Below, one piece after another: positions 1 through 64,000 of a DNA stretch of 64,000 nucleotides. The notes beneath the pieces are model-generated. The model was not told where the DNA came from and did not search any database. It was given only the letters and a program-made list of their open reading frames with translations. Position numbers and translations under genes: made by a program. Origin of the DNA: a virus. How positions within the stretch are numbered: position 1 is the first letter of the stretch; each line of letters starts with the position of its first letter. The stretch is taken from the IMG/VR virus record IMGVR_UViG_3300025784_000008; one strand, written 5' to 3'.

Positions 1-195
1 CAGAACAGTGTTTCCCATCTGGACATCCCCAACTACGGTAAGCACCATGAAGGTGGCTTTGGCCTCGTCGACGGGCTTGCTCCGCCGGCGCCCATGGCAT
101 TCGCGGCTAAGGTCGCTCCTCCCGCCGACGTTGATTTCGCAGCAGGGGCAGGAGAGGAAGCGGACGGTCCTGGTTTTGATGAGCCTCAAGGTTGA
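1..195 (+). CDS. C-terminal fragment of a gene starting upstream of the window (frame 1 is open from base 1 to TGA at 193-195)
   Basis: Open frame running off the 5' edge. Composition is protein-like. No homology recognised. Confidence 0.25.
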   Translation, partial: QNSVSHLDIPNYGKHHEGGFGLVDGLAPPAPMAFAAKVAPPADVDFAAGAGEEADGPGFDEPQG

Positions 196-219
196 TTCTA
201 ACGCGAATGGAGCAGTAAT

Positions 220-726
220 ATGGCCGATGAGAACTCACCAGAAGGCAGGAGACGGATGAGATCGTTCAAGGAATACCTCAAGCAGTACAACGTCCTGAAG
301 GACGTCTTTGGCTGTCGAGACGCCACTCCAATCATGCTGCGTGCGGAGATCCTGAACAGCGTGAGCGGTGCTCCTTCCGTAGACAGCTCTGAGAACGAGA
401 TGCTGACCGAGATGGCGGCCATGCAGACCATCATCAAGAGCAGCATCATCGACCAGGCTACCTGGACCTGGTGGATCGGTGAGAACTGTCCGGACTACAC
501 CGACCGCAAGATAGAGATGTCACGTGGCGTCAACTTCGCTTCCGAGCACGGCTTCTCCTTCAGGTGCTTTGAGCGTAAGCACAATGCTCATCCTGAAAGG
601 GAAGTGTGGGAGTGCGTCGGAGAGGGTCAGACCGTCGTCGAGGCGGTTTACAGCGCCACCGTAACTGATCAGTTCGGAGAGGAGGGCGAGGCATGTCGTG
701 GAGGAGAAAGCCCGCAACAAGGGTAG
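220..726 (+). CDS. hypothetical protein
   Basis: 168-aa ORF with an ATG start. Composition is protein-like. Confidence 0.5.
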   Translation: MADENSPEGRRRMRSFKEYLKQYNVLKDVFGCRDATPIMLRAEILNSVSGAPSVDSSENEMLTEMAAMQTIIKSSIIDQATWTWWIGENCPDYTDRKIEMSRGVNFASEHGFSFRCFERKHNAHPEREVWECVGEGQTVVEAVYSATVTDQFGEEGEACRGGESPQQG

Positions 727-1106
727 AGCCTGGAAAGGTCTACGACGAAGTTCTCGGTGAAGAAGTGCCGACAGTCCTTCCAGTGGACCCCGCAGCCAAA
801 GAGATAACGACTTTCATCCTTCAGTCAGTGGCAGTCGAACACAACGTCCCGATTCACGCAATTCTCGGGAACCGCAGAAACAAGTCTACAGTAACGGCCA
901 GGCACGCCGCGGTGTACCTGGTCTACTCGTGGACAGCTCTGTCACTGGTATCCATAGGCAAGATTTTCGGCAGGGACCATTCCACCATCCACTCGACGCT
1001 GGATAAGATGGAGGCGGCAATGGAGCAGAAGATCACGGAGCAGATCGACAAGATGCTCGTGGTCGAAAGCAAGTTGATCGAGAAGTATCGAAAGCCCAAG
1101 GAGTAG
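693..1106 (+). CDS. DnaA domain-IV-like helix-turn-helix protein
   Basis: The C-terminal part ARHAAVYLVYSWTALSLVSIGKIFGRDHSTIHSTLDKME resembles the DnaA C-terminal DNA-binding domain, whose signature is R..A.YL.......S...IG..FG.RDHTTV. Confidence 0.5.
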   Translation: MSWRRKPATRVEPGKVYDEVLGEEVPTVLPVDPAAKEITTFILQSVAVEHNVPIHAILGNRRNKSTVTARHAAVYLVYSWTALSLVSIGKIFGRDHSTIHSTLDKMEAAMEQKITEQIDKMLVVESKLIEKYRKPKE

Positions 1107-1108
1107 TT

Positions 1109-1942
1109 ATGACTGTAGCTGCTGGTGCTGACGAGCCCAATCCCAAAGAACTGAAGGCTACTACCGGGAACACTTCAGGCATCAGCGGGAACATCACCAT
1201 CAATGGCGCCGGAGGAGCTTACCAGACGCACTTCGGTCCTTACTACCCAGGCGGTGTGGGCATTGGTTGGCCTGGCCACTGGCCGCCGCAGACGCCTGTC
1301 TTTCCGCCCCAGATTGGGCCCATCATTGGTCCTGGTATCTTGTTCCCTCCGGCGTCACCAACTGTCCTTCCTCCCAAGATCGAGCCCGTGGATTTCACAG
1401 GGACCGAGTTCTTCAAGGACTGGATGGAGCTTGTTGCGCGGTTCAAGGCCAGGGAGGAGTTGAAGGAGAAGGAAGAAGCAATGAAGGCAGAAACAGAGGT
1501 TTACAAGATCGCAGACAAGGACGAAACAGAAGAAGAGAAGAGACCGAGCTTCACCGAACAGATCATCTTCCTGTTCACCTGTCTGTACGAGATGTTCAAG
1601 CCGTTGGTGGTGTGGCCGGCGAAAGCAACCGTGGCTGTGGCCAAGTTGCCCGTGAAGGCCACCAAGCTCGCGGTACGTACAACCAAGCACGTGGCGCTGG
1701 TAATGATGCCGCCGTCGCTGTTCGCAACTGCAGTGATAATGACCATCACAGGTCCACGGTGGATCAAGTGGTGCTGTGACGTAGGTGGATGGCCGTACCT
1801 TCCACCTGGGCAAGGAGAGTGGTCCGGGTTCTACATCGGTGCAGTATTGTCGATCCTGGCCACAGGTATCTTTCTGATCTACCACGTGTTCCACCGCATT
1901 ATGGAGAGCAGGTGGTGGTGGCCCACCCCCAAGAAGGACTAG
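1109..1942 (+). CDS. proline-rich membrane protein
   Basis: Pro/Gly-rich N-terminal half. Hydrophobic helices in the C-terminal third. Confidence 0.5.
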   Translation: MTVAAGADEPNPKELKATTGNTSGISGNITINGAGGAYQTHFGPYYPGGVGIGWPGHWPPQTPVFPPQIGPIIGPGILFPPASPTVLPPKIEPVDFTGTEFFKDWMELVARFKAREELKEKEEAMKAETEVYKIADKDETEEEKRPSFTEQIIFLFTCLYEMFKPLVVWPAKATVAVAKLPVKATKLAVRTTKHVALVMMPPSLFATAVIMTITGPRWIKWCCDVGGWPYLPPGQGEWSGFYIGAVLSILATGIFLIYHVFHRIMESRWWWPTPKKD

Positions 1943-1945
1943 TTC

Positions 1946-2551
1946 ATGGAGCTGACGGACGACCGCCGCATCGCGGCTGGCGTTCTGTACTCCACCATCT
2001 TTCACCTGATGAAGCGTAATCCCACGGCCTTCGTGGCGAGCGGCGACATCAACAAGCTCAAAAAACTGGCGGAACAGAACGCCCTGAAGTACGAGCAGGA
2101 GCTCACTCAGGGTGAGCGTGAATACATTCTCCGGCTGGCCACCAAGATGGGTGAGACCATGGCCGAGAAAGCGAGGTTAGTTGGACAACTCCAAGATCAT
2201 TCAGGGCTTGGATCTGGCATCCCCGAACATGAACGAGCTGGGTCTCCTGGAGCTACAAAGAGTTCAGCAGATGACGTACTACCAGGAGCTCACGAATCGG
2301 ATGCAGAAGAAGGCCCGGAACATGTTTCTCCCGACGATGTACGTGGACACGGAGGGGGAGTTCGACCAGGAGATCCTGGAGAAGCTGGGCCTCAAGAGGG
2401 AGCCGGATCCGGGGATGCACGACGTCAGGGAGCTTATGACCCTGACCGGGCGCTACACTCCTGCCTTACCGAGCTGTATAGGCTTTCCGAAGTTCAACTC
2501 AAGTTCATTACCGAAGTCATCGATCGAATCAACTCATTCAACTCTCAATGA
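1946..2551 (+). CDS. hypothetical protein; only residues 1-80 look genuine, and the distal part is low-complexity (possible frameshift, see findings)
   Basis: ORF in frame 2. It overlaps the frame-0 ORF that is open from 2181. Confidence 0.3.
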   Translation: MELTDDRRIAAGVLYSTIFHLMKRNPTAFVASGDINKLKKLAEQNALKYEQELTQGEREYILRLATKMGETMAEKARLVGQLQDHSGLGSGIPEHERAGSPGATKSSADDVLPGAHESDAEEGPEHVSPDDVRGHGGGVRPGDPGEAGPQEGAGSGDARRQGAYDPDRALHSCLTELYRLSEVQLKFITEVIDRINSFNSQ

Positions 2552-3350
2552 AGAAGGAACGGAGATCATGCACTCTCCTGCGATGTTTCGAAAGTTTGCC
2601 GTGAACGTGCGGCCGGCCACACATCAGGACAAGGAGAAGCTCTACTCGACGATAACTGACAGCTATCCCGAGTATAAAAAGGGGGAGGCAGACCCTGGTG
2701 TCAACCAAGTGCCGTTGTCGGGGGACTGGAGCGGCGCACACCTCCCCCTTGACACCTTGATGCCTCTGTTGGTGTTTGAGTTTGTGGGTGACCTCAAAGA
2801 AGCGTCTCTGATTCTGATGGGGACCACATCGACCAACAACATGGCTCAGAAGAACGCGAAATTCGCCTTCCAGTTCTTCCACCTTCACAAATCGCACTAC
2901 GGACAGCCCTTGACTTGTCCCGTGCTCAGTAGATACGACAGCCAGCTGAGCCACATCAAAAACGACTTGCGTCGCGCTCTTCACGCCCGTGATCCTGAAA
3001 ACAACAACTTCTCTCAGTGGTACGTGAAATGGGACAAAGTGGTCGAGGCGTTCGCCGATAAAGGCCTGGAGGGCATCTACCCGACCAAGAAAGAAATGGA
3101 CATGTTCAGGAGGCGGGTCAAGCCGTTATCCTCGGAGCAGCCTTTCAGGTCTTGCCAGGTTTTGGTCGGCTACTTGTTCGCCGAGATGTTCCTGATGAAC
3201 AAAGATCGCGGTTTCTGGCCTAAGGATGTGAACACCCTGGTTTACCATAAGCTGTTCAAGGCCCTTGTTGGCCATCGGTTTATGGTCGGTCATGCTCAGC
3301 AGGAAGACTGGTGGGCCTACCCTTCGGTTGGGGAACTTGTCTTCGTCTAG
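2229..3350 (+). CDS. hypothetical protein
   Basis: Long frame-0 ORF open from 2181 (TTG). The first ATG is at 2229. Confidence 0.5.
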   Translation: MNELGLLELQRVQQMTYYQELTNRMQKKARNMFLPTMYVDTEGEFDQEILEKLGLKREPDPGMHDVRELMTLTGRYTPALPSCIGFPKFNSSSLPKSSIESTHSTLNEEGTEIMHSPAMFRKFAVNVRPATHQDKEKLYSTITDSYPEYKKGEADPGVNQVPLSGDWSGAHLPLDTLMPLLVFEFVGDLKEASLILMGTTSTNNMAQKNAKFAFQFFHLHKSHYGQPLTCPVLSRYDSQLSHIKNDLRRALHARDPENNNFSQWYVKWDKVVEAFADKGLEGIYPTKKEMDMFRRRVKPLSSEQPFRSCQVLVGYLFAEMFLMNKDRGFWPKDVNTLVYHKLFKALVGHRFMVGHAQQEDWWAYPSVGELVFV

Positions 3351-3359
3351 GAAGTACCC

Positions 3360-4001
3360 ATGTCTGAAACCAACTCTCGTCTGGCCACCGACCAGCTACC
3401 CCTCGTGCTCAGGAAGGTGGCCAGCGAGATGGAGTCAATCGTCTTCGGCATGGCCGAAGACAACTGTGTGGCGCCGGTACTTGTGCTGGCGAACGACCTG
3501 GGCGATGCCCAGGTCTTTTTACTCCGGGACGTTTGTGACACGGATAGGGAGCAGCATCTTCGTGAGTGTGTTCAGGAGTACAAAAAAGATCATCGTTTGG
3601 TGGCCTTGTGTGTAGCTGTAGAAGCGTGGATGTGTGACGAGATCAGCTTCCGGGAGTACATGAATCTGGACATACAGGCGGCGATAGAGCACCTGGTCGC
3701 AACAGGAGTAGACGAGGAGGCAGCTCCGGCCATCGCCAGCCACGTCATACAGGACCTGATCATGAGCACCGCACACATGTACCATTCGCTGTACGGCGAC
3801 TTGTCGTTGTTCCCGGCCTCCTACGAGGGTATCCCCTTGCGAATGGAGTCGATCTGGGGAGTGCATCAGCGCAGGGCCAAGATCATTCGAGGGATAGACG
3901 ATATGCGGCTTGAGTTTGATGACGGCTGGCGAATCCTCGCTGAGCCAGGCGGTCCAGGTTCGTACACGGATCTACTGCAGCTAGAGCCGCCAACCTCCTA
4001 A
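3360..4001 (+). CDS. hypothetical protein
   Basis: 213-aa ORF. AGTACCC sits upstream of the ATG. Confidence 0.55.
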   Translation: MSETNSRLATDQLPLVLRKVASEMESIVFGMAEDNCVAPVLVLANDLGDAQVFLLRDVCDTDREQHLRECVQEYKKDHRLVALCVAVEAWMCDEISFREYMNLDIQAAIEHLVATGVDEEAAPAIASHVIQDLIMSTAHMYHSLYGDLSLFPASYEGIPLRMESIWGVHQRRAKIIRGIDDMRLEFDDGWRILAEPGGPGSYTDLLQLEPPTS

Positions 4002-4011
4002 GAGGACAATC

Positions 4012-4506
4012 ATGTCAATCATTCATCCGAAGTCCCTGTACAAGGGACCGAGTGCCCCGTTGCTTCAGGAGGCGAGGCACCAGTACGATTATTTCGATGG
4101 CTTTGTGGAGCCGTGGACAGAGCGTGACGTGGCCTTGGCCGAGCCTGACTCCATGACAGGCATAAAAGCTCCCATCGTAATCCTGGTTCATAAGAATAAG
4201 CGTTACCGGTACCGGCAGGGAACGTACCTGACCCCGGAGGATAGGATCCGGGTAGCCTCGACCAGGGCACTTTCTGCTGTGAGCGATTCTGGCGCCCCGC
4301 CTAATTTCTTCATCTGTGCGGTTTCAGCGGCGATCTGCCGGCTGAAAGGTTACGGCGAGAGCACCTGGGGCCGGGATTGGGGTCTGGGCGGGATCGATAT
4401 GGACGTGCTCACCAGAAAGATGGAGCTGATCCTGAGGGGTGAGGTCTCAGTGGAGTATTGGTGGAACTTGCCGTTAGTCAAACCGATTCAAATCGTCAAC
4501 TCCTAA
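4012..4506 (+). CDS. hypothetical protein
   Basis: 164-aa ORF, tightly packed against its neighbours. Confidence 0.5.
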   Translation: MSIIHPKSLYKGPSAPLLQEARHQYDYFDGFVEPWTERDVALAEPDSMTGIKAPIVILVHKNKRYRYRQGTYLTPEDRIRVASTRALSAVSDSGAPPNFFICAVSAAICRLKGYGESTWGRDWGLGGIDMDVLTRKMELILRGEVSVEYWWNLPLVKPIQIVNS

Positions 4507-4520
4507 AGAAGGGAGGCATT

Positions 4521-5090
4521 GTGGCTGTAGTGAAGAAGAAAGTGCCGGACAAGAAGAAGGTTGAGTTGGTAGAGAAGTTCAGCAGTGGTCCAACTTACAA
4601 AGGACCGCGGGTCGAGGTAGTATTTCCCTGGGCCTACGTCGAATACACGATCATCATCGAGCCCTGGAAGCAGAAAGACATCGACGCTCGCGACACCGTG
4701 AAGACCGGCACACCGTTATTCGTCGTGACACGACTCGATGGCGATGGGTACCCCTACCGTTCTACCGGGTACGCACTGTTGAAGACCACGATCAGGGAGT
4801 ATTCCATCCGCGAAGGTCGCCACGGCTGGAGAGAGCCTGATCTCACCAGCATAGGTAATGTTGTGGCTCAGATATGGGTGTGCGCAACCGTTCCAGATCA
4901 TCCGCTTGTGATGAGAGACCTGGCGAGACGAACCAAGTCATCCCAGTACGAGAAGGTGCGGGAGGCACTGAAACAGCGGTTCCATATCTTCGGCGGGGTA
5001 GGCGAGTGGTGGCGCTCCGGCCGGATGAAAGAGCTCAAGATCTTCGACGGCGAACCGGTCAAAGCCAAGAGGAGGAAAAAGTGGGTGTAG
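4521..5090 (+). CDS. hypothetical basic protein
   Basis: GTG start at 4521 preceded by GAAGGGAGG. The N- and C-termini are lysine-rich. Confidence 0.45.
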   Translation: MAVVKKKVPDKKKVELVEKFSSGPTYKGPRVEVVFPWAYVEYTIIIEPWKQKDIDARDTVKTGTPLFVVTRLDGDGYPYRSTGYALLKTTIREYSIREGRHGWREPDLTSIGNVVAQIWVCATVPDHPLVMRDLARRTKSSQYEKVREALKQRFHIFGGVGEWWRSGRMKELKIFDGEPVKAKRRKKWV

Positions 5091-5575
5091 CTGAACCGCA
5101 CATCGAGTATCGGAGCTACAAAGGTCCACCACGGATTATCACCCTCCCCTACTTCAAAATCAGTGACCTCCCACCTATGGAAGGACTTCAGGTGGAGATC
5201 CGAGAGTGGACTTCAGAGGACACAGACCATGTGAAACGGGCTGGGTGGTACGACCACAAGATTCATCCGTTACTGGTCGTCAAGGGACACGACTATCCCA
5301 GCGGGGGCAGCTACCGGATGTTCGTTTACCAGGGGGGTCTCAAAGCTTCGGGGGACCTTAATACGTCCGCTGACCCGTACTACATCCAGTGGGTGGTCGG
5401 GACTTCCTGGCTGTCTATCTGGAACCCGGACACTCCCCCTAGCCGCGGTATACAGGGCTGGCTGAGGGAGATAAGGATTGACCTCAATCTGATGCGTTCG
5501 ATACTGGGCGCACTTCCTGAAGAATGGTGGACCTTCCGATCCGTCAGTGAACTGAAGATCGTTTCGAGGTTGTGA
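5081..5575 (+). CDS. hypothetical protein
   Basis: GTG start at 5081 preceded by AGGAGG. Confidence 0.45.
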   Translation: MGVAEPHIEYRSYKGPPRIITLPYFKISDLPPMEGLQVEIREWTSEDTDHVKRAGWYDHKIHPLLVVKGHDYPSGGSYRMFVYQGGLKASGDLNTSADPYYIQWVVGTSWLSIWNPDTPPSRGIQGWLREIRIDLNLMRSILGALPEEWWTFRSVSELKIVSRL

Positions 5576-5961
5576 TGACCGATCCCTCGCCCAAGAAGAG
5601 AAAGAAGTGGAAGGGCGGGAAGAAGAACCTCAAGGCCAACCGCTGGAGAAAGCAGGGACGTGCCTGCGCGTACTGCAAACGTCCAATGCCACTGGCTCAC
5701 GCCACTCTTGATCACGTGTTTCCGCGGTCGAAGTCCAAGCATGAGAACCCTGACCGGGACGATAATCTCATCGTGGCTTGCTTCTTCTGCAACAACACAC
5801 GCGGAGACATGGAGTTCGTCGCTTTCCTGAAGTTGATTGAACAGCTGAAGGCGGACAACAAGCTCGGCCCAACTTGGCACCTGAACAAGACAAAGTTACG
5901 AAAGACCTTGGGCTTAGCGAAACGTTTGGCCGATATGAGGTATCGACCTTTTCCGCACTGA
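5572..5961 (+). CDS. HNH endonuclease
   Basis: CAYCKRPMP...LDHVFPRSK...N...ACFFCNNTRGD gives a C-x2-C ... DH ... N ... C-x2-C-N HNH signature. Confidence 0.75.
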   Translation: MMTDPSPKKRKKWKGGKKNLKANRWRKQGRACAYCKRPMPLAHATLDHVFPRSKSKHENPDRDDNLIVACFFCNNTRGDMEFVAFLKLIEQLKADNKLGPTWHLNKTKLRKTLGLAKRLADMRYRPFPH

Positions 5962-5983
5962 TGGCTACAGAGTCTGCGACCAC
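5962..5983. repeat. dyad element, copy 1 (degenerate: TGGCTACAGAGTCTGCGACCAC)
   Basis: Matches the dispersed palindrome family. Confidence 0.6.
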
Positions 5984-5984
5984 A

Positions 5985-6034
5985 GCAGAAGGGCACCCTC
6001 GTCAGGAATCGAGGGTGCCCTAAGTCTGCTTTTT
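5985..6034 (+). terminator. rho-independent terminator
   Basis: GCAGAAGGGCACCCTCG...CGAGGGTGCCCTAAGTCTGC stem followed by T6. Confidence 0.6.
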
Positions 6035-6035
6035 T

Positions 6036-6051
6036 ACGGCCTAAGCAGATG
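6036..6051 (+). promoter_or_regulatory. conserved ACGGCCTAAG motif upstream of gene 6083
   Basis: ACGGCCTAAGCAGATG directly follows the terminator T-run, 32 nt before the GTG. Confidence 0.4.
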
Positions 6052-6082
6052 TAGCCTTTTCTATTAGAAATGGAGGTTGTTC

Positions 6083-6544
6083 GTGTCTAACAAGAAAGAA
6101 GCCCCCGCCCCGGAGGGGGAACCGAAAGCCAAGCTTCCCCCCGATGTCGAGCAGTTCATCAACGACGAGATCAGCTATCTGCGGAAGATGGGCCTGGCCG
6201 GCGATCTTGAGGTCATGGCGGAGAGGGCGATGGAGCGCCTGAACCGCAAACATGAAGAGCTCAGGGACCTCGAATCCGAGCTCGACATCGTTGAGTACGA
6301 CATCAAGCAGAAGGACAAGGTCATTGACGAGTGGTGCAAGCCCCACCGCAAGATCCTGAGCCGGCTGCTGGTACTGGTCTTCAAGATCCGCAAGCCCTTC
6401 GACAAGTACTACGACGAGTTCGAAGAGCTGAAGAAAAAGAAGACCATCCTGGAGGCTCGTCGGGGAGCCCTTCTCGATGAGATTGATTCCGAAACCGATC
6501 TGGCCAAACGCGCAGCTGCGTGCCGCCGGGCAATGACCAGGTAG
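6083..6544 (+). CDS. coiled-coil protein
   Basis: GTG start at 6083, six nt after GGAGG. Charged heptad-like sequence. Confidence 0.55.
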   Translation: MSNKKEAPAPEGEPKAKLPPDVEQFINDEISYLRKMGLAGDLEVMAERAMERLNRKHEELRDLESELDIVEYDIKQKDKVIDEWCKPHRKILSRLLVLVFKIRKPFDKYYDEFEELKKKKTILEARRGALLDEIDSETDLAKRAAACRRAMTR

Positions 6545-6554
6545 GAGAACAATC

Positions 6555-7370
6555 ATGGGTCGTTTGACTGTCCACGTTCCTTTCAACGTGGGAGACCTTG
6601 TATTTGCTGCTGGTGTTGATGAACACCAGTACACCTGTGAGTGCGCGATGTGCAGCGGGTACGGCACCCTCAAAATACCGGAGGGCACGAAAGTCATAGG
6701 GGCCGAGGAAGAGGAAGGAGACTGGCTCGCAGACGACGAGGCAGAGTGCCCTGCTTGCGAAGGCTACGGCTCAGATGACGAGGAGGTTGAGATCCTGTTC
6801 CCGTGCCTGGTTGGCCGAATCTCGCGCATCACAGCTGACGTAACCGCGGATCTCGACGAAGAGAGTCCCGACGAGTACGAAGAGGTAATGGTAGGCATCC
6901 GTCACCTTGCCGTCGCTAACCTTGACGGAGAGTCCGAGATGTCGATGACCGAACAGATGATTCGGTTCTACCACGCACTCAAGGCCGGCGAGATCATGGA
7001 CTTCAACACCGTGGTCAAAGGATCACCCACCACGGTGAGGGTGGACCGCATTCACAAGACCTACAAGCAGCTGTGTGAATACGTCTTGAAGGAGAACCTG
7101 GAAACCTTCAAGAAGATCCACGAGGATCTGACCAACCAGGAATACGAGATTCCGACCGTGGACCGGATGGGCGCCATCCACGTCTGCAACGAAATCGTGG
7201 CCATCCAGGACATGATCCTGGGCATCTACCCGGAGCTCGCAAAGCTCACCCCCGGCTACAAGGCCAAAGGCAAGAAGACCAACAAGAAGACCGAAGGGAA
7301 GACGGAGAAGAAGCCGAACGAGGCCCTCATGGCTCTGTCTTCTGTAGAGGTCGAGGAGGCACTGTTTTGA
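6555..7370 (+). CDS. zinc-finger protein, CxxCxGxG paralog 1
   Basis: CAMCSGYG and CPACEGYG motifs. Acidic C-terminal half. Confidence 0.6.
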   Translation: MGRLTVHVPFNVGDLVFAAGVDEHQYTCECAMCSGYGTLKIPEGTKVIGAEEEEGDWLADDEAECPACEGYGSDDEEVEILFPCLVGRISRITADVTADLDEESPDEYEEVMVGIRHLAVANLDGESEMSMTEQMIRFYHALKAGEIMDFNTVVKGSPTTVRVDRIHKTYKQLCEYVLKENLETFKKIHEDLTNQEYEIPTVDRMGAIHVCNEIVAIQDMILGIYPELAKLTPGYKAKGKKTNKKTEGKTEKKPNEALMALSSVEVEEALF

Positions 7371-7948
7371 ACATCCAAGACGTCAAGCCAGGCGATCGGG
7401 TCTGGCTGATTCGAAAAGGCCTGTCAGTTGGGATCAAGCTGGTATGTCCTGATTGTCGTGGTGTAGGGTTCGCGGGAGACATCATGATCCCCTGCAACAC
7501 CTGCGATGGCTATGAGTACATCCGCAAAGAGGTTCCCACCTTCGAGGTCGTTGGCGCTGTGAAGGTGCGCTCGGTGACGCACACCGGTGAACATGACGAC
7601 CCGGTCGTCGAGATTCTGAGGCCGCCGCTCTTCCTGTTGGATGCCTACGGGAACAACGTGATCGAGATGTGCAAGGATTACTGGGACGACTTCGAGAAGG
7701 GCAGGTCCCACGCAGGAGCCTACCCGCAGACAATCCGAGACCTCAGCCATCTGACGCTCACCTACGAAGAGGCCATCGAGCGTGCCAACGAGCTGACCAA
7801 CTACCACATTCAGGACGCCTGTGACCAGGAGAAGACCGTACTCTATGACCGCCCGGAAGATGTATTCAGGCAGACGGCCGTTGGTCAGGCCCAGGCAGAC
7901 ACGGTTGAGATCTTCAAGGAAACAGCGATCGAAGAAGCCCTTTGTTAG
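7367..7948 (+). CDS. zinc-finger protein, CxxCxGxG paralog 2
   Basis: CPDCRGVG and CNTCDGYE motifs. Its start overlaps the stop of the preceding gene. Confidence 0.6.
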   Translation: MNIQDVKPGDRVWLIRKGLSVGIKLVCPDCRGVGFAGDIMIPCNTCDGYEYIRKEVPTFEVVGAVKVRSVTHTGEHDDPVVEILRPPLFLLDAYGNNVIEMCKDYWDDFEKGRSHAGAYPQTIRDLSHLTLTYEEAIERANELTNYHIQDACDQEKTVLYDRPEDVFRQTAVGQAQADTVEIFKETAIEEALC

Positions 7949-7958
7949 GAGAAAGGTG

Positions 7959-8699
7959 ATGTCAATACGTGGAAGGCGGAGAAACTCCGACCATCAGAGA
8001 TACACCTCGTACTTCATGAAGCAGCACGTTCACATGATCGCTCCTCGGACAAAGAGCGTGTCGATCGACTGCAACACCTGTCACGGCACGGGCACGGATG
8101 GGTACTTCCAGCCGTGCTCCGAGTGTGACGGTGACGGCAAGAAGACCTACAACCTCACCCTGTACGAGTATGTCGGTGACGTGGAGATCGCCGGCTGCTC
8201 GGTCACCGCGGGAGGGAAGACCTACAGCGTTCGCTACTTCGATCTGTTCCACATTCCAGAGATGGTTCGAGCAGAGGAGTCGAAGCGGCGTTGGGATGCC
8301 ATTGATGTAGGCCGCCGGCCTATGTCCGACGCCAACTGGTCCAGCAACATACCTGAGGACTGTCTGTTCTCATCCATCGGTCTCGCAATGGACGTCGCTT
8401 ACGAGAACAACCTGGACATCCTCCAGGGTTTCACCAAGACGCAGGCGTTGGCCATACTCAAGTTGTTCGACGAGCATGAATCGTCAACCGCTACTCCATC
8501 GGTTGACTCTTCTGGCGCCTTGGTTCCGAAGGAGCTGCTGAGTGATCCTCCGGAGACGGTGGAGATGACGCTGGGTGAATACCCGATGCTCACGTTTGAA
8601 ACCTACTCACAGTCGATGCAAGGCAATGACCGCATCGTTACCGAGTCTGACTTCCGCAAGCGGCACGCTGACGTGAAGATCGAGACCGCTTTGACCTGA
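7959..8699 (+). CDS. zinc-finger protein, CxxCxGxG paralog 3
   Basis: ATG at 7959 after AGGAGAAAGG. CNTCHGTG and CSECDGDG motifs. Confidence 0.6.
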   Translation: MSIRGRRRNSDHQRYTSYFMKQHVHMIAPRTKSVSIDCNTCHGTGTDGYFQPCSECDGDGKKTYNLTLYEYVGDVEIAGCSVTAGGKTYSVRYFDLFHIPEMVRAEESKRRWDAIDVGRRPMSDANWSSNIPEDCLFSSIGLAMDVAYENNLDILQGFTKTQALAILKLFDEHESSTATPSVDSSGALVPKELLSDPPETVEMTLGEYPMLTFETYSQSMQGNDRIVTESDFRKRHADVKIETALT

Positions 8700-8708
8700 G
8701 GAGAGAAC

Positions 8709-9785
8709 ATGGGATTCAAAATTGACAGCATGGTGTGCATCCATCTCCCTCGGTGGAAACAGATCGCATTCTTCTGCGGTCAGTGTGCCGGTACCGGGTT
8801 CTCCGGTACAGGAACTTGTTTCAAGTGTAACGGCTCTGGTATTCGCACAGAGAGGTTGCAGTACCTGGTCTTTGGCGGCGTGGCCAAGATTACAGGCTTG
8901 TTCTCCATCCAGGGACAGACCACGTACACCATCGTCTATCCGTTCCTGCAGGGACTTCTCGACCACTCCAAGCAGGACACTCAGCAGATCATGGATGTAT
9001 CGTCCGCGTTCTGGGAGAAGAATAAGGACTCTCAACAGAAGAGCCCGCCTGGAACGGTCACGATGCAGATTCCGGAAAGTCAGGTGTTCCACACCTACAA
9101 CGAGGCCATCCAGAACCTCACCAAGTGCAACAAAGAGGTAATCGACGAAGGCATCCGCCGGCACGGTGGCGTTCCCGGTATCTTTGAGGAGAACCCGGAG
9201 AAGATCAAGCCGAACACGACATCCCGAACCGGCGGTACGCCGTACAGCGGTAAGCCGTATGGAGAGCCGCGGGTCAATGACTTGTTGTGGGCAGTCGAGT
9301 ACCACGGCAATGTCCAGAAGTTCTTCCGGTGTCCGCAGTGCAAAGGCGAGGCCAAGAAGGCCAACGTCAAGTGCTCCAGGTGCCACGACTCAGGGCACAT
9401 TGCGATGCACATCCCGCAGTACATCCTGAGGGGGCAGGTACGTGTTATCGGAACTATGTCCGGTGACTACCTCGACCTTGAGGCAGCTCCGATTCCCTAC
9501 GTGGATGACGACACCCACGCCCTGATCACCAAGAACTACTGGGTCAATCACGCCGAGGGCACGGACAACCGCATCCCCAAGAACACGATTGCCACCTGGG
9601 AACATCTGTTCTACACGGTGGACGGGGCCAAAGAGTGGCTCGCCAAGAAGAACGAGACCATGCTCAGGCAGTGGTGCGAGGATCACCACGACATCCTCCC
9701 TGTGGGGATGGACGGCGAGGTTCTTGAAGGGTTCAAGCCCAAGGTCGGCCCCAAGCCCGTACCCATCGAAGCCTGCCTCTGCTAG
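8709..9785 (+). CDS. zinc-finger protein, CxxCxGxG paralog 4 (two finger pairs)
   Basis: CGQCAGTG, CFKCNGSG, CPQCKGEA and CSRCHDSG motifs. Confidence 0.6.
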   Translation: MGFKIDSMVCIHLPRWKQIAFFCGQCAGTGFSGTGTCFKCNGSGIRTERLQYLVFGGVAKITGLFSIQGQTTYTIVYPFLQGLLDHSKQDTQQIMDVSSAFWEKNKDSQQKSPPGTVTMQIPESQVFHTYNEAIQNLTKCNKEVIDEGIRRHGGVPGIFEENPEKIKPNTTSRTGGTPYSGKPYGEPRVNDLLWAVEYHGNVQKFFRCPQCKGEAKKANVKCSRCHDSGHIAMHIPQYILRGQVRVIGTMSGDYLDLEAAPIPYVDDDTHALITKNYWVNHAEGTDNRIPKNTIATWEHLFYTVDGAKEWLAKKNETMLRQWCEDHHDILPVGMDGEVLEGFKPKVGPKPVPIEACLC

Positions 9786-9793
9786 GAGGGACA

Positions 9794-10099
9794 ATGTGTT
9801 ACTACCCGCCGAGGTTCCTGGAAGGGACCAGGGTTCGCGTTATCAGGCACGGCAGCGATCCAAAGTACGCCAGGGAAGGCGTCGTCGTACAGATGTTCGG
9901 CGGCGCCACCTGTGGCGTGTTTGACGTAATCTTTGACGGCGACGACTACCGCTCTACGTGTTCGGAGTGGGACCGTGTGGAGAGGATCTATGAAAACGAA
10001 GAGAGGAAAGCCCCTCCCGAAAAAGAAGTACCCGAAGAATCTGAAGTGGATCTACGAAGTTTGCTACAGGATGCGTGGAGACGTCGAGGCGGAGCATAA
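9794..10099 (+). CDS. hypothetical protein (the 3' part overlaps the next ORF in another frame)
   Basis: ATG after AGGAGGGACA. The N-terminal 70 aa look genuine. Confidence 0.4.
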   Translation: MCYYPPRFLEGTRVRVIRHGSDPKYAREGVVVQMFGGATCGVFDVIFDGDDYRSTCSEWDRVERIYENEERKAPPEKEVPEESEVDLRSLLQDAWRRRGGA

Positions 10100-10256
10100 G
10101 ATCACCGAGATCATGAACTGCCAGTCAATCGAAGAGGTCAAGACGGCGTTCTACTCGACTCCACGCTTCAAGGGCATGACGTTGGCCAGCTGCCGCCGGC
10201 TGCGGAGGATGGTCCCCGAAGATCTTGAGAAACTTGAGGCCCCGGCAAGGCTGTGA
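9990..10256 (+). CDS. hypothetical basic protein
   Basis: ATG at 9990 after GGAGAGGA. Lys-rich N-terminus. Confidence 0.4.
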   Translation: MKTKRGKPLPKKKYPKNLKWIYEVCYRMRGDVEAEHKITEIMNCQSIEEVKTAFYSTPRFKGMTLASCRRLRRMVPEDLEKLEAPARL

Positions 10257-10278
10257 TGGCTGCAGAGTCTGCGGCCAC
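10257..10278. repeat. dyad element, copy 2: TGGCTGCAGAGTCTGCGGCCAC
   Basis: Lies immediately after the stop codon of gene 9990-10256. Confidence 0.7.
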
Positions 10279-10312
10279 GAGAGAAGGGTGGTCGCTCAAC
10301 CCTTCTCTTTTA
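10279..10312 (+). terminator. rho-independent terminator at the convergent block boundary
   Basis: GAGAGAAGGGT...ACCCTTCTC stem followed by TTTT. Confidence 0.55.
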
Positions 10313-10549
10313 GTACGTGAATTCACCCCGCTGCCGAGAACCCACCCAGGCGTCCCGAGCGTTACTCGCGTCCAAGGTCAGGTGGTACTCGTAACCGTCG
10401 TAATAGAACAGATCATGGTTCCGAAGAGCATAGACTCCAGTTTGAAGGTCCAGGAACGTGTCCACCTTCGGAAACGAATGCCCGAGCGCCTGCTCTCTGA
10501 GTATGTTCTGTACATAGTCTTCGAGCTGTTTTGACCAGTAGCATTTCAT
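10310..10549 (-). CDS. hypothetical protein
   Basis: 79-aa ORF. Confidence 0.45.
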   Translation of the reverse strand: MKCYWSKQLEDYVQNILREQALGHSFPKVDTFLDLQTGVYALRNHDLFYYDGYEYHLTLDASNARDAWVGSRQRGEFTY

Positions 10550-10851
10550 GTTCCCACCTTCTGGTTGGTCGGCTTATCGTTCTCATCCAGCCAGACGAAC
10601 TCCCCGTTTTCTCCTACAGGGAAATAATTTCCACAGGAAGCGCAGAACGTCGACCCGTAAAATTCAGGATTCAGTGCATAGGTCTCGGCAATCCTGACCC
10701 CCATTTTGGTGGTGCCACCGCACTTGAGATGTTGATACGCCGTCCGGATCGGACGCACGAACTTCTTACCAGAAGGATCGACGGTAGGGTGGCTCTCGTA
10801 CTGACCGTCGGGTCCCTTCTTACCGTAATCGAAAGGTTTGTCGTCAGACAT
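10546..10851 (-). CDS. small Cys-containing hypothetical protein
   Basis: Internal ATG at 10851 preceded by GGAG. Contains a CGG..C-x2-C pattern. Confidence 0.45.
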   Translation of the reverse strand: MSDDKPFDYGKKGPDGQYESHPTVDPSGKKFVRPIRTAYQHLKCGGTTKMGVRIAETYALNPEFYGSTFCASCGNYFPVGENGEFVWLDENDKPTNQKVGT

Positions 10852-11140
10852 TGGTACTACTCCTGTCCTGAAGCCACTGCTCTGTTTTGAGCTGAATAAG
10901 ACGAAGCGCCCACATCGGATCCTTCCAGATGTCTTTGTACAACCACTGCCGCATCTTGGGAAAGTAGCGCTTGAGATCGTCACGAGCACCGTCGTATTGA
11001 GCCGCATACACCTTTGCATGATGAACGACGGTTTTCTGGTGAACCAAGGGTAGCCGTTCGAATCTCTTCTGTATGCGGTCCAGCCCCGAGGAGAACAGAT
11101 CCAACGGAAATACCGACCTGAATTCTTCCCAGGGAGTCAT
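10844..11140 (-). CDS. hypothetical protein
   Basis: 98-aa ORF. Confidence 0.5.
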   Translation of the reverse strand: MTPWEEFRSVFPLDLFSSGLDRIQKRFERLPLVHQKTVVHHAKVYAAQYDGARDDLKRYFPKMRQWLYKDIWKDPMWALRLIQLKTEQWLQDRSSTNV

Positions 11141-11670
11141 GCTGTGTTTCCTTTTCTGATGTCGGTTTTAGGGGCTCTACCAGGAATGAGCTTGAGGATA
11201 GGATCCCCGGTCTCGTCAAGGGGGACAGACCTGTTCTGCTTGCGCTGGCGTCCAAGCTTGATACCGGTCAGGTAGCGTTCGCTGAGCTCCGATCCCTTCA
11301 TAAGGTGCTTGAGCTCGTCCATGGACTCAGGCTCAAACAGCAGGAAAAGGTTGGCCTTCTGGCCGGTGGACGCCCCGGTACGATTCACACGCCGAATCAG
11401 CCCCAGCTTCTCAAGTTCGGCAGACCATTCCCTCACCGTGCTCATACTTCGTCCGCACAGCTTTGCCAAGGTTCTCACAGAGGGGTGGCGATGCTCGCCT
11501 TTGAACCCGCCGTAGCTGGCGATCACCGTGTACAGGAACTTCCACTCCAAAGGTATAGGCAGGATGATCAGCCACTTCGGCATCGTCGAGTAGGGCGTGG
11601 AGGGAAGATCTACTGATTGCATAAGAAAAGCTCCCGGAGCAGGCGTCGTTCTTTGGCGAAGAAGACACAT
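11137..11670 (-). CDS. winged-helix/HTH DNA-binding protein (candidate replication or regulatory protein)
   Basis: PSVRTLAKLCGRSMSTVREWSAELEKLGLIRRV helix-turn-helix. It borders the 630-bp repeat-rich non-coding region. Confidence 0.45.
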   Translation of the reverse strand: MCLLRQRTTPAPGAFLMQSVDLPSTPYSTMPKWLIILPIPLEWKFLYTVIASYGGFKGEHRHPSVRTLAKLCGRSMSTVREWSAELEKLGLIRRVNRTGASTGQKANLFLLFEPESMDELKHLMKGSELSERYLTGIKLGRQRKQNRSVPLDETGDPILKLIPGRAPKTDIRKGNTA

Positions 11671-11784
11671 ACACGGGAGCTTTAGCCGTTTGGGCCATAC
11701 TCATAGTACGTGTCTTCTTCGCCGAGAACAACCCTACTCCGGCGAGAATTTTATGTCAAGAACGTATGGAGAAAAGCGTGCATC

Positions 11785-11926
11785 CCCCACCGGTGTATCG
11801 GCGGGGGACCCCCACCGGTGTACGCTACCCCTATAAGTAATACTAACTGCTAACCATCCCCCTACAGGGGATGGAAGTAACTGTACCAGTTACTTCCATC
11901 CCGCTCCCCCAGCGGCTGCGCCGCTG
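11785..11926. promoter_or_regulatory. cluster of direct repeats and perfect hairpins in a 630-bp non-coding region (candidate origin or regulatory region)
   Basis: CCCCCACCGGTGTA appears twice, and each copy contains the CACCGGTG palindrome. CCATCCCC-CTACA-GGGGATGG forms a hairpin. GGATGGAAGTAACTG-TAC-CAGTTACTTCCATCC is a 15-bp perfect stem. CAGCGG-CTGCG-CCGCTG forms a further hairpin. Confidence 0.4.
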
Positions 11927-12302
11927 TGGTCGTCGGACGAGCTAAAAAGAAAAGGGTACTTTTACTTGATCGCCTTAGCGGCGTAGGGTATACCACACCC
12001 GACGTACAGACCTCTGCCGATCTGTGCTTCATGTACTACCTTCCTTGTTTGAGTAAGACGGTCGAACTAACCTTCGGCCGTTTTGCTTTCAATGGGCCTA
12101 CAACCCATCTGGCGTTCGATATGAGCAGCCTGAATGGCCGAAAGGTCTTCGGATACCCTAAGGTACCCGCCGAACGATCCTGGAGGCGTTTTATCGTAAA
12201 AAACAGGGGGTGGTTATGCTGGACCAAGGCCCACCCCCTGATTAGACGGTTTACCTGCGCCGCTCATTCGAGCCCACAGTCTCGGGCAGTCACGCAGGGC
12301 CG

Positions 12303-12725
12303 TCAGTCCCTGTCACTTGAAGACATCTGGTCGATTACGGTTTCGGCGCCCTCCGGAATGTTGTCGTTCGGCACCTCGACGTACTGGCCGTCTCGTACCT
12401 CGTACGTACTGTCGCCCTCCGCCTTATCCGGGTTTACTAACCTGATTGCCGGGCCGAGCCAGCCAAAGATGCACTCCCCGTCGTCGGCCCTGAACCACAT
12501 GACATCTCCGATGTCATCACCGCTTCTCCTGATTTTCTGGAGAAGAGTCACGGCTTCTTTTGAGATGCCGAGATGATTCTTGGTGTCTCGTACCAGGCAG
12601 CCGATCTTCGACCCACCGTTGGGGATGAAGAACTTCGTCCCACTCCAGTACTCTTCTGGCGTGTCGATCACCAGTATCCCCTTGTACGAAAGCACTCTGA
12701 TAAGCGGTTTGGTATCTTCCGTCAT
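12303..12725 (-). CDS. hypothetical protein
   Basis: 140-aa ORF. GGAGATTTAC precedes the ATG. Confidence 0.55.
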   Translation of the reverse strand: MTEDTKPLIRVLSYKGILVIDTPEEYWSGTKFFIPNGGSKIGCLVRDTKNHLGISKEAVTLLQKIRRSGDDIGDVMWFRADDGECIFGWLGPAIRLVNPDKAEGDSTYEVRDGQYVEVPNDNIPEGAETVIDQMSSSDRD

Positions 12726-12746
12726 GTAAATCTCCTTTCTTTCCTA

Positions 12747-12764
12747 CACCTTCTTAGGCCGTAT
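12747..12764 (-). promoter_or_regulatory. conserved ACGGCCTAAGAAGGTG motif upstream of gene 12303-12725
   Basis: The reverse complement reads ATACGGCCTAAGAAGGTG, 22 nt before AAGGAGA and the ATG. Confidence 0.4.
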
Positions 12765-12785
12765 GTGGCTGCAGACTCTGCAGCC
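12764..12785. repeat. dyad element, copy 3: TGGCTGCAGACTCTGCAGCCAC (perfect 10-N-10 palindrome)
   Basis: Sits between the terminator and the promoter motif. Confidence 0.7.
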
Positions 12786-12796
12786 ACGGCGGGACT

Positions 12797-12832
12797 AAAA
12801 AGAAAGCCCCCCGGTTAGAGGGGGCTGTTCTT
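12797..12832 (-). terminator. rho-independent terminator
   Basis: GCCCCC...GGGGGC stem flanked by A/T runs. Confidence 0.6.
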
Positions 12833-12833
12833 C

Positions 12834-13736
12834 TTATTCTTCCAGTGCCATGGGGTCCGGGATGTGTCCAGCCAAACCTTGTTTGTGGAGGGCACTGAGG
12901 TCGTCGTAGGCGGGGTTGATTTTAACGTCCATCTCGTTCCACTGGAAATCGAGCGAACCCCGAAGATGCCTTCGAACGATCACGTCGCATTCACCGGTGG
13001 AGGGATTCTTACGTTTATGCTGGCGAACCCAGTGCACAAGCCTTTTGATTCTATCGCCCTTCTTGACCTTATCTCTGATTTCCCAGAGCTCCATTAGAGA
13101 TTCAGCTGAGACGAACCACCGAACACCAGGAGCTTCACCTAGCTTGATATCAACCGTCCACCACATGTTTTCCGTCCACTGAAGGCCCAGCGCGATACCT
13201 AACTGGCGGGCGTACGCTTTTTCCATGTTTTCGAGATGTCCTGGGACGTAGTCTCCTCCGTGCTTTTCAACCCACTTCCATCCACCTTTGGCTATGCTTC
13301 CTTGTGTGTTTCCACAGCCCCAGATGGTATCACTTCCTTCCCAGGTCCCGTCGACGATGTTCAGCCTGACGTCAGTAACCTTCGCCATGAACGGAAGTAT
13401 CTTTACCCCGCGAGCTTGGGCGGGAGAAATGCTCTTGACCCTGATGATTCCATACATGTCAGAACGACGTCCCTCATCGAAGTTGTCAATCACCATGCCG
13501 ACGTTGATTTTCCCGTTCAGATCTTTAGGTGTGACGTCGGTGAAAATACCAACGTTTTCGGAGTCTGAGGTAAGCCCTGCCACCATCGGGTGAGAGGCTC
13601 CGATCTTTTTCCAGTTGAGCCGCTTGTTGGCTGGGGTGTATTGTTTATTTACCTCTTTCCCTCCAATGGCGAGCAGGTAGACGAGTTTTTCCAGGTCCTC
13701 GTCGTTAGGCATGTTTGTCATTTCAAATCCTTTCAT
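12834..13736 (-). CDS. hypothetical protein (300 aa)
   Basis: Long ORF. No motif recognised. Confidence 0.55.
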   Translation of the reverse strand: MKGFEMTNMPNDEDLEKLVYLLAIGGKEVNKQYTPANKRLNWKKIGASHPMVAGLTSDSENVGIFTDVTPKDLNGKINVGMVIDNFDEGRRSDMYGIIRVKSISPAQARGVKILPFMAKVTDVRLNIVDGTWEGSDTIWGCGNTQGSIAKGGWKWVEKHGGDYVPGHLENMEKAYARQLGIALGLQWTENMWWTVDIKLGEAPGVRWFVSAESLMELWEIRDKVKKGDRIKRLVHWVRQHKRKNPSTGECDVIVRRHLRGSLDFQWNEMDVKINPAYDDLSALHKQGLAGHIPDPMALEE

Positions 13737-13754
13737 TGAAAAGAGAAGGCCCTC

Positions 13755-14024
13755 TTAGGAGGGCCTTCTTGACTTGCGGTTGATTGATGGTCTGGGTGCC
13801 GAACGGCTGTGGATGAACGGGTCTGCCATCGCGGCGAAGTAGGTGATGAACGGCAGCGTCGAGGCTCGCCGCGGCTTCTTGGCGTACTCGCGAGCCCGTT
13901 CTTCCTTGTACGCCTGCTCCTCTGCGTACTCGATCTGGGTCAGGCCGCCGCGGGGACCGCAGCACCTCTTGTACTTCTTACCGCTGTCACAGGTGCACGG
14001 TCCATTAGGTCCTGAATACTTCAT
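13755..14024 (-). CDS. SEC-C motif-containing small protein
   Basis: CTCDSGKKYKRCCG matches the SEC-C metal-binding motif C-x-C-x-SGKKYK-x-CCG. ATG at 14024 after AAAGGAG. Confidence 0.55.
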   Translation of the reverse strand: MKYSGPNGPCTCDSGKKYKRCCGPRGGLTQIEYAEEQAYKEERAREYAKKPRRASTLPFITYFAAMADPFIHSRSAPRPSINRKSRRPS

Positions 14025-14191
14025 GCCGGCTCCTTTACAGAAAGATGAGAGGGGTGTGCGCGGGGCGGATACATTGACGGCTCTCATTCATTTGAGCCAC
14101 CTCCGAGAAAGCCCCTTCGTCCGTGTGTTCCGCCGCGCTACTACGATAGGCGCCTATCTTATGTTCACGCTGCCGAGCACACCCCTTACTG

Positions 14192-14692
14192 CTACTCGTC
14201 GAGAGCTTCCAGGTACTCTCGACCAGCCTGGACTACCAAGAAGTTGTCGGTGGGGGTCTGGTAGATCAGCTGACCCCCGTGCAGGAGACTGTGGAACCGG
14301 AACGGCTCATCCAATCCGAACCGTTCCAGATCCTGGTCGCCGTACACCCCACAGATGATCGCCTTATCCAGCATCCTCTTGGCCGCCTGCTTCTCCAGGA
14401 GAACGTACCAGGACTGGAAATCGATGATGCGCTCGGGGGTGTCGTCGCGGTAGATGTACTCCCGCGTTTCCGTCTTCACCGCCATGAAACGGCGGAAAGA
14501 CGGATCCCTGCCGTAGACCAGCGGCGAATCGTTCCAGATGACTCCCTGGACGTGCCCGCTCTTGGTCAACTCAAGCTGGCCCTCACGAGCCCCGGTAAGG
14601 ATCATGTTCTTCCACAAGAGATTGAACGGCTCGTTGTAGTAGTCTTGCCCCCAAAGCGGGGCGATCTTGCGAATGACTCGGGACACGGTCAT
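14192..14692 (-). CDS. hypothetical protein
   Basis: 166-aa ORF. Confidence 0.55.
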   Translation of the reverse strand: MTVSRVIRKIAPLWGQDYYNEPFNLLWKNMILTGAREGQLELTKSGHVQGVIWNDSPLVYGRDPSFRRFMAVKTETREYIYRDDTPERIIDFQSWYVLLEKQAAKRMLDKAIICGVYGDQDLERFGLDEPFRFHSLLHGGQLIYQTPTDNFLVVQAGREYLEALDE

Positions 14693-14724
14693 GTGTTCCT
14701 TTCTCCCAGAGGTCTGTGCTCAGA

Positions 14725-15453
14725 CTACGCCGGTTCCACGGCTCCGTCACCAGCGTCCCGGAACTTCCCGGAGCGCTGCAGTACTTCCACCAGCCAGCGA
14801 TGACTGCGGTCTTCGCCCCACTCGTCCTCCAGGACCCGCAGGAGCTGGATCTCGCTGTTGGTGAACACTTTGCTCATCCAGAAGCCGAGGGACATCATCG
14901 AGTTAGGCTCGATGTCCTCATGGGCCTTGCTCAATCTCTCCAGCAAGGCCTTCTCGAAGACCGGGGCGACGTCTTCGGACTTGGCTTGGCGGTATACCGC
15001 ACCGTCGATTACGATCTGCTCCTCCCCGTTCCGAAGGCGCGGCACAACGTTGTTCTTCAGGACCTCGGTCAGGTTCAGTGATTCGTCGACGGTAAGCTTG
15101 GAATCACTGAAGACACGGGCCTGGTTGCAGCAAAGCATCTTCTCGCCGTCCTTCTCCGCCACCAGGATGACAGGGTTCAGCACCCAGTCGAGCTTTTTGC
15201 GGAACTCCTCCGATGACTTGTTGATGAGGGCCACGAGGTAACCATTGTCGATGATGAGCGGCTTTGTCTGTTCGTCGTCTGAGACGGCGCGGATAATCAG
15301 GCCGCCCACCAGGGTGACCGGCCAGATGAGGCCCAGGAACAGGCCGAGGAAGCTGCGGCCAAGAAAGTTGAACTCGTCATTGACGACGAAGCAGGTGATC
15401 CCGAAGATCGCCGCGACCGCCAGATACAGCAGCGCCAGTATCACGGTAAGCAT
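14725..15453 (-). CDS. membrane protein
   Basis: Two or three N-terminal hydrophobic helices. Confidence 0.55.
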   Translation of the reverse strand: MLTVILALLYLAVAAIFGITCFVVNDEFNFLGRSFLGLFLGLIWPVTLVGGLIIRAVSDDEQTKPLIIDNGYLVALINKSSEEFRKKLDWVLNPVILVAEKDGEKMLCCNQARVFSDSKLTVDESLNLTEVLKNNVVPRLRNGEEQIVIDGAVYRQAKSEDVAPVFEKALLERLSKAHEDIEPNSMMSLGFWMSKVFTNSEIQLLRVLEDEWGEDRSHRWLVEVLQRSGKFRDAGDGAVEPA

Positions 15454-15498
15454 GTCGTTTCTCCTTCTGGTTTCTTTCGGTTTGGAATGAGGGTTTGA

Positions 15499-15792
15499 CT
15501 AACCGTTGGCGTCAGGCAACTCGGGAGCCTTCATGTTCTCTGAGATCGAGTTGATGGTGGTCGAAACCAGGAGGGCAATGAAGCTGATGGGCCAGGTGAC
15601 GGTGCCGATGAGACCGACGACGATGCCGGCAACCCACCCCAGCCGGTTGTCCTGGAAGGTGTTGTAGGCCCTGCGGAAGGCCGGCACGCCGAAGCGGGCA
15701 CCGATCAGGATGTAGATGCCGCATCCGATGACGAACAGGATTGTGGTAAGCATGTCATTTCTCCTTTTCTGAGGAACCAAGTTTCCTCTCAC
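15499..15792 (-). CDS. small membrane protein (two transmembrane helices)
   Basis: 97-aa hydrophobic ORF. AAAGGAGAAATGAC precedes the ATG. Confidence 0.5.
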   Translation of the reverse strand: MRGNLVPQKRRNDMLTTILFVIGCGIYILIGARFGVPAFRRAYNTFQDNRLGWVAGIVVGLIGTVTWPISFIALLVSTTINSISENMKAPELPDANG

Positions 15793-15802
15793 TTTCTTAG
15801 GC

Positions 15803-15838
15803 CGTAAAAAAGAAGCCCCCTATGCGGGGGCCCCTTTC
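15803..15838 (-). terminator. rho-independent terminator
   Basis: GCCCCCGCATAGGGGGC stem with a T-run, read on the minus strand. Confidence 0.6.
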
Positions 15839-16320
15839 TGTGGCTGCAGAGTCTGCGGCCATCGTTCCGGTCTTATGGTAAGGCCCACGTTATTCAGCCA
15901 GGTTTTGACCGTGATGTTGGACCCATCATGGTCGACGACCGCGAGGCCGGGGCTCACGATGCCCAGCTCCACGGTGCGGAGAACCGCCTCCTGCAGGGAC
16001 TTGCTCGGAGGTGAATAACACCAACCGGAGTCGTATCCACTTAGACCATTGGCCCACCGGTAATAGACCTGAGACCTCCCCTCGCTGTCACAATACCAGA
16101 GGTCGCGACCCCCCTGCATGTACTCGCGGCATTGGTAGTGACCGAGAAACTTACAGCAGACGCACCCTTTGAAGTGTTCAAACCGAGGTTTTCCCAGGAT
16201 CACCTTTGGAGTAACCCCCATTACTTCTGCAAAGAGTTCAATCTCCCGGAGGCGTGCCTCGTAAAGACCGCCGGGAGTCATTAGCTTCAGCAGTTCTTCT
16301 CTGTCCATTCTTTCCCCCAT
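15820..16320 (-). CDS. Cys-rich hypothetical protein
   Basis: CVCCKFLGHYQC and related Cys-rich stretches. Confidence 0.5.
   Translation of the reverse strand: MGERMDREELLKLMTPGGLYEARLREIELFAEVMGVTPKVILGKPRFEHFKGCVCCKFLGHYQCREYMQGGRDLWYCDSEGRSQVYYRWANGLSGYDSGWCYSPPSKSLQEAVLRTVELGIVSPGLAVVDHDGSNITVKTWLNNVGLTIRPERWPQTLQPQKGAPA
15841..15862. repeat. dyad element, copy 4: TGGCTGCAGAGTCTGCGGCCAT
   Basis: Overlaps the last codons of gene 15820-16320. Confidence 0.7.
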
Positions 16321-16350
16321 AAAAGAAGTAGCCCCCGAAGGGGCTACTTG
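16321..16350 (-). terminator. rho-independent terminator
   Basis: GTAGCCCC-CGAA-GGGGCTAC stem with a T-run on the minus strand. Confidence 0.55.
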
Positions 16351-16805
16351 TTCAGGAGCTCGGGCTCCTGATCCACGCCGTGTCTTAACATCAGCTCTTC
16401 GGTCCTTCGGATGCCTTCTTTCAGGATTGCCCGGCCGGGATCATCCTCTTCGAGCTCGGCCAGGTTCTTTTCCAGCTGTTGTTTCTGTTTGTTCAAGAAG
16501 ATCATCAGGAACTCCTCCGCGTCGGCGTAGTCCCTGTCGGCCTTCCGCATTTCCTCTTCCCGCTTCTGCTCCTTTCTGCGAGATTCTTCTTCGGCGGCCT
16601 TGATCCTGTCGTTCTCTCGCCGGCGCTCCTCCTGGAGTTCGGGGCTGAGGTAGTAGATCAGCAACCCGATCGGCCACAGGAAAGCCGATAGGAAGATCAC
16701 CAAGGCGCGGTGCTCCATGTCCTCCGCCAGAGCAGTTTCACACTGCCAGGAAGTGTAGACAGCCACGATCATGTAGACCGCGACAACTGCAAGTATCCAC
16801 TCCAC
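16344..16805 (-). CDS. membrane-anchored coiled-coil protein
   Basis: Two hydrophobic segments followed by an EEERRRENDRIKAAEEESRRKEQKREEE coiled-coil region. Confidence 0.5.
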   Translation of the reverse strand: MEWILAVVAVYMIVAVYTSWQCETALAEDMEHRALVIFLSAFLWPIGLLIYYLSPELQEERRRENDRIKAAEEESRRKEQKREEEMRKADRDYADAEEFLMIFLNKQKQQLEKNLAELEEDDPGRAILKEGIRRTEELMLRHGVDQEPELLNK

Positions 16806-16829
16806 AAAGTTCTCCTTTCGTAACAGTGG

Positions 16830-17054
16830 TTAGTAAGTGTGGCCGGGATACTTTACCCATGCCCCATCCTTCTTCGTCCTCAGGAGGGTTCGCTTTATGC
16901 CGAACTTTCGTTTCTGCGTGAGGTACCACGATGCGGCCTGAAGCTCGTTGTCGAAGTACAGGGTGCCGGTAGGATCCTCCACTTTGTGGGTCGAAGATGA
17001 TGACTCCTGTTTGGTGATCATTCGAAAACCTCCTTTCACCTTCTTAGGCCGCAT
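16830..17054 (-). CDS. hypothetical protein
   Basis: 74-aa ORF. Confidence 0.4.
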   Translation of the reverse strand: MRPKKVKGGFRMITKQESSSSTHKVEDPTGTLYFDNELQAASWYLTQKRKFGIKRTLLRTKKDGAWVKYPGHTY

Positions 17055-17092
17055 CTGGCCACTAAAAAGAGAGCCCCGAAGGGCTCTCTGTT

Positions 17093-17482
17093 CTAGAAGA
17101 CCAGCTCGACCATGACCGACCCCATGTCGACCATGGCTTCCTTGGCGTCATCCGGGAAGCCTTCAAGCCTGTTGTAGGCGTAGGCCAGGGATTCCCGCCA
17201 GAGTTCGGCGCTGACGCCGGCGTCGACCTGGTCGACCAGGAAATCGGAGCGGACCGATCCGATGTGCTGGTCGATCGCCTCGGAGCTGTCGAAGCCGTGC
17301 TCGACGAAGTATTCGCAGGCGCGAATGAATCCGGGGCGCTCCATGATCTTGATGACCTTGTCGTGGACGTCCTCACGGCCCACGGTTTTGAAGACCTCTA
17401 CGTTCCTGCGGAACTGATCGATGACCCGTTTGACCTTGGAATCCATGACCTTCTCCTTTGAAAGAAGTAATTTCCCTCTCAC
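17093..17482 (-). CDS. hypothetical protein
   Basis: 129-aa ORF. Confidence 0.5.
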   Translation of the reverse strand: MRGKLLLSKEKVMDSKVKRVIDQFRRNVEVFKTVGREDVHDKVIKIMERPGFIRACEYFVEHGFDSSEAIDQHIGSVRSDFLVDQVDAGVSAELWRESLAYAYNRLEGFPDDAKEAMVDMGSVMVELVF

Positions 17483-17506
17483 CTTCTTAGGCCATGGAAC
17501 TTATGG

Positions 17507-18133
17507 CTAGTTGAGCCCCTTCTTCTTGTTCAGGAAGTCATCGAAGCGGCCACTGAGTGTCACTTCGTTCTTGATCTTGCCCCACTTGTTGGTTTCGGGA
17601 TCAAGGCTCGGCTTGCCGTCCTGGTCGCGGGTGATATCGATGAACTTGGCCCAGTTGCCCCAGATGGTTTCCAGGGAGAACCAGACCTTTTCCTTGGCGC
17701 CGGGCATTTTCTCCATCGAGCCGTAGAGCTCTGTGTACAGCGTCCGGATGTTGATGACGACCCGGCTGATCAATTTCAAGGCTTCTTGATCGGAGACCGC
17801 GATGTCGTTGAGTGTGATGTTCATGTGCTTCATGAAGCTGTCGTGGTCAGCGGCCCAGATCTCGGACACGAAGAGGACAGCCTGGGTACCCTTGTCGCTG
17901 GCGGCCTTGCGGATGGCATCTCCAAGGATGTCTCGGTTCTTGCCTTTGGCCGGCGGCATGTCGATGGCGATGATGGTCCCCTCACCACTGCCGTCGATCA
18001 CGATGGCTTCGGCAAAGCGGAGCTTGCCTTTTGCCAGGAACCATTCCTGGATGTGTTTGTCGAACTCCTCCACCTGTTTCTTGATTTGCTCAGGTAGGGG
18101 CACATTGGTGTCGATCAGGTCTTGGATTTTCAA
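17507..18133 (-). CDS. hypothetical protein
   Basis: 208-aa ORF. GAAAAGGAGAAGAG precedes the ATG. Confidence 0.55.
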   Translation of the reverse strand: MKIQDLIDTNVPLPEQIKKQVEEFDKHIQEWFLAKGKLRFAEAIVIDGSGEGTIIAIDMPPAKGKNRDILGDAIRKAASDKGTQAVLFVSEIWAADHDSFMKHMNITLNDIAVSDQEALKLISRVVINIRTLYTELYGSMEKMPGAKEKVWFSLETIWGNWAKFIDITRDQDGKPSLDPETNKWGKIKNEVTLSGRFDDFLNKKKGLN

Positions 18134-18229
18134 CTCTTCTCCTTTTCAAAAGGGTTTCGGTACACCTTCTTAGGCCATCTCAACCAACAGCTCTTGATAA
18201 AGACTTTGGACCAAGACGAACTAAAAAAC

Positions 18230-18619
18230 ATGACCAAGCCTACGATTGTAAGGGTTCCCGGATTAGCCGAATCGGTGGACAAACTAGGTGAAGCTTCCGA
18301 GAACAAGGTAATTGAAGAGATAGTTCAGGTCCTGGAACGTCTTGGCTTTGGCCCTCCACCAGATGGAGGCCCCGGAGGGTTTTATGTGTTGATAGGACAG
18401 GGAGATCCCAGACGCTCTGGCTCCTCTTCTGGAACACCAGACATTCTTGTTTTGACTACTGAGCGATGTTTTCCTTTTGAGGTGAAACGTCGAGATAGGA
18501 AGGCCCAGATGTCGGAAGCGCAATACGCCATGTGGGAGCGTGGGTGTCTACATGTCGTGAACTGCGCTGATCAGGTCCGGTCAGTGATACTAGGGGAATT
18601 GACAAAAACTATCAGATGA
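18230..18619 (+). CDS. VRR-NUC-like PD-(D/E)xK nuclease
   Basis: GTPDILVLTTERCFPFEVKRRDRKAQMSEAQYAMWERGCLHVVNCAD fits the VRR-NUC pattern G.PD....(gap).E.K....L...Q..W....G....V. It is a lone plus-strand gene inside the minus-strand block. Confidence 0.5.
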   Translation: MTKPTIVRVPGLAESVDKLGEASENKVIEEIVQVLERLGFGPPPDGGPGGFYVLIGQGDPRRSGSSSGTPDILVLTTERCFPFEVKRRDRKAQMSEAQYAMWERGCLHVVNCADQVRSVILGELTKTIR

Positions 18620-18762
18620 GGTAAGCCTCTACCGAGGCTTACGTCACACCTAAAATCCAAAGTTTTAGTGAACGACAGCGAAGTTCAGGGCTTCTAAGGG
18701 AGCTCCGGCCAAAACTCTCGTTTGCACGGTGGTCACTGGATCGGACAGATTCTGTGCTGGTA

Positions 18763-18795
18763 AAAAGAAAAGCCCCGAAAGGGGCTATTCTTCTT
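18763..18795 (-). terminator. rho-independent terminator
   Basis: AGCCCC-GAAA-GGGGCT stem flanked by A- and T-runs. Confidence 0.55.
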
Positions 18796-19048
18796 CGATG
18801 TCGTTAGGGTTACCCAGCGGTCCTCTGCCCGCTCGTAAGAACAACCACCTGTCCAGCCACTCCCGTAGGACCTCGGCCTGGTCAGGGTTCAGCTCGATGT
18901 GGAAATGGTTCATCTTGTTGTTCATGTCCGGTGTGTACAGGAAAACGGCAATCGGTCCTTCCCCGTGATCATCATGAGAGATCGAGAGATGGTCGTGATT
19001 CTCCGCCCGGATGACCTCGGTCATAGCGAACTTCTTCTTGTCAGACAT
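18785..19048 (-). CDS. hypothetical protein
   Basis: 87-aa ORF. Confidence 0.45.
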   Translation of the reverse strand: MSDKKKFAMTEVIRAENHDHLSISHDDHGEGPIAVFLYTPDMNNKMNHFHIELNPDQAEVLREWLDRWLFLRAGRGPLGNPNDIEEE

Positions 19049-19086
19049 GCGTGATTCCTCGTGTAGTTATTTTCGTGTGGCTTTAT

Positions 19087-19506
19087 TCAGGCCGACCAGT
19101 AGCTGCAGAGCAGCCAGGCCGGATCGGGAATCTGTCCAAGCTCCGGTTTCAGGAAGCCGGCCTGCTCGTTGATCATCTCCCAGGTATCCCGACCGATGTG
19201 TTTCCTCAGGAACTTCATGTACTCGACCTGCTCCTCGGGCTTGTTGAGGGGAAGCTGGATTCGGTGAGGGTAGCCGCGGCCACACTCCTGCACCGATCCC
19301 TTCACCGCCAGTACGTACATAGGTACACCGCCAGAGCAGTAGTTGACCATCTCGACGGGGAGCTCCTGCTTTTCCCCTCGCCCTTCCCACCAGGCTTCGA
19401 GAGCATCCTGACTGTTGCCGTAGCCCTCCTCGTCATACCAGGGAAACTCGGTTCCTTCGTCGAACGGAATTCCCAGGCAAATGATGCCGTCTGTCGATAC
19501 TCCCAT
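19087..19506 (-). CDS. hypothetical protein
   Basis: 139-aa ORF. Confidence 0.5.
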   Translation of the reverse strand: MGVSTDGIICLGIPFDEGTEFPWYDEEGYGNSQDALEAWWEGRGEKQELPVEMVNYCSGGVPMYVLAVKGSVQECGRGYPHRIQLPLNKPEEQVEYMKFLRKHIGRDTWEMINEQAGFLKPELGQIPDPAWLLCSYWSA

Positions 19507-19859
19507 CAGATGCTCCTTTTCTCTGGTGGCACGACCTCAAACCAAGGACATCCCATCTCCAGGATCGCACACGCGATCATGCGATGGTTCCCTTCTCTGT
19601 CGACCGCAGCGTGTTTGACCCCGTTAGCTGCGATGTCCATCATCAGCTTTTGAATCAGAGGATTGCCCCCGTACGCGGCGTCCAGGTCGTAGTCAAATCG
19701 ATCATGGATTTCGTCAGGGGTAAGAATCCGAAATCGGTACAACGCTTCACGGGCTCTGACACCCGGATCCATTGTCAGCACGGCGTCTGACTTCTCTTGT
19801 TCGGTAAGGTCATCGTACGTGTAGACACGATCTTCAATGTACCGATCTTTTGCTTTCAT
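19506..19859 (-). CDS. hypothetical protein
   Basis: 117-aa ORF. Confidence 0.5.
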   Translation of the reverse strand: MKAKDRYIEDRVYTYDDLTEQEKSDAVLTMDPGVRAREALYRFRILTPDEIHDRFDYDLDAAYGGNPLIQKLMMDIAANGVKHAAVDREGNHRMIACAILEMGCPWFEVVPPEKRSI

Positions 19860-20242
19860 CGAGGGGCTCTCTTCTTGTGTCCCACCACATTAATGGCGGC
19901 CCGGCAGATCTTTTCTCCAGGGGTACCAGGCTCACTGCTGTCGAGGGTAACCCACCAGTTATCCTTCTCCGGACCGATTGTGATACCGAAGCCGCTACTG
20001 TCTGCGCCAGCCTCCCACGAGAACCCCAACACAACAAGACGGTCAAGTACCTCTACCGCATCCTCGATGTTTTCTGTAGGGTCCCAGTATGACTTCGTCG
20101 GGCCGATGTCGTCTTCCCATCGGTGTACAAAGCTACCGTCCCAATAAGGTCCGGGGTCCCGAGCGGATACCTTGCCACGTCTCCAACCCATGACTTTCCG
20201 CGCCACAACCTCACGCAGCGCAACCCCTTTTAGATCGGTCAT
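19856..20242 (-). CDS. phage ABA-sandwich-domain-like protein
   Basis: The N-terminal LREVVARKVMGWRRGK...W.P..NIEDAVEVLDRL matches the pattern I recall for the Phage_ABA_S family. Confidence 0.4.
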   Translation of the reverse strand: MTDLKGVALREVVARKVMGWRRGKVSARDPGPYWDGSFVHRWEDDIGPTKSYWDPTENIEDAVEVLDRLVVLGFSWEAGADSSGFGITIGPEKDNWWVTLDSSEPGTPGEKICRAAINVVGHKKRAPR

Positions 20243-20709
20243 TCACCCTCCTCGCTATTGGTTTCGTTGGGGTTGAGAGGTAGCTGGCGGTCGAGCAGCG
20301 ATTCTATGCGCTCCCGCAGTTTCTTGACTTCCCGTGCCGCCCGACGGTCATACGTGCCGGTGCCCTGGTCGTATTCAACGAATACTTCTGCCTCTTCCAG
20401 CGCCGCCCGCAGCTGCTCGTTTTCCTCGCGCAGTTTGCGGTATTCGGTAGGAGCGCTAAAGTTCAGCGCGGCCAAGCCTTCCACGCCAGGGTGGGCACTG
20501 CACAGTTCCGCCCGGTAGGCTCGGATGCCCTTCACGCAATGATGCCAGATGCGGTCAGAGTCCTGCCACAGGGCCTGTGAATCCTGCAGCTTGGCGTTCT
20601 TGTCTTCAAGATCGGCGATGCGGGCCTGCAGCTTGGCGATCTCTGCATCACGCGGCCCCGCCGCCTCGCCGTAACCCTTGTCGAATCCTGCTGCGTGTTC
20701 GTAACTCAT
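20239..20709 (-). CDS. coiled-coil protein
   Basis: Charged heptad-like sequence. Overlaps its neighbour by 4 nt. Confidence 0.5.
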   Translation of the reverse strand: MSYEHAAGFDKGYGEAAGPRDAEIAKLQARIADLEDKNAKLQDSQALWQDSDRIWHHCVKGIRAYRAELCSAHPGVEGLAALNFSAPTEYRKLREENEQLRAALEEAEVFVEYDQGTGTYDRRAAREVKKLRERIESLLDRQLPLNPNETNSEEGE

Positions 20710-20891
20710 TTCCCCTCCAGTCGCTGCATTTGGTGACTCACGGGCGGGCCGGGCTTGATACCGGCTGCGGGCTTTTTTAGGAACGCCCAGACGGTTAGCT
20801 AGGCCGTCCGCATTACAGGCCGAACCTGGCGCTTCACCTATCCCGTGACACAGAGGCCGCGTGTCCTTCCACGCCGCCGCCCGTGAGCCAT

Positions 20892-21179
20892 TTAGTAGTG
20901 CCGGTGAAGATAGGTCTCGGCGTTGTCCATCCAGTCTGCCATCTGGAGCATCACAGTGTTCTGGGCCTCCACCCGTTGTTTCAGCTCACGGATGTCAGCG
21001 CTCTGGGAGAAGTTCTGCCAGGCCAACAGGCCGATGATGATCACCCACACAACGTGCAGGCCGTGGAAGAACCCACCTTTGGGCTTGTTTGGTTTCTGGG
21101 GTACAGTCGGTACGGGTGTAATCTTGACGGGCATTCTGGCCTGACTCCGAGGCGGCGGAAGCACTACTTTGTGACGCAT
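20892..21179 (-). CDS. small membrane protein
   Basis: ATG at 21179 after AAGGAGA. One transmembrane helix. Confidence 0.45.
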   Translation of the reverse strand: MRHKVVLPPPRSQARMPVKITPVPTVPQKPNKPKGGFFHGLHVVWVIIIGLLAWQNFSQSADIRELKQRVEAQNTVMLQMADWMDNAETYLHRHY

Positions 21180-21589
21180 GAATCTGTCTCCTTTACTTTG
21201 GTTAAATCTTCGAGCTTCTGAAGGCGGCGACATTCTTTTTTGGCCAGTTCCTTGGTCCTGAACAGGCTGGTTTCGGAGTAGCACGTTCCGGACACGACAC
21301 CAGTCTCGTACATCATGTACTCAACCTTGTCGAAGGCTTTGTAGTGGGCCTCCGGCCGGCTCATCACGATGGTAATCTGGCCGATAGTGTAGGGTCCGAT
21401 GGCCATCCACTGATCAGGTATCCAGTTAGTGATATAACCTCGGTTATCGCATCCCTTACAGCTGAACTTGTTACGATCGAAGCCCGACATGTTACTGCAT
21501 GACGGGCACGGTTCACGGACTTCTTTAGACCGGCGGCAAATGTAATACACCGTTTCACCGATACAGTACTTGTGTTTGAGCGTAGGCAT
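21164..21589 (-). CDS. zinc-ribbon protein
   Basis: ATG at 21589 after GGAGA. CPSC and CKGCDNRG motifs. Confidence 0.5.
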   Translation of the reverse strand: MPTLKHKYCIGETVYYICRRSKEVREPCPSCSNMSGFDRNKFSCKGCDNRGYITNWIPDQWMAIGPYTIGQITIVMSRPEAHYKAFDKVEYMMYETGVVSGTCYSETSLFRTKELAKKECRRLQKLEDLTKVKETDSCVTK

Positions 21590-21795
21590 TAGTTCTCCAG
21601 TTTCAGTACGCTGCCGGTGGTGCTTTCGTCCCACCCGATTTCCTCATCGATTTCGGCTCCGGTCTTACGAGAGAACTTCCAAGGTCCGCAGTGAATGTAT
21701 TCATCAACGGCTGTCACCTTCAGCACCATCGGGATGGAGCCGGCAATCATCCTGGTGACGGTGTCGCCGACCTTGACATCTTCAAACTTACTCAC
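21589..21795 (-). CDS. hypothetical protein
   Basis: 68-aa ORF. Confidence 0.4.
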   Translation of the reverse strand: MSKFEDVKVGDTVTRMIAGSIPMVLKVTAVDEYIHCGPWKFSRKTGAEIDEEIGWDESTTGSVLKLEN

Positions 21796-21798
21796 GGT

Positions 21799-22158
21799 TC
21801 AGTCTCCTTGGAAAATGCCGTCCGGCCGCATCTTGGCCAGGGCGATCAACTGCAGGAGAGGACGCTTGGCGTTCCCCTCCGTGGACTTCCAGTAGTCTGC
21901 GTCCACGTCGTCCTTTAGCGCGTCCGCGGCCTTCTGGAGCAGCGGAATGGCCTCGGCTCCGGTCATGCCGTAGATGACTCGGATGCCCTTCTCTTGGTCA
22001 AGGACGCGGTAGTAATGCGGAGCGTAGTTCCAGGTGATGTTCAGGTGGGCCGCAGTGGTACCGCCTACGGCATACGTCCCACCACGCATGTGGTGCTTCT
22101 CGTCGAGCTCAATGACTTCTTTGGTCACGGGATCAACGAGCTTGATGTCGTAGCTCAT
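21799..22158 (-). CDS. hypothetical protein
   Basis: 119-aa ORF. AGGAGGTTTTTATG start context. Confidence 0.5.
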   Translation of the reverse strand: MSYDIKLVDPVTKEVIELDEKHHMRGGTYAVGGTTAAHLNITWNYAPHYYRVLDQEKGIRVIYGMTGAEAIPLLQKAADALKDDVDADYWKSTEGNAKRPLLQLIALAKMRPDGIFQGD

Positions 22159-22204
22159 AAAAACCTCCTTTCCTTGTTTCCTTAGACCGTAAAAAGAAGA
22201 GCCA

Positions 22205-22786
22205 CTAGGGCTCTTCTCTGGGGTTGAATGCCGATAAGTCCAGTGCCTTCGGGTTGGTGAGTTCCTTGATCCGCTGACCTAAGGCCTCAATGGCGGCAGC
22301 TTCAGGTTCCTCGTTCTCGTCGACGCCTTCAAGCATGGCCTCGTAGAGCTGGGCCTTCTCCTGGATGTACAGCTCCCGGAAGTCCGGCTCCAGGGTCTCC
22401 ACGTCCTGCAGGTTGTCCAGGACGTCGCAGCACTTCACGATCCTGGCGATCATCGGCGCCACCTTCATCTTGCGGCACACCTCGTCCTTGCGCTCCATCC
22501 TGGAGCCGGTGTGCCACGATGGATCGGTCAAGAAGTAGATGTTGCGAGCGACAGCCCGGCTGAACTCCTTGACGATGATCTCGATGGTGGTGTTCCTGTC
22601 GTCCTCGACGGTATCGTGCAGCCAGGCCACGATCACACCAAACTCGCGGAGCTTGTGGTCCTTCAGGAATCCTTCAACCATGGCGGCAACACGCTGAGGG
22701 TGAACGATGTATGGCGTCTTGCTGTTCTTGCGGAACTGACCTTCATGGGCCTTGGCCGCATACCTGGAAGCCTTTTCGATACTCAT
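22205..22786 (-). CDS. HD-domain phosphohydrolase, RelA/SpoT-type (p)ppGpp-hydrolase-like small alarmone hydrolase
   Basis: HEGQFRKNSKTPYIVHPQRVAAMV...VIVAWLHDTVEDD matches the SpoT/Mesh1 HD motif H.GQ.R..G.PY..HP..VA....(gap)AALLHD.VEDT. Confidence 0.6.
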   Translation of the reverse strand: MSIEKASRYAAKAHEGQFRKNSKTPYIVHPQRVAAMVEGFLKDHKLREFGVIVAWLHDTVEDDRNTTIEIIVKEFSRAVARNIYFLTDPSWHTGSRMERKDEVCRKMKVAPMIARIVKCCDVLDNLQDVETLEPDFRELYIQEKAQLYEAMLEGVDENEEPEAAAIEALGQRIKELTNPKALDLSAFNPREEP

Positions 22787-22798
22787 GTAAATCCTCCT

Positions 22799-23146
22799 CT
22801 ATATCAATAGTGATCCAATTACTATTAGCAGCAGAGCAATCCCTCCTATTACTAGAGCCGGGCGACCAAAAATCCACCACCACCACCTAAAACTATGATC
22901 GTTGGTGTCGTCGGTGTACGGCTTATAAACCGGATGGGGTTCTATGGATTGATAGCCATTCATGTATCTAACGGCGGTCTTATGGCTAAACTCCCACTTA
23001 TTCCCTCGCGAGTCGGTGTAATCCGGCCCCTTTGGACCAACAAATGCTTGGACAACGGCGAGGACGACAAGGCCGATGAATAGCCAAAGGATACAAATGA
23101 AGAAAACTAATATAGCCCAAATAACTACTTTAGCTTCTGTAGACAT
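22799..23146 (-). CDS. membrane protein
   Basis: Three hydrophobic helices. Confidence 0.5.
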   Translation of the reverse strand: MSTEAKVVIWAILVFFICILWLFIGLVVLAVVQAFVGPKGPDYTDSRGNKWEFSHKTAVRYMNGYQSIEPHPVYKPYTDDTNDHSFRWWWWIFGRPALVIGGIALLLIVIGSLLI

Positions 23147-23390
23147 GTAAGTCTTTCTCTACTTCCTTAGCTCGTAAAAAGGAGCCCCTGGGGGAGCTCC
23201 TTATAGCTGATAAGATATTCCATCGGACCTAACAACCCATACTTGTTTGATTGGAATAGGTGGACCCGAAGGAAAGCTCGAAGTCAGATTAACTGGCCGG
23301 AAACTGATTCCATAGCCAAGAGCCGCTTTGACAACAAGCATGTTACGTTTACGCTTTTGAAACCTGCAAAGACGAATTTCTCCTGGGGTT

Positions 23391-23900
23391 CTATCTGAAG
23401 AAGTCATGCTCTGTTTCCTTGGCTTTTGTGTTGCGGATCACCTGTCGAATGAGTTCTTCCTCCAACTCCTGGTCGGTCATGCCCGCTATCTCTTCACGAC
23501 GAACCTCTAGTTGTGACTTGATTTTTGGATCTTTTTTCATTGCGTCTTTAAGATCCTGATATGAGATACCAGAAAGACCACGACGCATGAGCCCAATAGC
23601 TACTTCAATTGAAACACTTTCAACCAGTAACTCGTATACCCTGGTTTCCTTGGCCACGCGTCTAACTTTTTCCAGTTCTACCTGTCGAAAATCTTCGTCT
23701 TCGGAACTACCCGATAAGTTAACTTCTATCTTTTCTTCTCGTTCCTTTAACTGTTCATATGTTCGATTGTCCCGGCGTATGCGCTCTTCCACCTGTTTCG
23801 GACTTTCCGATGGTTGGGCATTCGATTCAAAACATGAACATAACACGGCTGACCCAGAACATAGCAAAATAAGCAAAACCAACGTTTTCATGACGTTCAT
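23391..23900 (-). CDS. secreted or lipoprotein-like coiled-coil protein
   Basis: ATG at 23900 after GAGGAGG. Signal peptide MNVMKTLVLLILLCSGSAVLCSC. Confidence 0.45.
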   Translation of the reverse strand: MNVMKTLVLLILLCSGSAVLCSCFESNAQPSESPKQVEERIRRDNRTYEQLKEREEKIEVNLSGSSEDEDFRQVELEKVRRVAKETRVYELLVESVSIEVAIGLMRRGLSGISYQDLKDAMKKDPKIKSQLEVRREEIAGMTDQELEEELIRQVIRNTKAKETEHDFFR

Positions 23901-24487
23901 GGTGCTGCCTCCTCGTCTTCCCAGTACTCCAACGGGTAATCCACGGAATCCCATCGGTAGGTTGCCCAGCCTTTGTCTGCGATCTTCCACCTTCTCCAGG
24001 CGCGTTCAGACGGCTCACGAGTCCACATATCTCCGCGGCGATCTACTTTGAACTGCCGTCGGTGGTAGTCTTCCACTACATAGCCGAGAGCAAGAAGCTC
24101 ACAGACGTCCCGGTCTGTTGGTTCTCTGAGTGTTCCGGAGCGGCCCCATTTTTCTTTGGGATCGACAACTACTTCCTTCTCGACAATCACCTCTTTCTCG
24201 ATGACTACCGGCCTTTCGACAATCACCGGTTTCTCGATGATTACCGGCTTATCCACCGTTCGTTCAACCGTCACCGTCTTCTCGACAATCACCGGTTTTT
24301 CGACGGTGACGACGGTGGGATTCCCTGGACCGATCTGGGTGTGGGATACCTCCGTTCTGTGGTCAACGCGCAGGAAAAGCAGTGCGATGATCACGACGAA
24401 CATGGTGCTCATCAGCCCCATCCCGTAGAGGATGTATCGTTGCGATCCTTCCTTTGGAACAGCAGATCCATAAGGGATTGAACTCAT
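23897..24487 (-). CDS. membrane-anchored protein with tandem KPVIVE-type repeats
   Basis: One transmembrane helix followed by the repeated (E/D)KPVI(V/I)E(K/R) motif. ATGA start/stop overlap with the downstream gene. Confidence 0.45.
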   Translation of the reverse strand: MSSIPYGSAVPKEGSQRYILYGMGLMSTMFVVIIALLFLRVDHRTEVSHTQIGPGNPTVVTVEKPVIVEKTVTVERTVDKPVIIEKPVIVERPVVIEKEVIVEKEVVVDPKEKWGRSGTLREPTDRDVCELLALGYVVEDYHRRQFKVDRRGDMWTREPSERAWRRWKIADKGWATYRWDSVDYPLEYWEDEEAAP

Positions 24488-24521
24488 GACGTTCTCCTTT
24501 GGGGTATTGAATTTCTCCTAT

Positions 24522-24535
24522 CCTCTTAGACCGTA
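24522..24535 (-). promoter_or_regulatory. ACGGTCTAAGAGG motif upstream of gene 23897-24487
   Basis: Directly follows the terminator T-run on the minus strand. Confidence 0.35.
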
Positions 24536-24562
24536 AAAAAGGAGCCCCTAAGGAGCTCCTTG
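24530..24562 (-). terminator. rho-independent terminator
   Basis: AAGGAGC...GCTCCTT stem with a T-run. Confidence 0.5.
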
Positions 24563-24584
24563 TGGCTGCAGAGTCTGCCGCCAT
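24563..24584. repeat. dyad element, copy 5: TGGCTGCAGAGTCTGCCGCCAT
   Basis: Lies immediately after the stop of gene 24585-24884. Confidence 0.7.
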
Positions 24585-24884
24585 TTAGGTGGTGACGGGC
24601 TTTTTGCCGAGGCATTCGATGGTCAGATCGACGAAGTCTCGCAGGTTCTCCAGCTGGTTCAGGCTGAGAGCGTCGTCGCCCTCGATGAGGGCTCTCGCGG
24701 TCATGACGAGCTCACCGCGGCCGTACTCGCGTTCACCATCGTCCGCTGATCTCATGGCATCAGCGACCAGCGCGGCGGCTTTGATCACCTGAACAGCCAT
24801 CCAGCGTTCACGTTCTGTTGGTCCGATATCTTTGGCGATAGCCATGGTTTCTCCCTTACTTGATCTTGGTGAACGGGTAGACAC
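24585..24884 (-). CDS. hypothetical protein
   Basis: 99-aa ORF. Confidence 0.45.
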   Translation of the reverse strand: MSTRSPRSSKGETMAIAKDIGPTERERWMAVQVIKAAALVADAMRSADDGEREYGRGELVMTARALIEGDDALSLNQLENLRDFVDLTIECLGKKPVTT

Positions 24885-25077
24885 CCTTCACCTTGCGGTG
24901 GAAATACCCGCCGACGCTCTCGGCCGACTTCATTCCCTCGAATACCTCGACGGGAACATTGTTGTAGCTGTAGAGTCCGCCGCCGATGAACTGCACCTGC
25001 ATCTTCCCGTTCTTGTAGCCCACGGCGGCGATGTTGCTGGACTTGACGGGTATCATTTCGATCTTTTCGTTGCTCAT
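24856..25077 (-). CDS. KTSC-domain protein
   Basis: SSNIAAVGYKNGKMQVQFIGGGLYSYNNVPVEVFEGMKSAESVGGYFHRKVKGVYPF matches the KTSC-domain consensus. Confidence 0.6.
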   Translation of the reverse strand: MSNEKIEMIPVKSSNIAAVGYKNGKMQVQFIGGGLYSYNNVPVEVFEGMKSAESVGGYFHRKVKGVYPFTKIK

Positions 25078-25080
25078 GAT

Positions 25081-25323
25081 TTACCTCGGGGCCAAGAGTT
25101 GTTTGTCTACCTCGGTCAGCACGGAGTTCAGCTTCTCGTAAAGAGACGGAGCTTCTTTGAGGTTGTTCTCCAGGAGTTCTTCCAGGACCTTGAACGCTTT
25201 ATCTGTCTTCTCACCTTTGTACTCTTTGATGTCCTCACGAAGATCTTTTTCGGCATCGATGTTATCCATGTACGCATCTGTTGCGTCACGGAGTCTTTTC
25301 AACAAATCTCTGTCTGTGCTCAT
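25081..25323 (-). CDS. hypothetical protein
   Basis: 80-aa ORF. Confidence 0.45.
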   Translation of the reverse strand: MSTDRDLLKRLRDATDAYMDNIDAEKDLREDIKEYKGEKTDKAFKVLEELLENNLKEAPSLYEKLNSVLTEVDKQLLAPR

Positions 25324-25325
25324 GA

Positions 25326-25559
25326 TTATTCATTCTCCTCAGCAGGCGCGTACTTCGTGTAGTCGCGGTACTTGCCCAATTCCATCAGGTCGTTCATTTC
25401 GTTTTCAAGCTCGCCGACGCGAAGCTCTTCCTCCTCATCCACCTCGGCGTTGTCCAGGTCGAGAATCTCCACGTTGAAGTCAAGATCGGCCGGCCCTACC
25501 ACCGCGGTCAGGCAGCCGCCCTCAATGCAGATGTACAGCTTCTTCTTGTCCTTACTCAC
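25326..25559 (-). CDS. acidic hypothetical protein
   Basis: 77-aa ORF. Confidence 0.45.
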   Translation of the reverse strand: MSKDKKKLYICIEGGCLTAVVGPADLDFNVEILDLDNAEVDEEEELRVGELENEMNDLMELGKYRDYTKYAPAEENE

Positions 25560-25766
25560 TTAGATCAGTCCTTTCTGTTCAGCAATCCAGGTTGTGATGG
25601 TCATCTCGATCATGTCTCCTTTGGAAGGAGAATCGTCACCATCAAGGATCTGGCTTATGGGGATCCATTCCTTACCGTGACCGTCGATGTCGATCAAGAT
25701 GGCCTTGTCCGTGACGGCGCAGACCTCACCTTCGATCTCGAATGCTTCATCATCTTCGAAGTTCAT
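25560..25766 (-). CDS. hypothetical protein
   Basis: 68-aa ORF. Confidence 0.45.
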   Translation of the reverse strand: MNFEDDEAFEIEGEVCAVTDKAILIDIDGHGKEWIPISQILDGDDSPSKGDMIEMTITTWIAEQKGLI

Positions 25767-25778
25767 CGGTCTCCTTTG

Positions 25779-26321
25779 TTACGGGTAACGGGCCAAAATG
25801 TCGATGTTGCCGAACTCCTTTTCGGCACGCGCAACGAGCTTGTCAACGTACTCCTTCGTCAGCTTCTGTCCCTTCGGGAGCTGGTAATGCCGGAACATAT
25901 TCGGATCACTGTTGGTCGGGCGGAAGATCAGGCCGTGATTCTTGGCCATACGCTTGCACTGCTTCTCTGACTCGTGCCGATCTACCAGATACTCGATGAA
26001 GTCTGACGGGTCCCAGGCCGTCGGCAGAGGCGTGTCGGTACCGAAGCCGTATTCCTTGCGGAAGGCCTCTTCACGCTCCACCGCAAGCTTCACGCACTCA
26101 GGGCTGGCCAGGAACTCCTGAATGTACTCAGGCGCTTTCCAGTGACCTTCCTTCCACTCGATGCGGGGCTCTCCACCGGTAGCATCGTCAGCCACGAAGG
26201 CGACTTCTTTTTTGTTCAGCATCAAGGTGGCGTTGAATCCTTGTCCTTCCATGCCGCGGAAGGTCTTGAACCCCTTGAGGCTGAAGTCCTGCAGTTTGAT
26301 GCTCTCTTTCGTTTCTGCCAT
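25779..26321 (-). CDS. hypothetical protein
   Basis: ATG at 26321 after AAAGGA. Confidence 0.5.
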   Translation of the reverse strand: MAETKESIKLQDFSLKGFKTFRGMEGQGFNATLMLNKKEVAFVADDATGGEPRIEWKEGHWKAPEYIQEFLASPECVKLAVEREEAFRKEYGFGTDTPLPTAWDPSDFIEYLVDRHESEKQCKRMAKNHGLIFRPTNSDPNMFRHYQLPKGQKLTKEYVDKLVARAEKEFGNIDILARYP

Positions 26322-26345
26322 TCTGAGTTCCTTTCGACTGAAAAA

Positions 26346-26377
26346 GAAAATGGCTGCAGAGAAAGCAGCCATTTGAG
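26346..26377 (-). terminator. rho-independent terminator
   Basis: AAATGGCTGC-AGAGAAA-GCAGCCATTT stem. Its arms resemble the dyad-element half-sites. Confidence 0.55.
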
Positions 26378-26579
26378 TGATGACGGCGGGGACTTCAGCA
26401 GTGAGCGCAGTCCCCGGTTCTACCACCGCGCTGTCCCTGTACCGATCCACGCACCGCGGTTCCTTCAAGCCATGGAGCACAGCTTTTGGCCGTGCCCTGT
26501 AGTCCAAACGGCGTCAATGCCTCCTACGGCCTCGGTACACCGGCCTCACACTTACTCCCGCCCTATTGGGTCACCGCCA

Positions 26580-26852
26580 TCAATTCCTGAAGATCTGGGA
26601 GCGCCGGGGTATTTTGACTTTCCGCCGGCGGCCTTTCCACCACGGGCCTTTCCACTCCATCAGATCGTAGTAGTTGTAGCCCTCCATGTTGCGCTGGAAT
26701 TCGGCCGCATGCTCTGCGCTGTCGAAGACCATGGCCTTGGCTGGAAACGGCCAGGGCAAGATCTTGCTGAAGGGCATCGGATGTGGTTTGTCGGTAAACC
26801 CGCTGCAGAGGACGTAGTCACCAGCCACAAGTACAAACCGGGCTGTTTTCAT
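26580..26852 (-). CDS. hypothetical protein
   Basis: The GGCCTAAGGAG motif lies 8 nt upstream of the ATG. Confidence 0.45.
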   Translation of the reverse strand: MKTARFVLVAGDYVLCSGFTDKPHPMPFSKILPWPFPAKAMVFDSAEHAAEFQRNMEGYNYYDLMEWKGPWWKGRRRKVKIPRRSQIFRN

Positions 26853-26871
26853 ATCGTCTCCTTAGGCCGGA

Positions 26872-27381
26872 TTACTGTTTCTTCTGGTGGTACATGTTGA
26901 CCTTGCCGCCGCTCAGGTACGCGTTGTGCAGGCCCTCGATGTACTTGTCGTACTCGATGTTGACGCCGGCGATGGCATGAGACAGCACCAGGGCTTCTAG
27001 GGCTGAAACGAACTCGTTCCAGCGCCGAACCTCCTCGTGGGCGATCTCGTAGTCTTTGGCGGCGTTCAGGTAGACACAGCCGCCACATTTCGGGCACTCA
27101 CCTGCAGGTACTTCCCCACCTGGCTCCAGACGGTCCCAGAGGCGGCTCATTCGCATCAGGTCCTTGCCGACCGATGACTCTTTGCCGGTCCAGTTACAGT
27201 TATCACAGTAGACCAGGCGGGGACCGCTGTTGCGGTACAGGAAGTCTTCTTTCTTCGGGTACTCTTTGCGAAGGTTGCTGGAGACCGCTCCCTCGCCTTT
27301 ACCGTCGATGTAGACATCGAAGGCCATCTCATCCATCTGGATGTTGATGATCCTCGGTTTTGGCTCCCCTAGCTTGTGCAT
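26872..27381 (-). CDS. Cys-rich hypothetical protein
   Basis: CDNCNWTG and CPKCGGCVY motifs. The start is uncertain. Confidence 0.4.
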   Translation of the reverse strand: MHKLGEPKPRIINIQMDEMAFDVYIDGKGEGAVSSNLRKEYPKKEDFLYRNSGPRLVYCDNCNWTGKESSVGKDLMRMSRLWDRLEPGGEVPAGECPKCGGCVYLNAAKDYEIAHEEVRRWNEFVSALEALVLSHAIAGVNIEYDKYIEGLHNAYLSGGKVNMYHQKKQ

Positions 27382-27544
27382 CTTCTTCTCTGCTTTCTTG
27401 CGTCTTCTGCCTGATCTCGCGGAAGGTGATCGCACACTTGGCGTGATGAACGCGCCAGCCACCTTTATACCGCTGAAAGTGGCCGGCGCCAGCCTCCACC
27501 CACTGCCCACACTGGTAGCAGGTTCCTCCGAACTTATTTCTCAT
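27329..27544 (-). CDS. zinc-ribbon protein
   Basis: CYQCGQW...HHAKC motif. Confidence 0.4.
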   Translation of the reverse strand: MRNKFGGTCYQCGQWVEAGAGHFQRYKGGWRVHHAKCAITFREIRQKTQESREEDAQARGAKTEDHQHPDG

Positions 27545-28113
27545 AGCAATGTCCCGCAGTATTCGTCTTCGTACCCGTCGGTGTAGCGAACTGTCTTGCC
27601 CCAGATTTCCCCCACCCCCGATGCGAAGTCTTGGTCAGGCCCCTTTTTCTTAGGCGAAGGAAGCTTAGCTATCTCCAGCTCTTTGACCGTCTGATTCTTC
27701 CACCAGTGGGTCTCAGGGTTCTCGTACGGAACGCGCTTCTTGATCCGCCACTGCTCGTAATCCCATTCCTTACCCAGGAACTTGCGGGCCAGGATGGTCA
27801 CCTGTCCAGACTCTTGCCGTGGATCACCAGTGGCGATGACGTCGTAGTAGTTGACCGCGGTGATCTTGAGCCTTCGTCTACCACGAAGGACCACATCTCC
27901 AACTTCGGGGATGGTCCCTTCAGGTTCGAGCTTTCCAGTCAGCCGCAATGTCCAGCAAGCCAGGTTGAGCAGTTCCCAAAAAACATCCTTGAGCGCTCTG
28001 GGGACATTTTTGTAGGTGTGAACGTGGTAGGTATCAGTGAACCACGCAAGGAAAAATATCCCTCCGATGGTCATTGCCACCCCGGTGACACAGCCAACAA
28101 CAAATTGCCACAT
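27541..28113 (-). CDS. membrane protein
   Basis: N-terminal transmembrane helix. Confidence 0.5.
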   Translation of the reverse strand: MWQFVVGCVTGVAMTIGGIFFLAWFTDTYHVHTYKNVPRALKDVFWELLNLACWTLRLTGKLEPEGTIPEVGDVVLRGRRRLKITAVNYYDVIATGDPRQESGQVTILARKFLGKEWDYEQWRIKKRVPYENPETHWWKNQTVKELEIAKLPSPKKKGPDQDFASGVGEIWGKTVRYTDGYEDEYCGTLL

Positions 28114-28460
28114 CAGCCTCTCCTCCTTTCAAGATCTTTCGTGGGCGGAAGTGGAACCTGCTTGATGTCTTCAACCACTTCGGCTTCAAGCTTGGTGTCT
28201 TCAGGGAGCCTGGCCATTTTGGCTACCTTTCCTTCCTGATCAGTCGGGGCAACCTCGGCCTCTGGGTTCGACACGATGGCGTCAGGCACAATGAAATATC
28301 CGAGCTCGTAGTAAGCTCGGATGTTCGGGTTCTTGGCCTGTTCAGGTGTCAGCGGCGGCCTCATCGACATGACCAACTTCTGGACTTCATTCGGGTTAGT
28401 TGGCCATCCGTCAGGTCTTGTCATGTGCTCTCCTATCCGGGTCGGTCGTCCCGATCCCAA
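28113..28460 (-). CDS. hypothetical protein
   Basis: 115-aa ORF. Confidence 0.45.
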   Translation of the reverse strand: MGSGRPTRIGEHMTRPDGWPTNPNEVQKLVMSMRPPLTPEQAKNPNIRAYYELGYFIVPDAIVSNPEAEVAPTDQEGKVAKMARLPEDTKLEAEVVEDIKQVPLPPTKDLERRRG

Positions 28461-28690
28461 TCCTCTCCTCGTAAAATTTCCCTTACCTCGTCTTTGGCCG
28501 TATATCCGAGCTTGGCTGCGTAGTAATAAGCCTTGGCCAGCATGGCTTTACAGTCGGGCAAGTGAATCTCCGGCCCGGCCGTTTCGAACTCGTTCCAGCA
28601 GCAAGGACAGAAGCTGGTTCCGCTGCGGTTCATGGTTCCACCTCTCCGCGGTAATCCACCGCCTTGAAGATCTCGAAACAGTCCGTGCAC
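28433..28690 (-). CDS. Cys-containing hypothetical protein
   Basis: CPCCWNEF...C motif. Confidence 0.4.
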   Translation of the reverse strand: MHGLFRDLQGGGLPRRGGTMNRSGTSFCPCCWNEFETAGPEIHLPDCKAMLAKAYYYAAKLGYTAKDEVREILRGEDWDRDDRPG

Positions 28691-28887
28691 GTCACAGTGT
28701 CCGGGCTGGTCAGTAGCTCCCCGTCCATGCCGTTGATCTCGTCAGAGAGGTCGATGCCGAAGTGGGATAGTATCTCCCGCTTCTCCTCCTCACTTTCACA
28801 GACGAAAGGCACGCTCTCGTTGAAGTTGCGGTGTCCACAGTTGGGGCACTTCCAGGTATAGGCGGGGTGCAGGCTGACTACTTTCAC
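28630..28887 (-). CDS. zinc-ribbon protein
   Basis: CPNCGH...C...CTDC motif. Confidence 0.45.
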   Translation of the reverse strand: MKVVSLHPAYTWKCPNCGHRNFNESVPFVCESEEEKREILSHFGIDLSDEINGMDGELLTSPDTVTCTDCFEIFKAVDYRGEVEP

Positions 28888-28896
28888 AGATTACTC

Positions 28897-29112
28897 CTAC
28901 TTGTTGAACCACGCGACGTGAGTGGCGTCCTCAGGGATCTGGGACAGCGGGAAGACAGACTTGGTGCGGTCCATCTTGCCGTCCTTGGCTGGATAGCCGC
29001 TACCGTCCCATTCGGTGAAGAGTCCGTCATCGCGAACGAGGCAGATGAACTCGTCCTTGGTCATGACGTCCGCGTACCCAGGGATCGGAACGTTGTAGTT
29101 CGACTCGGTCAT
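28897..29112 (-). CDS. hypothetical protein
   Basis: ATG at 29112 after GGAGGG. Confidence 0.5.
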   Translation of the reverse strand: MTESNYNVPIPGYADVMTKDEFICLVRDDGLFTEWDGSGYPAKDGKMDRTKSVFPLSQIPEDATHVAWFNK

Positions 29113-29113
29113 G

Positions 29114-29515
29114 TTATACGCCCTCCAAAGCTTCGTTCCGGAGACTTTGAATTTCAAGCATCTTGGTGTACTGCTCTTCGGTGAGAGTCGGGGTGGCGGC
29201 AGAACCATCCTGCCCCCAGGAACCGTCGTTCATGATCAGTTCCGCTTCCCACTTCTCGTGGGCCCTGGCAAAGGCCACCAGCTTCTTGTACCGGCGGCAG
29301 ATCATCTGAATAACGGTCAGAGCTTCAGGTTGGAACATGGTCAAAGGCTGGCCGGCCAGGTTAGCGGCATTGGCGATACCGCGGAGAGCGTTGTCACGCT
29401 CGTTCTCCATCCTGTCAAGTTTTTCGCGGAGGCTTTTGTTCTCGTTCTGCAGGTACTCCATGATGTCAATCGGTCCGTTCGGGCTCATCTTTTTATTCTT
29501 AGCCTTCGCCATCAC
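29114..29515 (-). CDS. coiled-coil protein
   Basis: 133-aa ORF. Confidence 0.5.
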   Translation of the reverse strand: MMAKAKNKKMSPNGPIDIMEYLQNENKSLREKLDRMENERDNALRGIANAANLAGQPLTMFQPEALTVIQMICRRYKKLVAFARAHEKWEAELIMNDGSWGQDGSAATPTLTEEQYTKMLEIQSLRNEALEGV

Positions 29516-29647
29516 CTACTCCTTGATTATGGTGAACTTCTTGCGTTTCTTGATAAGGTGCCAGGCCGCCCGGCTGTTATCCACGACCCGCTTGCGTTCA
29601 GCTTCGAACTCATCGTGGTAGTTCCTGACCGCCTGCTTTACAGACAT
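29516..29647 (-). CDS. small basic protein
   Basis: ATG at 29647 after AAGGAGG. Confidence 0.4.
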   Translation of the reverse strand: MSVKQAVRNYHDEFEAERKRVVDNSRAAWHLIKKRKKFTIIKE

Positions 29648-29692
29648 GAACGTCCTCCTTGAACGATCCGATGAAGTACTTCTTCCGCCTAC

Positions 29693-29708
29693 TCTCTTAG
29701 GCCCTATA
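29693..29708 (-). promoter_or_regulatory. GGGCCTAAGAGAG motif upstream of gene 29516-29647
   Basis: Variant of the ACGGCCTAAG family. Confidence 0.35.
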
Positions 29709-29730
29709 TGGCCGCAGACTCTGCAGCCAC
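29709..29730. repeat. dyad element, copy 6: TGGCCGCAGACTCTGCAGCCAC, in a divergent intergenic region
   Basis: Lies between a minus-strand gene start (29647) and a plus-strand gene start (29754). Confidence 0.7.
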
Positions 29731-29753
29731 GGCTGGCTATACTGACTGATGTC

Positions 29754-31580
29754 ATGGCGATGCGGCTGCCAATGGATTCACCCCAGGAGAACCCGCTCTA
29801 CCTCCGGGACCTCCCTGAGGAAGAGCGGCGCCGGCTCGTTGGTGCATTGTTGCAGCGATTCCTGCTCGAACAAGAGGCACGTAAAGCGATGGCGGAGCAC
29901 GAGAAGAAGCTGATCCTGCAGAAGATGATGGCCAGCCGCGACGGTCAGAAGACGGCGGGAGACCTTCTGAAGAAAGCACTTATTGGTGTCAATTTTCCGT
30001 TGTGGAGCGGGGATCGGTGGTCCTTGAACTTCTCGATTCCCCAGCTTCTTTCGATAAGCCGTAGAATGGGCGGTCCGGATGTGATTACCACCCCGGAAGA
30101 AGATGCCGCCTGGAAAACCCACCTTGGCGTTGGCCTGGGTGGTCCCATGCTCGGTCTTGAGCCTCCCCTTACTCGCCGCAAGCAAATCATGGAAAGGCAA
30201 GCCAAAGAGAGAGGGGCTGCAGAAGGGGAGGTTCCCCGTGAAAAGACCGCGGGTCCTATCACCTCGCTGCTGAAGCACCCGTACACACCGTGGGTAGGCG
30301 GTGGAGCCGCTCTCGGCGCCCTTAGCGGTGCCGTTACCGACGAAGACAAAGTTATCCGTGAGAACCGGGCATCCAGGCTTGCCAGGATCCTTCAGGGAGC
30401 CGCCGGTGGAGCTGTCTCCGGTGCGTCTCTGAAGATGATGAAGGACATGTTCCTTCCCTCAACCGGTAACGTTTCGAATCTTCGCAGGATGCTTCAGGAA
30501 GGCGTGACCGGTGATGAGTGGAAGCACCAGGCTCAGAAGGCTGTGGACCTGGGGAAGGTTCAGTCTGAGAAGGCCAAAAAGATGGAGAACATAGGGCTCG
30601 CGGAGAAGCTCAAAGGGCTTATTTCCGGCGGACCCAAGGTTCCGACTCCTGATGAGCTGAGCCAGTGGTACAAGCAGTCGTCTGTGGCCAGGGTCCTGTT
30701 CAAGAACGCGGCTCTTCCTCCTGGGATGAAGCCCGAACACCTTAGCTCCCTGATCGGCGCCGGCATCGGCGGCCTCACCGGGCTCGTCGGAGCCAGGGCC
30801 ACTGAAGACAAGGACGAAGGCTACGGATCGAAGCTGCTCAAGCGCCTCGGCCTTGGTGCAGCAGGCCTGGCCGGCGGTGCTATGCTTGGTGGTGCTTTCC
30901 CGATGGCCAAGGCTTTCTACCAGCATGGCGGCGGCCTGAAAGGTCTCAAGAACCCTGTTGCTCGCGGAGCTATGTGGGAAGAGGCCAAGGCTGCTCCGAT
31001 CGCGGCTGCGAAGCAGCTCCCCGGTTGGCTGAAAGGCATGTTCATCAGTCACCCGAAGACCGCCCAGGACCAGTTCCCGCTCCGTGAGCGTGCGCTCCGG
31101 GAATGGAATCCCAAGACTATCCTGCAGGACGTCTCCGCTGGTGAGCCCAGGGATGTCTCCCCTGAAGAGTACACTCGTCTGAGGTCGGAAGGACTTCACC
31201 CGATTTCAACGATCCTCGGCGCCATTCTTGGCGGTTCCGGCGGAGCTGCTGTAGGCGGTAAACTTCTGCCGACCGGATCAAAGCTTCAGGCCCCGCTTGC
31301 TCTTGCCGGCATGGCCGGCGGTGGCATCCTTGGCCACATGCTGCAGAACATGCGTATGAAGAGCAAAGCCCGCGGCGAGATGGAAGAGTTTCAGATGAAG
31401 TTCCCGGAGTTCATGCGGAAAGAAATGGAGAGCATTCCGCCGGAACATCTGGAAGCCATTCTCGCCCAGAATCCTATGCAGAGGCTGACCGACGATGTTC
31501 CGTACCAGACCACGACCGAACATCTTCGTCGAGGCCTGCCGAAGGTTCCTGCCCGGCCGATGTTGAAGCACGAGTTCTAA
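29754..31580 (+). CDS. large Gly/Ala-rich protein with many GxxxG motifs (candidate virion internal or membrane-interacting protein)
   Basis: 609-aa ORF on the plus strand inside the minus-strand block. Repeated GGxxxGxxxG stretches. The start is uncertain. Confidence 0.5.
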   Translation: MAMRLPMDSPQENPLYLRDLPEEERRRLVGALLQRFLLEQEARKAMAEHEKKLILQKMMASRDGQKTAGDLLKKALIGVNFPLWSGDRWSLNFSIPQLLSISRRMGGPDVITTPEEDAAWKTHLGVGLGGPMLGLEPPLTRRKQIMERQAKERGAAEGEVPREKTAGPITSLLKHPYTPWVGGGAALGALSGAVTDEDKVIRENRASRLARILQGAAGGAVSGASLKMMKDMFLPSTGNVSNLRRMLQEGVTGDEWKHQAQKAVDLGKVQSEKAKKMENIGLAEKLKGLISGGPKVPTPDELSQWYKQSSVARVLFKNAALPPGMKPEHLSSLIGAGIGGLTGLVGARATEDKDEGYGSKLLKRLGLGAAGLAGGAMLGGAFPMAKAFYQHGGGLKGLKNPVARGAMWEEAKAAPIAAAKQLPGWLKGMFISHPKTAQDQFPLRERALREWNPKTILQDVSAGEPRDVSPEEYTRLRSEGLHPISTILGAILGGSGGAAVGGKLLPTGSKLQAPLALAGMAGGGILGHMLQNMRMKSKARGEMEEFQMKFPEFMRKEMESIPPEHLEAILAQNPMQRLTDDVPYQTTTEHLRRGLPKVPARPMLKHEF

Positions 31581-31589
31581 GGATCTGAA

Positions 31590-32381
31590 ATGCCCTTTCA
31601 GTCACAGGCTCAACGCAGGTTCATGTACGCCAGGCATCCTGAGATGGCCAAGGAGTGGGAAGCCCATACCCCGAAGGGTAAGAAGCTCCCTGAGCACAAG
31701 AAAAAGAAGAAAGAGGCTGAGATGAAAACAGCCAAGAAAGACATGCCCCACTTCACCGAACAGGATCGTCCTGAGAAGGTCAAGGACATCTACCGCGCTC
31801 TGAAGCGCGAGCACCCTGGGATGCCGGCGGAGATGAAGGCCCGTATCGCGGCCAGGCAGGGCAAGCCGGGCAAACAGAAGCAGGGGCCGCCGTACAAGGC
31901 TCCGATCAAGGAGCGGTACAAAGGAGCTAACTTAGGCTTAGCCCTGCCTATGTCGATGGGATTGTCCGGCGCCGCGCTGGGCCACTCCGCGGTGAGGCCT
32001 GGCGCCGAGAGTGAACATTCTGTGGCAGGCCCGGTAGCCAATCTTCTGTCGACGCTTAGCGGTCCCGCCGCAGGGCTCCTGGCCGGCGGTAGCATGCCGT
32101 CTTCTTATTGGAATTTGGTGAAAAGAGTGGCCGGTTCACCTGGTTCTGGTCTTCCAAGGGCGCTGGCAGCCGGGGGCATGACCCTGGCGCCATCTCTTCT
32201 TGGCGGGGCTGCCGCAGGCGGGCTGTCAGGCCTTCTGGCTCACCTCGGTAAAAAGAAACCGCCCGAGGAAGCAGACCTGTCTGATCAGCCTACAGAAGCC
32301 TCCACAGTGATGCCTGATCAGAAGATGGCAAGCCTTCGGGACATCGTGACCGCCGGTCTCACTATGGTCAAGGAACAGTAG
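31590..32381 (+). CDS. Gly-rich basic protein with GxxxG stretches
   Basis: Lys-rich N-terminus (KKKKKEAEMKTAKKD) followed by a GxxxG-rich segment. The ATG lies 10 nt after the upstream stop. Confidence 0.5.
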   Translation: MPFQSQAQRRFMYARHPEMAKEWEAHTPKGKKLPEHKKKKKEAEMKTAKKDMPHFTEQDRPEKVKDIYRALKREHPGMPAEMKARIAARQGKPGKQKQGPPYKAPIKERYKGANLGLALPMSMGLSGAALGHSAVRPGAESEHSVAGPVANLLSTLSGPAAGLLAGGSMPSSYWNLVKRVAGSPGSGLPRALAAGGMTLAPSLLGGAAAGGLSGLLAHLGKKKPPEEADLSDQPTEASTVMPDQKMASLRDIVTAGLTMVKEQ

Positions 32382-32384
32382 GTA

Positions 32385-32557
32385 TGCGTAAGCTTGGTAC
32401 AGACCGGCCTGACTTGATGCTCCGGTTCCTCGATGAGGACTTCCGGAAGCACTCGACCCATTTCTTCCGCCAGCTCGGAAGAGGTCGTTCTGTAGAAGAT
32501 GCCCCCGGCAAGCTCGCTAAAGAACGGCCCAAGGATCTAAAAAAGAAGGCCCTATGA
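32385..32557 (+). CDS. small hypothetical protein
   Basis: 57-aa ORF. Weak call. Confidence 0.25.
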
Positions 32558-32572
32558 GGGGCCTTCTTTTGC
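32538..32572. terminator. bidirectional rho-independent terminator
   Basis: GAAGGCCCC-TATGA-GGGGCCTTC stem with an A-run on one side and a T-run on the other. Confidence 0.6.
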
Positions 32573-32968
32573 CTGATAGGCGCCGCCTCCCAGTCGACGC
32601 TCTTTCAGATCCTCGTACTTGAGCTCGGCCAGCTCTCTTCGTCGATCGGCGTGATCGACTTCACTTGGACTCAGCAGTAATGCTCTGGCCAAGTTGAAGA
32701 AGATGAACCAGCCTCCCAGTCCGCTGATGATGCCCAAAAGGGCGTGGTTGAGCTCCAGAACGGGATAGACGGTCCCGACGCACCAAAGTCCGAACCCGAT
32801 GGCCGAGGACGTCAGGAGCCACCCCAGGAAGCCCAGGAGGAGCATTCCTGCGTAGGTCAGATCGCTCTCCGGCGTCTCTACCGCTTGCAGCTCTTCTTCA
32901 AGCTTCTGTATCCTCCGTTTGCGGAGGTCAGAGCCTGTGTACTGCAGGAGCTTCTTCAGGAAGCTCAT
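32552..32968 (-). CDS. membrane protein
   Basis: GGTTCTAAGAAAGGAGG sits directly upstream of the ATG. Two or three transmembrane helices. Confidence 0.5.
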   Translation of the reverse strand: MSFLKKLLQYTGSDLRKRRIQKLEEELQAVETPESDLTYAGMLLLGFLGWLLTSSAIGFGLWCVGTVYPVLELNHALLGIISGLGGWFIFFNLARALLLSPSEVDHADRRRELAELKYEDLKERRLGGGAYQAKEGPS

Positions 32969-32983
32969 GACTAACCTCCTTTC

Positions 32984-33427
32984 TTAGAACCGTAGCTCCG
33001 TCATGTGGGGGTACTTCCACCAGTCGCCTGTCCCCAAGCCCATGTCCTTGACCCAGAGAACCACAGGCGTTGCTAACATATGGTTCAACGATGGTTCAAG
33101 GTCTGGGTGAACACTTGTAATTTTCCCCCGAAGCTCATCATCGGGACAGGTTCGAATCCGGCGCAGAAGTTGTGCCGGCCATGTGTTCAGGAAGTACAGG
33201 CCGCCAGCGTAGTTGGTGGAAACAAGGTTGAATTCGGACCGGCTGCGTTTGAGGTCAGAGATGGTCTCTTCGATAAAGTTCTGGAGCTTCTGGGGAAGAC
33301 CAAAGTAGGGCTTGAACTGTATCGGGTGAGCACCAATTTCTCTCAGCCAGTCGGTGTTGATCAGGTAGTGGAATTTCTCGGGGATTTGCTTCATCGCTGC
33401 TGCAAATCCTGTGTCGTCCGAATCCAT
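32984..33427 (-). CDS. hypothetical protein
   Basis: 147-aa ORF. AAAGGAGGCAGTAATG start context. Confidence 0.5.
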   Translation of the reverse strand: MDSDDTGFAAAMKQIPEKFHYLINTDWLREIGAHPIQFKPYFGLPQKLQNFIEETISDLKRSRSEFNLVSTNYAGGLYFLNTWPAQLLRRIRTCPDDELRGKITSVHPDLEPSLNHMLATPVVLWVKDMGLGTGDWWKYPHMTELRF

Positions 33428-33446
33428 TACTGCCTCCTTTCTTCTC

Positions 33447-33464
33447 TACCTTCTTAGGCCGTAT
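33447..33464 (-). promoter_or_regulatory. ACGGCCTAAGAAGGTA motif upstream of gene 32984-33427
   Basis: Follows the tandem terminators. Confidence 0.4.
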
Positions 33465-33484
33465 TTCGAGCAAGAAGAAAGCCG

Positions 33485-33560
33485 AGCTCGGGGCTCGGCT
33501 TTTGGACCAGTAAAAAGAAAGTCCCCTGCTACAGGGGGTCTTTCTTTTTAGTACAGCTCG
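33485..33560 (-). terminator. two tandem rho-independent terminators
   Basis: GCCGAGC...GCTCGGC stem plus T-run, followed by GTCCCCTG...CAGGGGGTC stem plus T-run. Confidence 0.55.
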
Positions 33561-34006
33561 TCGAGATGGTCGCGGTGCTTGATGTAAGACTCGGTTCCAT
33601 TGAGCCGGCGCTCCAGTTCCAGGATGGCTTTCCAGACGTCGGGAGTGTACGGGGGCAGGCGCTTCCGGTGGGATTCCTGGTGAACACGGAGGGATTCAAG
33701 TTCGATTCGAAGCTTGTTGTTTTCGGTGAGAAGCTCGTTGTTCTCGTTGACGAGGTCCTGTAGACGTTGCTGCTGAATCACCGCACCGCAGTAAGCGCAG
33801 AGGCTGTAGACCAGGTAGGCGAGCCAGGTCAGAGGCCACAGGTTGCTCAAGATGAACAGCGTCACGTGGGTGATGGGCTGCTTCTTGGTCCACTCGGCCA
33901 GATCCTTGCGGAACCAGATGTTGGTGAAGGTGAAGATGATCAGGTGAGCGAACAACCCGACAAAGATCAGCGTACCGGTGTCGGTGTTCTGAAAGTAACG
34001 CTCCAT
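33548..34006 (-). CDS. membrane coiled-coil protein
   Basis: Three transmembrane helices followed by a coiled-coil region. Confidence 0.5.
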   Translation of the reverse strand: MERYFQNTDTGTLIFVGLFAHLIIFTFTNIWFRKDLAEWTKKQPITHVTLFILSNLWPLTWLAYLVYSLCAYCGAVIQQQRLQDLVNENNELLTENNKLRIELESLRVHQESHRKRLPPYTPDVWKAILELERRLNGTESYIKHRDHLDELY

Positions 34007-34028
34007 AGGTAGTCTCCTTGCCAGCAGT

Positions 34029-34427
34029 TTACGCCGTGGCCTGCGTCTCTTCCAGTCGCTTCACCCGATCAGCGTACTCGACCGGGAGTTCCATGCTGTA
34101 GTAGTCAGACTCCTCGTTGCTGAACCTGACGCCAAAGGATACATACAGCTCCGACGGGCAGTACTTCAGCAGGTAGGCATCCATCGGCCGGCCCTTGGCG
34201 TAGACCTTCCAGTTCATTTCCAGAACGTCGTAGTTGGTAAGCTTGCCGCCCTTGCCGTCACCCCAGCCTCCACGGCTTTCGATGTACTTGGTGTATTCGT
34301 CGGCAAGAGATCGAATGTCCACCGGGATGGCAACGTCTTTCCATGGGTTATTCCAGTGAGGCATTAGATCGACTCCTTCACGAAGGCTTTCATCTGGCCC
34401 AGGATCTCGATTGCCTTGTCCAGGCAA
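34029..34427 (-). CDS. hypothetical protein
   Basis: 132-aa ORF. Confidence 0.5.
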   Translation of the reverse strand: MPGQGNRDPGPDESLREGVDLMPHWNNPWKDVAIPVDIRSLADEYTKYIESRGGWGDGKGGKLTNYDVLEMNWKVYAKGRPMDAYLLKYCPSELYVSFGVRFSNEESDYYSMELPVEYADRVKRLEETQATA

Positions 34428-34600
34428 GCGGGGCAGGGTAGCAGTCGTCCCTCGTTATCAGCGTTCTGGATTGCGTGGGCCAGGCTCTCGAAACACCATC
34501 CAGCTACCAGCTTCGGGCGCCCACAAAAAGTAAGAGGCCGCGCATCAACCTTGTGCGGCCTGACAATGCAACGAATGTGGTCCGCGCTCATGCAAACCAC
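34364..34600 (-). CDS. Cys-containing small protein
   Basis: 78-aa ORF that overlaps both neighbours. Confidence 0.35.
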   Translation of the reverse strand: MVCMSADHIRCIVRPHKVDARPLTFCGRPKLVAGWCFESLAHAIQNADNEGRLLPCPACLDKAIEILGQMKAFVKESI

Positions 34601-34989
34601 CCATCCTTTTCAAGCTGAGCTTCCACCCAGGACCAGTCCACACATCCGAACTTCTTCGGAATTCCGATGTTGCGGTCGTCGATGTAACAGTCGGCAAGAA
34701 CCTTGCGACGGAGACCCTGCGGGTTCCGGAAGTCGTCAGATTCCCTGGTGTCGTTTACGTTGTGGAGCTTGAGCCCAGACTCGTACATCCATTCTACTGC
34801 GGCTCTCAGGTAGTCGGTTTTAGCTTCGGGATCGGTTTCCCTGCAGGTCCAGAGGACGATCTTGTGGCCAGCTTCCTGGACCCGCTTCAGTACACGGACA
34901 CAGTCATCGGCCTCCTTGCCAATCTGCGGATACATGTGGGTCACCACGGTGCCGTCGAAATCGACAGCCAGGATCTTCGGTCTACGCAT
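34588..34989 (-). CDS. HAD-superfamily phosphatase (5'-deoxynucleotidase-like)
   Basis: ATG at 34989 after GGAGAAA. ILAVDFDGTVV is HAD motif I (DxDGT) near the N-terminus. The small size fits the 5'(3')-deoxyribonucleotidase subfamily. Confidence 0.55.
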   Translation of the reverse strand: MRRPKILAVDFDGTVVTHMYPQIGKEADDCVRVLKRVQEAGHKIVLWTCRETDPEAKTDYLRAAVEWMYESGLKLHNVNDTRESDDFRNPQGLRRKVLADCYIDDRNIGIPKKFGCVDWSWVEAQLEKDGWFA

Positions 34990-35060
34990 AGGGTATTTCT
35001 CCGGGTGCTCGATGAAGTTTGTTACAGGGTCGTGTTCCCACTGATCCAGCGAATCGTGGC

Positions 35061-35255
35061 TCATATCGAGAACTCCTTTCCACACCGCGAGCATCGGTAG
35101 GTGTAGAAGTGAGAAGGGACGCCATCTCCTCCCTTGCTTTCAGGGTAATCGTGGACGTCCCAACGTATTGAATTGCTGATTTTACAGGTGAGTCCGTTGT
35201 GGATGCTATGCGTTCCAAGAACCGCCCAGATCCACATAAGGAATCGTTCGGTCAT
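35061..35255 (-). CDS. zinc-ribbon protein
   Basis: C...C...CSRCGKEF motif. Confidence 0.4.
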   Translation of the reverse strand: MTERFLMWIWAVLGTHSIHNGLTCKISNSIRWDVHDYPESKGGDGVPSHFYTYRCSRCGKEFSI

Positions 35256-35270
35256 ACGGAGAGTCCATTT

Positions 35271-35462
35271 TTAGGGTTTCTCCATCAGGGAGACGACGGT
35301 CAATCCCCGACCCTCAAGGACGGTTCTGGCATCATCCACGTCAGCCACGGCGATGTCTTCCTCGACTACGGTGGCTTCCTGATAGGTGATACGATCGTTA
35401 TCGTCTCGTGTTTCGACAAGTTTGGTGTACAAGAAAATCATGATCAGGCCTCCAACAGACAT
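35271..35462 (-). CDS. hypothetical protein
   Basis: 63-aa ORF. Confidence 0.35.
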   Translation of the reverse strand: MSVGGLIMIFLYTKLVETRDDNDRITYQEATVVEEDIAVADVDDARTVLEGRGLTVVSLMEKP

Positions 35463-36163
35463 TATACAGGCCTACCCTCCTTGAAGTAGTTGCCCATTTT
35501 GGAGGCCGTCGGCCCTGCCTGATTGACGTAGTTGCCTTCGTAGGGCTTGATCTCCCCATGAACGGTTTCGAACACGATCTGGGCAATCCGCATGTTCGGG
35601 TAAAGGCGGATTGGATGAGAGCAGGTCATTTCCAGCGTCCACTGGTACTTCCATCCAGGTTCGCCCAAGCCGGCGGTTTCGTGGACGGACAGACCCAGAC
35701 GGGCCAGGGAAGACTTGCCGTGAAGAATCGGCTCGTAGTGGTCGCTGCCAGCCTTCTCGACGGTAGAGGCCAGATACAGAACACCGGGGACCATGATCGG
35801 GCACTGCTCCAGGTCATAGGTGAATAGTTCAGGCGGTTTCCGAGGATCGATCACTCCACAATTGGAGAAGTCGCCGCGGGCGTTTTCAGCCAACAGCGAT
35901 TCACGGACCTGCTCATAAAGCCACTGTACATGCTCGTACGCCGGGTCGATCCCGTCGATGCACATGGAGGCCCTGTCCTCAGTACCAATAGCACGACCAA
36001 GGGCGCCCATCACCGCGATGTTCGTCATCACGGCCAACTTCGGCATCAACGTGAGATCGTAGCTGATGCCTTTGAGGTTCAGCTGTTCGGGGTTGAACGG
36101 GTCGATTACGATACGACCTGCATCTAGCTCGCGCTGGATCTCCGCTCCGGTCAAGACAGACAT
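35462..36163 (-). CDS. dcd: dCTP deaminase family protein (possibly a bifunctional dCTP deaminase/dUTPase type)
   Basis: The N-terminal [17 protein letters not shown] and the C-terminal [52 protein letters not shown] align with the E. coli Dcd segment [32 protein letters not shown]...RPGMLIGALSFE. Confidence 0.75.
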   Translation of the reverse strand: [233 protein letters not shown]

Positions 36164-36166
36164 CGG

Positions 36167-36370
36167 TCATCCTCCCTTTTTCTCTCGTTCAAGGTCCTGG
36201 TAAAGCCTGGAGTAACGGTAGAGTTCCTCCGCTGCCCTGGATCCACATGTGTCCAACGTGTGGTCAGAGAAAAAGGCGAGGCACCTGAGTTTCTGTGATG
36301 TGGCGAGATCTTCGAAGGCGCGTCCGATAGCCTTCAATGCCTCGATCTCAGGATCAATAGGTTTGGTCAT
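36167..36370 (-). CDS. hypothetical protein
   Basis: 67-aa ORF. Confidence 0.4.
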   Translation of the reverse strand: MTKPIDPEIEALKAIGRAFEDLATSQKLRCLAFFSDHTLDTCGSRAAEELYRYSRLYQDLEREKKGG

Positions 36371-36424
36371 CGCGTGTCCTGGGGCTGGAGGGCCCCCGTG
36401 TTTTAGGTTTGCACGGATAGGTTA

Positions 36425-36601
36425 TCAAGGCTTACGGTTGATTTTCCGCCTCGCTTCCAGGACCTCGCGCATAAGGTCCGACCGAAGCTTTTCCGGCATT
36501 TCACGGAACGCTGGCTCTGCCTTGAGGGCAGCTTCCAGATAGATGAGATGTTTATCGACCTCGTCAAGGACTCTTCGAAGTCGGTCAGGTTCAGCTGTCA
36601 T
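36425..36601 (-). CDS. small hypothetical protein
   Basis: Internal ATG at 36601. Confidence 0.3.
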   Translation of the reverse strand: MTAEPDRLRRVLDEVDKHLIYLEAALKAEPAFREMPEKLRSDLMREVLEARRKINRKP

Positions 36602-36603
36602 GG

Positions 36604-36915
36604 CTACTCTTTCTTTGTTTTGGCTCGACGCCGACGTTCCAACTCGGCCACGATCAAGGCACCGGCGCGAATAAGGTCCCGCTCGGGATCCTTGGGCTTC
36701 CACCACTTCCAATCCCATGGCCAGAAGCGTTTCAAGATCGCCTCGAATGACACAGGTGAAATGGCCCCCGTGTTGACTGCGTAGAGGCCAGCGGCGATGG
36801 CCATCTCGCCATCCTTGTGTTGGTTGTCGTGGTGGTCGGTCCAGCCCTCTACGTTCTTCTGGCGTTCACGCTCCGCGGCGATGTCGGCCAGTACTGCTGC
36901 AGTTTCGCTACTCAT
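36604..36915 (-). CDS. conserved phage protein with a W-x-D-HHD-x-QH-x-DGE-x-A-x-AA motif (possibly an NTP pyrophosphohydrolase-like family)
   Basis: AERERQKNVEGWTDHHDNQHKDGEMAIAAGLYA. I tentatively recall this pattern from phage dATP/dGTP pyrophosphohydrolase-like families. Unverified. Confidence 0.3.
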   Translation of the reverse strand: MSSETAAVLADIAAERERQKNVEGWTDHHDNQHKDGEMAIAAGLYAVNTGAISPVSFEAILKRFWPWDWKWWKPKDPERDLIRAGALIVAELERRRRAKTKKE

Positions 36916-37198
36916 GTTTTGACCTTTCGAGTTCATCCAGATACTTGAGGAGCATTTTCTCCCCAAGCTCATTCTTGGCGGTGATAGTTACGATCGCTTT
37001 GGATGGGTCGTCGGGATCCGTTCTTACGTCGTACTCAAAAGGTGGGACCCTGGAAAAGTAATCGACCAAAACCCTCTCAATGGCGCCCTGGACCTCACGC
37101 AGATCCTCTTCCACGGAGAGCTCAAACAGCGGTCTCCCGACGATCTTCTTGATTTCTTCCTTGAATTGATGAGCAAGCCTTTGGACGTTTTCTTTCAT
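36908..37198 (-). CDS. hypothetical protein
   Basis: 96-aa ORF. Confidence 0.45.
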   Translation of the reverse strand: MKENVQRLAHQFKEEIKKIVGRPLFELSVEEDLREVQGAIERVLVDYFSRVPPFEYDVRTDPDDPSKAIVTITAKNELGEKMLLKYLDELERSKHE

Positions 37199-37266
37199 GG
37201 TTATTCCTTTTGAACTAAGAGAAAAGGCCCGAAGGCCTAAATTCTCTCCATCTGCTTAGACCACAC

Positions 37267-37288
37267 ATGGCTGCAGAGTCTGCAACCA
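37267..37288. repeat. dyad element, copy 7: TGGCTGCAGAGTCTGCAACCAC
   Basis: Lies just after the stop of the AAA+ gene. Confidence 0.65.
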
Positions 37289-37292
37289 CGGG

Positions 37293-38678
37293 CTAAGCCG
37301 CGATGTTCTTGTCCTCCCATTTCTTGTTGAGAGCCGTGCGGATGCAGATCTCCTGGAAACTGGCCGGCGTGATGTCTTCGTAGGACCTGGCCATCTCCTC
37401 GATCTTTTCCGCGGAGATCATGTCCCCACAGATCATCTGAGCCATCTGCAGTCTCCCCTCGTACGGCAGCTCGCCGAGTTCAACGACGCGGTCGACACGT
37501 CCTGGCCGAGAGCCGATCTCCTCGGTGGACCCTCCGCCCAGCGCAGGATCGAGGAGCTCAACGTTGTTGGTGGTTATGAACAGCAGAGTACCGTCGGTAC
37601 GGTCTACGCCATCAATCAGGTTCAGTAGACAATCGAACGTTACGCCCTGCACGTTTTGCGGGGTAGCGATGTTCTTGCGACCGTGGAAGATACCGTCGAT
37701 GTCCTCGATCAGGATGATCCTCTTACCGTACAGCTGGCAGCGGATGCGCCAGGCATTGGACAGGTACTGGTTGTCCATCGAGGCCAGGTCGAAGACGTAG
37801 ATCGGAAGATCGAACTTCTGTCCGATGGCCCGAACGAAGCTGGATTTACCAGTCCCAGGTCTACCGTAAAATACGTAGCCGCGATGCCACGGGATGTTGC
37901 GATCACGGTACCAATCCTGGTTATCGATCCAGAACTCAATCTCCCTCACCACTCGTTCCTGGTTGGCGTCAAGAATCAGCGACCGGAACGCCTCAGCACC
38001 CTCGTTCTGACCGACGTCATCCCACTTGAAGTCGATCGGCAACTGAGCCTTCATGTCGAAGCCAACACCGCCGGAAGCCTTGGTATGACTGCTCGGAGAC
38101 GCCACCATATTTTCAGGGATCGGCCCGGAGTTATGGTCGGTCATCATTCTCAGGCTGCCGACAACGTAATCGACGAAGAAGTTGGAGTCCTTGTCAAACT
38201 GTGTATCTTCTTCGAGGTCGCGGTTCAGGACCTTTAGCCCTTCTTCGACGAAATGATGGAACGGAAACGTCCAACGGATAAACCGAATCATGGTGTGACT
38301 GTGTTGGTTCACTCCTTCTTTTGGCTCCGTCCTCGACGGCTGAAACCATACAGGACGCCACCCGATCCAAAACAACGTGGACTGCTCACTGAGACTTTCG
38401 TAGGCCACATACCGCCACTTCCGTTTGGAGCGTAGCCAGGCGAGGAATGAGCTGTACGCCCTGATACCAAACTTGCGGCGCCGGCCGTTTCGACCCAAGT
38501 AGGTCTGGATGCCGGTGCTCAGCTTGTAGTCTGAAACCTGCTGCGGAACGATGATGAAAGACAGGGCCTTGATCATCATCTGCCTGGTCTTCCCCCAGAT
38601 AGATGCGAGGTAACCCAGAACCAAAAGGCCGGTAGCGCCAATGGCGGCCTCAAGGCCGCCTATCTGCGGAAATTCCAT
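37293..38678 (-). CDS. AAA+ ATPase with an N-terminal membrane anchor (BCS1-like architecture)
   Basis: Walker A YGRPGTGKSSF, Walker B IILIEDIDGIF, and a sensor-like TTNNVELLDPAL. N-terminal hydrophobic helix. Confidence 0.7.
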   Translation of the reverse strand: MEFPQIGGLEAAIGATGLLVLGYLASIWGKTRQMMIKALSFIIVPQQVSDYKLSTGIQTYLGRNGRRRKFGIRAYSSFLAWLRSKRKWRYVAYESLSEQSTLFWIGWRPVWFQPSRTEPKEGVNQHSHTMIRFIRWTFPFHHFVEEGLKVLNRDLEEDTQFDKDSNFFVDYVVGSLRMMTDHNSGPIPENMVASPSSHTKASGGVGFDMKAQLPIDFKWDDVGQNEGAEAFRSLILDANQERVVREIEFWIDNQDWYRDRNIPWHRGYVFYGRPGTGKSSFVRAIGQKFDLPIYVFDLASMDNQYLSNAWRIRCQLYGKRIILIEDIDGIFHGRKNIATPQNVQGVTFDCLLNLIDGVDRTDGTLLFITTNNVELLDPALGGGSTEEIGSRPGRVDRVVELGELPYEGRLQMAQMICGDMISAEKIEEMARSYEDITPASFQEICIRTALNKKWEDKNIAA

Positions 38679-38686
38679 TGCTCCCC

Positions 38687-38959
38687 CTAGAAAGGCTTCT
38701 CTGAGAGATTAGCCAGAGACATTTCCTTGTCGAGGCTCTTGACGTAGTCGGGGTGAACCTGGTCTACGACGGCCCTGAGTTCAAGCTTGTAGTAGTTACC
38801 GTCCTCACCTTCGAAGATGACTTCTCCGAGGCATCCCTTGGCGTTGCTACTGCGGATAACACCGGCGACCAGGATGGCCAGATCGCCGGTGTCCGCGACT
38901 TTGCTGATATCGAGGGTGCCTTTCAAGATGAACCTTTTGATCTTCACGATGTTTATCAC
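38687..38959 (-). CDS. hypothetical protein
   Basis: 90-aa ORF. Confidence 0.45.
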   Translation of the reverse strand: MINIVKIKRFILKGTLDISKVADTGDLAILVAGVIRSSNAKGCLGEVIFEGEDGNYYKLELRAVVDQVHPDYVKSLDKEMSLANLSEKPF

Positions 38960-38973
38960 GAGAGTTCCTTCTG

Positions 38974-39672
38974 TTACTTGACCTTGATGAGATTGACCTT
39001 CGCGTTCACGGACGCGTGTCCCTCACGTTGAGTGTTTTGCTCCGCTGGCGGCTCCATTGATTCTGCGATCAACAGGGCTCCGCGGAGAAGCTCTTTCAGG
39101 CGTTGCCTGTTTTCGGGCATCTTGTCGATGTCTCCGATCGTCTTTCCGATGTCTGCCAGGCCTTCGGAGAGGATGGTCTCGATGGCCATGAACTTGCCCT
39201 CCATCCGTGCCGCGCTGCGGTGGGCATCGATCTCAAGAACGTTGTCCAGCGGATTCTTCCTGCCGGAATGCTTGCGAGGGAACTTTTCGGACTTGGCCTT
39301 CCCCTTCTCTTTGATCTTCTTGGGGTAGACCTTTCCACTCATGGTCCTTTTGACGTAACTCTCGGATCCACCGGTGGCCTTCACTACTTCCCTTGCCGTA
39401 GCGTTCGGGTGCTCTTTGGTGTAGGCCTGGATCTTTCTCTTCATCGCACCACGCTTGGTGACTTGCCGGGATCGGACTCGGGCGTAGGATTTCGATAGAA
39501 GGTGGGCGAACGTCTTCCTCGTGGCCCACACGTACGCATCAGACGAGCCGACGGACTCGGCCACCTGCCTTGCCGACCAATCAGGGTACTGGTTCTGCTT
39601 CGCGACGATTTTCTCTGCGACAGACCCAGTCTCGGGCAAGGCCACTTCAGTTTCTTGCATCGTTTCTGGCAT
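38974..39672 (-). CDS. DNA-binding protein with two HTH-like repeats
   Basis: SARQVAESVGSSDAYVWATRK and ATAREVVKATGGSESYVKRTM are repeated HTH-like units. Basic Lys-rich linker. Confidence 0.45.
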   Translation of the reverse strand: MPETMQETEVALPETGSVAEKIVAKQNQYPDWSARQVAESVGSSDAYVWATRKTFAHLLSKSYARVRSRQVTKRGAMKRKIQAYTKEHPNATAREVVKATGGSESYVKRTMSGKVYPKKIKEKGKAKSEKFPRKHSGRKNPLDNVLEIDAHRSAARMEGKFMAIETILSEGLADIGKTIGDIDKMPENRQRLKELLRGALLIAESMEPPAEQNTQREGHASVNAKVNLIKVK

Positions 39673-39682
39673 AGCTCACTTT

Positions 39683-40237
39683 CTACTCAGCGGCCGGTGC
39701 TTCTGCTTTCTGGCCTTCCACGGGATGGAAGTCGGACACCCACGCGGTGCGCTCATCCTCGGGCATTTCCGTTTTGGCTTTCTCAACAAACTTCTTGTGG
39801 TCCTCCTTGCGCTTCTCGAAGGTGGTCAGGAGCTGGTCCCTGATCCGGTTGGCGGCGTTCATGATGTTGGTGACCTGGAGGATGTGGAATCCCAGGAGCT
39901 CCGGGTTCTCCATTTCCTTCTCGACCTTTTCCAGTCCTGACAAGACTGCCCTTATCGAGGACACGAAAGCCTGGGCCTCGCGGACATTTGCCGCAGCGTT
40001 GCCGTCCACGAGCAGAACCTGCATGGTCATGTTCGGCAGGCCGTCGACCGGTCCCTCGTGTTTGCGTAAGCCCTTGATGGAGTAATCGGTACGGCCGTTG
40101 CCCCCGCGAAGCTGTCCCTCGTCAAAAGCCGGGTTGTTCTTGGTCGCCTTCACCTTCTCAGGGGGAGTCGGGCTTTTTGCCTCAGCCTTCTTTTCTGTCT
40201 TCTTCTGCGACTTTACTGCCGCTGCTTTCTTTCCCAT
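39683..40237 (-). CDS. hypothetical protein with a Lys-rich N-terminus
   Basis: 184-aa ORF. Confidence 0.5.
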   Translation of the reverse strand: MGKKAAAVKSQKKTEKKAEAKSPTPPEKVKATKNNPAFDEGQLRGGNGRTDYSIKGLRKHEGPVDGLPNMTMQVLLVDGNAAANVREAQAFVSSIRAVLSGLEKVEKEMENPELLGFHILQVTNIMNAANRIRDQLLTTFEKRKEDHKKFVEKAKTEMPEDERTAWVSDFHPVEGQKAEAPAAE

Positions 40238-40445
40238 TGGACGGGATCTCCTCTCCTGATGACTTCATCAGGTCAATGACGTACTTCCTGTAAGTTATGA
40301 GTTCTTTCCAGACACGTTCCATGTCCGGCCGGCTGGCGAAAAACAAGGTGTCACCGCAGTTGTAGGCGTTCCTGGTGGCCAGATAGCTCTTGTACTTCCA
40401 CTTCAAGCGCTTCTTGTGCCACCAGATTTTGAGCTTCAGGATCAA
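40182..40445 (-). CDS. hypothetical protein
   Basis: 87-aa ORF overlapping both neighbours. Weak call. Confidence 0.3.
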   Translation of the reverse strand: MILKLKIWWHKKRLKWKYKSYLATRNAYNCGDTLFFASRPDMERVWKELITYRKYVIDLMKSSGEEIPSNGKESSGSKVAEEDRKEG

Positions 40446-41077
40446 ACCATCCTCCCTCCTCGAACCAGTCGGATCAGACCGTTGTACATGACAATCTGCC
40501 GGTAGCAGTCGTAGATGGCGTCGTGTGCCTTACCCTCTGGAAGCTTGATCTCAGGGCAAAGCGCCATGGCCGCGTCGGTCAGAGGACCGTACCCCAGGCC
40601 AGTCACCCGCATCGCCATCATGCGGGCGCCGGTGATGTCCTCGACGCGGTAGTGGTAATCGCCGACCAGGTCCTGTGTCTCTCCGTTATCTACCCAGACG
40701 GACTCTTTCAGAATCCCGTGCTTGGAAAGGAGAGGCATGTCGAAGCTGGCGGCGTTCAATCCCAGTACTGTCACCGGAGTCTGGGCGTGGTGGTTCTTGA
40801 AGAAGGTCAGGATGTCCTCGCGGATCGCCTCATGGCCCCGCGGCTCAACCTTGTTACAGAGAGCGTAGAGCTCGACCTGGTGCTCTTTGGCGAAGTTGGT
40901 CTCCGGCTGGCCGGCGTAGTGCAGGTAGGTGTGATAATCCGGGTCCTTCTTCTTAGGCAGCAAAATGCCCTGTTTTGACCAGCTGCAGGCGACGATCCCG
41001 ATCTCCAGGATCTCGGCCTTGGACTTGTCGGCGGACGTGGTCTCGATGTCGACCATGAAGCATGGATAGTTGTTCAA
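40442..41077 (-). CDS. DEDDh 3'-5' exonuclease (DnaQ-like)
   Basis: Exo I FMVDIETT, Exo II LGLNAASFDMPLL, Exo III HDAIYDCYR. Confidence 0.65.
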   Translation of the reverse strand: MNNYPCFMVDIETTSADKSKAEILEIGIVACSWSKQGILLPKKKDPDYHTYLHYAGQPETNFAKEHQVELYALCNKVEPRGHEAIREDILTFFKNHHAQTPVTVLGLNAASFDMPLLSKHGILKESVWVDNGETQDLVGDYHYRVEDITGARMMAMRVTGLGYGPLTDAAMALCPEIKLPEGKAHDAIYDCYRQIVMYNGLIRLVRGGRMV

Positions 41078-41325
41078 ACGGACTCCTTTTTGTAGTCATG
41101 AATCATTGCCAGAAATTTGATCCCCTCGGCGATACCGACAGCTACATCACGCGAGTCCGTCATGACGTAGAATCCGGTGTCACGGCACTGAATGATGTAG
41201 TGAGGAGACTTGCTCCCGTCGGCACGGAGAACGAGGTTGTTGTTGGTGCAGATCTTTTCGAGGTCAGGATCGGTGGGGTACACCTTTTTCCGTCCTGAGG
41301 ATGTTGATTGAATGAGGTGGCTCAA
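41074..41325 (-). CDS. hypothetical protein
   Basis: 83-aa ORF. Confidence 0.45.
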   Translation of the reverse strand: MSHLIQSTSSGRKKVYPTDPDLEKICTNNNLVLRADGSKSPHYIIQCRDTGFYVMTDSRDVAVGIAEGIKFLAMIHDYKKESV

Positions 41326-41525
41326 GGTCTCTCCTTCAGTCGCTTCGTGTACTTTTCGACCGCTGGTAGCAGCTCGTGCGTCAGGTCGTCCGCGATCAGC
41401 AGAACCTCGTTGTAGCCGCTTGCGTGGCCACGGTCGTATGCCTGATAACTTACGAAACTGCGGAACTCCTCAGGCAGTGGCTCAAGGATCTCAGCCAGCT
41501 TCTTGGCGTACTCCTTTTCGTTCAT
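41322..41525 (-). CDS. hypothetical protein
   Basis: 67-aa ORF. Confidence 0.4.
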   Translation of the reverse strand: MNEKEYAKKLAEILEPLPEEFRSFVSYQAYDRGHASGYNEVLLIADDLTHELLPAVEKYTKRLKERP

Positions 41526-42124
41526 CCGGTCGCCCCTTCCCCGTCGAAACGGGAATCGTAGTCCTCCCCGATGTCGAGGCCGATGTCCAGCCGCTCAACC
41601 AGAATGCTGGTGAAACCGGCGACCTCCAGAATGTACAGGAGATCGACATCAATTTGCTCGTTGATCAGATCGCCGTAGTTGAAGTCTTCGCTGCTGTCTT
41701 TCCAGGCCTGCTGGCCCGTCTTGGTGCTTTGCAGCCAGAAGTTGACCGCGTCGCGGAAGGCAAACAATGCCTCTTGTGCAACGGAGAACTTGCTGACCAG
41801 CGTGAGCTGGGCCGGGATCATGTCGTCAGGGCTACGCCGCGAGACGTCGATGACGTGCTTGAACATCGGCAACAGCTCCTGCGCTAAAGCCTCGACCTCT
41901 CCCCCGTCGTCTTTCTTGATGCTGATGATCTCGTCCCCGTAGGGGCCTTCTTCGCCGTATTCAACCGCGGTGACGGTTCCCAGACCGCTGCACTTCTTCT
42001 CGTCGGGGTCGTTCCAGTAGACGCGTTCCCCGATGGCATAGCGCTTGACCGCGTTTTTCATGGATGTACCTCCTCTACCTCGACCTCCGGCCAGTAAACC
42101 CATACCCAGGCCTGCACGTAACAA
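41522..42124 (-). CDS. hypothetical protein
   Basis: 200-aa ORF. Confidence 0.5.
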   Translation of the reverse strand: MLRAGLGMGLLAGGRGRGGTSMKNAVKRYAIGERVYWNDPDEKKCSGLGTVTAVEYGEEGPYGDEIISIKKDDGGEVEALAQELLPMFKHVIDVSRRSPDDMIPAQLTLVSKFSVAQEALFAFRDAVNFWLQSTKTGQQAWKDSSEDFNYGDLINEQIDVDLLYILEVAGFTSILVERLDIGLDIGEDYDSRFDGEGATG

Positions 42125-42438
42125 CCTCGGCTATCACCGCGGCTGGTTTTGGCATCGGCGTCCACTTCACATTCCCCGTCGCGGTGGTGCTTTTCCCTGG
42201 CGGCCTCAACAGCCTCTTCGTCAGTGAGCTCCATGCGAAGATCCTCGCTGTCCTCGTCGAAGAGCAGACGTTCGTTGTACTCGATCCAGATGGCGTCGGA
42301 TTTTTTAGCCGCCGGCTTGGATACCGAGCTGGCCTCTTCTTTGGTGAATTGAGTAGCGAAGCCAGCCCGGTTGATCCATCCCATCTCGTTGTTCCAGAAA
42401 CCACACTCGCTTTCGCTGTAGATGATGAGCTTCACCAC
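42058..42438 (-). CDS. hypothetical acidic protein
   Basis: 126-aa ORF. Confidence 0.45.
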   Translation of the reverse strand: MVKLIIYSESECGFWNNEMGWINRAGFATQFTKEEASSVSKPAAKKSDAIWIEYNERLLFDEDSEDLRMELTDEEAVEAAREKHHRDGECEVDADAKTSRGDSRGCYVQAWVWVYWPEVEVEEVHP

Positions 42439-42489
42439 AACCTCCTTCCCAGGAAAAAGAAAAGGGCCCGCCGAGTGGCGGGCCCCTGG

Positions 42490-43104
42490 TTATTCCTGGT
42501 TGTCGTTCTGCAGACTCAGCCGCTTGAGTTCCTTGCGGTTGAGCTGCTTTTCGGGGCGGAAGACGAGTTCCTTGCGACCACCGATGACGGTAGCGAAGAT
42601 GTTCTCCTTCCATTCCCCTTTGAACCAACAACCGTTGATCTTCTTCACGCCCTTACCCGGCTTGAGCTGCGGATGCTGACGGCGGTTAGCGACCTTGTTG
42701 GGATGAGTCTCGCGGAGAATTCCGTGCTCATCCACGTAGAAGTCGCGAAGGCTGTACCACCGGCCATGGGGCCCGAGCGGCTCCCCGTTCTCGTTGTACG
42801 TGATCTTGGTGGAGACCATGTACTTGAGATGCTCACGGAGATGCCATCCGGCGACGTTACGGATGTCGGCCTGAGAACAGATCTCGGACCAGACATCGTC
42901 CCAATAGCGACCGCAGTTCTTGCGGAGCATACCGTAGAGCGGCGCCAAGCGGTCATTGAACCCCTTGGTAGCCTTCATCTTCATCGGTTCGCGGATCGGA
43001 AGATCCTCGTCCGGAAGACGGTTCCTGCGACAGTCCTTCTGGATGTCCCAGTCACTACGGGTGCGGGCCGTGTTGATGATCAGTCTGGCGTAATCTTTGC
43101 GCAT
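42490..43104 (-). CDS. hypothetical protein
   Basis: 204-aa ORF. Confidence 0.5.
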   Translation of the reverse strand: MRKDYARLIINTARTRSDWDIQKDCRRNRLPDEDLPIREPMKMKATKGFNDRLAPLYGMLRKNCGRYWDDVWSEICSQADIRNVAGWHLREHLKYMVSTKITYNENGEPLGPHGRWYSLRDFYVDEHGILRETHPNKVANRRQHPQLKPGKGVKKINGCWFKGEWKENIFATVIGGRKELVFRPEKQLNRKELKRLSLQNDNQE

Positions 43105-43157
43105 GACATGACTCCTCTAGTTTCACTAAAGTGTCATGGCACACCTCCTTTCGTTTA

Positions 43158-43706
43158 TCAGCACCCCGTAAGGTAGGGCACTACAGACATCATCTCTCGA
43201 AGCATCTCTGTGTACGACTTAGGCGGGGGAGGAACGTACTTCACGTAGGCGTTCTCATCCTCATCCCATTGGTACCTGGTCATTGATTCCTTGTTGATCT
43301 CCTTCGGGATGTCGTCCTCATCCCGGAATACCATCAGTTTACCGTCGAAGGTCCTCAGTACCCAGAGCCAGTCGTCATAGACGTAGAACCACCGTCCCGT
43401 GTGGATCATCGCCAATTCTTTGAGTTCAAGGTAGCAGTACTTCCACCACTTCTTCCAACACTTCACCCTATCGGGCTTGGAGAAGATGGCGGCGAGCAGG
43501 TAGAGCCACTTGGGCAACCAAGGGAAGATATTCTTCTCTTCCCAGTAGGCGATCTCAGCACCACACCAGATACCCAGGCCGGCCTTTGCCTGGTTACGGT
43601 GGCTGGAGGCTCTGATGCCAAGCTTGTTGCGGTGAACGATGATGCTCAGCGGATACGGGTGCTCAGAATCGTCCCAGTCGAAGATTATCGCGTCTTCCAT
43701 TCCCAT
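43158..43706 (-). CDS. hypothetical protein
   Basis: 182-aa ORF. Confidence 0.5.
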   Translation of the reverse strand: MGMEDAIIFDWDDSEHPYPLSIIVHRNKLGIRASSHRNQAKAGLGIWCGAEIAYWEEKNIFPWLPKWLYLLAAIFSKPDRVKCWKKWWKYCYLELKELAMIHTGRWFYVYDDWLWVLRTFDGKLMVFRDEDDIPKEINKESMTRYQWDEDENAYVKYVPPPPKSYTEMLREMMSVVPYLTGC

Positions 43707-43740
43707 GGCGGCTCCTAAAATTTTTCCGCCTAATGCGGAT

Positions 43741-43756
43741 CATCGTCTTAGGCCCT
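43741..43756 (-). promoter_or_regulatory. GGGCCTAAGACGATG motif upstream of gene 43158-43706
   Basis: Follows the terminator on the minus strand. Confidence 0.35.
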
Positions 43757-43783
43757 AAAAAGAAAGGGCTCTGGGAGCCCTTT
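43751..43783 (-). terminator. rho-independent terminator
   Basis: AAAGGGCTC...GAGCCCTTT stem with a T-run. Confidence 0.55.
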
Positions 43784-43788
43784 CTGTG

Positions 43789-43810
43789 GCTGCAGACTCT
43801 GCGGCCACTA
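43789..43810. repeat. dyad element, copy 8: TGGCTGCAGACTCTGCGGCCAC
   Basis: Overlaps the stop of gene 43808-44221. Confidence 0.7.
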
Positions 43811-44221
43811 ATTCCCTCCGCCCAGGACCTCGATCGTGGAGTTGCACCCATCCTCTACGACATGCACCACCATCAACTCGTATCGCTTGTACAGCCAGGA
43901 GACTATGCGGTTTCTGAAAAGCTGGACAACAAAGAGAATCAACAGCATGGCGCCAGGAAGAAGAGTGGCCAGCGGAAGCCAGGTTGTCTCCGTGAGGATA
44001 GACAACAAGAGGGTAGCGAGAACAGCGGCGTGTCCGGAAATGATGAGACCGTGAATGTGCATGTTACATCTGTGGAGGAGAAACAGGTGCACGATACGGA
44101 TGAACGCCTCAAACTGGATCGAAGTGAGAGCAACCTTGCCGTTCGTAACCTGAATCGCTCCAACCATCTTTTGTATCTCGTCGGTGGTTACGATCACCGA
44201 TCTTCCGGCTGTAAACATCAC
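43808..44221 (-). CDS. membrane protein
   Basis: Three or four hydrophobic helices. Confidence 0.5.
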   Translation of the reverse strand: MMFTAGRSVIVTTDEIQKMVGAIQVTNGKVALTSIQFEAFIRIVHLFLLHRCNMHIHGLIISGHAAVLATLLLSILTETTWLPLATLLPGAMLLILFVVQLFRNRIVSWLYKRYELMVVHVVEDGCNSTIEVLGGGN

Positions 44222-44685
44222 TTCCCCTTTCCGAACTTCTTCTGAAGGCGGGCGAACTCCTTACGGTCAATCTCTTCCTGCCGTCGCTTTTCGGCTTCCT
44301 TCCGCTTGGCTCGGGAAATCCTACCTTTTTCTCGTCTGATCAGACGCTGGATTACCTGAGCGTCAGTCTCGTGGATTTTCCACTCGAAGATGACTCCCAC
44401 TTCGGGGGTTCCTTCGTAATTGTAACTTGAGATTATGCACGCAACTGCGTTCTTGGGGATCTCAGGGTTCTTCTGGCGCAATACCTCTACCTCATCGTTG
44501 ATGGCCTTCAGGTATGCCGTGAGAGTCATACGCTTAGAGGCGTAAGGGTTTGGAACAGCCACATGCAGTGTCCACTCATAGGATTGCCTCTTCAGCTGTC
44601 GGCGCTCCCTGTTTAGGTCAAAATTGGCGAGAATCCATTCGGCGTTGACGTCTTTTTCGTGCTTCGGTGCTCCTGATGTCATCAC
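44218..44685 (-). CDS. hypothetical basic protein
   Basis: 155-aa ORF. Confidence 0.5.
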   Translation of the reverse strand: MMTSGAPKHEKDVNAEWILANFDLNRERRQLKRQSYEWTLHVAVPNPYASKRMTLTAYLKAINDEVEVLRQKNPEIPKNAVACIISSYNYEGTPEVGVIFEWKIHETDAQVIQRLIRREKGRISRAKRKEAEKRRQEEIDRKEFARLQKKFGKGK

Positions 44686-45209
44686 GAGTCTCCATCCATG
44701 AGGCTCTGAAGATTCAACGCACGTCGCATGACGAATCCTCGAACGGCGTCCGTGATCTCACCCCAGGCCTTCTCGGTGGCCGGTAGCCAGGTTCCCAGCT
44801 CACGAGCGAACGGGTACTTGACCCAACGGACCTCTTCAACGGTGTGGTGGTCCACGACGATCTCCTGGTCCGGGTCGATCATCGTGGCCAGGTAGAGCTG
44901 GACCGCGAACAGAGAGTCCAGGCGACCAATAACAACGCTGCAGATGTACTCCTGGATTTTGACGTCTAAGCCCACCTCTTCTTTGACCTCGCGGACAGCA
45001 CAAGCGCGATACTCTTCGCTGGCTTCAACCTTCCCGCCGGGGAACTCCCATTCACCGGTCTTGAGCCGCTTCTGGCACAGAATCTCGTCCCTGTTCGGAG
45101 ACACGATGATAGTAGAGGCGACCCAGACAAACTTGTCCGGGTTGCGGGGAACCTCGCGGTGGTAGGTGGCAATGACTTCGTGCGGGATGGTGCGTTTCTG
45201 TTCGGTCAT
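44682..45209 (-). CDS. NUDIX hydrolase
   Basis: Nudix box GKVEASEEYRACAVREVKEEVGL fits G-x5-E-x7-REUxEExGU. Confidence 0.7.
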   Translation of the reverse strand: MTEQKRTIPHEVIATYHREVPRNPDKFVWVASTIIVSPNRDEILCQKRLKTGEWEFPGGKVEASEEYRACAVREVKEEVGLDVKIQEYICSVVIGRLDSLFAVQLYLATMIDPDQEIVVDHHTVEEVRWVKYPFARELGTWLPATEKAWGEITDAVRGFVMRRALNLQSLMDGDS

Positions 45210-45505
45210 GGTACCTGCTCCTCAAGTTTCTCAACGGTGTGTTCGAGCTGGCTCGTTCTTCGGGCTGCTCCCACCGCATCCTGGTAACTGGAGGCACCCA
45301 TCATTTCGCGCATTTCGCGCTGCAGGTCTTTACGGCCTTGTGTTACGCCGGCGTCGAAGATGATCCTCAGGGCCGGGTGGAAGTAGTAGTTGTGGCATCC
45401 CTTACACAGGAAGGCCGGGCCCTGATCGGACTCCGTGAAGATCATCTTTCGGTGGGTCTTGCACTTACGGCACTTGATGTTGATCTCGTACTTTTTCCAC
45501 GGCAT
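45206..45505 (-). CDS. zinc-finger protein
   Basis: CRKCKTH...CKGCHNYYFH motif. Confidence 0.5.
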   Translation of the reverse strand: MPWKKYEINIKCRKCKTHRKMIFTESDQGPAFLCKGCHNYYFHPALRIIFDAGVTQGRKDLQREMREMMGASSYQDAVGAARRTSQLEHTVEKLEEQVP

Positions 45506-45683
45506 TGCCGCCTCCTTTCCTCAACTGCTCGTTCTCCGCCTTCAGATCGGCGGCTCGCTTGGCGGCGGACTCATACAAGTCCAGAACGATGTTGAGCTGA
45601 CCTCTCCAGTACAGAGAGGCAAGTACGACCCCGAACAAGAAGAGGTTCAAGGCTATCGACCCCAACATCAGCCATGCGTTCAT
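45465..45683 (-). CDS. small single-pass membrane protein
   Basis: ATG at 45683 after AAGGAGA. One transmembrane helix followed by a charged tail. Confidence 0.4.
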   Translation of the reverse strand: MNAWLMLGSIALNLFLFGVVLASLYWRGQLNIVLDLYESAAKRAADLKAENEQLRKGGGNAVEKVRDQHQVP

Positions 45684-45702
45684 AACAATCTCCTTGCCGT
45701 GG

Positions 45703-46458
45703 CTACTCCAATCGAGCCTTGGCTTCAAGCTTCTCGTCGCCGTCTGAAAGGCTCCCGCTCTTGATCCCCGCGGAAGATAGGGTGTCGATCCCGATGTACC
45801 GGTACTTGTCCTCTTCGTTAGGCTCGGTGAAAGTCTTTTCCAGCTCCCCAGAACCAACCATCGTGTCAAGTACGAAGGCTATGAAGCCGTTTTCAGGATC
45901 AGACCACTCACCCCTCATCTTGTTCTTGCCATCTGACGGATCCTTGAAGAAGATCCCGTTCTTTCGGTAACGGGCACAGATCGCCCTAACTTCATCGCGT
46001 TTGACTTTGCCTTTCAAAGCCTCAGCGATTTTGTTTGAGTTAGTGCTTTGAACTCGGGCCATGGCTACGAGCAAAACAGCGGCAGCATTCCACCCTGGAG
46101 TTCCGGGTTCAAAATCCGAAGCCATAACTTCCAGGAGTCCATCCAAGGTACCCAGCTTCGTTTCTACCTCGACGGACTTGATGAAGTTTTCCAGCGCAAG
46201 CCGGATGAGGCTTTTATATGCAGCCAAACTGGAAGGCTTCAGAGGGTTTTTACGAATCGTATTGCACCGCTGAACCAGGTCGTCAAGGTCGATAGTTCGG
46301 ACATCCGCGGCCTCTTCAATTGTCATGACAGCAAGTGATTTTTTGACCGCATTCAATCGATTACGCCATCGCTCCATGTCGGAATAGTACTTCTGCGCCT
46401 TGACCATCTCCTCGCAGTTATCCAGTAGACGGGCAACGCTGAAATCAAATTTCTTCAT
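45703..46458 (-). CDS. hypothetical protein
   Basis: 251-aa ORF. Confidence 0.5.
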   Translation of the reverse strand: MKKFDFSVARLLDNCEEMVKAQKYYSDMERWRNRLNAVKKSLAVMTIEEAADVRTIDLDDLVQRCNTIRKNPLKPSSLAAYKSLIRLALENFIKSVEVETKLGTLDGLLEVMASDFEPGTPGWNAAAVLLVAMARVQSTNSNKIAEALKGKVKRDEVRAICARYRKNGIFFKDPSDGKNKMRGEWSDPENGFIAFVLDTMVGSGELEKTFTEPNEEDKYRYIGIDTLSSAGIKSGSLSDGDEKLEAKARLE

Positions 46459-46477
46459 GACGTAAACCCTTTCTTAC

Positions 46478-46492
46478 TACCTTAGGCCAGCT
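46478..46492 (-). promoter_or_regulatory. TGGCCTAAGGTAG motif upstream of gene 45703-46458
   Basis: Variant of the ACGGCCTAAG family. Confidence 0.35.
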
Positions 46493-46505
46493 AAGCTAAA
46501 AGAAA

Positions 46506-46527
46506 TGGCCGCAGAGTCTGCAGCCAT
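46506..46527. repeat. dyad element, copy 9: TGGCCGCAGAGTCTGCAGCCAT
   Basis: Lies just after the stop of gene 46534-46983. Confidence 0.7.
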
Positions 46528-46533
46528 CTCCTT

Positions 46534-46983
46534 CTATCCAACCTTTCGGTAGGTCTTCCTTCTGGCGGCACCGTAGACCGTAAAGTAGCTCAAGTTGAGC
46601 CGGCGGGCGATGATGCTTATCGGGAACTCTTGATCAGCCATACGTCGGATCTCGGTAACGACCAGGTCCGGAAGGCGATCACCGGTTTGAAGCCGACTAA
46701 CTGCTGCCCGCACCTCGTCAGGTATGGGTTCAACCTGAGCTCTCTTCCAGGCCTTCCTCACCCGACGAAGACGGTTGTGCTCTTTGTCTACCTTATCCCA
46801 ATCAGGACAAATGAAATGTCCGGGAGTGTCGTCGTTCACCCAAGCCCAGCATTTTCTGTGGGCAATCCTCCAGGCATGAACCAACGATATGCCGTAGTCC
46901 AAAGCAATAGTCAGGGAAGACTCCGACCCAAACCGTTTACGGATGTCCCGAACGCCGTCGGCGTTCAGTGGCTTAGTCGTCAT
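46534..46983 (-). CDS. DNA-binding protein with two HTH-like segments (candidate transcription regulator)
   Basis: LTIALDYGISLVHAWRIAHRK and ISIIARRLNLSYFTVYGAARRK are HTH-like segments. Confidence 0.45.
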   Translation of the reverse strand: MTTKPLNADGVRDIRKRFGSESSLTIALDYGISLVHAWRIAHRKCWAWVNDDTPGHFICPDWDKVDKEHNRLRRVRKAWKRAQVEPIPDEVRAAVSRLQTGDRLPDLVVTEIRRMADQEFPISIIARRLNLSYFTVYGAARRKTYRKVG

Positions 46984-46992
46984 TGCTCCTCT

Positions 46993-47361
46993 TTATTTTG
47001 GTTGCCCGGTACCGTAGTTCCGGATGCGTTCAGCCTCCATGTGTTCCCACATGTTGGCCGGCGGAGCCTGAACCTCGTCGGTGAGCCCTTCGGTGTCCAG
47101 GCGTACGTACGAGAAGTTGTAGCTCTTCAGTGACCGCATCAACGCGATGAACTGGTCGCTGTACTCGCTCTTCTTTGCGTATTCGATCATCTCCTTGAAC
47201 TCGGCATCTTCGCTCTGCAGCGCAATCAGATAGCCGTATTCAAATTTGGCGACGATCTGGATCAGGCTGTCGGGGCTCTCATGCTCCCACTCAAGCCTGA
47301 TTAGATCCTTGTCCGTCAGGACGGACGTGTTGACGTCCGCGACGGCGAAGTACTTGTACAC
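46993..47361 (-). CDS. hypothetical protein
   Basis: GTG at 47361 after GAGGAGG, seven nt upstream. Confidence 0.4.
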   Translation of the reverse strand: MYKYFAVADVNTSVLTDKDLIRLEWEHESPDSLIQIVAKFEYGYLIALQSEDAEFKEMIEYAKKSEYSDQFIALMRSLKSYNFSYVRLDTEGLTDEVQAPPANMWEHMEAERIRNYGTGQPK

Positions 47362-47588
47362 TCGTCTTCCTCCTCTTCGTGGTGGTATCTGGAGATGCGG
47401 AGACACTTGGCAAAGTCGATCTTTTCCTCCTTGCAGAAGTGTCTGAGGTCGGTCAGGAAGTCTATGACATAGGTGTCCTCCATAGGAGAACCGTCCCAGG
47501 AGACTTCATTTTTGAACTTGACGATGTACCCGCGGGCCCGGTCAGCAAACTCCTTCGGCCCATACACTTTCGGCTTCTTCTTGGTCAT
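47316..47588 (-). CDS. hypothetical protein
   Basis: ATGA start/stop overlap with the upstream gene. Confidence 0.4.
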   Translation of the reverse strand: MTKKKPKVYGPKEFADRARGYIVKFKNEVSWDGSPMEDTYVIDFLTDLRHFCKEEKIDFAKCLRISRYHHEEEEDECTSTSPSRTSTRPS

Positions 47589-48010
47589 GATGTGGATGCC
47601 TTCTTCTTCTTGAGCTTGGCCGCTTCCTTGTCGATGAAAGCGTAGGGAACGCACCACTTCTGACTCTTCGCGGTGATGAATACCCCGCCTCCGCTGAACT
47701 CATCGAGACGCATCTTCGAGCAGGTATTTGACCAGGTAAAACTGATGTACTCATCGGGGCGGTGCTCTTTCAGGAAGGCCTGAAGAAGGCAAGCCAGGTT
47801 ATCGACCATGAAGCCTTCCTCGGCATAGATCCACAGATCCTCATAGCCTTCCTTCTGTTCGAACTCGTAACTGACCCCGATGTATTCGTCGAAGTTGTCC
47901 TCTTCGTCCGCCTTACGTTGACCCTCTTCGAAGGCATCCTTCAGCCAGGCGGACTCGACCGGGTTCAGCTTCGTCAACATGAAACTGGTCTGGGTGTAGT
48001 TATTCGCCAT
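47585..48010 (-). CDS. hypothetical protein
   Basis: 141-aa ORF. Confidence 0.5.
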   Translation of the reverse strand: MANNYTQTSFMLTKLNPVESAWLKDAFEEGQRKADEEDNFDEYIGVSYEFEQKEGYEDLWIYAEEGFMVDNLACLLQAFLKEHRPDEYISFTWSNTCSKMRLDEFSGGGVFITAKSQKWCVPYAFIDKEAAKLKKKKASTS

Positions 48011-48683
48011 CCTCGACCTCCGTTGACACGGTCAGCACCACCGGAGGATTCGTCGGTTGATATTCCTCGGTGCAGGTTGAGACGTTGTAGAAGGACGTCA
48101 CCTCATCTTTAGGTTTGGCAACACCGTAGCTGCCGTGGATGTGGCCAAACACGTGAATCAGAGGCTTCACCCGTTGAACTGCTTTCAGCAGCTCTTCGCA
48201 GCCAGCTGTTGTTCCTGGGTTGTCAGGATGGGGTTCCACCTTGTCGAGGATACCGATCGGCGGCCCGTGGGTGATCAGCACATCTGTATCGTCGGGGATC
48301 AGATCCCAATGCTTCTTGATCCCCAGCCCCCTCGGACGCATGAAGTACCAGTTCAGGAACTTGGGAGTCCAAGGCGAGCCCCAGAACTTCACGCCCTCGA
48401 TCTCGACTCCTGTGTCTTCGAGGTACGTGATTTCCGGGTACTTCTTGAGTTCGGCATGGCACAGGTCCATGTCGAACACCAAACAGCGATCATGATTGCC
48501 AGCGATGAGCAGCTTGTGCTTGTGAGGCTGGGAGCCAAACCACTTCAGGAAGTTACGGAACTCCCAGAAATGACCGTGGCCGCAGCTGTCGCCGCAATGG
48601 ATCAGGACGTCCCCGTTGGGGACGGAAATCTGCTTCTCTCGGGTGTGCGTGTCAGAGATCAGCACCAAGGTTAGATTGCCCAT
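48000..48683 (-). CDS. calcineurin-like metallophosphoesterase
   Basis: ISDTH, HCGD, GNHD, THGPP and GHIHGSYG motifs. Confidence 0.75.
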   Translation of the reverse strand: MGNLTLVLISDTHTREKQISVPNGDVLIHCGDSCGHGHFWEFRNFLKWFGSQPHKHKLLIAGNHDRCLVFDMDLCHAELKKYPEITYLEDTGVEIEGVKFWGSPWTPKFLNWYFMRPRGLGIKKHWDLIPDDTDVLITHGPPIGILDKVEPHPDNPGTTAGCEELLKAVQRVKPLIHVFGHIHGSYGVAKPKDEVTSFYNVSTCTEEYQPTNPPVVLTVSTEVEDGE

Positions 48684-49081
48684 CCCTCACCCTTCTCCAG
48701 GGTTTCCTGGATCTTGCCCAGGAGCTCCATGAGCGTGTCCGCCGAGTTGGCTGCGTCGGCAACCTCGTGGTCCTTGATGACGCTGCGGCGGCCGAACCAG
48801 GTGAGGGCCACCTCAAAACGATCGGCCTCGGTTTCCAGCTGCTTCTTGTGGATCTTGGTGAGCTTGTCTGTCCAGATGGTCTTCCACTCAAGGTTCTGGT
48901 CAGCAAGCGCATTCTGCAGGCGCTTGATGACGGCCTTGAAGGTGTCTCGAAGTTCAAGCTTGGCCTTGGCCTTCAAGAACGGACAGCTGTACTGTCCAAG
49001 CTTTGCCAGGAAGAACTCAAGGCCGGCGAGGTAGTCGACCAGGGTCTTGCGTATGTTTCCAGGTACCTTTCCTTGTTTCAT
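48671..49081 (-). CDS. hypothetical protein
   Basis: 136-aa ORF. Confidence 0.5.
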   Translation of the reverse strand: MKQGKVPGNIRKTLVDYLAGLEFFLAKLGQYSCPFLKAKAKLELRDTFKAVIKRLQNALADQNLEWKTIWTDKLTKIHKKQLETEADRFEVALTWFGRRSVIKDHEVADAANSADTLMELLGKIQETLEKGEGWAI

Positions 49082-49098
49082 CTTCGTAGTCCTAATTG

Positions 49099-49135
49099 AA
49101 AAGGCCGGCCCCCGAAGGAGCCGGCCAGCTTTTGA
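49099..49135 (-). terminator. rho-independent terminator
   Basis: GGCCGGC...GCCGGCC stem with a T-run on the minus strand. Confidence 0.55.
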
Positions 49136-49152
49136 AAGTCCTCAGGTTCTGC

Positions 49153-49536
49153 CTACCCGAGGTACGAACTGTTGCTGAGCTTGGTGGCCTCGTAGCCGCT
49201 CTTCCAGTCCCAGTCGTCGAGAACGATCTGGGTGAAGACCTCCTGGGAGAGCTCGATCTGGGTGTCGGACGTCAACGACAGCATCTCGAGCATGCGGTCG
49301 TAGTGACGGGTCTGGTCGACCGGACGGCTCAGGTTCTTCAGCACGTGAGCGTGGTTGACATCCTTGCCGCTGTCGAGCATGTCGAGCACCTGACGACAGG
49401 CCGCGGCCGTCGCCTGGCGGTACTCCTTCATGGCGACCTTGAAATCCGCGGCGTGCTTGTCGCGGTTTGATTTCAGCTTTTCGAGGAGCTGGTCTTTCGG
49501 GTACTTCATGTCAGGTATTCCACGCATCTGTAACAT
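49153..49536 (-). CDS. hypothetical protein
   Basis: ATG at 49536 after AAGGAGAAAGG. Confidence 0.5.
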   Translation of the reverse strand: MLQMRGIPDMKYPKDQLLEKLKSNRDKHAADFKVAMKEYRQATAAACRQVLDMLDSGKDVNHAHVLKNLSRPVDQTRHYDRMLEMLSLTSDTQIELSQEVFTQIVLDDWDWKSGYEATKLSNSSYLG

Positions 49537-49552
49537 CCTTTCTCCTTCGTCG

Positions 49553-49768
49553 TTAGATGAATTCTTTGGACGGATCGATCCCCAGCTCCTCAAGACGCTT
49601 GAGGAGCCTCTCAGCGGACAACCCGGTAAACATGCTCGAATCCTCGCTGATGACGGAGTATATGTCCAGGTCCCCGTTCTTGTGGACATCCAGGAACCAT
49701 CCTAGTGCGTGGTCTTTGCCCCACAGCACGTGCCGCCCATCAGCGAGCTTCTCATGATGCTGGCTCAT
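49553..49768 (-). CDS. hypothetical protein
   Basis: ATG at 49768 after GGAGGAG. Confidence 0.4.
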   Translation of the reverse strand: MSQHHEKLADGRHVLWGKDHALGWFLDVHKNGDLDIYSVISEDSSMFTGLSAERLLKRLEELGIDPSKEFI

Positions 49769-49770
49769 CA

Positions 49771-50271
49771 CTACTCCTCCGGTTCGGGTAAGCCAACACT
49801 GGCGTCCCACCGATTCGTGTGCTTCAGAAACTTGACAGCCAGAGCGTACATGGCTGCAGCCTGCGGTCCCTGGAACGGAGTGCTCATCGGCAGCCCATGT
49901 ACGGAGTTACGGTGCTTCAACGCACACACCGGACATGACGCGTACGTCCCTTCTGTAGACACCGACTGGGCGATTAGTGCCAACGGGAAGTCGATCTTAC
50001 AGATCTTACACTTTTCCAGGTCCTCTGGAGCAAGCGTGTCGAACTGTTCTTCCAGCCCCGGAAAGTTGTGTTCAAAATACAGGTAGGTCCCGTCTTCTTG
50101 TTGAATGCGGACCTTGCCCAGGTATTCCAGTTCTTCGTCAGCCTCCGAATCGAAAGGAATCCCTATCTCGGAGAGCTCATGAAGCGGGATCCAGATGAAC
50201 ACATCCTCGTGGCCCTTGGGAGCCGCGTACATCAGCTCGATGTTCTTGGCCTTCGTATATTTTTCAGCCAC
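49771..50271 (-). CDS. Cys-containing acidic protein
   Basis: CKICK...CPVC motif. Confidence 0.5.
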   Translation of the reverse strand: MAEKYTKAKNIELMYAAPKGHEDVFIWIPLHELSEIGIPFDSEADEELEYLGKVRIQQEDGTYLYFEHNFPGLEEQFDTLAPEDLEKCKICKIDFPLALIAQSVSTEGTYASCPVCALKHRNSVHGLPMSTPFQGPQAAAMYALAVKFLKHTNRWDASVGLPEPEE

Positions 50272-50340
50272 TCACCCCCCTTTCATGTAAATAAAGAAGA
50301 GGGGCTTTCGCCCCCGCTTCTTCTCGGCAACGCAGGACCT

Positions 50341-50808
50341 TTAGGTGGTCTGGGGTGTAGACCGGGCCCTGCTCTGGTATTCCCCAGCGCCTGTCCCCTC
50401 TTTCGGAAGGACGTTCATGGTGACCTCCTTCTGCTTAGGCGCCAGCAGCCTCTCTGCGAGGCCGCTAATGAGTGTGTTGAACCGAACAACCTTGAACTTC
50501 TCCCTGATCGCCAACTTGATCAGGTAGACGGCGTCCGCCGCCAGGTCTTTGTCCCGTTCGAGGTTCTCGTACAGGACCATGGCGTCCGCCGACTTGAGAA
50601 TCGGTGGAAGAACCTCTTCAACGAACAGTTCCAGGAACTCTGGATCTGATCGGTTGCAATCGTGAAGCCACTTCAGCCAGCAGCTGAAGTTTTCGAAGTC
50701 CTCGTCGTCGAGGACTCCTGATTCCTTGACGATCCTGAGGACCGTCATCGCGCCAACGGATAACCCCTTATCCGTTAACGACTTACCAGTGCCGAGTATA
50801 CCTTGCAT
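50341..50808 (-). CDS. hypothetical protein
   Basis: 155-aa ORF. A GGCCTAAGGAGGTG motif lies upstream. Confidence 0.5.
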   Translation of the reverse strand: MQGILGTGKSLTDKGLSVGAMTVLRIVKESGVLDDEDFENFSCWLKWLHDCNRSDPEFLELFVEEVLPPILKSADAMVLYENLERDKDLAADAVYLIKLAIREKFKVVRFNTLISGLAERLLAPKQKEVTMNVLPKEGTGAGEYQSRARSTPQTT

Positions 50809-50856
50809 TGCTTCACCCCTTTCCGGTGAAAGGCCTATAGATTCCCTTTCACCTCC

Positions 50857-51471
50857 TTAGGCCGGATCGATCGGGGTTTTTGGGTCACCGCCTCCCATCA
50901 GTTGCAGGTTACCGTGAATTTTCATCCAGACGGGAAAGCGCATCTCCCAAAGTTTGAGGGCGAAGACTTCCCTGGCGCGGTACCGGTCAGACATCTTGTC
51001 GGTCAGCCGCGACGACCTCCAAGGCGGACAGATCCGTTTCTTTTCTGACAGCTTCGGTTCAGCCCTGGAGTTCCTGACCGCCCATGCCAAGGCGTTCTCG
51101 GTGCCTCGGATCATGTGAAGCAGGTTGGCCATTTTGGCTACTACCCAGTACAGATGAATCGCCTTCTCGATGCTTTCGCGGAGTTCACCCTGTATGGGTA
51201 TCCCGCCGTTCAGGATACTCTGGAGTACCGTCTTACGGTGAACCACCTTGGCGGAGAGCTTGGCGAGGCCAACCGCACAGCGTGCACGATCTGAGGCGGA
51301 ACAGCCGTGGTCTCCGATGGCCAACAAAAGGCTAAGTCCCTGCGCCTCGGCAAAGCCGGCGCGGCGGTACTCAACCTCAGGAGCGATATTCATCACCGGC
51401 AACGAGATGTTGACGTGGTCCAGGAAATCGTCGAACGGGATCCATGGTTTATCTACGGTCATCGCTGACAT
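50857..51471 (-). CDS. hypothetical protein
   Basis: ATG at 51471 after AGAAAGGA. The longer ORF predicted in the track overlaps a divergent gene. Confidence 0.5.
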   Translation of the reverse strand: MSAMTVDKPWIPFDDFLDHVNISLPVMNIAPEVEYRRAGFAEAQGLSLLLAIGDHGCSASDRARCAVGLAKLSAKVVHRKTVLQSILNGGIPIQGELRESIEKAIHLYWVVAKMANLLHMIRGTENALAWAVRNSRAEPKLSEKKRICPPWRSSRLTDKMSDRYRAREVFALKLWEMRFPVWMKIHGNLQLMGGGDPKTPIDPA

Positions 51472-51488
51472 CGTGTCCTTTCTGGTTG

Positions 51489-51510
51489 TGGTCGCAGACT
51501 CTGCGGCCAT
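51489..51510. repeat. dyad element, copy 10: TGGTCGCAGACTCTGCGGCCAT, centred in the 48-bp divergent intergenic region
   Basis: Lies between a minus-strand start (51471) and a plus-strand start (51520), at a strand-switch point. Confidence 0.7.
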
Positions 51511-51519
51511 ACTGTTTAC

Positions 51520-51840
51520 ATGAGCACTGACAAAGAGGCCCGGCACGCTCACGACCGTATGGAGGAACGAACTCCGTACGCACGTTCTCTTGTGGAGCTT
51601 CTGGAGTCCCGAGTAAAGAAGAGGTACCCTGAGCTGCCTCACGGGGAGTATTTTGTCCCCCTGCAGGATCGAGGCAAGAGCGATGTGCAAGGTTACGGGG
51701 TTTTCAGGACCTTTGGAAAGCGAGAGAAGACCAGGCCGACTCTGGTGACAATCCTTAGCAGTCGTATGAAGCCCAAGGGCCAGCAGCTTCCACCCAGCTT
51801 GGGTAAGGTTCCCGGCAAGTACAAGGCCTCAAAATCTTAG
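51520..51840 (+). CDS. hypothetical basic protein (first gene of the rightward structural block)
   Basis: 106-aa ORF. No clear SD. Confidence 0.4.
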   Translation: MSTDKEARHAHDRMEERTPYARSLVELLESRVKKRYPELPHGEYFVPLQDRGKSDVQGYGVFRTFGKREKTRPTLVTILSSRMKPKGQQLPPSLGKVPGKYKASKS

Positions 51841-51886
51841 GCCACTCCTCGGGCTATAATGTACTTGGTTCCAGAGGCGGTTTTGG

Positions 51887-52447
51887 ATGGCTGATCCAGC
51901 CTACATCTTGGCGCGTGGCAGGAATGTAGCCAGAGAAGCGCTTCTGGCCGAGATCATCGTAGCCAAGCTCGATTCTCTCGCCGAGCTCAGCACTCTTGAA
52001 TACACGACCCTCCTCAACGACTTTCAGCGGATTGGTCTGTTTGCCCCTCCTTACGAGGAGGCAGCCATGCAACGTCTTTCATTACTGCAGCTTGAGTACA
52101 TGATGGCGCTGTGTGACATCCGCCTTGAACAGACCGTTCCTGGGACATCTTATTACGGCCTGATTCGAGACGGAACTGCGCCCACCGGAGGCAATCCGTA
52201 CTACGCTGAGATAGGGGAGTTGATCCTGGCTGACGGAACAGCGCCCTGGACGGTGATACTACCGGACCCCACTGTACTTGCTCACGAGAGGTGCGTGGTG
52301 AACGTGAAGATGGTGATAGGAACAGGTCCTATCACTGTAGTTTCCGACGGCGGATGGCCGATCGACAGCAAGCCTTCGATCACCCTGCCGTTGTTGAACA
52401 TAACGAAGACTTTCCACGTCGTCGACGGTGAGTACAAGATCCTGTAA
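51887..52447 (+). CDS. hypothetical protein (possible structural protein)
   Basis: 186-aa ORF. Confidence 0.5.
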   Translation: MADPAYILARGRNVAREALLAEIIVAKLDSLAELSTLEYTTLLNDFQRIGLFAPPYEEAAMQRLSLLQLEYMMALCDIRLEQTVPGTSYYGLIRDGTAPTGGNPYYAEIGELILADGTAPWTVILPDPTVLAHERCVVNVKMVIGTGPITVVSDGGWPIDSKPSITLPLLNITKTFHVVDGEYKIL

Positions 52448-52458
52448 GTGGGTGAACT

Positions 52459-53421
52459 ATGGCTGACAGAAAGATTGTACAAGACCAGAAGTTCATCTAC
52501 GGATGGGACGACGTTGCCAACCTTCCCAGGTTTTCCACTGACCACGGGGCGACCTGGACAACCATCAACTCAGGCGGTGGAGGTGGTGTAGATGTCCAGA
52601 TGAACGATGTGGACATCGTACTCTCGGCAAGCCCGATCGACTTCGTGTCCGACATCGCCGGCGGAAAAGAGTTTGCCGAGGTCATTGCCGACGGCGGTGG
52701 TGGTGTCGAAGTAGAAGTCGACAAGCAGATCGATTACTTAAGCCTCGCTGGCGGAGTAGGTCCTGTCCCTACCGGATTTACGTTCGATCGAACAATTTAC
52801 CGAGCCTGTGAAGTAATCTACGCCCTGGCTAAGGTCACGGGGGAGCTTGAGACTGGCCACATCATGATCCTCCACGACGGTTCCGTTGCTGGCGTGGTGG
52901 TGACCCGTCGTGGAACAGAAATACTCCCGTTCGTGCAGGGCAATCCGGCGATCCAGTTCAGCGCAGATGTCAGCGGAAATGACTGCCGCCTTCTGTACAC
53001 GGAAACCAACGGCGACGGATTTGACTTGTCGGTCAAGCCTCGTCCGATACGCATTGTGCAGGAAATTGAAATCGAGTTTGTTGCTATCACCAGCGGCGTT
53101 ATCAGTGACGTTCCGTCGACTCATCAGGTTCAGCTTCGTATCAACACCTCTGACGGCCTGCCGGCATCCAGGAACGTTGGGTGCACAGTCGATGATGATG
53201 GTACTGGCTCGGCTATTCCTGGAGCCGACTACTCTTACCTTGTCCAGAATCCGAACTGGTCAATCGGAGACCCGGACGGAACCATCGTCTCCGTCAACAT
53301 CGATATCCTCGGAACGAATGTGGACAGGACCATAGACCTGAGCTTCTCCGGCCTCGCCGGCGGCGCAGTTGCAGGTCCGAACACAAACCACCAGGTTACG
53401 CTGTTCTCTGCAGGAGCGTAA
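52459..53421 (+). CDS. tail-fibre or structural protein
   Basis: Gly/Thr/Val-rich beta-type composition. Sits in the tail-fibre cluster. Confidence 0.45.
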   Translation: MADRKIVQDQKFIYGWDDVANLPRFSTDHGATWTTINSGGGGGVDVQMNDVDIVLSASPIDFVSDIAGGKEFAEVIADGGGGVEVEVDKQIDYLSLAGGVGPVPTGFTFDRTIYRACEVIYALAKVTGELETGHIMILHDGSVAGVVVTRRGTEILPFVQGNPAIQFSADVSGNDCRLLYTETNGDGFDLSVKPRPIRIVQEIEIEFVAITSGVISDVPSTHQVQLRINTSDGLPASRNVGCTVDDDGTGSAIPGADYSYLVQNPNWSIGDPDGTIVSVNIDILGTNVDRTIDLSFSGLAGGAVAGPNTNHQVTLFSAGA

Positions 53422-53457
53422 CGGGAACGGTATACTGGTTGGGAAAGGGGTAATCGA

Positions 53458-55164
53458 ATGGCGGATTGGTTTGTTGACCTTAGTGCTGCCAACAACGGCG
53501 ATGGAACTGACGGAGCACAGGCTGCTGCTCCTGGTGGTGTTGGCGCATGGAACGTGCTAACTGCGACTGAGTTGCTCAGCGTGAGCGCAGGCGACAAGAT
53601 CTGGATTCGGCGTACTGACGGCTCAGGTGGATCCAAGAAGACGCTCTCGTTCAAGGACGGTACGCTCAATAGTCGCATCGAGTTCAACGGTTGGCCCGTA
53701 GACGCTGACGACGAGCACTACGCCGCCGCTCAGGCGACTACAAACACCGTCGCTGCGACATGGGACAGTGACCCCAGCGCGTTCGTGGTAATCAACCCGT
53801 TTGGCGCGGCGGCAACGGTCAAGCACCGTGTCTATCGCAGGCTGTACTGGGACGAGACAGCCGCCGCGGCGAATGAGCCCTTTGCCACGACAACGTACGG
53901 TTCTCTGGAGGTACGGTGGAACAAGTGCCAGGCCCGCCGCGCCACGTCCGACGCCCCGAAATGCAACCTTTGGCCTGATACCGGAAGACTGGAACTTGAT
54001 GACGTCCATGTGATCGGCCAGCGCCCAGCTACGGGCTTCGGCAGCAATTGCGCCCTGTACACAGGTGGACTGACTGGGTCTGCGGTCATTCGTGCCCGGT
54101 TTACGTTTACGGCGGCAGGATCTGAGAGCATGTACATCGGTGGCGAGGCCTACGACTCTTACGTTGAAGTTCTGGAGTGGAACGACGCTGGCACCAGATT
54201 CGTGAGACCCGGATATACCTCGGCCAACACCACATTAGGTGGTTTCGGTTCGGCACGCGCCGTCTTCACAACAGATGATGATGTTGTCGGGATGCTTCCG
54301 GCTGGCGGCGTCATGTATATCAACGGCAGCGCGAACTCGCGCAGTATTGTTGTGCGCAATCTGGACTTTGAGCACGCAAATTCACCGGCACCGGATTCAA
54401 CAACATACAACCTTGGGACAACGGCCGTCCGCTCGCTTATCCTGGAAAATATACGATTTCCGGCGGGCGCCTCGACGCACATAGACGCGGACGCAGAATC
54501 TGGAAACAACAACCTTATCGGAAAAAACATCTGGATTGATACGACTAAAATCTTGAAAGCGGTTGATCCGAATAGCTACTGCGGAAAAGGCCAGCAGATA
54601 CACCTGACACAGTTGAACGGCACCAACGCATGGTTCAGGTACGTCAACGGCGTTACCGCTCAATCCTCGAATATCAGCCGTGTCGGTGGTCACGCAAACG
54701 GCATCCTGGTAGAGACAATAAAGGCCGGTTCGTACTGGGATGATAAAGGGTTCAGTGCCGGTGGTCTATTCTACTCGGAACGCGAAGGTTATGAGGCACT
54801 GGTGTTCCCGCGTTTCGGGCTTGCGTTCCCCGTAAACCAGACAATCACGCTGTATTTCGCCACGGCTTTCTGGGACGGACGCGAGAGCAAGCTCAACATC
54901 TGGGTTGAGGCCGACGTCTACCGCGACGCCAGCGGTTACCACCGCAAGATTTACGATTCCCGTAAGCTGCCTGGTGATGGCTTGATCGCTGACGGGTCAA
55001 CATGGAACAACATCATGGGCTACAACGCGTGGCGCATTGAGTTGCCCATCACGATCAAGCAGGATGACATCGTGCGGGTCCGGTTCTACGTCGCTGATAC
55101 TTTCCGTGACGGCGGCGGTAACCAGAACGTCACAATCTTCGATCCGGCGATTACGCTTGCGTAA
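53458..55164 (+). CDS. right-handed beta-helix (pectin-lyase-fold-like) tail-spike or tail-fibre protein
   Basis: 568 aa. Repetitive Gly/Asn/Thr-rich beta-helix-like rungs. N-terminal SAGDKIW motif shared with the next gene. Confidence 0.5.
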   Translation: MADWFVDLSAANNGDGTDGAQAAAPGGVGAWNVLTATELLSVSAGDKIWIRRTDGSGGSKKTLSFKDGTLNSRIEFNGWPVDADDEHYAAAQATTNTVAATWDSDPSAFVVINPFGAAATVKHRVYRRLYWDETAAAANEPFATTTYGSLEVRWNKCQARRATSDAPKCNLWPDTGRLELDDVHVIGQRPATGFGSNCALYTGGLTGSAVIRARFTFTAAGSESMYIGGEAYDSYVEVLEWNDAGTRFVRPGYTSANTTLGGFGSARAVFTTDDDVVGMLPAGGVMYINGSANSRSIVVRNLDFEHANSPAPDSTTYNLGTTAVRSLILENIRFPAGASTHIDADAESGNNNLIGKNIWIDTTKILKAVDPNSYCGKGQQIHLTQLNGTNAWFRYVNGVTAQSSNISRVGGHANGILVETIKAGSYWDDKGFSAGGLFYSEREGYEALVFPRFGLAFPVNQTITLYFATAFWDGRESKLNIWVEADVYRDASGYHRKIYDSRKLPGDGLIADGSTWNNIMGYNAWRIELPITIKQDDIVRVRFYVADTFRDGGGNQNVTIFDPAITLA

Positions 55165-55172
55165 GGCAGTCC

Positions 55173-56684
55173 ATGGCCATACGTGCGATCAATGACGGTA
55201 GTACGGCCACCACAAACATTGTGGTGAACGGCGTGAATATCGGCGATGCAGACGCCGGGTATCCTACGTTTGCAGACGCACTGGCTGCCGCCTCAGCAGG
55301 TGACAAGCTGGTATGGACTGGTCCGCAAATCCTAATTGGCACGTTTACGATTTCGGTTGATCAGTTGGAGATCACGGTTGCGGATAACGTTAGGTACACG
55401 ACACACGATTTCTCAACCGGCGTCCGCATCAGCAGCACAACTGGCACGGTGTTCACGTTCAATCAGGCCGGGGCACAGGGAACGTACATCAGAAATCTGG
55501 TGCTTGAGGCTACCGTAGCCGGTGGTGATACCGTACTGAACACCGGCACGAACACAGTAGTCCTCGAAGCTTGCCTGTTGAAGAATAGGGATGGTGGCGC
55601 CGCCGTACGTAGCTCGGACGGCCCTGTTGCTGTCAATCACTGTTTCATAGAGATCGGTGATGGTTCACGTGGTGTAGTGAAGCCTGATACGGCCGATAGT
55701 TCGGCCAGGGCACGCAATACAGTGGTCCTGGCGGCACATGATGACGCCTTGGCAGCCTTTGAGGGAGGAGCCACGCTAGGACGTGAAGTTTACGTCGGTA
55801 ACTGTTACGCCGGAGACGCCAGTGGTGTCACCACAGCAGCAGCGCGATACACGAACTGCGCCGAAAGTGTCAATGTAGTTGAAGACGGGTACAACGCGTC
55901 CAGTGCGAACGACGCTCCCGGAACAGTAACGTACCAGTCGTTGGATGCCAGCGATCTATTCGTCGATACGACAATCGGCAGCTACGATCTTGACTGGAAG
56001 AACCTGCTTGACTCCCGCGTGTACGTCGGCGGCGAGAGTAACTTCTCAGGCACGTACGTCGACCTGAACAACGATGTCCGCTCAACCGATGCCCCTTGGT
56101 TTATCGGGGCAGTCACCCCGTACCTGTACGGCGATGGCGCAGGTTTGACGCACTATGCCGAGGGCATTTTGCCCAGCGGTGAAGACTTTGAGGATCTATC
56201 CGACGACGCCGTTCGCAATTTCTTGTTGGAGTGGTTCCAACCGGACCCGCTGTGGACCGTTTCGATACCGTTCGGCGGGTGGTTGGTGCCAGGACAGGCC
56301 AATCCGCAGCCATGGGAGAGCAACTACGAAGGCTTTGTACCTTCAGTTGAAGGAACCGTTCCCGAGGTTCATGCCGACATTCAGCAGGTAACCGACGAGT
56401 ACATCGAGTTCTTCAAGCCCGATCCTGTCGGCACGGTTACAATACCGTTTGGCGGATGGTTGAACCCAGGTGTGCCGATCACGCCTTTTACTGTCGCATA
56501 CTGGGAAGGTGGGGAGATTGATCCAACGATCATCAACCCCATATTCGAGAATGCAGAAGAGGAACGGCACCTGGTTGAACTTTATCCGCCGGCCTTTGGC
56601 AGCCCCAGCAGTTATCCTATTGTCGGCAACGACATTGTAGGCTCGTTACTCGTTGGTACACGATCGTCGAAAATAGTCAGGTAA
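55173..56684 (+). CDS. right-handed beta-helix tail-spike or tail-fibre protein, paralog of the preceding gene
   Basis: N-terminal SAGDKLVW motif. Beta-helix-like repeats (NTVVLEACLLKNRDGG...NHCFIEIGDGS). C-terminal internal duplication EWFQPDPLWTVSIPFGGWLVPG / EFFKPDPVGTVTIPFGGWLNPG. Confidence 0.5.
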   Translation: MAIRAINDGSTATTNIVVNGVNIGDADAGYPTFADALAAASAGDKLVWTGPQILIGTFTISVDQLEITVADNVRYTTHDFSTGVRISSTTGTVFTFNQAGAQGTYIRNLVLEATVAGGDTVLNTGTNTVVLEACLLKNRDGGAAVRSSDGPVAVNHCFIEIGDGSRGVVKPDTADSSARARNTVVLAAHDDALAAFEGGATLGREVYVGNCYAGDASGVTTAAARYTNCAESVNVVEDGYNASSANDAPGTVTYQSLDASDLFVDTTIGSYDLDWKNLLDSRVYVGGESNFSGTYVDLNNDVRSTDAPWFIGAVTPYLYGDGAGLTHYAEGILPSGEDFEDLSDDAVRNFLLEWFQPDPLWTVSIPFGGWLVPGQANPQPWESNYEGFVPSVEGTVPEVHADIQQVTDEYIEFFKPDPVGTVTIPFGGWLNPGVPITPFTVAYWEGGEIDPTIINPIFENAEEERHLVELYPPAFGSPSSYPIVGNDIVGSLLVGTRSSKIVR

Positions 56685-56694
56685 AGGAAGGTTT

Positions 56695-57027
56695 ATGGGA
56701 TTCGCCCGCTACCAGATTGACGATACCTGGCGCCAGGACTTCGTGGTTTCTGACCCCGCCACAGGTGCTGCATCCGACGCCGATAGCGATCCTGACGTCG
56801 AGATCTACGAGGACGGCGATAGCGCACCGACCACCACGATCTCAGCAACAAAACGTGACGTCGGCACGACCGGACAGTACACGGCTACGGTTGCTCTGAC
56901 CGCCGCCAACGGATTTGAGATCGGCAAGACCTACAACGTCTACGCTATCGCTACTGTTGGCGGAACCACAGGAAAGGCTATTATCTCGACTTTCAAGATC
57001 ACCACTGAAGTGGTCTATGTGAACTAA
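56695..57027 (+). CDS. small beta-rich protein
   Basis: 110-aa Thr/Ala/Gly-rich ORF. Confidence 0.45.
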   Translation: MGFARYQIDDTWRQDFVVSDPATGAASDADSDPDVEIYEDGDSAPTTTISATKRDVGTTGQYTATVALTAANGFEIGKTYNVYAIATVGGTTGKAIISTFKITTEVVYVN

Positions 57028-57040
57028 AGGTTGCCACTAG

Positions 57041-58327
57041 ATGAGTTTCAATCCGCTCACAGACATCCTGGCAGCCGGCGGAATCAATTTCAAAGGTGCT
57101 TGGAACGCTGACGCCAACACTCCCATCCTGACGAGCGGGATGGGTACAGCCGGCGATTACTACATCGTCGGGGAAGCCGGAACCACCGTCCTCGACGGTA
57201 TCGGTGTTTGGGACGTCAATGAATGGGCAGTATTCAATGGGACGGTCTGGCAGAAGGTTAGCAGCGAGGACCAGTCTCACCTCTCCTTCCCCGAGCCGAT
57301 TGTTTTTAGGCCAGGCGGACCATCTTTAGATGAACCAGGGGTATACGGAACCTGGCTCGCGGTTATGGCCTTCGTGGGGACATTGAACAGCCCGGTTGAA
57401 GTTGTTTTTGACTCATCGCTGGCGCCGTGTGTGGTACCTACAGGTGTTCACACCTTTCCTTCCGGGTCCAGGTTTCGCGGCCGGCACGAGGGTATCAATA
57501 CCACCGTCAGCTTCGATGACGGGGCCTCTTTGGTTGGGGTCAACACTTTCGAGCGCGGGCTGTCACTGGTCTCTAACAGCACATCCCCGATCCTCTCGGT
57601 CTCAGGGGCGGCATCAAATAGGTTCAGGTTCCAGCGGGATGTAACGATCACCTGCTTGAACACTGGGCCCTTCATAAGGGTTTCAGGAGCGGGCTCTTCA
57701 GCCAGGGTTGTATTGGCTGAAGCCGCTATGGTCTCTGGAGTAGCAACAATCCTGGACGTCGCCACTAACGCCGTCGCAACTCTTGATTGCTTGGTGTCGG
57801 CCACTATAGGGCAGAACACCCTGGGGGTAGATGGCTCGTCGGCCCTGACGTTGAACCTGGTTGCCAACACCATTTTGAATCCAACCCAGACAGGGATTTT
57901 AGGGCTGTACACAGTCCTTCTTTCTCAGCGGGCAACCCAGGTTCTTTTCGACCCCTCTGTGCTATCTGGGCAATTAGCCGCCGACAATACCCAGGACGCT
58001 ATCGACGAGCTGACTCTTAAGCACAACAACAAGCTGGCTCAGACAATTTCTTCACCTGGAACAGTAAACATCTCTGCGTTAAGCGCGAGGTTGATCCTTG
58101 TAGACATGACATCCGCCGGGTCAACACCGTTGGACATCAATTTGCCAGCAATATCCGCCGATTCCGGACCCTGGATGTTCAAGAGGCTGGACTCTAACAC
58201 GGCTTCTTCGGTGAAGATTTACGGGACAGGCGGCAACACCATCGACTTGCTGCCGTTCCAGGTTCTTAGTGGTTGGCCGGCCTCGATGCACTTGGTATCC
58301 GGTCCGAGTAACTGGTACCGAATCTAG
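57041..58327 (+). CDS. tail-fibre-like protein
   Basis: 428 aa. Gly/Ser/Thr/Val-rich composition. Confidence 0.5.
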   Translation: MSFNPLTDILAAGGINFKGAWNADANTPILTSGMGTAGDYYIVGEAGTTVLDGIGVWDVNEWAVFNGTVWQKVSSEDQSHLSFPEPIVFRPGGPSLDEPGVYGTWLAVMAFVGTLNSPVEVVFDSSLAPCVVPTGVHTFPSGSRFRGRHEGINTTVSFDDGASLVGVNTFERGLSLVSNSTSPILSVSGAASNRFRFQRDVTITCLNTGPFIRVSGAGSSARVVLAEAAMVSGVATILDVATNAVATLDCLVSATIGQNTLGVDGSSALTLNLVANTILNPTQTGILGLYTVLLSQRATQVLFDPSVLSGQLAADNTQDAIDELTLKHNNKLAQTISSPGTVNISALSARLILVDMTSAGSTPLDINLPAISADSGPWMFKRLDSNTASSVKIYGTGGNTIDLLPFQVLSGWPASMHLVSGPSNWYRI

Positions 58328-58363
58328 CCAGCAGTCCTGATACTGTACTAAGAGGCGGAATCT

Positions 58364-59530
58364 ATGAGCTATCTTTCATGGCAGGCCGTGAAGGCCTATA
58401 TCGATGCGTCAATCGGAGCAGGTTTTCCGCTCTACGGACCCGACGATGGGTCACCGGCGTACGCTTTTGACGGCGGCACGATCCCTAACTCGGTCAACGG
58501 AGGCATGCGCTGGGACACGGTGTCAAAACAGGGACCGGCCTTATTCGATTTGAACGGGGCCATGCAGATCAGGATTACCGCGGGTGGCGTGGCCATTCCG
58601 AATCATCTAGATATCCTCGGGGATGGGCCTCCAGCGGCTCCTCCCGCCGGTTATTCACGCGTCTACGGTGTGGATGAGCATGATCATGACCGTCTCGAAG
58701 TTATGGACCGGGACGGTACGCAGATCCGCCTCGCCCGTGACGTTCTGATCACGGCTAAAAACGTGGCCGGAGTCCAGGTCGACAAAGGCAAGATGGTCTA
58801 CATCAATGGTGCGGTTGGTGCTAGCGGCGTACCCACGGTAGCACTTGCCCAGGCCAATCTGGACGTGACAGCGAACAACGTCCACGTTGCCATGGAGGAC
58901 GTCGCGCACAACGCTTTCGGTTCGTTCATGAAGATCGGGGTTATCAGGGGTCTTGATACGGCGACCCCCGGTTGGTCCGACGGAACAACGTTGTTCCTGG
59001 ACTCCGCGGTGGCCGGAGGCCTGACATCTACAGAGCCGTTACCCCCCTACCCCGTGGTCTTTGTGGGAACGGTGATCAGCTCTCACGCTATCAACGGTTT
59101 GATCCAGTTCAATATCGGCACCCGCATCAACCCGTACAAGCCCGGCCTGTACCCAACACCGGCCGGGCGGGTTGCGCTGACAGCGGACGTCGACGATCTC
59201 GCCCTGATTTCCTACCCCTCGTCTGCGGTTCAGTTCTACATCGATCCTGATGCCGATGGATGGGTCATCAACAGCATTGTTAGCGACGCAAAGACCCGGC
59301 TGATCCGGCTCACGAATGTTGATACTGTCTTTGGGTTCGTGATCGCTGACGAAGGTACCGGTACGGCGGCGAACAGAGTCATTACCGGGCAGGGAGGACC
59401 TGTTACAGTGCCCCCTCTGGCGACGGCAATCCTGGTCTATGACGTGGCGGACTCGCGCTGGAGACTGGACACTGTTGCCTCTGGTGCCGCTGGCGGCTTT
59501 CCGGAAGCGGTCGGGTACATGGGATGGTAA
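58364..59530 (+). CDS. tail-fibre-like protein
   Basis: 388 aa. Composition similar to the preceding gene. Confidence 0.5.
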   Translation: MSYLSWQAVKAYIDASIGAGFPLYGPDDGSPAYAFDGGTIPNSVNGGMRWDTVSKQGPALFDLNGAMQIRITAGGVAIPNHLDILGDGPPAAPPAGYSRVYGVDEHDHDRLEVMDRDGTQIRLARDVLITAKNVAGVQVDKGKMVYINGAVGASGVPTVALAQANLDVTANNVHVAMEDVAHNAFGSFMKIGVIRGLDTATPGWSDGTTLFLDSAVAGGLTSTEPLPPYPVVFVGTVISSHAINGLIQFNIGTRINPYKPGLYPTPAGRVALTADVDDLALISYPSSAVQFYIDPDADGWVINSIVSDAKTRLIRLTNVDTVFGFVIADEGTGTAANRVITGQGGPVTVPPLATAILVYDVADSRWRLDTVASGAAGGFPEAVGYMGW

Positions 59531-59848
59531 ATGGCGACGTACACTGAGAAAAGACTGGCCAGCGGGCAGGCAGCCAACACCCTGACCACCATCTACACCG
59601 TCCCGGGAGCGACGACGGCATTGATGACCCAGTTGTGGGTCTACAACACGGGCGGAAGCACCCAGACAGTGACGTTTGCAGTAAATGATGGCGTGGACCG
59701 CACCCTGGCTACCATCGAGCTGTCGGCTGGGGACTACGCCATTGTTGAGCTGAAAGGCATGGCGTTGAACACAGGCGACCTGGTGAAGTTGCAGGCCACC
59801 AACGTGACCACGGTCAATTACCTTCTGAGCGGAGTGGAGAAGGCGTGA
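59531..59848 (+). CDS. small beta-rich protein
   Basis: 105 aa. ATG lies 1 nt after the upstream TAA. Confidence 0.45.
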   Translation: MATYTEKRLASGQAANTLTTIYTVPGATTALMTQLWVYNTGGSTQTVTFAVNDGVDRTLATIELSAGDYAIVELKGMALNTGDLVKLQATNVTTVNYLLSGVEKA

Positions 59849-60486
59849 TCAGCCTGAACAACATCTGGGGTTTCCTGAAGCAGTTCATCCCGCCTCTACT
59901 GCAAAGGCCGGATGGTGTGCACACCAGTACAGCGGATATCGGAGCCGTGGAGTACACCGCTGGCGGCTTGTCAAGTTACGCAGGGTCTGTGTTTTCGCCA
60001 ACAGTTCTGGCGATGTACTGGATACCGTTTATCGCTCCCAATACCCGGAAGACGCTGACGCAGCTCGCTTTTGAGGTCACGACGGCGGCTGCGGGTGGGA
60101 GTTTTGGTCGGATCTACCTGGCCGACAACACAGACGCAGACGCTTTTATGGGCCACGGCGCAAGGTTTTCTCCGTGCAGGCTGCTGGCAGACAGTGGGAA
60201 TCTTGACATCAGCACGACGGGTTTGAAGACCTACGCTACGAGTGTGCCGCTCAAGCCTGGGCGAATGTATTGGATCGGTGTCCACTGTGACGCCACGGTC
60301 ACTCTGCGCGGGCAACTCGCATACAATGTTCTGCCTGTTGGAGGTTCCGCAGGAGCCGGTAATCAGTTGCACTATCTTTCCAGGACCAATGTGGCCTTGG
60401 GGTCGTTCAGCGGGTTTGTTCCGATTATGACCAGGGCCACCGTCAGCGGAGCAGCCTCGATCGTGATGAGGTACACCCTGGCATGA
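59845..60486 (+). CDS. tail-associated paralog A (family of three)
   Basis: GTGA overlap with the upstream stop. Shares the motifs PFIAP, LLADSG..TTGLK.YA, LYW/MYW and a C-terminal G.F.G..P....RY with the next two genes. Confidence 0.55.
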   Translation: MISLNNIWGFLKQFIPPLLQRPDGVHTSTADIGAVEYTAGGLSSYAGSVFSPTVLAMYWIPFIAPNTRKTLTQLAFEVTTAAAGGSFGRIYLADNTDADAFMGHGARFSPCRLLADSGNLDISTTGLKTYATSVPLKPGRMYWIGVHCDATVTLRGQLAYNVLPVGGSAGAGNQLHYLSRTNVALGSFSGFVPIMTRATVSGAASIVMRYTLA

Positions 60487-61100
60487 ATCTGAAGATTTTC
60501 CGAGACGGTATCCAGAAACTAATCAGGACCGGACCCTGGTCTACTTATGCGCCGTGCATTGTAGGCAACGACTCGTCCACCGGCTTTGAAGTCGTTCATT
60601 TCATCAACGCAGCCAACGCGCAGACTGTGGTCTCCGGCCAGATCAACATCGACGAGTTGCATGTTGTTCCTTTTATCGCACCGGCCCGTGGTGGCCTGGT
60701 TTCCAGTATACAATGCAATTTCAACACTACTGGCGATCAGGTGAGGCTCGGGATCTACGCGAACGTCGACAACCAGCTGGATCTGTACCCGGGTAAGCTG
60801 CTCTTCGAGTCAGAGCCCATCACCATTGCTGTTGGTGAGCTGCCGGCGCGGTGTTCGCTTTCTCTGGATCCCGGACATCTCTACTGGGGCGCGATCGTTG
60901 TTAGCGCCACAAAAACTCCTTTTCAGTGTTTACAGACCTACCAGTGTTCTCATAACCTGGGCATTCCTTCGACGGAAACGGTTAACTTCGCAAGGTCGCT
61001 CGTTGTTGCCCATACCTTTGGGGCGCTGCCTGCGACTTTTCCTGGTGGAGCGGCCTGGAGTACGCTGTCCCCGGCGCTGAAGCTGAGGTACGCGGCATGA
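60483..61100 (+). CDS. tail-associated paralog B
   Basis: ATGA overlap. VVPFIAP, LYPGKLL, HLYW and FGALPATFPGGAAW...LKLRY motifs. Confidence 0.55.
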   Translation: MNLKIFRDGIQKLIRTGPWSTYAPCIVGNDSSTGFEVVHFINAANAQTVVSGQINIDELHVVPFIAPARGGLVSSIQCNFNTTGDQVRLGIYANVDNQLDLYPGKLLFESEPITIAVGELPARCSLSLDPGHLYWGAIVVSATKTPFQCLQTYQCSHNLGIPSTETVNFARSLVVAHTFGALPATFPGGAAWSTLSPALKLRYAA

Positions 61101-61726
61101 GGTTCAGTCTTGAAGGCCTGCTTCGCGCCATGTACCTGCGGCCGTCAAACCGGCCGCTGATTTCCGGTGTGTGCACGTCAGCACCGGCCATCGACTACAT
61201 CGCGAACTGCTCGAACACGAATGCGCTGACTGTGCAAGCGCTGGCCACTGGTAACCTCAGAGCGGTTCCTTTCTGGGCACCGAAACGTGCATCTTCGCTG
61301 GATCGTCTCGCCGCAGAGGTAACGACCGCGGTAGCAGGCCGGTTTTTCAGGCTGGGGCTCTACCGTAACGTCGCGGACCCCGCCAGCTTCTACCCTGGAG
61401 CGCTGCTCGCTGATTCCGGAGACATCGAGTCCGCCACCACCGGCATCAAGGCCTACGCGATCAGCCAGGCCTTGGAGCCGGACGTGTTGTACTGGCTCAC
61501 GATCAGCACCAGTAACACGGTCACGATCCGCGCCATGAGCTATATCTCGTGCTTCGCAACTATCGGTATCCCGGCGGGAACATCCGGTACAGCGGCTCCT
61601 TTTGGCCTCTGGATACAGGCTACGTTCACTCATGGAGCATTACCCGGTACTTTCCCCGCAGGTGGAACCTACGGAGGAGTAGGATCAACTGTTTGCCCCG
61701 CGTTACGCTACAGGTTCGGGACTTGA
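61097..61726 (+). CDS. tail-associated paralog C
   Basis: ATGA overlap. AVPFWAP, FYPGALLADSG, TTGIKAYA, LYW and HGALPGTFPAGG...LRYRF motifs. Confidence 0.55.
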   Translation: MRFSLEGLLRAMYLRPSNRPLISGVCTSAPAIDYIANCSNTNALTVQALATGNLRAVPFWAPKRASSLDRLAAEVTTAVAGRFFRLGLYRNVADPASFYPGALLADSGDIESATTGIKAYAISQALEPDVLYWLTISTSNTVTIRAMSYISCFATIGIPAGTSGTAAPFGLWIQATFTHGALPGTFPAGGTYGGVGSTVCPALRYRFGT

Positions 61727-61728
61727 TC

Positions 61729-61932
61729 ATGGACAAGGAAAAGGCCAAAAAGGTTCGTAACAAGCGTAAAGTCAGGGCCTTAAGTGACCCAACTTATGAG
61801 GACGCCGACCTGCACTTGGAAGAGGTGTGGATTGAGCACTGGTCCGGTGGCGAGTTCCTGGACACGGAACTTTATGTCAACGGGGTAAAGATCGCTGACC
61901 CGGAAACCTACCTGGACAGCCTGTATCGGTAG
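61729..61932 (+). CDS. small hypothetical protein
   Basis: 67-aa ORF starting 2 nt after the previous stop. Confidence 0.35.
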   Translation: MDKEKAKKVRNKRKVRALSDPTYEDADLHLEEVWIEHWSGGEFLDTELYVNGVKIADPETYLDSLYR

Positions 61933-62155
61933 CGGGAAGGAACACGGGTGGATTTTCTATACTTGAGATAATGGGAGATACTGCCTGTTTGCATTGCCGG
62001 TTACGAGGACCGCGGCCTGATCAGGTACAAGTACTGGATCAAGGTGGTCGGCAATGCTACCGGCGTCGATGAGTTCAGCCTGGGCACTAAAACCGGTTCC
62101 GGTGACACTTCCAACGGTATCAACGGCTGTGTAGGACAGAAGATTCCATAACTAA

Positions 62156-62187
62156 AAAGAAAGCCCCCGAAGGGGCCTTCTTTACTT
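62156..62187. terminator. bidirectional rho-independent terminator at the convergent junction
   Basis: AAAAAGAAAGCCCC-CGAA-GGGGCCTTCTTT stem. Confidence 0.6.
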
Positions 62188-63219
62188 GTCGAGGTCGTGT
62201 AATAGACCCGAACCAGCCGGCAGAATCCTCAGTTCTTTCAGGTTCTTGGCAGCCTCTACCTTGGCGTCTGCTTCAGCCTTCCTGGCATAAAGTTCGGCTT
62301 CCAGCATCAATGCCTCTTTCTGCTCCATCTTCAGCTTGGCTGCCTCGGCCTCAGCTTTCGCCTGGTCGATGAGCATCTGATTTCGAACGCTTTGGGTCTG
62401 AGCATCTTCCTGGGCCGCAAGCTTGGCCGCCTCAGCCTCTGCCTGGCGTTTGGCCAGCATGGTCTTGTTGCGCTCATCCTGTGCCAGTTTTTCCTGCTTG
62501 GCGGTTTGGATGTCAGCCTCAGCCTGGACTTGGCGGTTGATTGCGTCCTGGATCTTCATGTCGTCGAACGTTAGACCCTCCGCGGCACCGAAGTAATCAA
62601 CGGTGACACCGAGCTCCTTGAACTTGGTCTGGACGATCTTTTCGACCTCCTTGAAGATATCGGTCTTGGTAAACTTACACTCTTCAAGTTTGAACTTGCC
62701 GAACCGGTCGGCCATCTCTTTCTGGGCGAAGCCCCGAATGTTGGTGTCGATGATCTCCTCCAGTTGTTTACCGCCGAAGTGGTACAGGAATTTCGCGGCA
62801 TCAGTTTCTTCAACCCTGGCCATGATGGTGGCCCCGACACTGAACCCGATACTGTCGAGAGACTCAACATGAAGCTTTTCAGTTTTGTGGTCATTGGACT
62901 TGGCGTCGGTCCACTGTCGAGTGACAGGGGCTCGTTTGACGGTGATGACCCTTGCGGTCGGGATCCACTCGTAGCTCCACCAGGCTCGGCCGGTGTCTCG
63001 GCTTCGAAGGGGAAGGACCACTCTGGCGGCTGCGACTTTGTGTTCTTCCAGAAATTCAATGCTCTTGAATTTCCCTTGTTCATCGGTGTCTTCGATGTTG
63101 ATCAGGAACGCGGTTTCATCCGGTTGGACCTCGACGCTCTGTTCGAGTTTGGCCGGACCACACCCCATGAGAATCAGCATTACGGCCGACAATACGGTGG
63201 TCAACGTGAATCTGTTCAT
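62182..63219 (-). CDS. SPFH/band-7 (stomatin/prohibitin/HflK-C-like) lipoprotein with a C-terminal coiled coil
   Basis: ATG at 63219 after AAAGGAG. Signal peptide plus lipobox LILMGCG. Band-7-like core (IGFSVGATIMARVEE...VDYFGAAEGLTFDD) followed by an AEAEAAKL-type coiled coil. Confidence 0.6.
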   Translation of the reverse strand: MNRFTLTTVLSAVMLILMGCGPAKLEQSVEVQPDETAFLINIEDTDEQGKFKSIEFLEEHKVAAARVVLPLRSRDTGRAWWSYEWIPTARVITVKRAPVTRQWTDAKSNDHKTEKLHVESLDSIGFSVGATIMARVEETDAAKFLYHFGGKQLEEIIDTNIRGFAQKEMADRFGKFKLEECKFTKTDIFKEVEKIVQTKFKELGVTVDYFGAAEGLTFDDMKIQDAINRQVQAEADIQTAKQEKLAQDERNKTMLAKRQAEAEAAKLAAQEDAQTQSVRNQMLIDQAKAEAEAAKLKMEQKEALMLEAELYARKAEADAKVEAAKNLKELRILPAGSGLLHDLDK

Positions 63220-63305
63220 GGCACTCCTTTCGGGAAAAGAAACACCCGCCAACGATATGGAGTCGTTGGCGGGCGGTTGATTACAAATTTAGGGGGTCTT
63301 TGGAC

Positions 63306-63731
63306 CTAGTCCCAGGCGCGAGCTCCGACGGTGTCCTTGTCCATGGTCTTCTGGATGTAGAAGTAGAGCGTGGTGTCAGCCAGGACGTTGAACAGGTGGT
63401 CAGCGTGTTCAGGGTGACGGAGCAACAGAGGCTCGCCGTTTTTCGGCCGGACGAAGTAGGTTCCTTCCGGAGTCTTGTGGACGTGGAAGGATCCAATCAG
63501 GACGTGGTTCTTGGCGATCTCCAGTTTCTTGCTCGGCTTCTTGTCGGTTTCGAAGTTGATGGCGTGCTCCGGGAGCTCGCCGTTTGACAACGTCAGGAAG
63601 TATACGTCACCCTGGCGAGACTTCTCATGGAGCCCCATGGAGTAACGGCGCTCTTCTTTGGATGCCTTGGCGGCATCTTCGGCCACCAAGGTCATGGCTT
63701 CGGCGACTTCCGGCAGTGTTTTCGTGGTCAT
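63306..63731 (-). CDS. hypothetical protein
   Basis: 141-aa ORF. Confidence 0.5.
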   Translation of the reverse strand: MTTKTLPEVAEAMTLVAEDAAKASKEERRYSMGLHEKSRQGDVYFLTLSNGELPEHAINFETDKKPSKKLEIAKNHVLIGSFHVHKTPEGTYFVRPKNGEPLLLRHPEHADHLFNVLADTTLYFYIQKTMDKDTVGARAWD

Positions 63732-63744
63732 CTCTTTATCCTCA

Positions 63745-64000
63745 ACTTTCAGCTACGAACTCATCAGAGTTCGCGATGTTTATGATGGTGTTTCTGACCT
63801 GTCTTGGAAGAAAGTTGTCAATGCTCAATGCGCTCAGTGTAGCACCAGCTTCCGCGCAGGTGGTGATCTCGTTCCGGCCCATAGTAACGTCAGGAACTGA
63901 GAGAACGTACTGTTTTTCCGTGCTTCCGTCGTGACAAATGAGGTACTTCTGATTGTCGTCCAGATCAAGGACGAGGGCTCGATGGATCTTCTTGTCGATG
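63745..64000 (-). CDS. partial gene (C-terminal part; the N-terminus lies beyond the window edge)
   Basis: Minus-strand frame open from the window end to TGA at 63742-63744. Confidence 0.4.

Follow-up and report, generated by a model that had tools for sequence, protein, structure and literature searches.

A conserved, dispersed dyad-symmetric element at gene boundaries of a large anaerobic-digester phage, and its possible role as a phage-wide operator

What does a short palindrome do when it recurs at gene boundaries along a large phage genome, and is it read as DNA or as RNA? The question is raised by the 64-kb stretch of DNA analysed here (the window), a fragment of a ~195-kb phage originating from anaerobic-digester metagenomes. 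The phage is abundant in anaerobic digesters and wholly uncharacterised, with >90% of its proteins lacking a family assignment.

Copy number and placement of the element

The dispersed, dyad-symmetric repeat described in the original prediction proved to be real, with ten window copies of TGGCYGCAGA-S-TCTGCRGCCA compared with 0.01 expected from shuffles. Searches with the pattern TGGCTGCAGANTCTGCAGCCA, allowing up to three mismatches, matched 11 window sites (5962, 10257, 12766, 15841, 24563, 26351, 29709, 37268, 43787, 46506 and 51489), comprising ten intact copies and a decayed copy at 26351. Most coordinates given earlier for the copies were exact, but those at 12764, 37267 and 43789 were off by 1-2 nt, the copies lying at 12766, 37268 and 43787. 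The 9-bp core CAGA[G/C]TCTG was found exactly ten times in the window, always within a copy of the element, and together with its flanks the full element is a 23-bp dyad, R-TGGCYGCAGA-S-TCTGCRGCCA-Y. The element also recurs in the rest of the phage genome, with 21 distinct sites counted over roughly 140 kb of sequence from this phage group; for the whole ~195-kb genome, we estimate about 25-30 sites, or ~1 per 7 kb. It is not a repeat of the host genome, as judged by only three single matches among 185,579 species genomes, a collection from which the host genome may be missing. The window copies and their associated features are as follows, the intact palindromes being assigned no strand.

5962..5982, no strand: palindrome copy 1, TGGCTACAGAGTCTGCGACCA, with 3 mismatches; abuts the TGA of the HNH gene 5575-5961
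5983..6035, plus strand: terminator hairpin and T-run, between copy 1 and GGCCTAAG
6038..6045, plus strand: promoter-like motif GGCCTAAG, downstream of copy 1
10257..10277, no strand: palindrome copy 2; abuts the TGA of 9990-10256 in a convergent junction
12766..12786, no strand: palindrome copy 3, a perfect dyad; read on the minus strand, a terminator and a 9-nt spacer come before the palindrome, and a 5-nt spacer, GGCCTAAG and gene 12303-12725 after it
12795-12826, minus strand: terminator upstream of copy 3
15841..15861, no strand: palindrome copy 4, inside the final 14 codons of ORF 15820-16308 (minus strand); then terminator and GGCCTAAG
24563..24583, no strand: palindrome copy 5, 1 nt past the stop of 24585-24845 (minus strand); then terminator and GGTCTAAG
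26351..26371, minus strand: decayed copy, TGGCTGC-TTTCTCT-GCAGCCA with a T-run, now in intrinsic-terminator form
29709..29729, no strand: palindrome copy 6, midway in the divergent junction 29648-29771; flanked on its left, 5 nt away, by GGCCTAAG (for the leftward gene) and on its right, ~9 nt away, by the -10-like hexamer TATACT
37268..37288, no strand: palindrome copy 7, 4 nt past the stop codon that ends gene 37293-38678 (AAA-ATPase, minus strand); then 5 nt and GGTCTAAG
43787..43807, no strand: palindrome copy 8; abuts the TAG of 43808-44197 (minus strand); then terminator and GGCCTAAG
46506..46526, no strand: palindrome copy 9, 7 nt past the stop of 46534-46983 (minus strand); then 17 nt and GGCCTAAG
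51489..51509, no strand: palindrome copy 10, within a divergent junction of 57 nt that separates 50857-51462 (minus strand) from 51520-51840 (plus strand); its right end is CATACT, 10 nt ahead of an ATG
10278-10313 (plus strand), 15806-15840, 24535-24562 and 43757-43786 (minus strand): terminators equivalent to that after copy 1
12753, 15796, 24525, 29696, 37255, 43747 and 46481, minus strand: other palindrome-paired motifs

From a self-trained gene map, in which intergenic sequence amounts to 6,521 nt (10.2% of the window), nine of the ten copies were found to be fully intergenic, a placement with a binomial probability of about 1e-8. The tenth, at 15841, occupies the last codons of its ORF. 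Six copies (5962, 10257, 24563, 37268, 43787 and 46506) lie 0-7 nt from a stop codon, and overall most copies are found 0-11 nt past one. The claim that every copy sits within about 10 bp of a stop codon or inside a junction held for most, but failed at 12766, which is 47 nt away with a terminator between. All three junction copies, divergent at 29709 and 51489 and convergent at 10257, were confirmed. Copies occur in several settings: after stop codons, ahead of terminator or promoter cassettes, and in the middle of divergent promoter regions. Within structural operons they lie in gaps of 33-40 nt that separate one gene's stop codon from the ribosome-binding site of the following gene, and no promoter is near.

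Closer inspection of the neighbouring signals narrowed the suggestion that most copies are immediately followed by a terminator and ACGGCCTAAG: GGYCTAAG follows eight of the ten copies (at a distance of 5 nt at 12766, 29709 and 37268), but a terminator follows only five (5962, 10257, 15841, 24563 and 43787), and at 12766 it lies upstream. None of the ten intact window copies is directly succeeded by a T-run, the terminators being separate structures alongside. Of two further hairpins thought to carry related arms, the one at 63255-63285 (63243-63275 here) is an ordinary, unrelated terminator, while that at 26346 is the decayed copy at 26351. In two relatives (L055 39 and L057 168) the matching place holds a perfect palindrome with TTTTCTTTT; palindrome and T-run there make a terminator, and the window copy has lost the core and retained stem and T-run, which indicates that a transcribed-hairpin role exists at least at this site.

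Symmetry and conservation of the element

Across the 21 distinct sites, every half-site reads R-TGG-C-Y-G-CAGA, with positions 1-3 and 7-10 invariant in 42 of 42 and the flanking base a purine in all 42. As originally noted, arm variation falls mostly at positions 5 and 17 (range 4-6 and 16-18), and copy 3 is a perfect palindrome. The two flanks of a site could form a Watson-Crick pair in no more than 10 of the 21 cases, which is the level expected by chance. Eleven sites have G as the central base and ten have C, so that the centre is always GAGTC or GACTC, as predicted; the label GANTC nonetheless understates the constraint, because A and T never occur there. Orthologous copies swap G for C at the centre, a change that a two-fold symmetric reader would not distinguish, and neither the central base nor the strand carrying GAGTC follows any pattern with transcription or position. 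No isolated half-sites were found.

The arms do not vary as RNA stems would. Only one compensated arm pair was identified, and on the transcribed strand C.A, G.A and A.C mismatches are at least as frequent as U.G; hairpin-preserving variation of the REP type is otherwise absent. Although the hairpins of eight of the ten window copies reach -10 to -19 kcal/mol, fold energies range from -18.9 to only -2.3 kcal/mol, the latter at 5962 and no better than shuffles. Given the symmetry of each half-site, the uncompensated arm differences and the wide range of hairpin stability, the sequence-level constraint fits a symmetric dimer that recognises duplex DNA, and does not fit an RNA hairpin.

The element is conserved in position as well as sequence. 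At syntenic junctions in relatives with protein identities of 25-85% (L016, L055, L057; L004, L039, L005), 20-21 of the 21 bases are kept, whereas the adjoining terminators and GGYCTAAG motifs diverge or are missing. Copy 1 has counterparts at L016 14131 and L055 16912, and copy 2 at L016 9751 and L055 12602; copy 4 is conserved at L016 1456, L055 9888, L056 7125, L057 9887 and L058 6474, and copy 5 at L055 2782 and L057 5124. Copy positions are stable in four diverged lineages, and no shared junction carries a copy in one lineage but lacks it in another. The palindrome is conserved independently of the terminator or promoter next to it, and by these comparisons purifying selection is judged to act on its sequence. 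The element is entirely missing from relatives, ranging from closer to more distant, whose capsid proteins are 82% and 61% identical, and it is therefore not essential to the phage family.

A putative operator and alternative explanations

Taken together, half-site symmetry, the G/C centre and the conservation of sequence and position make the binding site for a dimeric protein, or phage-wide operator, of the original prediction the best-supported reading of these sequences. We consider it probable, with some reserve, that the element is a 23-bp dyad operator, which a protein of two-fold symmetry recognises in duplex DNA and which is dispersed to punctuate transcription units. The protein would be a homodimer or dimer of dimers, most likely encoded by the phage and possibly by the host. 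Once bound, it may act as a roadblock to RNA polymerase reading through from the upstream unit, and where a site touches a promoter, as with GGYCTAAG at 12766, 29709 and 37268 or the CATACT and TATACT hexamers at 51489 and 29709, it could occlude or modulate initiation. Only the roadblock part of this model can apply to the structural-operon copies, as these have no promoter nearby. In this way one regulator could control many units at once, whether as a temporal switch or by silencing. The existence, number, symmetric constraint, location and conservation of the sites are shown by the sequences; that a protein binds them, which protein it is and how transcription responds are inferred.

Of the proteins put forward earlier as binders, the tandem-HTH product of 46534-46983, beside copy 46506, is without a homologue in those relatives where the element persists, and that of 11137-11670 resembles a replication initiator; neither found support as the binder. 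The most conserved early protein is encoded at 14192-14692, and its structure model (pLDDT 43) is unusable. The protein scan of the window covered products encoded up to 55164, with PHROGs comparison of the first ~30 kb, and within this scope neither repressor nor integrase was detected; with no sign of lysogeny among these proteins, the phage is apparently lytic. Two other suggested functions found no support. For methylation-sensitive control through GANTC, such sites were not enriched (226 against about 243 expected) and no DNA methyltransferase was found among proteins encoded up to 55164; for a partition site, copies are distributed genome-wide and unclustered, and no ParB-like protein was found among those scanned. 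Neither ParBc nor Phage_integrase-type matches were obtained from the scanned window proteins (up to 55164) or from the replication-region proteins of a second contig.

Could the element instead act in the transcript, as a REP-like or intercistronic stem-loop that stabilises 3' ends, serves attenuation or termination, recruits antitermination factors or RNase, or slows ribosomes at the stop codon? The position of most copies just past a stop codon, the folding capacity of eight of the ten, the five copies directly ahead of a terminator, and the palindrome with T-run in relatives at 26351, where the window copy retains stem and T-run, would all agree with such a role. We regard it as unlikely in general, as mismatches on the transcribed strand are uncompensated, the conserved copy 5962 folds no better than shuffles, and the apical G/C swap would change any loop recognition. 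Moreover, the flanking-purine rule is symmetric yet non-pairing, and the 20 stem bases are invariant in diverged genomes while the stems of adjacent true terminators drift. No Rfam family matches the element, and the copies at 29709 and 51489 lie in promoter regions between divergent genes, where a role at mRNA 3' ends cannot apply.

If the element were a small palindrome that multiplies by copy-and-paste, or if a site-specific DNA enzyme acted on it (nickase, homing or restriction-like nuclease, recombinase or topoisomerase), it would be selfish or serve DNA metabolism and have no part in transcription. Such an origin could account for its absence from relatives with 82% capsid-protein identity, and for a junction of 35 nt in L004/L054 that measures 5 nt in L053 and so looks inserted; nor is it easy for a 21-bp site to arise at least 20 times by point mutation. 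GAGTC, which known nicking and type IIS enzymes recognise, is present in every copy and CTGCAG in most, an HNH gene adjoins copy 5962, and the element, free of stop codons in all frames, is tolerated inside a gene. Against this, positions are stable in the four lineages, target-site duplications and conserved flanks beyond R/Y are absent, the strand of GAGTC is unpatterned, no RAYT or Y1 transposase was found among the scanned window proteins (encoded up to 55164), and species genomes yielded only the single matches noted above. At one intragenic site a palindrome-less relative already matches 15 of 21 bases, which suggests stepwise creation under selection rather than insertion, and we hold this explanation to be improbable.

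Still more doubtful, and in our view very unlikely, is that the element is itself a promoter, either for the phage's own sigma factor or as a sigma-54-like bidirectional promoter (TGGC...TGCA). The phage group does encode a sigma-70-family protein, canonical sigma-70 promoters were scarcer than chance expectation in a promoter consensus scan, TGGC-N10-TGCA resembles the sigma-54 -24/-12 elements, and gene starts lie 12-45 nt downstream of many copies. In the sigma-54 consensus, TGGCAC-N5-TTGC, GG and GC are 10 nt apart, a GG-to-GC spacing of 12; that of the element is 13, one base longer. A terminator directly after many copies means that the transcript would end within 40 nt, the next start codon is a variable 10 to >120 nt away, and promoter-like GGYCTAAG sites occur without the element at 17043, 17486, 18169, 22181 and 33453.

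A broader scheme, to which we give little credence, sees the dyad as a dedicated boundary system in a phage that is large and apparently lytic. One symmetric protein would insulate ~25 transcription units, including units within structural operons. Its sites would have been copied and pasted into whichever free position came first behind a stop codon, a phage-borne analogue of REP/REPIN elements later recruited, and might also serve, with a T-run, as an RNA terminator stem.

Significance and comparison with known systems

Should one protein read all sites, it would represent a master switch of gene expression in this phage. The 23-mer offers a biochemical handle by which DNA-affinity capture could fish out the regulator, and the site map may serve as a ready-made operon map of the phage genome.

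Several known repeats share part of this pattern. REP/BIME elements are short host-chromosome palindromes found just past stop codons, sometimes terminator-like, with hairpin-preserving variation and an associated RAYT transposase. Here the primary sequence and not its pairing is conserved, the element is no bacterial-genome repeat, no RAYT was found in the window, and the intrinsic-terminator form (hairpin and direct T-run) is confined to 26351 and its relatives, unlike the intact window copies. The PeSL of T4-type phages are repeated stem-loop and promoter cassettes at gene boundaries of large lytic phages, and are implicated in gene shuffling; they are longer cassettes, whereas the present palindrome is conserved independently of adjacent terminators and promoters. 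The KorB operators (OB) of the IncP plasmid RK2, about 12 perfect palindromes over about 60 kb, some beside promoters and others far away, are read by one dimeric global regulator. These sites are 13 bp long, plasmid-borne and bound by a ParB-family protein, the like of which was not seen among the proteins scanned here.

On the best reading, the element is likened to the L5 stoperators, the phiC31 CIRs and the SPBRE of SPbeta, a dispersed-operator kind already known in a few phages. The CIRs of the Streptomyces phage phiC31 are highly conserved inverted repeats in many intergenic regions, associated with terminators and with a family of conserved phage-specific early promoters, and are bound by the phage repressor; they are 17 bp long, belong to a temperate 41-kb phage, and are unrelated in sequence to the present element. 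SPBRE is a short motif in about 9-10 intergenic or promoter regions of SPbeta, and its in silico prediction preceded the identification of its binder, MrpR, by decades (PMC10516654). SPbeta is likewise a large phage with a short, conserved, dispersed motif, but SPBRE is a 15-bp motif of prophage promoter regions, whereas the present sites lie mostly at gene ends, including those inside structural operons. The master repressor MrpR also has a tyrosine-recombinase fold, none of which was seen in the scanned window and second-contig proteins.

Stoperators of mycobacteriophage L5 and other cluster A phages comprise >20 near-identical sites in promoters and in short gaps between genes, and it has been proposed that they halt elongation as well as initiation (PMC9283540). 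The likeness to these sites, read by the repressor gp71, lies in the many near-identical copies (21 here), nine of the ten in the window being intergenic and two lying in divergent promoter regions. L5 sites serve the immunity repressor of a temperate phage, while the ~195-kb phage studied here shows no repressor or integrase in proteins encoded up to 55164. If the operator reading is correct, a strategy of temperate actinophages and SPbeta would extend to a large phage that encodes its own sigma factor and gives no sign of lysogeny, and its symmetric site design, a 23-bp dyad free of orientation, would contrast with the 13-bp, asymmetric, monomer-bound stoperators of L5, which are oriented with transcription.

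Distribution of the palindrome in the window and across the phage genome

With three or fewer mismatches allowed, a scan of the window with TGGCTGCAGANTCTGCAGCCA returned 11 sites, compared with 0.01 expected from shuffled sequences. The original prediction of a repeat with ten copies was thus borne out, as ten of these sites are intact and the eleventh differs from them at its centre.

Palindrome sites in the window
Intact copies (n = 10): 5962, 10257, 12766, 15841, 24563, 29709, 37268, 43787, 46506, 51489
Decayed copy (site 26351): 26348-26374, minus strand; centre changed from AGAG to TTTC, outer stem and T-run kept

The 9-bp core CAGA(G/C)TCTG occurs ten times in the 64 kb, exclusively within palindrome copies, and no isolated half-sites were found in the window. 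Based on a self-trained gene map, which resolves six strand blocks, intergenic DNA amounts to 6,521 nt (10.2%). Nine copies are nevertheless fully intergenic and the tenth (15841) falls within the final 14 codons of ORF 15820-16308, so that the predicted placement at gene boundaries also holds. The palindrome begins 0-7 nt after a stop codon at six copies, while junction copies comprise one convergent and two divergent cases (29709, 51489). ORF 15820-16308 runs across its palindrome to a TAG stop located in the following terminator's loop, as also observed in two relatives (L055 and L057). These same relatives retain a perfect palindrome at site 26351, where the decayed copy of the window now resembles a plain intrinsic terminator, 30 nt ahead of gene 25779-26321.

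The window corresponds to JGI contig Ga0209605_1000319 (64,032 bp), and exactly the same proteins were identified on anaerobic-digester contigs of 130,556, 140,920, 154,167 and 195,499 bp. Window proteins were confirmed on the contigs of 154,167 and 140,920 bp, and the longest contig with window protein 14192-14692 is that of 195,499 bp, from which we estimate a phage genome of ~195 kb. Flanks taken from same-protein contigs contributed three further copies beyond the window (L044 5022; L040 6867 and 8744). Scanning IMG/VR for the 21-mer also identified UViG_3300025784_000007 (76 kb), 3300031673_000253 (34.7 kb), 3300031669_000409 (L033, 16.3 kb) and two shorter contigs, none of the five resembling the window in DNA or protein. 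These contigs are related among themselves and possess terminase, capsid-like, tail, RecA-like, DnaB-like and sigma-70-like genes, which the window lacks. The 376-aa capsid-like protein they encode falls into a 90% cluster with members on the 154,167-, 195,499- and 140,920-bp contigs; given this clustering at 90% or above, they are assigned to the same phage group. As they represent its structural half, an element common to unrelated phages, or a motif determined by the host, was rejected. A gene 4 kb past the right end of the window has a 47% homologue located 9 kb from the capsid gene in a 194-kb relative, and UViG_3300025784_000007 comes from a close relative, of which it covers the structural/replication half. 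With 21 distinct sites in the ~140 kb examined, all in one phage group, the element is genome-wide in a single phage clade.

Conservation among relatives follows individual junctions. In L016, a relative sharing 25-83% protein identity with window 5-16.8 kb, four copies occupy the same four junctions, and two further lineages (L055-L058) keep copies at sites 5962, 10257, 15841, 24563 and 26351. In the structural half, a copy two genes past the capsid gene is kept in four loci (L054, L004, L039, L005). Aligned copies hold 20-21 of 21 bases, whereas flanks and terminator stems vary. Three of the four L016 copies (1456, 9751 and 14131) carry a TGG to TGA change in the upstream arm which appears to place the stop codon of the upstream gene inside the element at least at 1456 and 14131. 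Among more distant relatives, no copy was detected in 21 kb around the capsid gene in L053 (82% capsid-protein identity) or in L050 and L052 (61-62%), nor was any other repeated palindrome found in these three relatives; the junction carrying the element measures 35 nt in L054 and 5 nt in L053. An intragenic, in-frame copy (L054 6449-6469; also L003 372, L005 1984 and L029 4445) encodes MAADSAAM, part of a variable linker in a 984-aa protein that contains an intein, the element having a stop codon in none of its six frames. The orthologous codons of L053 (6424-6444) read TGGCTGCATCCGATGCAACCA, matching 15 of 21 bases, a proto-palindrome in a relative that lacks the element.

Almost none of the phage's proteins received a Pfam or PHROG assignment. 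Inteins were observed in large phage proteins (L040 963-5090; L054 4129-7083; L050 1-462): one lies in a 1,375-aa protein, encoded just past the right end of the window, that has LigD_N and ligase OB domains, and a second in the 984-aa head-module protein. The region between copies 1 and 2 holds four neighbouring genes (6555-9785; 271, 193, 246 and 358 aa) that appear to belong to one family and share Cys-rich, zinc-finger-like CXXC motifs, the 246- and 358-aa members giving DnaJ_CXXCXGXG Pfam matches under the curated cut-off.

Terminators and promoter-like motifs near the palindrome

Read along the transcribed strand, a typical junction starts with the stop codon, followed by the palindrome, an optional intrinsic terminator, a second motif of the form (T-run)AC-GGYCTAAG-AAGGTG, and the next gene 27-45 nt beyond. 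The prediction that most copies are followed by both a terminator and GGYCTAAG was upheld for the latter (downstream of eight of ten) and less so for the former, a terminator following only five copies, preceding one and being absent at four. Where no terminator intervenes, the gap between palindrome and GGYCTAAG is exactly 5 nt (12766, 29709, 37268); otherwise it ranges from 17 to 55 nt. Presence of either feature varies among relatives, with L016 1456 lacking both.

Promoter-like features
GGYCTAAG repeat, 13 intergenic copies: 6038, 12753, 15796, 17043, 17486, 18169, 22181, 24525, 29696, 33453, 37255, 43747, 46481
GGYCTAAG without palindrome: 17043, 17486, 18169, 22181, 33453
-10-like hexamers (TATACT, TATAAT, CATACT, GATACT): window 29738-29743, 51507-51512, 51857-51866, 53431-53440, 58338-58346; L044 5041-5046
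Terminator-like hairpin, 37225-37238, minus strand: AGGCCTTCGGGCCT plus T-run, flanked by the GGTCTAAG motif on one side and the start of gene 36908-37198 on the other

All 13 GGYCTAAG copies share the orientation of the gene that follows, lie 27-45 nt ahead of its start codon and often stand right behind a terminator; the repeat is kept in L016 and L055-L058, but the structural half has none. The repeat probably serves as the early/middle promoter of the phage, whose genome codes for a sigma-70-family protein of its own. Canonical sigma-70 promoters are fewer than in shuffled sequences. The -10-like hexamers, which have no -35 element and lie ahead of rightward (late/structural-type) genes, may represent a late promoter class; at 51489 and L044 5022 the palindrome end supplies part of the hexamer. 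The hairpin at 37225-37238, in a presumed 5' leader, may act as an attenuator.

Nature of the constraint and alternative readings

Base usage in 42 half-sites from 21 distinct sites
Position -1 (flank): purine, 42/42
Positions 1-3: TGG, invariant
Position 4: C 37, T 5
Position 5: T 27, C 13, G 2
Position 6: G 41, A 1
Positions 7-10: CAGA, invariant
Dyad centre: G 11, C 10; never A or T

The two arms have complementary flanking bases in 10 of 21 sites, the chance level, indicating that the purine rule operates per half-site and not through base pairing. Differences between arms are uncompensated, and C.A, G.A and A.C mismatches occur on the transcribed strand no less often than U.G. Folding energies predicted for the RNA hairpins range from -18.9 to -2.3 kcal/mol, the latter for copy 5962, which folds no better than shuffles yet is conserved. 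The central base also flips between G and C in orthologous copies, a change invisible to a two-fold symmetric reader of duplex DNA but one that would alter the apex of a hairpin loop. This pattern suits a symmetric dimer on B-DNA and suits a selected RNA or DNA hairpin poorly.

A transcribed, REP-like hairpin would account for copies just behind stop codons, and the element can double as a terminator stem, since at site 26351 relatives carry the palindrome plus a T-run and the window kept stem and T-run after the core changed. Such a hairpin leaves unexplained, however, both the sequence-level symmetry and the copies at divergent junctions. The lineage-restricted, insertion-like distribution and invariant GAGTC could instead be explained by a mobile element or enzyme target, but positions are steady between lineages, target duplications are lacking, no transposase was found in the window, and the strand of GAGTC follows no pattern. 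Reading the element as a sigma-54-like promoter fails and was rejected, given the wrong spacing and the terminators that come right after. Within the limits of the collections searched, the element is neither a host-genome repeat nor an uptake sequence: the 21-mer gave only three single matches in the species-genome collection and eight among metagenome contigs, one of which (L016) is a true relative. Neither megablast against known phage genomes nor Rfam returned a match, and we found nothing relevant in the literature on the sequence itself.

Candidate binding proteins and a proposed mechanism

Proteins encoded up to window position 55164 were scanned, with Pfam throughout and with PHROGs for the first ~30 kb and ten selected proteins.

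Proteins from the Pfam/PHROGs scan
693-1106: DnaA-domain-IV-like HTH
5575-5961: HNH nuclease
11137-11583: replication-initiator-like HTH_36 protein (phrog_270/391)

Also present are dCTP deaminase, NUDIX, AAA, HD and metallophosphatase proteins. The scanned proteins include no repressor, integrase, ParB, methyltransferase or RNA polymerase. The GANTC methylation reading is unsupported. Two HTH proteins originally proposed as binders fared poorly. The tandem-HTH protein 46534-46983, which adjoins a copy, has no homologue anywhere but itself though relatives conserve the site, and is thus an unlikely reader; protein 11137-11583 has its matches among replication initiators and shows conservation of only 37-38%. 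Also set aside was the early protein with the highest conservation (14192-14692), its AlphaFold model (pLDDT 43, mostly beta strand) being uninformative and a PDB sequence search empty. Adjoining the replication-initiator-like gene is a 719-nt non-coding stretch (11584-12302), a candidate origin of replication, which includes a 16-bp hairpin without mismatches (11868-11902), a pair of 14-nt direct repeats at 11784 and 11809, spaced 25 nt apart, and several further inverted repeats.

Together, these patterns suggest a dispersed operator/roadblock model in which one putative regulator would act on all sites. At gene ends, the bound regulator would halt polymerase arriving from upstream, reinforcing or replacing an intrinsic terminator. 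Where a site touches a promoter it would control initiation, as might occur where GGYCTAAG lies 5 nt away (three copies), where CATACT abuts the dyad (51489 and L044 5022), or at 29709, with TATACT ~9 nt past the dyad. A symmetric site would likewise suit the divergent junctions 29709 and 51489, where a promoter-like element facing outward stands on either side of it.

The main value of the element is as a handle on regulation in an otherwise opaque large phage. Among known systems, the conserved inverted repeats of phiC31 and the KorB operators of RK2 are close. Closest are the stoperators of L5 and cluster A phages (PMC9283540) and, in SPbeta, the SPBRE sites to which MrpR binds (PMC10516654). 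The element would resemble all four in its working, but in sequence, site geometry and associated protein it is none of them. Unlike stoperators it is a perfect dyad without orientation, and in contrast to SPBRE it is located mainly at gene ends.

Follow-up and report, generated by a model that had tools for sequence, protein, structure and literature searches.

The window analyzed here, a 64,000-nucleotide stretch of the ~195-kb genome of an uncultured phage (IMG/VR record IMGVR_UViG_3300025784_000008), contains a short repeated motif that is most likely a promoter used by transcription proteins of the phage itself, namely a fused, bacterial-type RNA polymerase (RNAP) and a sigma factor; for the whole reading, that is, a compact GGCCTAAG-N3-R-T-R core promoter recognized by the phage sigma most likely with the phage RNAP, we estimate a probability of roughly 0.6. 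An earlier note on this DNA had suggested a phage-specific promoter served by a phage RNAP or a sigma-like factor whose gene would lie outside the window; this suggestion is supported by the presence of both genes in the genome, conservation of orthologous sites, motif copies at block heads, class specificity, and an analogous motif in Salmonella phage Arash. The support is computational only, without transcript 5' ends or biochemistry; the promoter identity, the start site, the sigma and core enzyme that read the motif, and the timing are inferred.

The motif occurs before ~20 small genes in the phage's small-gene block (window ~3–52 kb), mostly on the minus strand. All 15 positions in the earlier note were confirmed (6036 on the plus strand, the rest on the minus strand), and a few more were added; the sites are as follows.

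6038..6051, plus strand: GGCCTAAGCAGATG, directly 3' of a terminator T-run; 45 nt to gene 6083-6544; PWM score 24.5 bits.
12747..12760, minus strand: GGCCTAAGAAGGTG, palindrome 4 nt upstream with a terminator beyond; 35 nt to the ATG of gene 12303-12725; 27.7 bits.
15790..15803, minus strand: GGCCTAAGAAAGTG, terminator directly 5'; 50 nt to the ATG of gene 15499-15753; 26.5 bits.
17037..17050, minus strand: GGCCTAAGAAGGTG, terminator 13 nt upstream; Shine-Dalgarno sequence (SD) from position 15 and ATG at position 30, gene 16830-17021; 27.9 bits.
17480..17493, minus strand: GGCCTAAGAAGGTG, without an upstream terminator; 47 nt to the ATG of gene 17093-17446.
18163..18176, minus strand: GGCCTAAGAAGGTG, ending a 651-nt non-coding gap; 43 nt to the TTG start of gene 17507-18133.
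22175..22188, minus strand: variant GGTCTAAGGAAACA, terminator directly 5'; 30 nt to the ATG of gene 21799-22158; 18.9 bits.
23160..23173, minus strand: variant GAGCTAAGGAAGTA with GAGCTAAG at 23166-23173, absent from the earlier note; terminator directly 5'; 27 nt to the ATG of ORF 22799-23146; 14.1 bits.
24519..24532, minus strand: variant GGTCTAAGAGGATA, in the order palindrome, terminator, motif; 45 nt to the ATG of gene 23897-24487.
26855..26868, minus strand: GGCCTAAGGAGACG, 3 nt past the upstream stop codon; ATG at position 17, gene 26580-26852; 20.4 bits.
29690..29703, minus strand: GGCCTAAGAGAGTA, palindrome 4 nt upstream; 56 nt to a small ORF starting at 29647; a divergent junction where the minus-strand block resumes after an inverted plus-strand cassette.
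32977..32990, minus strand: GTTCTAAGAAAGGA, a doubtful degenerate copy merging with the SD of gene 32552-32968.
33447..33460, minus strand: GGCCTAAGAAGGTA, two terminators 5'; 33 nt to the ATG of gene 32984-33427; top PWM score, 28.5 bits.
37249..37262, minus strand: variant GGTCTAAGCAGATG, in the order palindrome, motif, terminator-like hairpin, SD; orthologous site in L021, L022 and L043.
43741..43754, minus strand: GGCCTAAGACGATG, terminator directly 5'; orthologous site kept in L043, where hairpin, leader and palindrome have diverged.
46475..46488, minus strand: GGCCTAAGGTAGTA, upstream palindrome plus T-run serving as terminator; 30 nt to the ATG of gene 45703-46458; orthologous site kept in L043.
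50850..50863, minus strand: GGCCTAAGGAGGTG, without an upstream terminator; 55-nt leader with conserved hairpins, then gene 50341-50808; orthologous site in L043.
51830..51843, minus strand: core GGCCTAAG, heading the entire minus-strand block, with a long leader to gene 50857-51471; ATTTTG follows the core (no RTR), and L043 keeps the core with the full consensus ACGGTG.

The core GGCCTAAG is found 14 times exactly in the window (1.37 expected; none of 100 shuffles gave at least 14) and, across 94 kb of the phage, is one of the three most over-represented 8-mer families. The 16-mer ACGGCCTAAGRAGGTG, with at most 3 mismatches, occurs 11 times in the window (0.93 expected), and the extended consensus GGYCTAAGNNNRTR (GGYCTAAG-N3-RTR) 15 times (0.13 expected); the form GGTCTAAG is the variant carried at 22177, 24522 and 37249. 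The conserved block is T-R-N-GGCCTAAG-R-A-N-R-T-R, ~17 nt, with nothing conserved further upstream.

The sites are intergenic and share the orientation of the next gene, whose start codon has its own SD. For 12 of the 18 GGYCTAAG copies, a start codon in the same orientation follows within 70 nt (2.8% for random placement; binomial p ~4e-15). This count is based on crude gene calls and rises to 15 of 18 once the small ORFs at 29647, 37198 and 50808 are included. The distance from the first G of the motif to the start codon is 16–63 nt and not the 8–45 nt previously given; this variable spacing and the separate SDs refute the reading of the motif as an extended ribosome-binding site (RBS) only. 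The 3' half of the window version, UAAGAAGGUG, does resemble a perfect SD (UAAGGAGGUG), and the merger of motif and SD that had been described holds at 26858, where the core overlaps the SD (TAAGGAG); the doubtful copy at 32981 that merges with an SD is probably just the RBS region. Likewise, the placement of the motif directly after a terminator T-run applies to only ~10 of the 18 sites; the remainder come after a conserved palindrome or after a stop codon. The "AC" that precedes the core partly reflects how the phage's own terminators generally end (TTTCTTTTTA[C/G]). Strong intrinsic terminators are plentiful in the region with motif sites, and sigma-70-like sites are rarer there than by chance (3 vs 9.0 and 4 vs 6.5 expected).

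Orthologous sites in two diverged lineages keep the core but not the flanks; L043 has five such sites, and L021 and L022 retain the one at 37249..37262. Lineage L018, the one with an ATPase of 61% identity, has 9 co-oriented copies (0.33 expected), in which the SD-like 3' half is not conserved (AnnRTAGAg). Copies at the heads of blocks, without an upstream co-directional gene, are found at 29703 and 51843 in the window and at 1177 in L018. No good motif sites were found in the ~72 kb surveyed of the replication, sigma, packaging and RNAP modules of the same phage, and distant relatives without the motif have canonical promoters instead.

The search of the rest of the genome for an RNAP or sigma-factor gene, which the earlier note had called for, identified both outside the window. 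The sigma-70-family factor (Pfam regions 2 and 4; SigK/SigE/RpoS-like) was linked to the window by a contig fingerprint that its cluster member P0132 shares with window protein P0001 in the same sample (7 contigs, longest 195,499); a sigma gene also shares its 194,114-bp contig with L018. The sigma homologs have an invariant region 2 and a variable region 4.2, which matches an invariant core and no -35 element. The RNAP is a fused beta-beta' chain of 2,031 aa with the catalytic motif NADFDGD, Rpb2_6 (4.9e-55) and Rpb1 domains 1/2/3/5; its alignment with the bacterial subunits covers beta' 148-517 and beta 475-1157, the beta' segment including, in E. coli, the sigma-binding clamp helices. Its gene adjoins those of the portal and terminase, and both sigma and RNAP genes are present in 3/3 motif-bearing lineages.

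Salmonella phage Arash, a cultured distant relative, is reported to have beta, beta' and sigma but to lack a single-subunit RNAP; its virions contain RNAP beta, beta' and sigma by proteomics, and its promoters are not mentioned (PMC10585845). We found in Arash a motif, GGTATAAG-N4-RTGTAA, at ~20 co-oriented sites in a block of small genes (8 vs 0.67 and 8 vs 0.04 expected), one copy being 20 nt upstream of a tRNA-Asn gene. Both phages have the form GG-NN-TAAG and, behind it, a nearly identical stretch (AAGGTGTA or AAGATGTA), and they share a homologous portal-then-RNAP gene order; however, the two central bases are TA in Arash and CC in the window phage, and in Arash one extra base separates the core from the T-R step. 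The RNAP of Arash is divided between polypeptides (beta plus beta'N, and beta'C) and shares only 30% identity with the window-phage enzyme, and the sigmas are barely alignable (21% identity, pairwise E = 0.02); also, RNAP and sigma were demonstrated in Arash virions, whereas there are no virion data for the window phage.

The same promoter could instead be read by host RNAP core carrying the phage sigma, as in sigma appropriation by SPO1 gp28 and T4 gp55, with the fused RNAP serving another gene class or needing a different specificity factor. We regard this as possible but rather unlikely: phage sigmas are generally said to redirect host core (PMC7598289, PMC7824862), and the sigma gene ends the replication module, away from the RNAP gene, and encodes a protein that resembles cellular sigmas; against this stand the co-occurrence of sigma and RNAP in every motif lineage, the alignment of the RNAP across the beta' segment with the clamp helices, and the presence of both proteins in Arash virions.

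That unmodified host holoenzyme, with a housekeeping or alternative sigma, uses the motif as an unusual extended -10-type promoter is improbable. The Arash version, TGGTATAAG, is one base off the enterobacterial TGnTATAAT, and the host of the window phage, hence the host promoter consensus, is unknown; but GGCCTAAG lacks the T-12/A-11 found in all sigma-70-type -10 elements, its invariant G-G and final G exceed sigma-70 requirements, Arash has textbook TTGACA-17-CATACT promoters beside its motif, and the motif tracks the phage sigma/RNAP lineages.

That the motif works at the RNA level within the 5' leader, whether as a site of endoribonuclease processing, as a stabilizer, or as a ribosome stand-by site or enhancer, is quite improbable. 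Its AAGGTG half does look like an SD, motif and SD merge at 26868, and a leader TAGGCC could pair with GGCCTA at several sites (37262, 43754, 50863 and 51843 in the window). But where the motif abuts terminator T-runs no space is left for another promoter, the SD-like half is lost in L018, no conserved RNA structure was found at the motif sites, and the distance to SD and ATG varies. The block-head sites and the Arash tRNA copy also disfavor the leader or processing site that had been offered as an alternative, without excluding it.

Returning to a promoter read by the phage sigma and RNAP, we propose that GGCCTAAG-N3-R-T-R would be the core promoter of ~20 short transcription units in the small-gene block, one compact DNA element that works without a -35 partner. 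The 8-mer would lie at about -14 to -7, aligned with Arash GGTATAAG and the bacterial extended -10 (TG-n-TATAAT); this alignment is by analogy only because the core has C-C at -12/-11 where sigma-70-type promoters have T-A. The first transcribed base would be the conserved purine that follows the conserved T, 6–7 nt downstream of the core. The predicted reader is the phage sigma, whose -10-recognition helix is altered and invariant across lineages, most likely partnered by the phage's own RNAP; each unit would end at a strong intrinsic terminator, the next promoter starting 0–2 nt past the T-run. The polymerase may enter with the virion and transcribe the small-gene class early, a possibility based on the Arash precedent and the position of the RNAP gene beside portal and terminase genes.

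Several observations count against this proposal. No -35 element is seen, although the sigma has a recognizable region 4.2, and the sigmas of the window phage and Arash are barely similar. At four sites (26868 and 32990 in the window; 5005 and 19954 in L018) the SD is 9–17 nt from the first G, and initiation at position 14–15 would truncate it; at 37262, a terminator-like hairpin lies within ~25 nt downstream of the motif. With ~60 kb of the ~195-kb genome outside our survey, a further polymerase or specificity factor cannot be excluded.

Known systems share parts of this architecture. Extended -10 or "-10-only" sigma-dependent promoters include TGnTATAAT, the T4 late TATAAATA (gp55) and the phiEco32 gp36 promoters. 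Like the proposed window promoter, these are single compact elements ~7 nt upstream of the start, with a dedicated phage sigma and no need of a -35; however, the window motif is G+C-rich without T-A at -12/-11, gp55 lacks region 4.2 whereas the window-phage sigma keeps it, and the core enzyme may be phage-encoded, not the host's. The phiKZ/AR9-type phages are similar in their multisubunit phage RNAP, short promoter near the start, many early units and possible virion delivery. Their RNAPs are split into 4–5 highly diverged polypeptides, have no sigma homolog (gp68 or gp226 takes that role), and use A+T-rich or uracil-containing template-strand motifs (PMC7598289, PMC5449584, PMC4666361). In contrast, the window phage has a single-chain RNAP of clearly bacterial type (Pfam E = 5e-55), accompanied by a sigma-70-family protein.

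T7-group promoters are contiguous conserved blocks of ~23 nt with an AT-rich -17 region. The window block is also contiguous, would include the start region with a purine-rich initially transcribed sequence, and is repeated before many genes, often just after terminators or processing sites; it is shorter (~17 vs 23 nt) and lacks the AT-rich -17 region. We leave only a very slim chance that it is the promoter of a single-subunit (T7-/N4-like) RNAP encoded in an unexamined part of the genome. Its compactness, the 3' half that resembles T3 and SP6 promoters (CTAAAGGGAGA, TATAGAAGAG), and some SDs that start right after the core, compatible with a start inside the motif, would fit; but no T7-like catalytic motifs were found in ORFs of at least 150 aa (window, L012, L044, L045 and L002; for L047 and L048 only the large ORFs were covered, by Pfam), no single-subunit RNAP was found in the window-phage loci screened, a multisubunit RNAP and sigma are present instead, and Arash, with its analogous motif, is reported without such an enzyme (PMC10585845).

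Full-consensus copies also lie inside ORFs.

3217..3230, plus strand: GGCCTAAGGATGTG, inside ORF 2301-3350 (codons W-P-K-D-V), 143 nt to the next gene, 23.1 bits; possibly an internal promoter or a coding coincidence.
16034..16047, minus strand: GGTCTAAGTGGATA, inside ORF 15820-16320; a possible but uncertain internal site.

The window contains 14 copies of the 8-mer core of the motif, GGCCTAAG, where 1.37 would be expected; none of 100 shuffles reaches 14. The 16-mer first proposed for it, allowing up to three mismatches, occurs 11 times against 0.93 expected, and the extended consensus derived in this analysis, GGYCTAAG-N3-R-T-R, occurs 15 times against 0.13 expected. Every copy reported in the earlier note was found again in the window, those at 22177, 24522, and 37249 as GGTCTAAG variants, and four sites can be added.

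Motif sites added in this analysis (window positions)
23166-23173: GAGCTAAG, directly behind a terminator
51836-51843: heads the minus-strand block
3217, plus strand: full-consensus copy within an ORF
16047, minus strand: full-consensus copy within an ORF

An unbiased analysis of the 8-mers in 94 kb of the phage places the core among the top three signal families, that is, with a 23-bp palindrome and the terminator tail; the other over-represented 8-mers (AATGCCTC, TAGGTCTT, and GAGTACAT) were discarded as codon effects within genes. Exact matches to the 16-mer in IMG/VR (L006-L010) were likewise discarded as coding coincidences (G-R-P-K-K-V). The information-content profile of 26 sites from two phages defines a conserved block of ~17 nt, T-R-N-GGCCTAAG-R-A-N-R-T-R; upstream of this block the same profile has no conservation and no -35-like partner. 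The 'AC' that precedes the core is in part the standard terminator tail of the phage, TTTCTTTTTA(C/G).

Twelve of the 18 core copies have a co-oriented start codon no more than 70 nt downstream, compared with a random expectation of 2.8% (p ~4e-15); this figure rests on a crude gene map, and it becomes 15/18 when three small ORFs overlooked by the caller are included. A terminator directly upstream, described as the usual situation, is present within 0-25 nt at ~10 of the 18 sites; the remainder are preceded by a stop codon or by a conserved palindrome. Start codons follow the first G of the motif at 16-63 nt, not at 8-45 nt as first estimated, and nearly every motif-fronted gene has its own AAAGGAGG-type Shine-Dalgarno sequence (SD) nearer the ATG; therefore, the motif is not a ribosome-binding site. 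The purine-rich 3' half of the motif, AAGGTG, is SD-like. The earlier note had allowed that the motif might be only an extended RBS; this reading fails on the spacing, on the separate SDs, and on the homologous motif in the Salmonella phage Arash (vide infra), which precedes a tRNA gene.

The motif is common to three diverged lineages. In L018, a locus on a separate 194-kb contig that encodes an ATPase 61% identical to that of the window, nine copies occur where 0.33 would be expected, each of them on the strand of the genes and most of them behind terminators; their consensus is GGCCTAAG-A-n-n-R-T-A-G-A. In L043, a locus syntenic with the window from 53 to 35 kb at 70-78% nucleotide identity, orthologs of five sites are kept; in one pair (window 43754 and L043 8215), TTTTA-S-GGCCTAAG-M-CGATG is kept and the terminator hairpin, leader, and palindrome are all changed. 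The third lineage, L021 (86%) and L022 (78%), keeps the site downstream of the ATPase gene. The motif is missing in more remote relatives, with ATPases of 50%, 39%, and 37% identity, whose promoters are of the textbook TTGACA/TATAAT or TGTATAAT type. Within the motif-bearing lineages, the loci for replication, sigma, packaging, and RNAP are free of the motif, and a PWM scan of those 72 kb returned only low-scoring matches to lysine codons.

The remaining choice is between a promoter and an element that acts in the RNA, for example, a conserved 5' leader or a processing site. The motif abuts the T-runs of terminators, with no space for another promoter; it heads transcription blocks that have no gene of the same direction before them (window 29703 and 51843; also L018 1177, where the divergent gap is 71 nt); and the SD-like half of the window motif is not kept in L018. 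These three observations favor a promoter rather than an RNA element, and we assign a probability of roughly 0.85 to the promoter reading, for which we have no transcript data.

No sigma or RNAP domain is present among the 98 window proteins; a search outside the window, as had been proposed, located genes for both. The phage is represented by contigs of 81, 130, 154, and up to 195.5 kb from anaerobic-digester-type metagenomes. A search with the palindrome identified a 76-kb IMG/VR contig that shares no sequence with the window and proved to be another part of essentially the same phage. By protein look-up the window's phage itself is not represented in IMG/VR, but its other half effectively is, by way of this contig, which is at least 90% related. 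A sigma-70-family protein of 257 aa, in which Pfam recognizes regions 2 and 4, is encoded there (L002 393-1166; L031 10001-10774) at the end of a replication module in the order ThiF, DnaB, primase, PolA, helicases, RecA, and sigma. P0132, a member of the same 90%-identity cluster as this sigma, is found on 7 contigs of up to 195,499 bp, figures identical to those for the window ATPase (P0001), and also in the sample of the window's contig (ERZ27257465). A sigma-70-like TTGGAC-18-TATACT sequence that precedes the sigma gene was set aside as probably coding; its substitutions between lineages are consistent with third-codon-position variation.

In a further stretch of that contig, a GpA-type terminase is clustered with a protein that contains an intein. 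Beside the portal and terminase genes, a 2,031-aa ORF (L047 2301-8396, the same as L048 12301-18396) encodes a fused beta-beta' RNA polymerase, with Pfam matches to Rpb2 domains 6 (E = 4.9e-55) and 3 and to Rpb1 domains 1, 2, 3, and 5, and with NADFDGD at residue 1384. It aligns to residues 148-517 of bacterial beta' (E ~1e-73 to 1e-88) and 475-1157 of beta; in the E. coli enzyme the beta' span includes the clamp helices that bind sigma, and a helix-turn-helix stretch matching them is visible in the phage protein. P0256, a member of the RNAP cluster, shows the same figures as P0132 and P0001 (7 contigs, longest 195,499 bp). Fused homologs of ~2,000 aa are common on metagenomic contigs of 100-195 kb (139 proteins at E <= 1e-30), and inteins lengthen some of them to 2,400-2,900 aa. 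Many of the homologs (P0136, P0142, P0143, and others) contain inteins; the IMG/VR copy has none, and the at least 90%-identical P0136 (2,431 aa) has one. Hint and LAGLIDADG inteins interrupt a 985-aa protein near the terminase gene (L045 11533-14490, minus strand). A 1,177-aa ORF upstream of the window was considered as a polymerase and rejected (no Pfam, PHROG, or PDB match and no catalytic motifs); it looks like a structural protein.

Both genes accompany the motif in each lineage: the sigma homolog P0129 and the RNAP homolog P0138 are encoded by the 194,114-bp contig of L018, and the sigma homolog P0124 is found in the samples of L043, with contig statistics equal to those of the RNAP homolog P0137. 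A cognate sigma, with regions 1.2, 2, and 4.2, is thus available in all three. Six sigma homologs (down to 47% identity) share an unchanged region 2, the -10-recognition helix included (KLITYAAWHIED; SigA has TYATWWIRQAITR), and differ between lineages in region 4.2; this is consistent with an invariant core and no conserved -35 element.

A sigma-70-family promoter of the extended -10 or '-10-only' type would be a compact element without a -35, ~7 nt upstream of the transcription start; the motif is compact, without a -35 element and with a conserved T-R step 5-6 nt past the core, and its distance to the start is inferred by alignment only. The motif does not fit a canonical sigma-70 promoter (TTGACA-N17-TATAAT, 16-18 bp spacing): no conserved element is present upstream of the core, and consensus scans of 10-50 kb recover fewer -35/-10 pairs than shuffles do (3 vs 9.0 and 4 vs 6.5). 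A sigma-54 promoter (GG-N10-GC) was rejected by eye, there being no GC at the required spacing. A T7-like promoter would be conserved over ~20 contiguous bp (-17 to +6); in the motif ~17 nt are conserved, with the register to the start undetermined, and no single-subunit RNAP gene was identified by catalytic motif or Pfam in the loci screened, within ~136 of ~195 kb. The promoters of phiKZ and AR9 are A+T-rich or uracil-containing template-strand motifs, read by RNAPs of 4-5 diverged polypeptides (PMC7598289, PMC5449584, PMC4666361); the window motif does not satisfy this description, being a G+C-rich, -10-like element in a phage with a sigma-70-family factor, which phiKZ/AR9-type systems lack. 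Their subunits are split and diverged; the RNAP of the window's phage is one chain of 2,031 aa that matches bacterial beta and beta' strongly in Pfam and PDB. According to three reviews of jumbo-phage transcription, a jumbo phage that has its own multisubunit RNAP lacks any sigma homolog, and a phage that encodes a sigma lacks an RNAP (PMC7824862, PMC7598289, PMC13282480).

Arash is the only isolate that we found with both a multisubunit RNAP and a sigma. The closest deposited homologs of the RNAP are no more than 30% identical and include that of Arash, in which gp206 is beta fused to the N-terminal half of beta' and gp216 is the rest. The protein encoded upstream of the 2,031-aa RNAP is homologous to the Arash portal (27% identity, E = 2e-68); therefore, the portal-then-RNAP arrangement is common to both phages. 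The Arash virion contains gp206 (with the top spectral count), gp216, and the RpoS-like sigma gp10; the authors of this proteome suggest a role in early transcription and do not discuss promoters (PMC10585845). Using the same intergenic analysis as for the window, we identified an analogous, undescribed promoter-like motif in Arash (OQ632216), GGTATAAG-N4-R-T-G-T-A-A: GGTATAAG occurs 8 times in 1-50 kb against 0.67 expected and GGTATAAGNNNNRTR 8 times in 50-100 kb against 0.04 expected. All but one of the ~20 copies are co-oriented with the small-gene block; the exception, on the plus strand, is located before gp9 and gp10, the sigma gene, and another copy is followed after 20 nt by a tRNA-Asn gene. 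Arash has canonical TTGACA-17-CATACT promoters as well.

Examples of the Arash motif (loci L055 and L056; record positions)
20676, 32944, 34985, 37874, 46639, 58201, 59096, 61264, 73562, 90616: minus strand
11588: plus strand

The downstream halves of the two motifs nearly coincide (GGTATAAG-T-AAGGTGTAA in Arash, GGCCTAAG-AAGGTGTAG in the window). Similarity between the sigma factors of the two phages is no more than marginal. The Arash core, GGTATAAG, can be aligned with the extended -10 element of bacteria, TG-n-TATAAT; with this alignment the window core has C-C at the T-12/A-11 positions, and its last G would be at -7 and the T-R step at -1/+1, a placement inferred without transcription start data. 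Most window SDs begin at or after position 14-15, in agreement with this start; four sites with an earlier-beginning SD fit it badly.

The proposal that the motif is a phage-specific promoter for an RNAP or sigma encoded outside the window is thus supported by comparative and genomic evidence, without experiment. That phage-encoded machinery reads the promoter is probable; naming the fused RNAP and the phage sigma as that machinery is a tentative step, for which the odds are somewhat short of even. We also consider it possible, with rather more doubt than belief, that GGCCTAAG-N3-RTR and the GGTATAAG element of Arash are promoters of a self-contained, sigma-dependent viral system in which a single-chain, bacterial-type beta-beta' RNAP, perhaps packaged in the virion, works with a sigma-70-family factor of its own and fires ~20 early units. 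If so, this would be a third strategy beside phage multisubunit RNAP and phage sigma, which reviews treat as mutually exclusive, and the two motifs would be the first promoter consensus of a sigma-dependent phage RNAP system. Phage-specific promoters are familiar; the associated apparatus, a fused, minimal, bacterial-type RNAP of ~2,000 aa with a sigma, is apparently uncharacterized. We found no paper describing the promoters of such a system, and nothing relevant on the motif or the palindrome; our literature was incomplete, so an earlier description elsewhere is possible. The 14-17-nt consensus makes the transcription system directly testable and permits genes of uncultured relatives to be assigned to predicted temporal classes; the set could serve as a compact orthogonal polymerase/sigma/promoter combination. 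The system also prompts one to ask how a beta-beta' core can function with neither alpha nor omega.

The 23-bp palindrome, (G/A)TGGCTGCAGA(G/C)TCTGCAGCCA(C/T), is near-perfect and always intergenic (0 expected).

Positions of the palindrome
Window: 5962-5984, 10257-10279, 12765-12787, 15840-15862, 24562-24584
Window: 29708-29730, 37267-37289, 43786-43808, 46505-46527, 51488-51510
Elsewhere in the phage: L031 6025-6047 and 18389-18411; L044 3582 and 8754; L047 2277 and 18955

Unlike GGCCTAAG, it is present in all modules of the genome. It often begins directly after a stop codon and can be located 4-5 nt upstream of the motif, before a terminator, or as the terminator stem itself (46507). A site for a dimeric DNA-binding protein is favored over an RNA hairpin because the differences between the arms are mostly not compensatory (C-A mismatches). 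Only degenerate forms occur in the 194-kb relative. An origin as a host repeat was rejected: 596 Gbp gave 9 single matches, approximately chance by our own estimate, none phage-related and none with GGCCTAAG.

Two leaders in the window have potential RNA structure. At 37198-37262 (minus strand), a terminator-like hairpin, AGGCCTTCGGGCCT, with a T-run follows the motif within ~25 nt and is kept by compensatory changes in relatives (AGACCTTCGGGTCT; orthologs in L021, L022, and L043); TTTAGGCC could pair instead with the motif RNA, giving an attenuator-like arrangement. The 55-nt leader at 50808-50863 (minus strand) has two mutually exclusive pairings, GGTGAAAGG/CCTTTCACC or CCTTTC/GAAAGG, and its TATAGGCC is the complement of GGCCTA in the motif; the near-identity of the leader in the 70-78% relative (L043 2273-2330) suggests, from sequence alone, that it may be regulatory.

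The 194-kb relative has two further features. A Ro60/TROVE-vWA protein gene followed by two YrlA-like Y RNAs (L018 11928-15100) would be a phage-borne Ro60-Y RNA module.

YrlA-like Y RNAs in L018 (both below the Rfam gathering score)
13933-14077: E = 4e-08
14967-15093: E = 2e-11

A GGCCTAAG copy (14096) lies between the two, with at least 650 nt downstream that have no credible ORF and no significant structured RNA (fold z = -1.26). At L050 1505-1512 (minus strand), in the structural/RNAP cluster, a full-consensus ATGCGGCCTAAGAAGATGAG (26.8 bits) is intergenic and antisense to its neighbors, a possible antisense promoter; it is missing at the orthologous place in the window's phage. In L019, a distant relative on a 176-kb contig (ATPase 39% identical), dense arrays of tRNA-like genes between small ORFs were noted by eye only (4032-12600); L019 also has an RF-1-domain protein, a sugar-nucleotide/glycosyltransferase cluster, and canonical sigma-70 promoters.

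A near-identity nucleotide search of deposited phages found no close relative of the window. Its minus-strand genes at ~10-51 kb are mostly small, a minority having dCTP deaminase, NUDIX, HD, metallophosphatase, RNase T, or AAA ATPase domains, and strong intrinsic terminators are numerous in 10-50 kb. Long non-coding gaps in this tightly packed genome (11623-12302, 13737-14191, 18134-18784, and 20710-20955), with several strong hairpins inside, could hide small ORFs that are not annotated or non-coding RNAs of unknown kind. Rfam, run in sensitive mode over the large gaps, found nothing, and they contain no tRNAs; no tRNA genes were found in the window as a whole, which has no Rfam match at the gathering threshold and none at E <= 0.05 over 10-24 kb. 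A three-gene cassette (644, 263, and 57 aa; 29646-32557, plus strand), for which Pfam gave no matches, is inverted within the minus-strand small-gene block; at 29703 the block resumes with the palindrome and GGCCTAAG, the latter overlapping the region where the 644-aa ORF starts.
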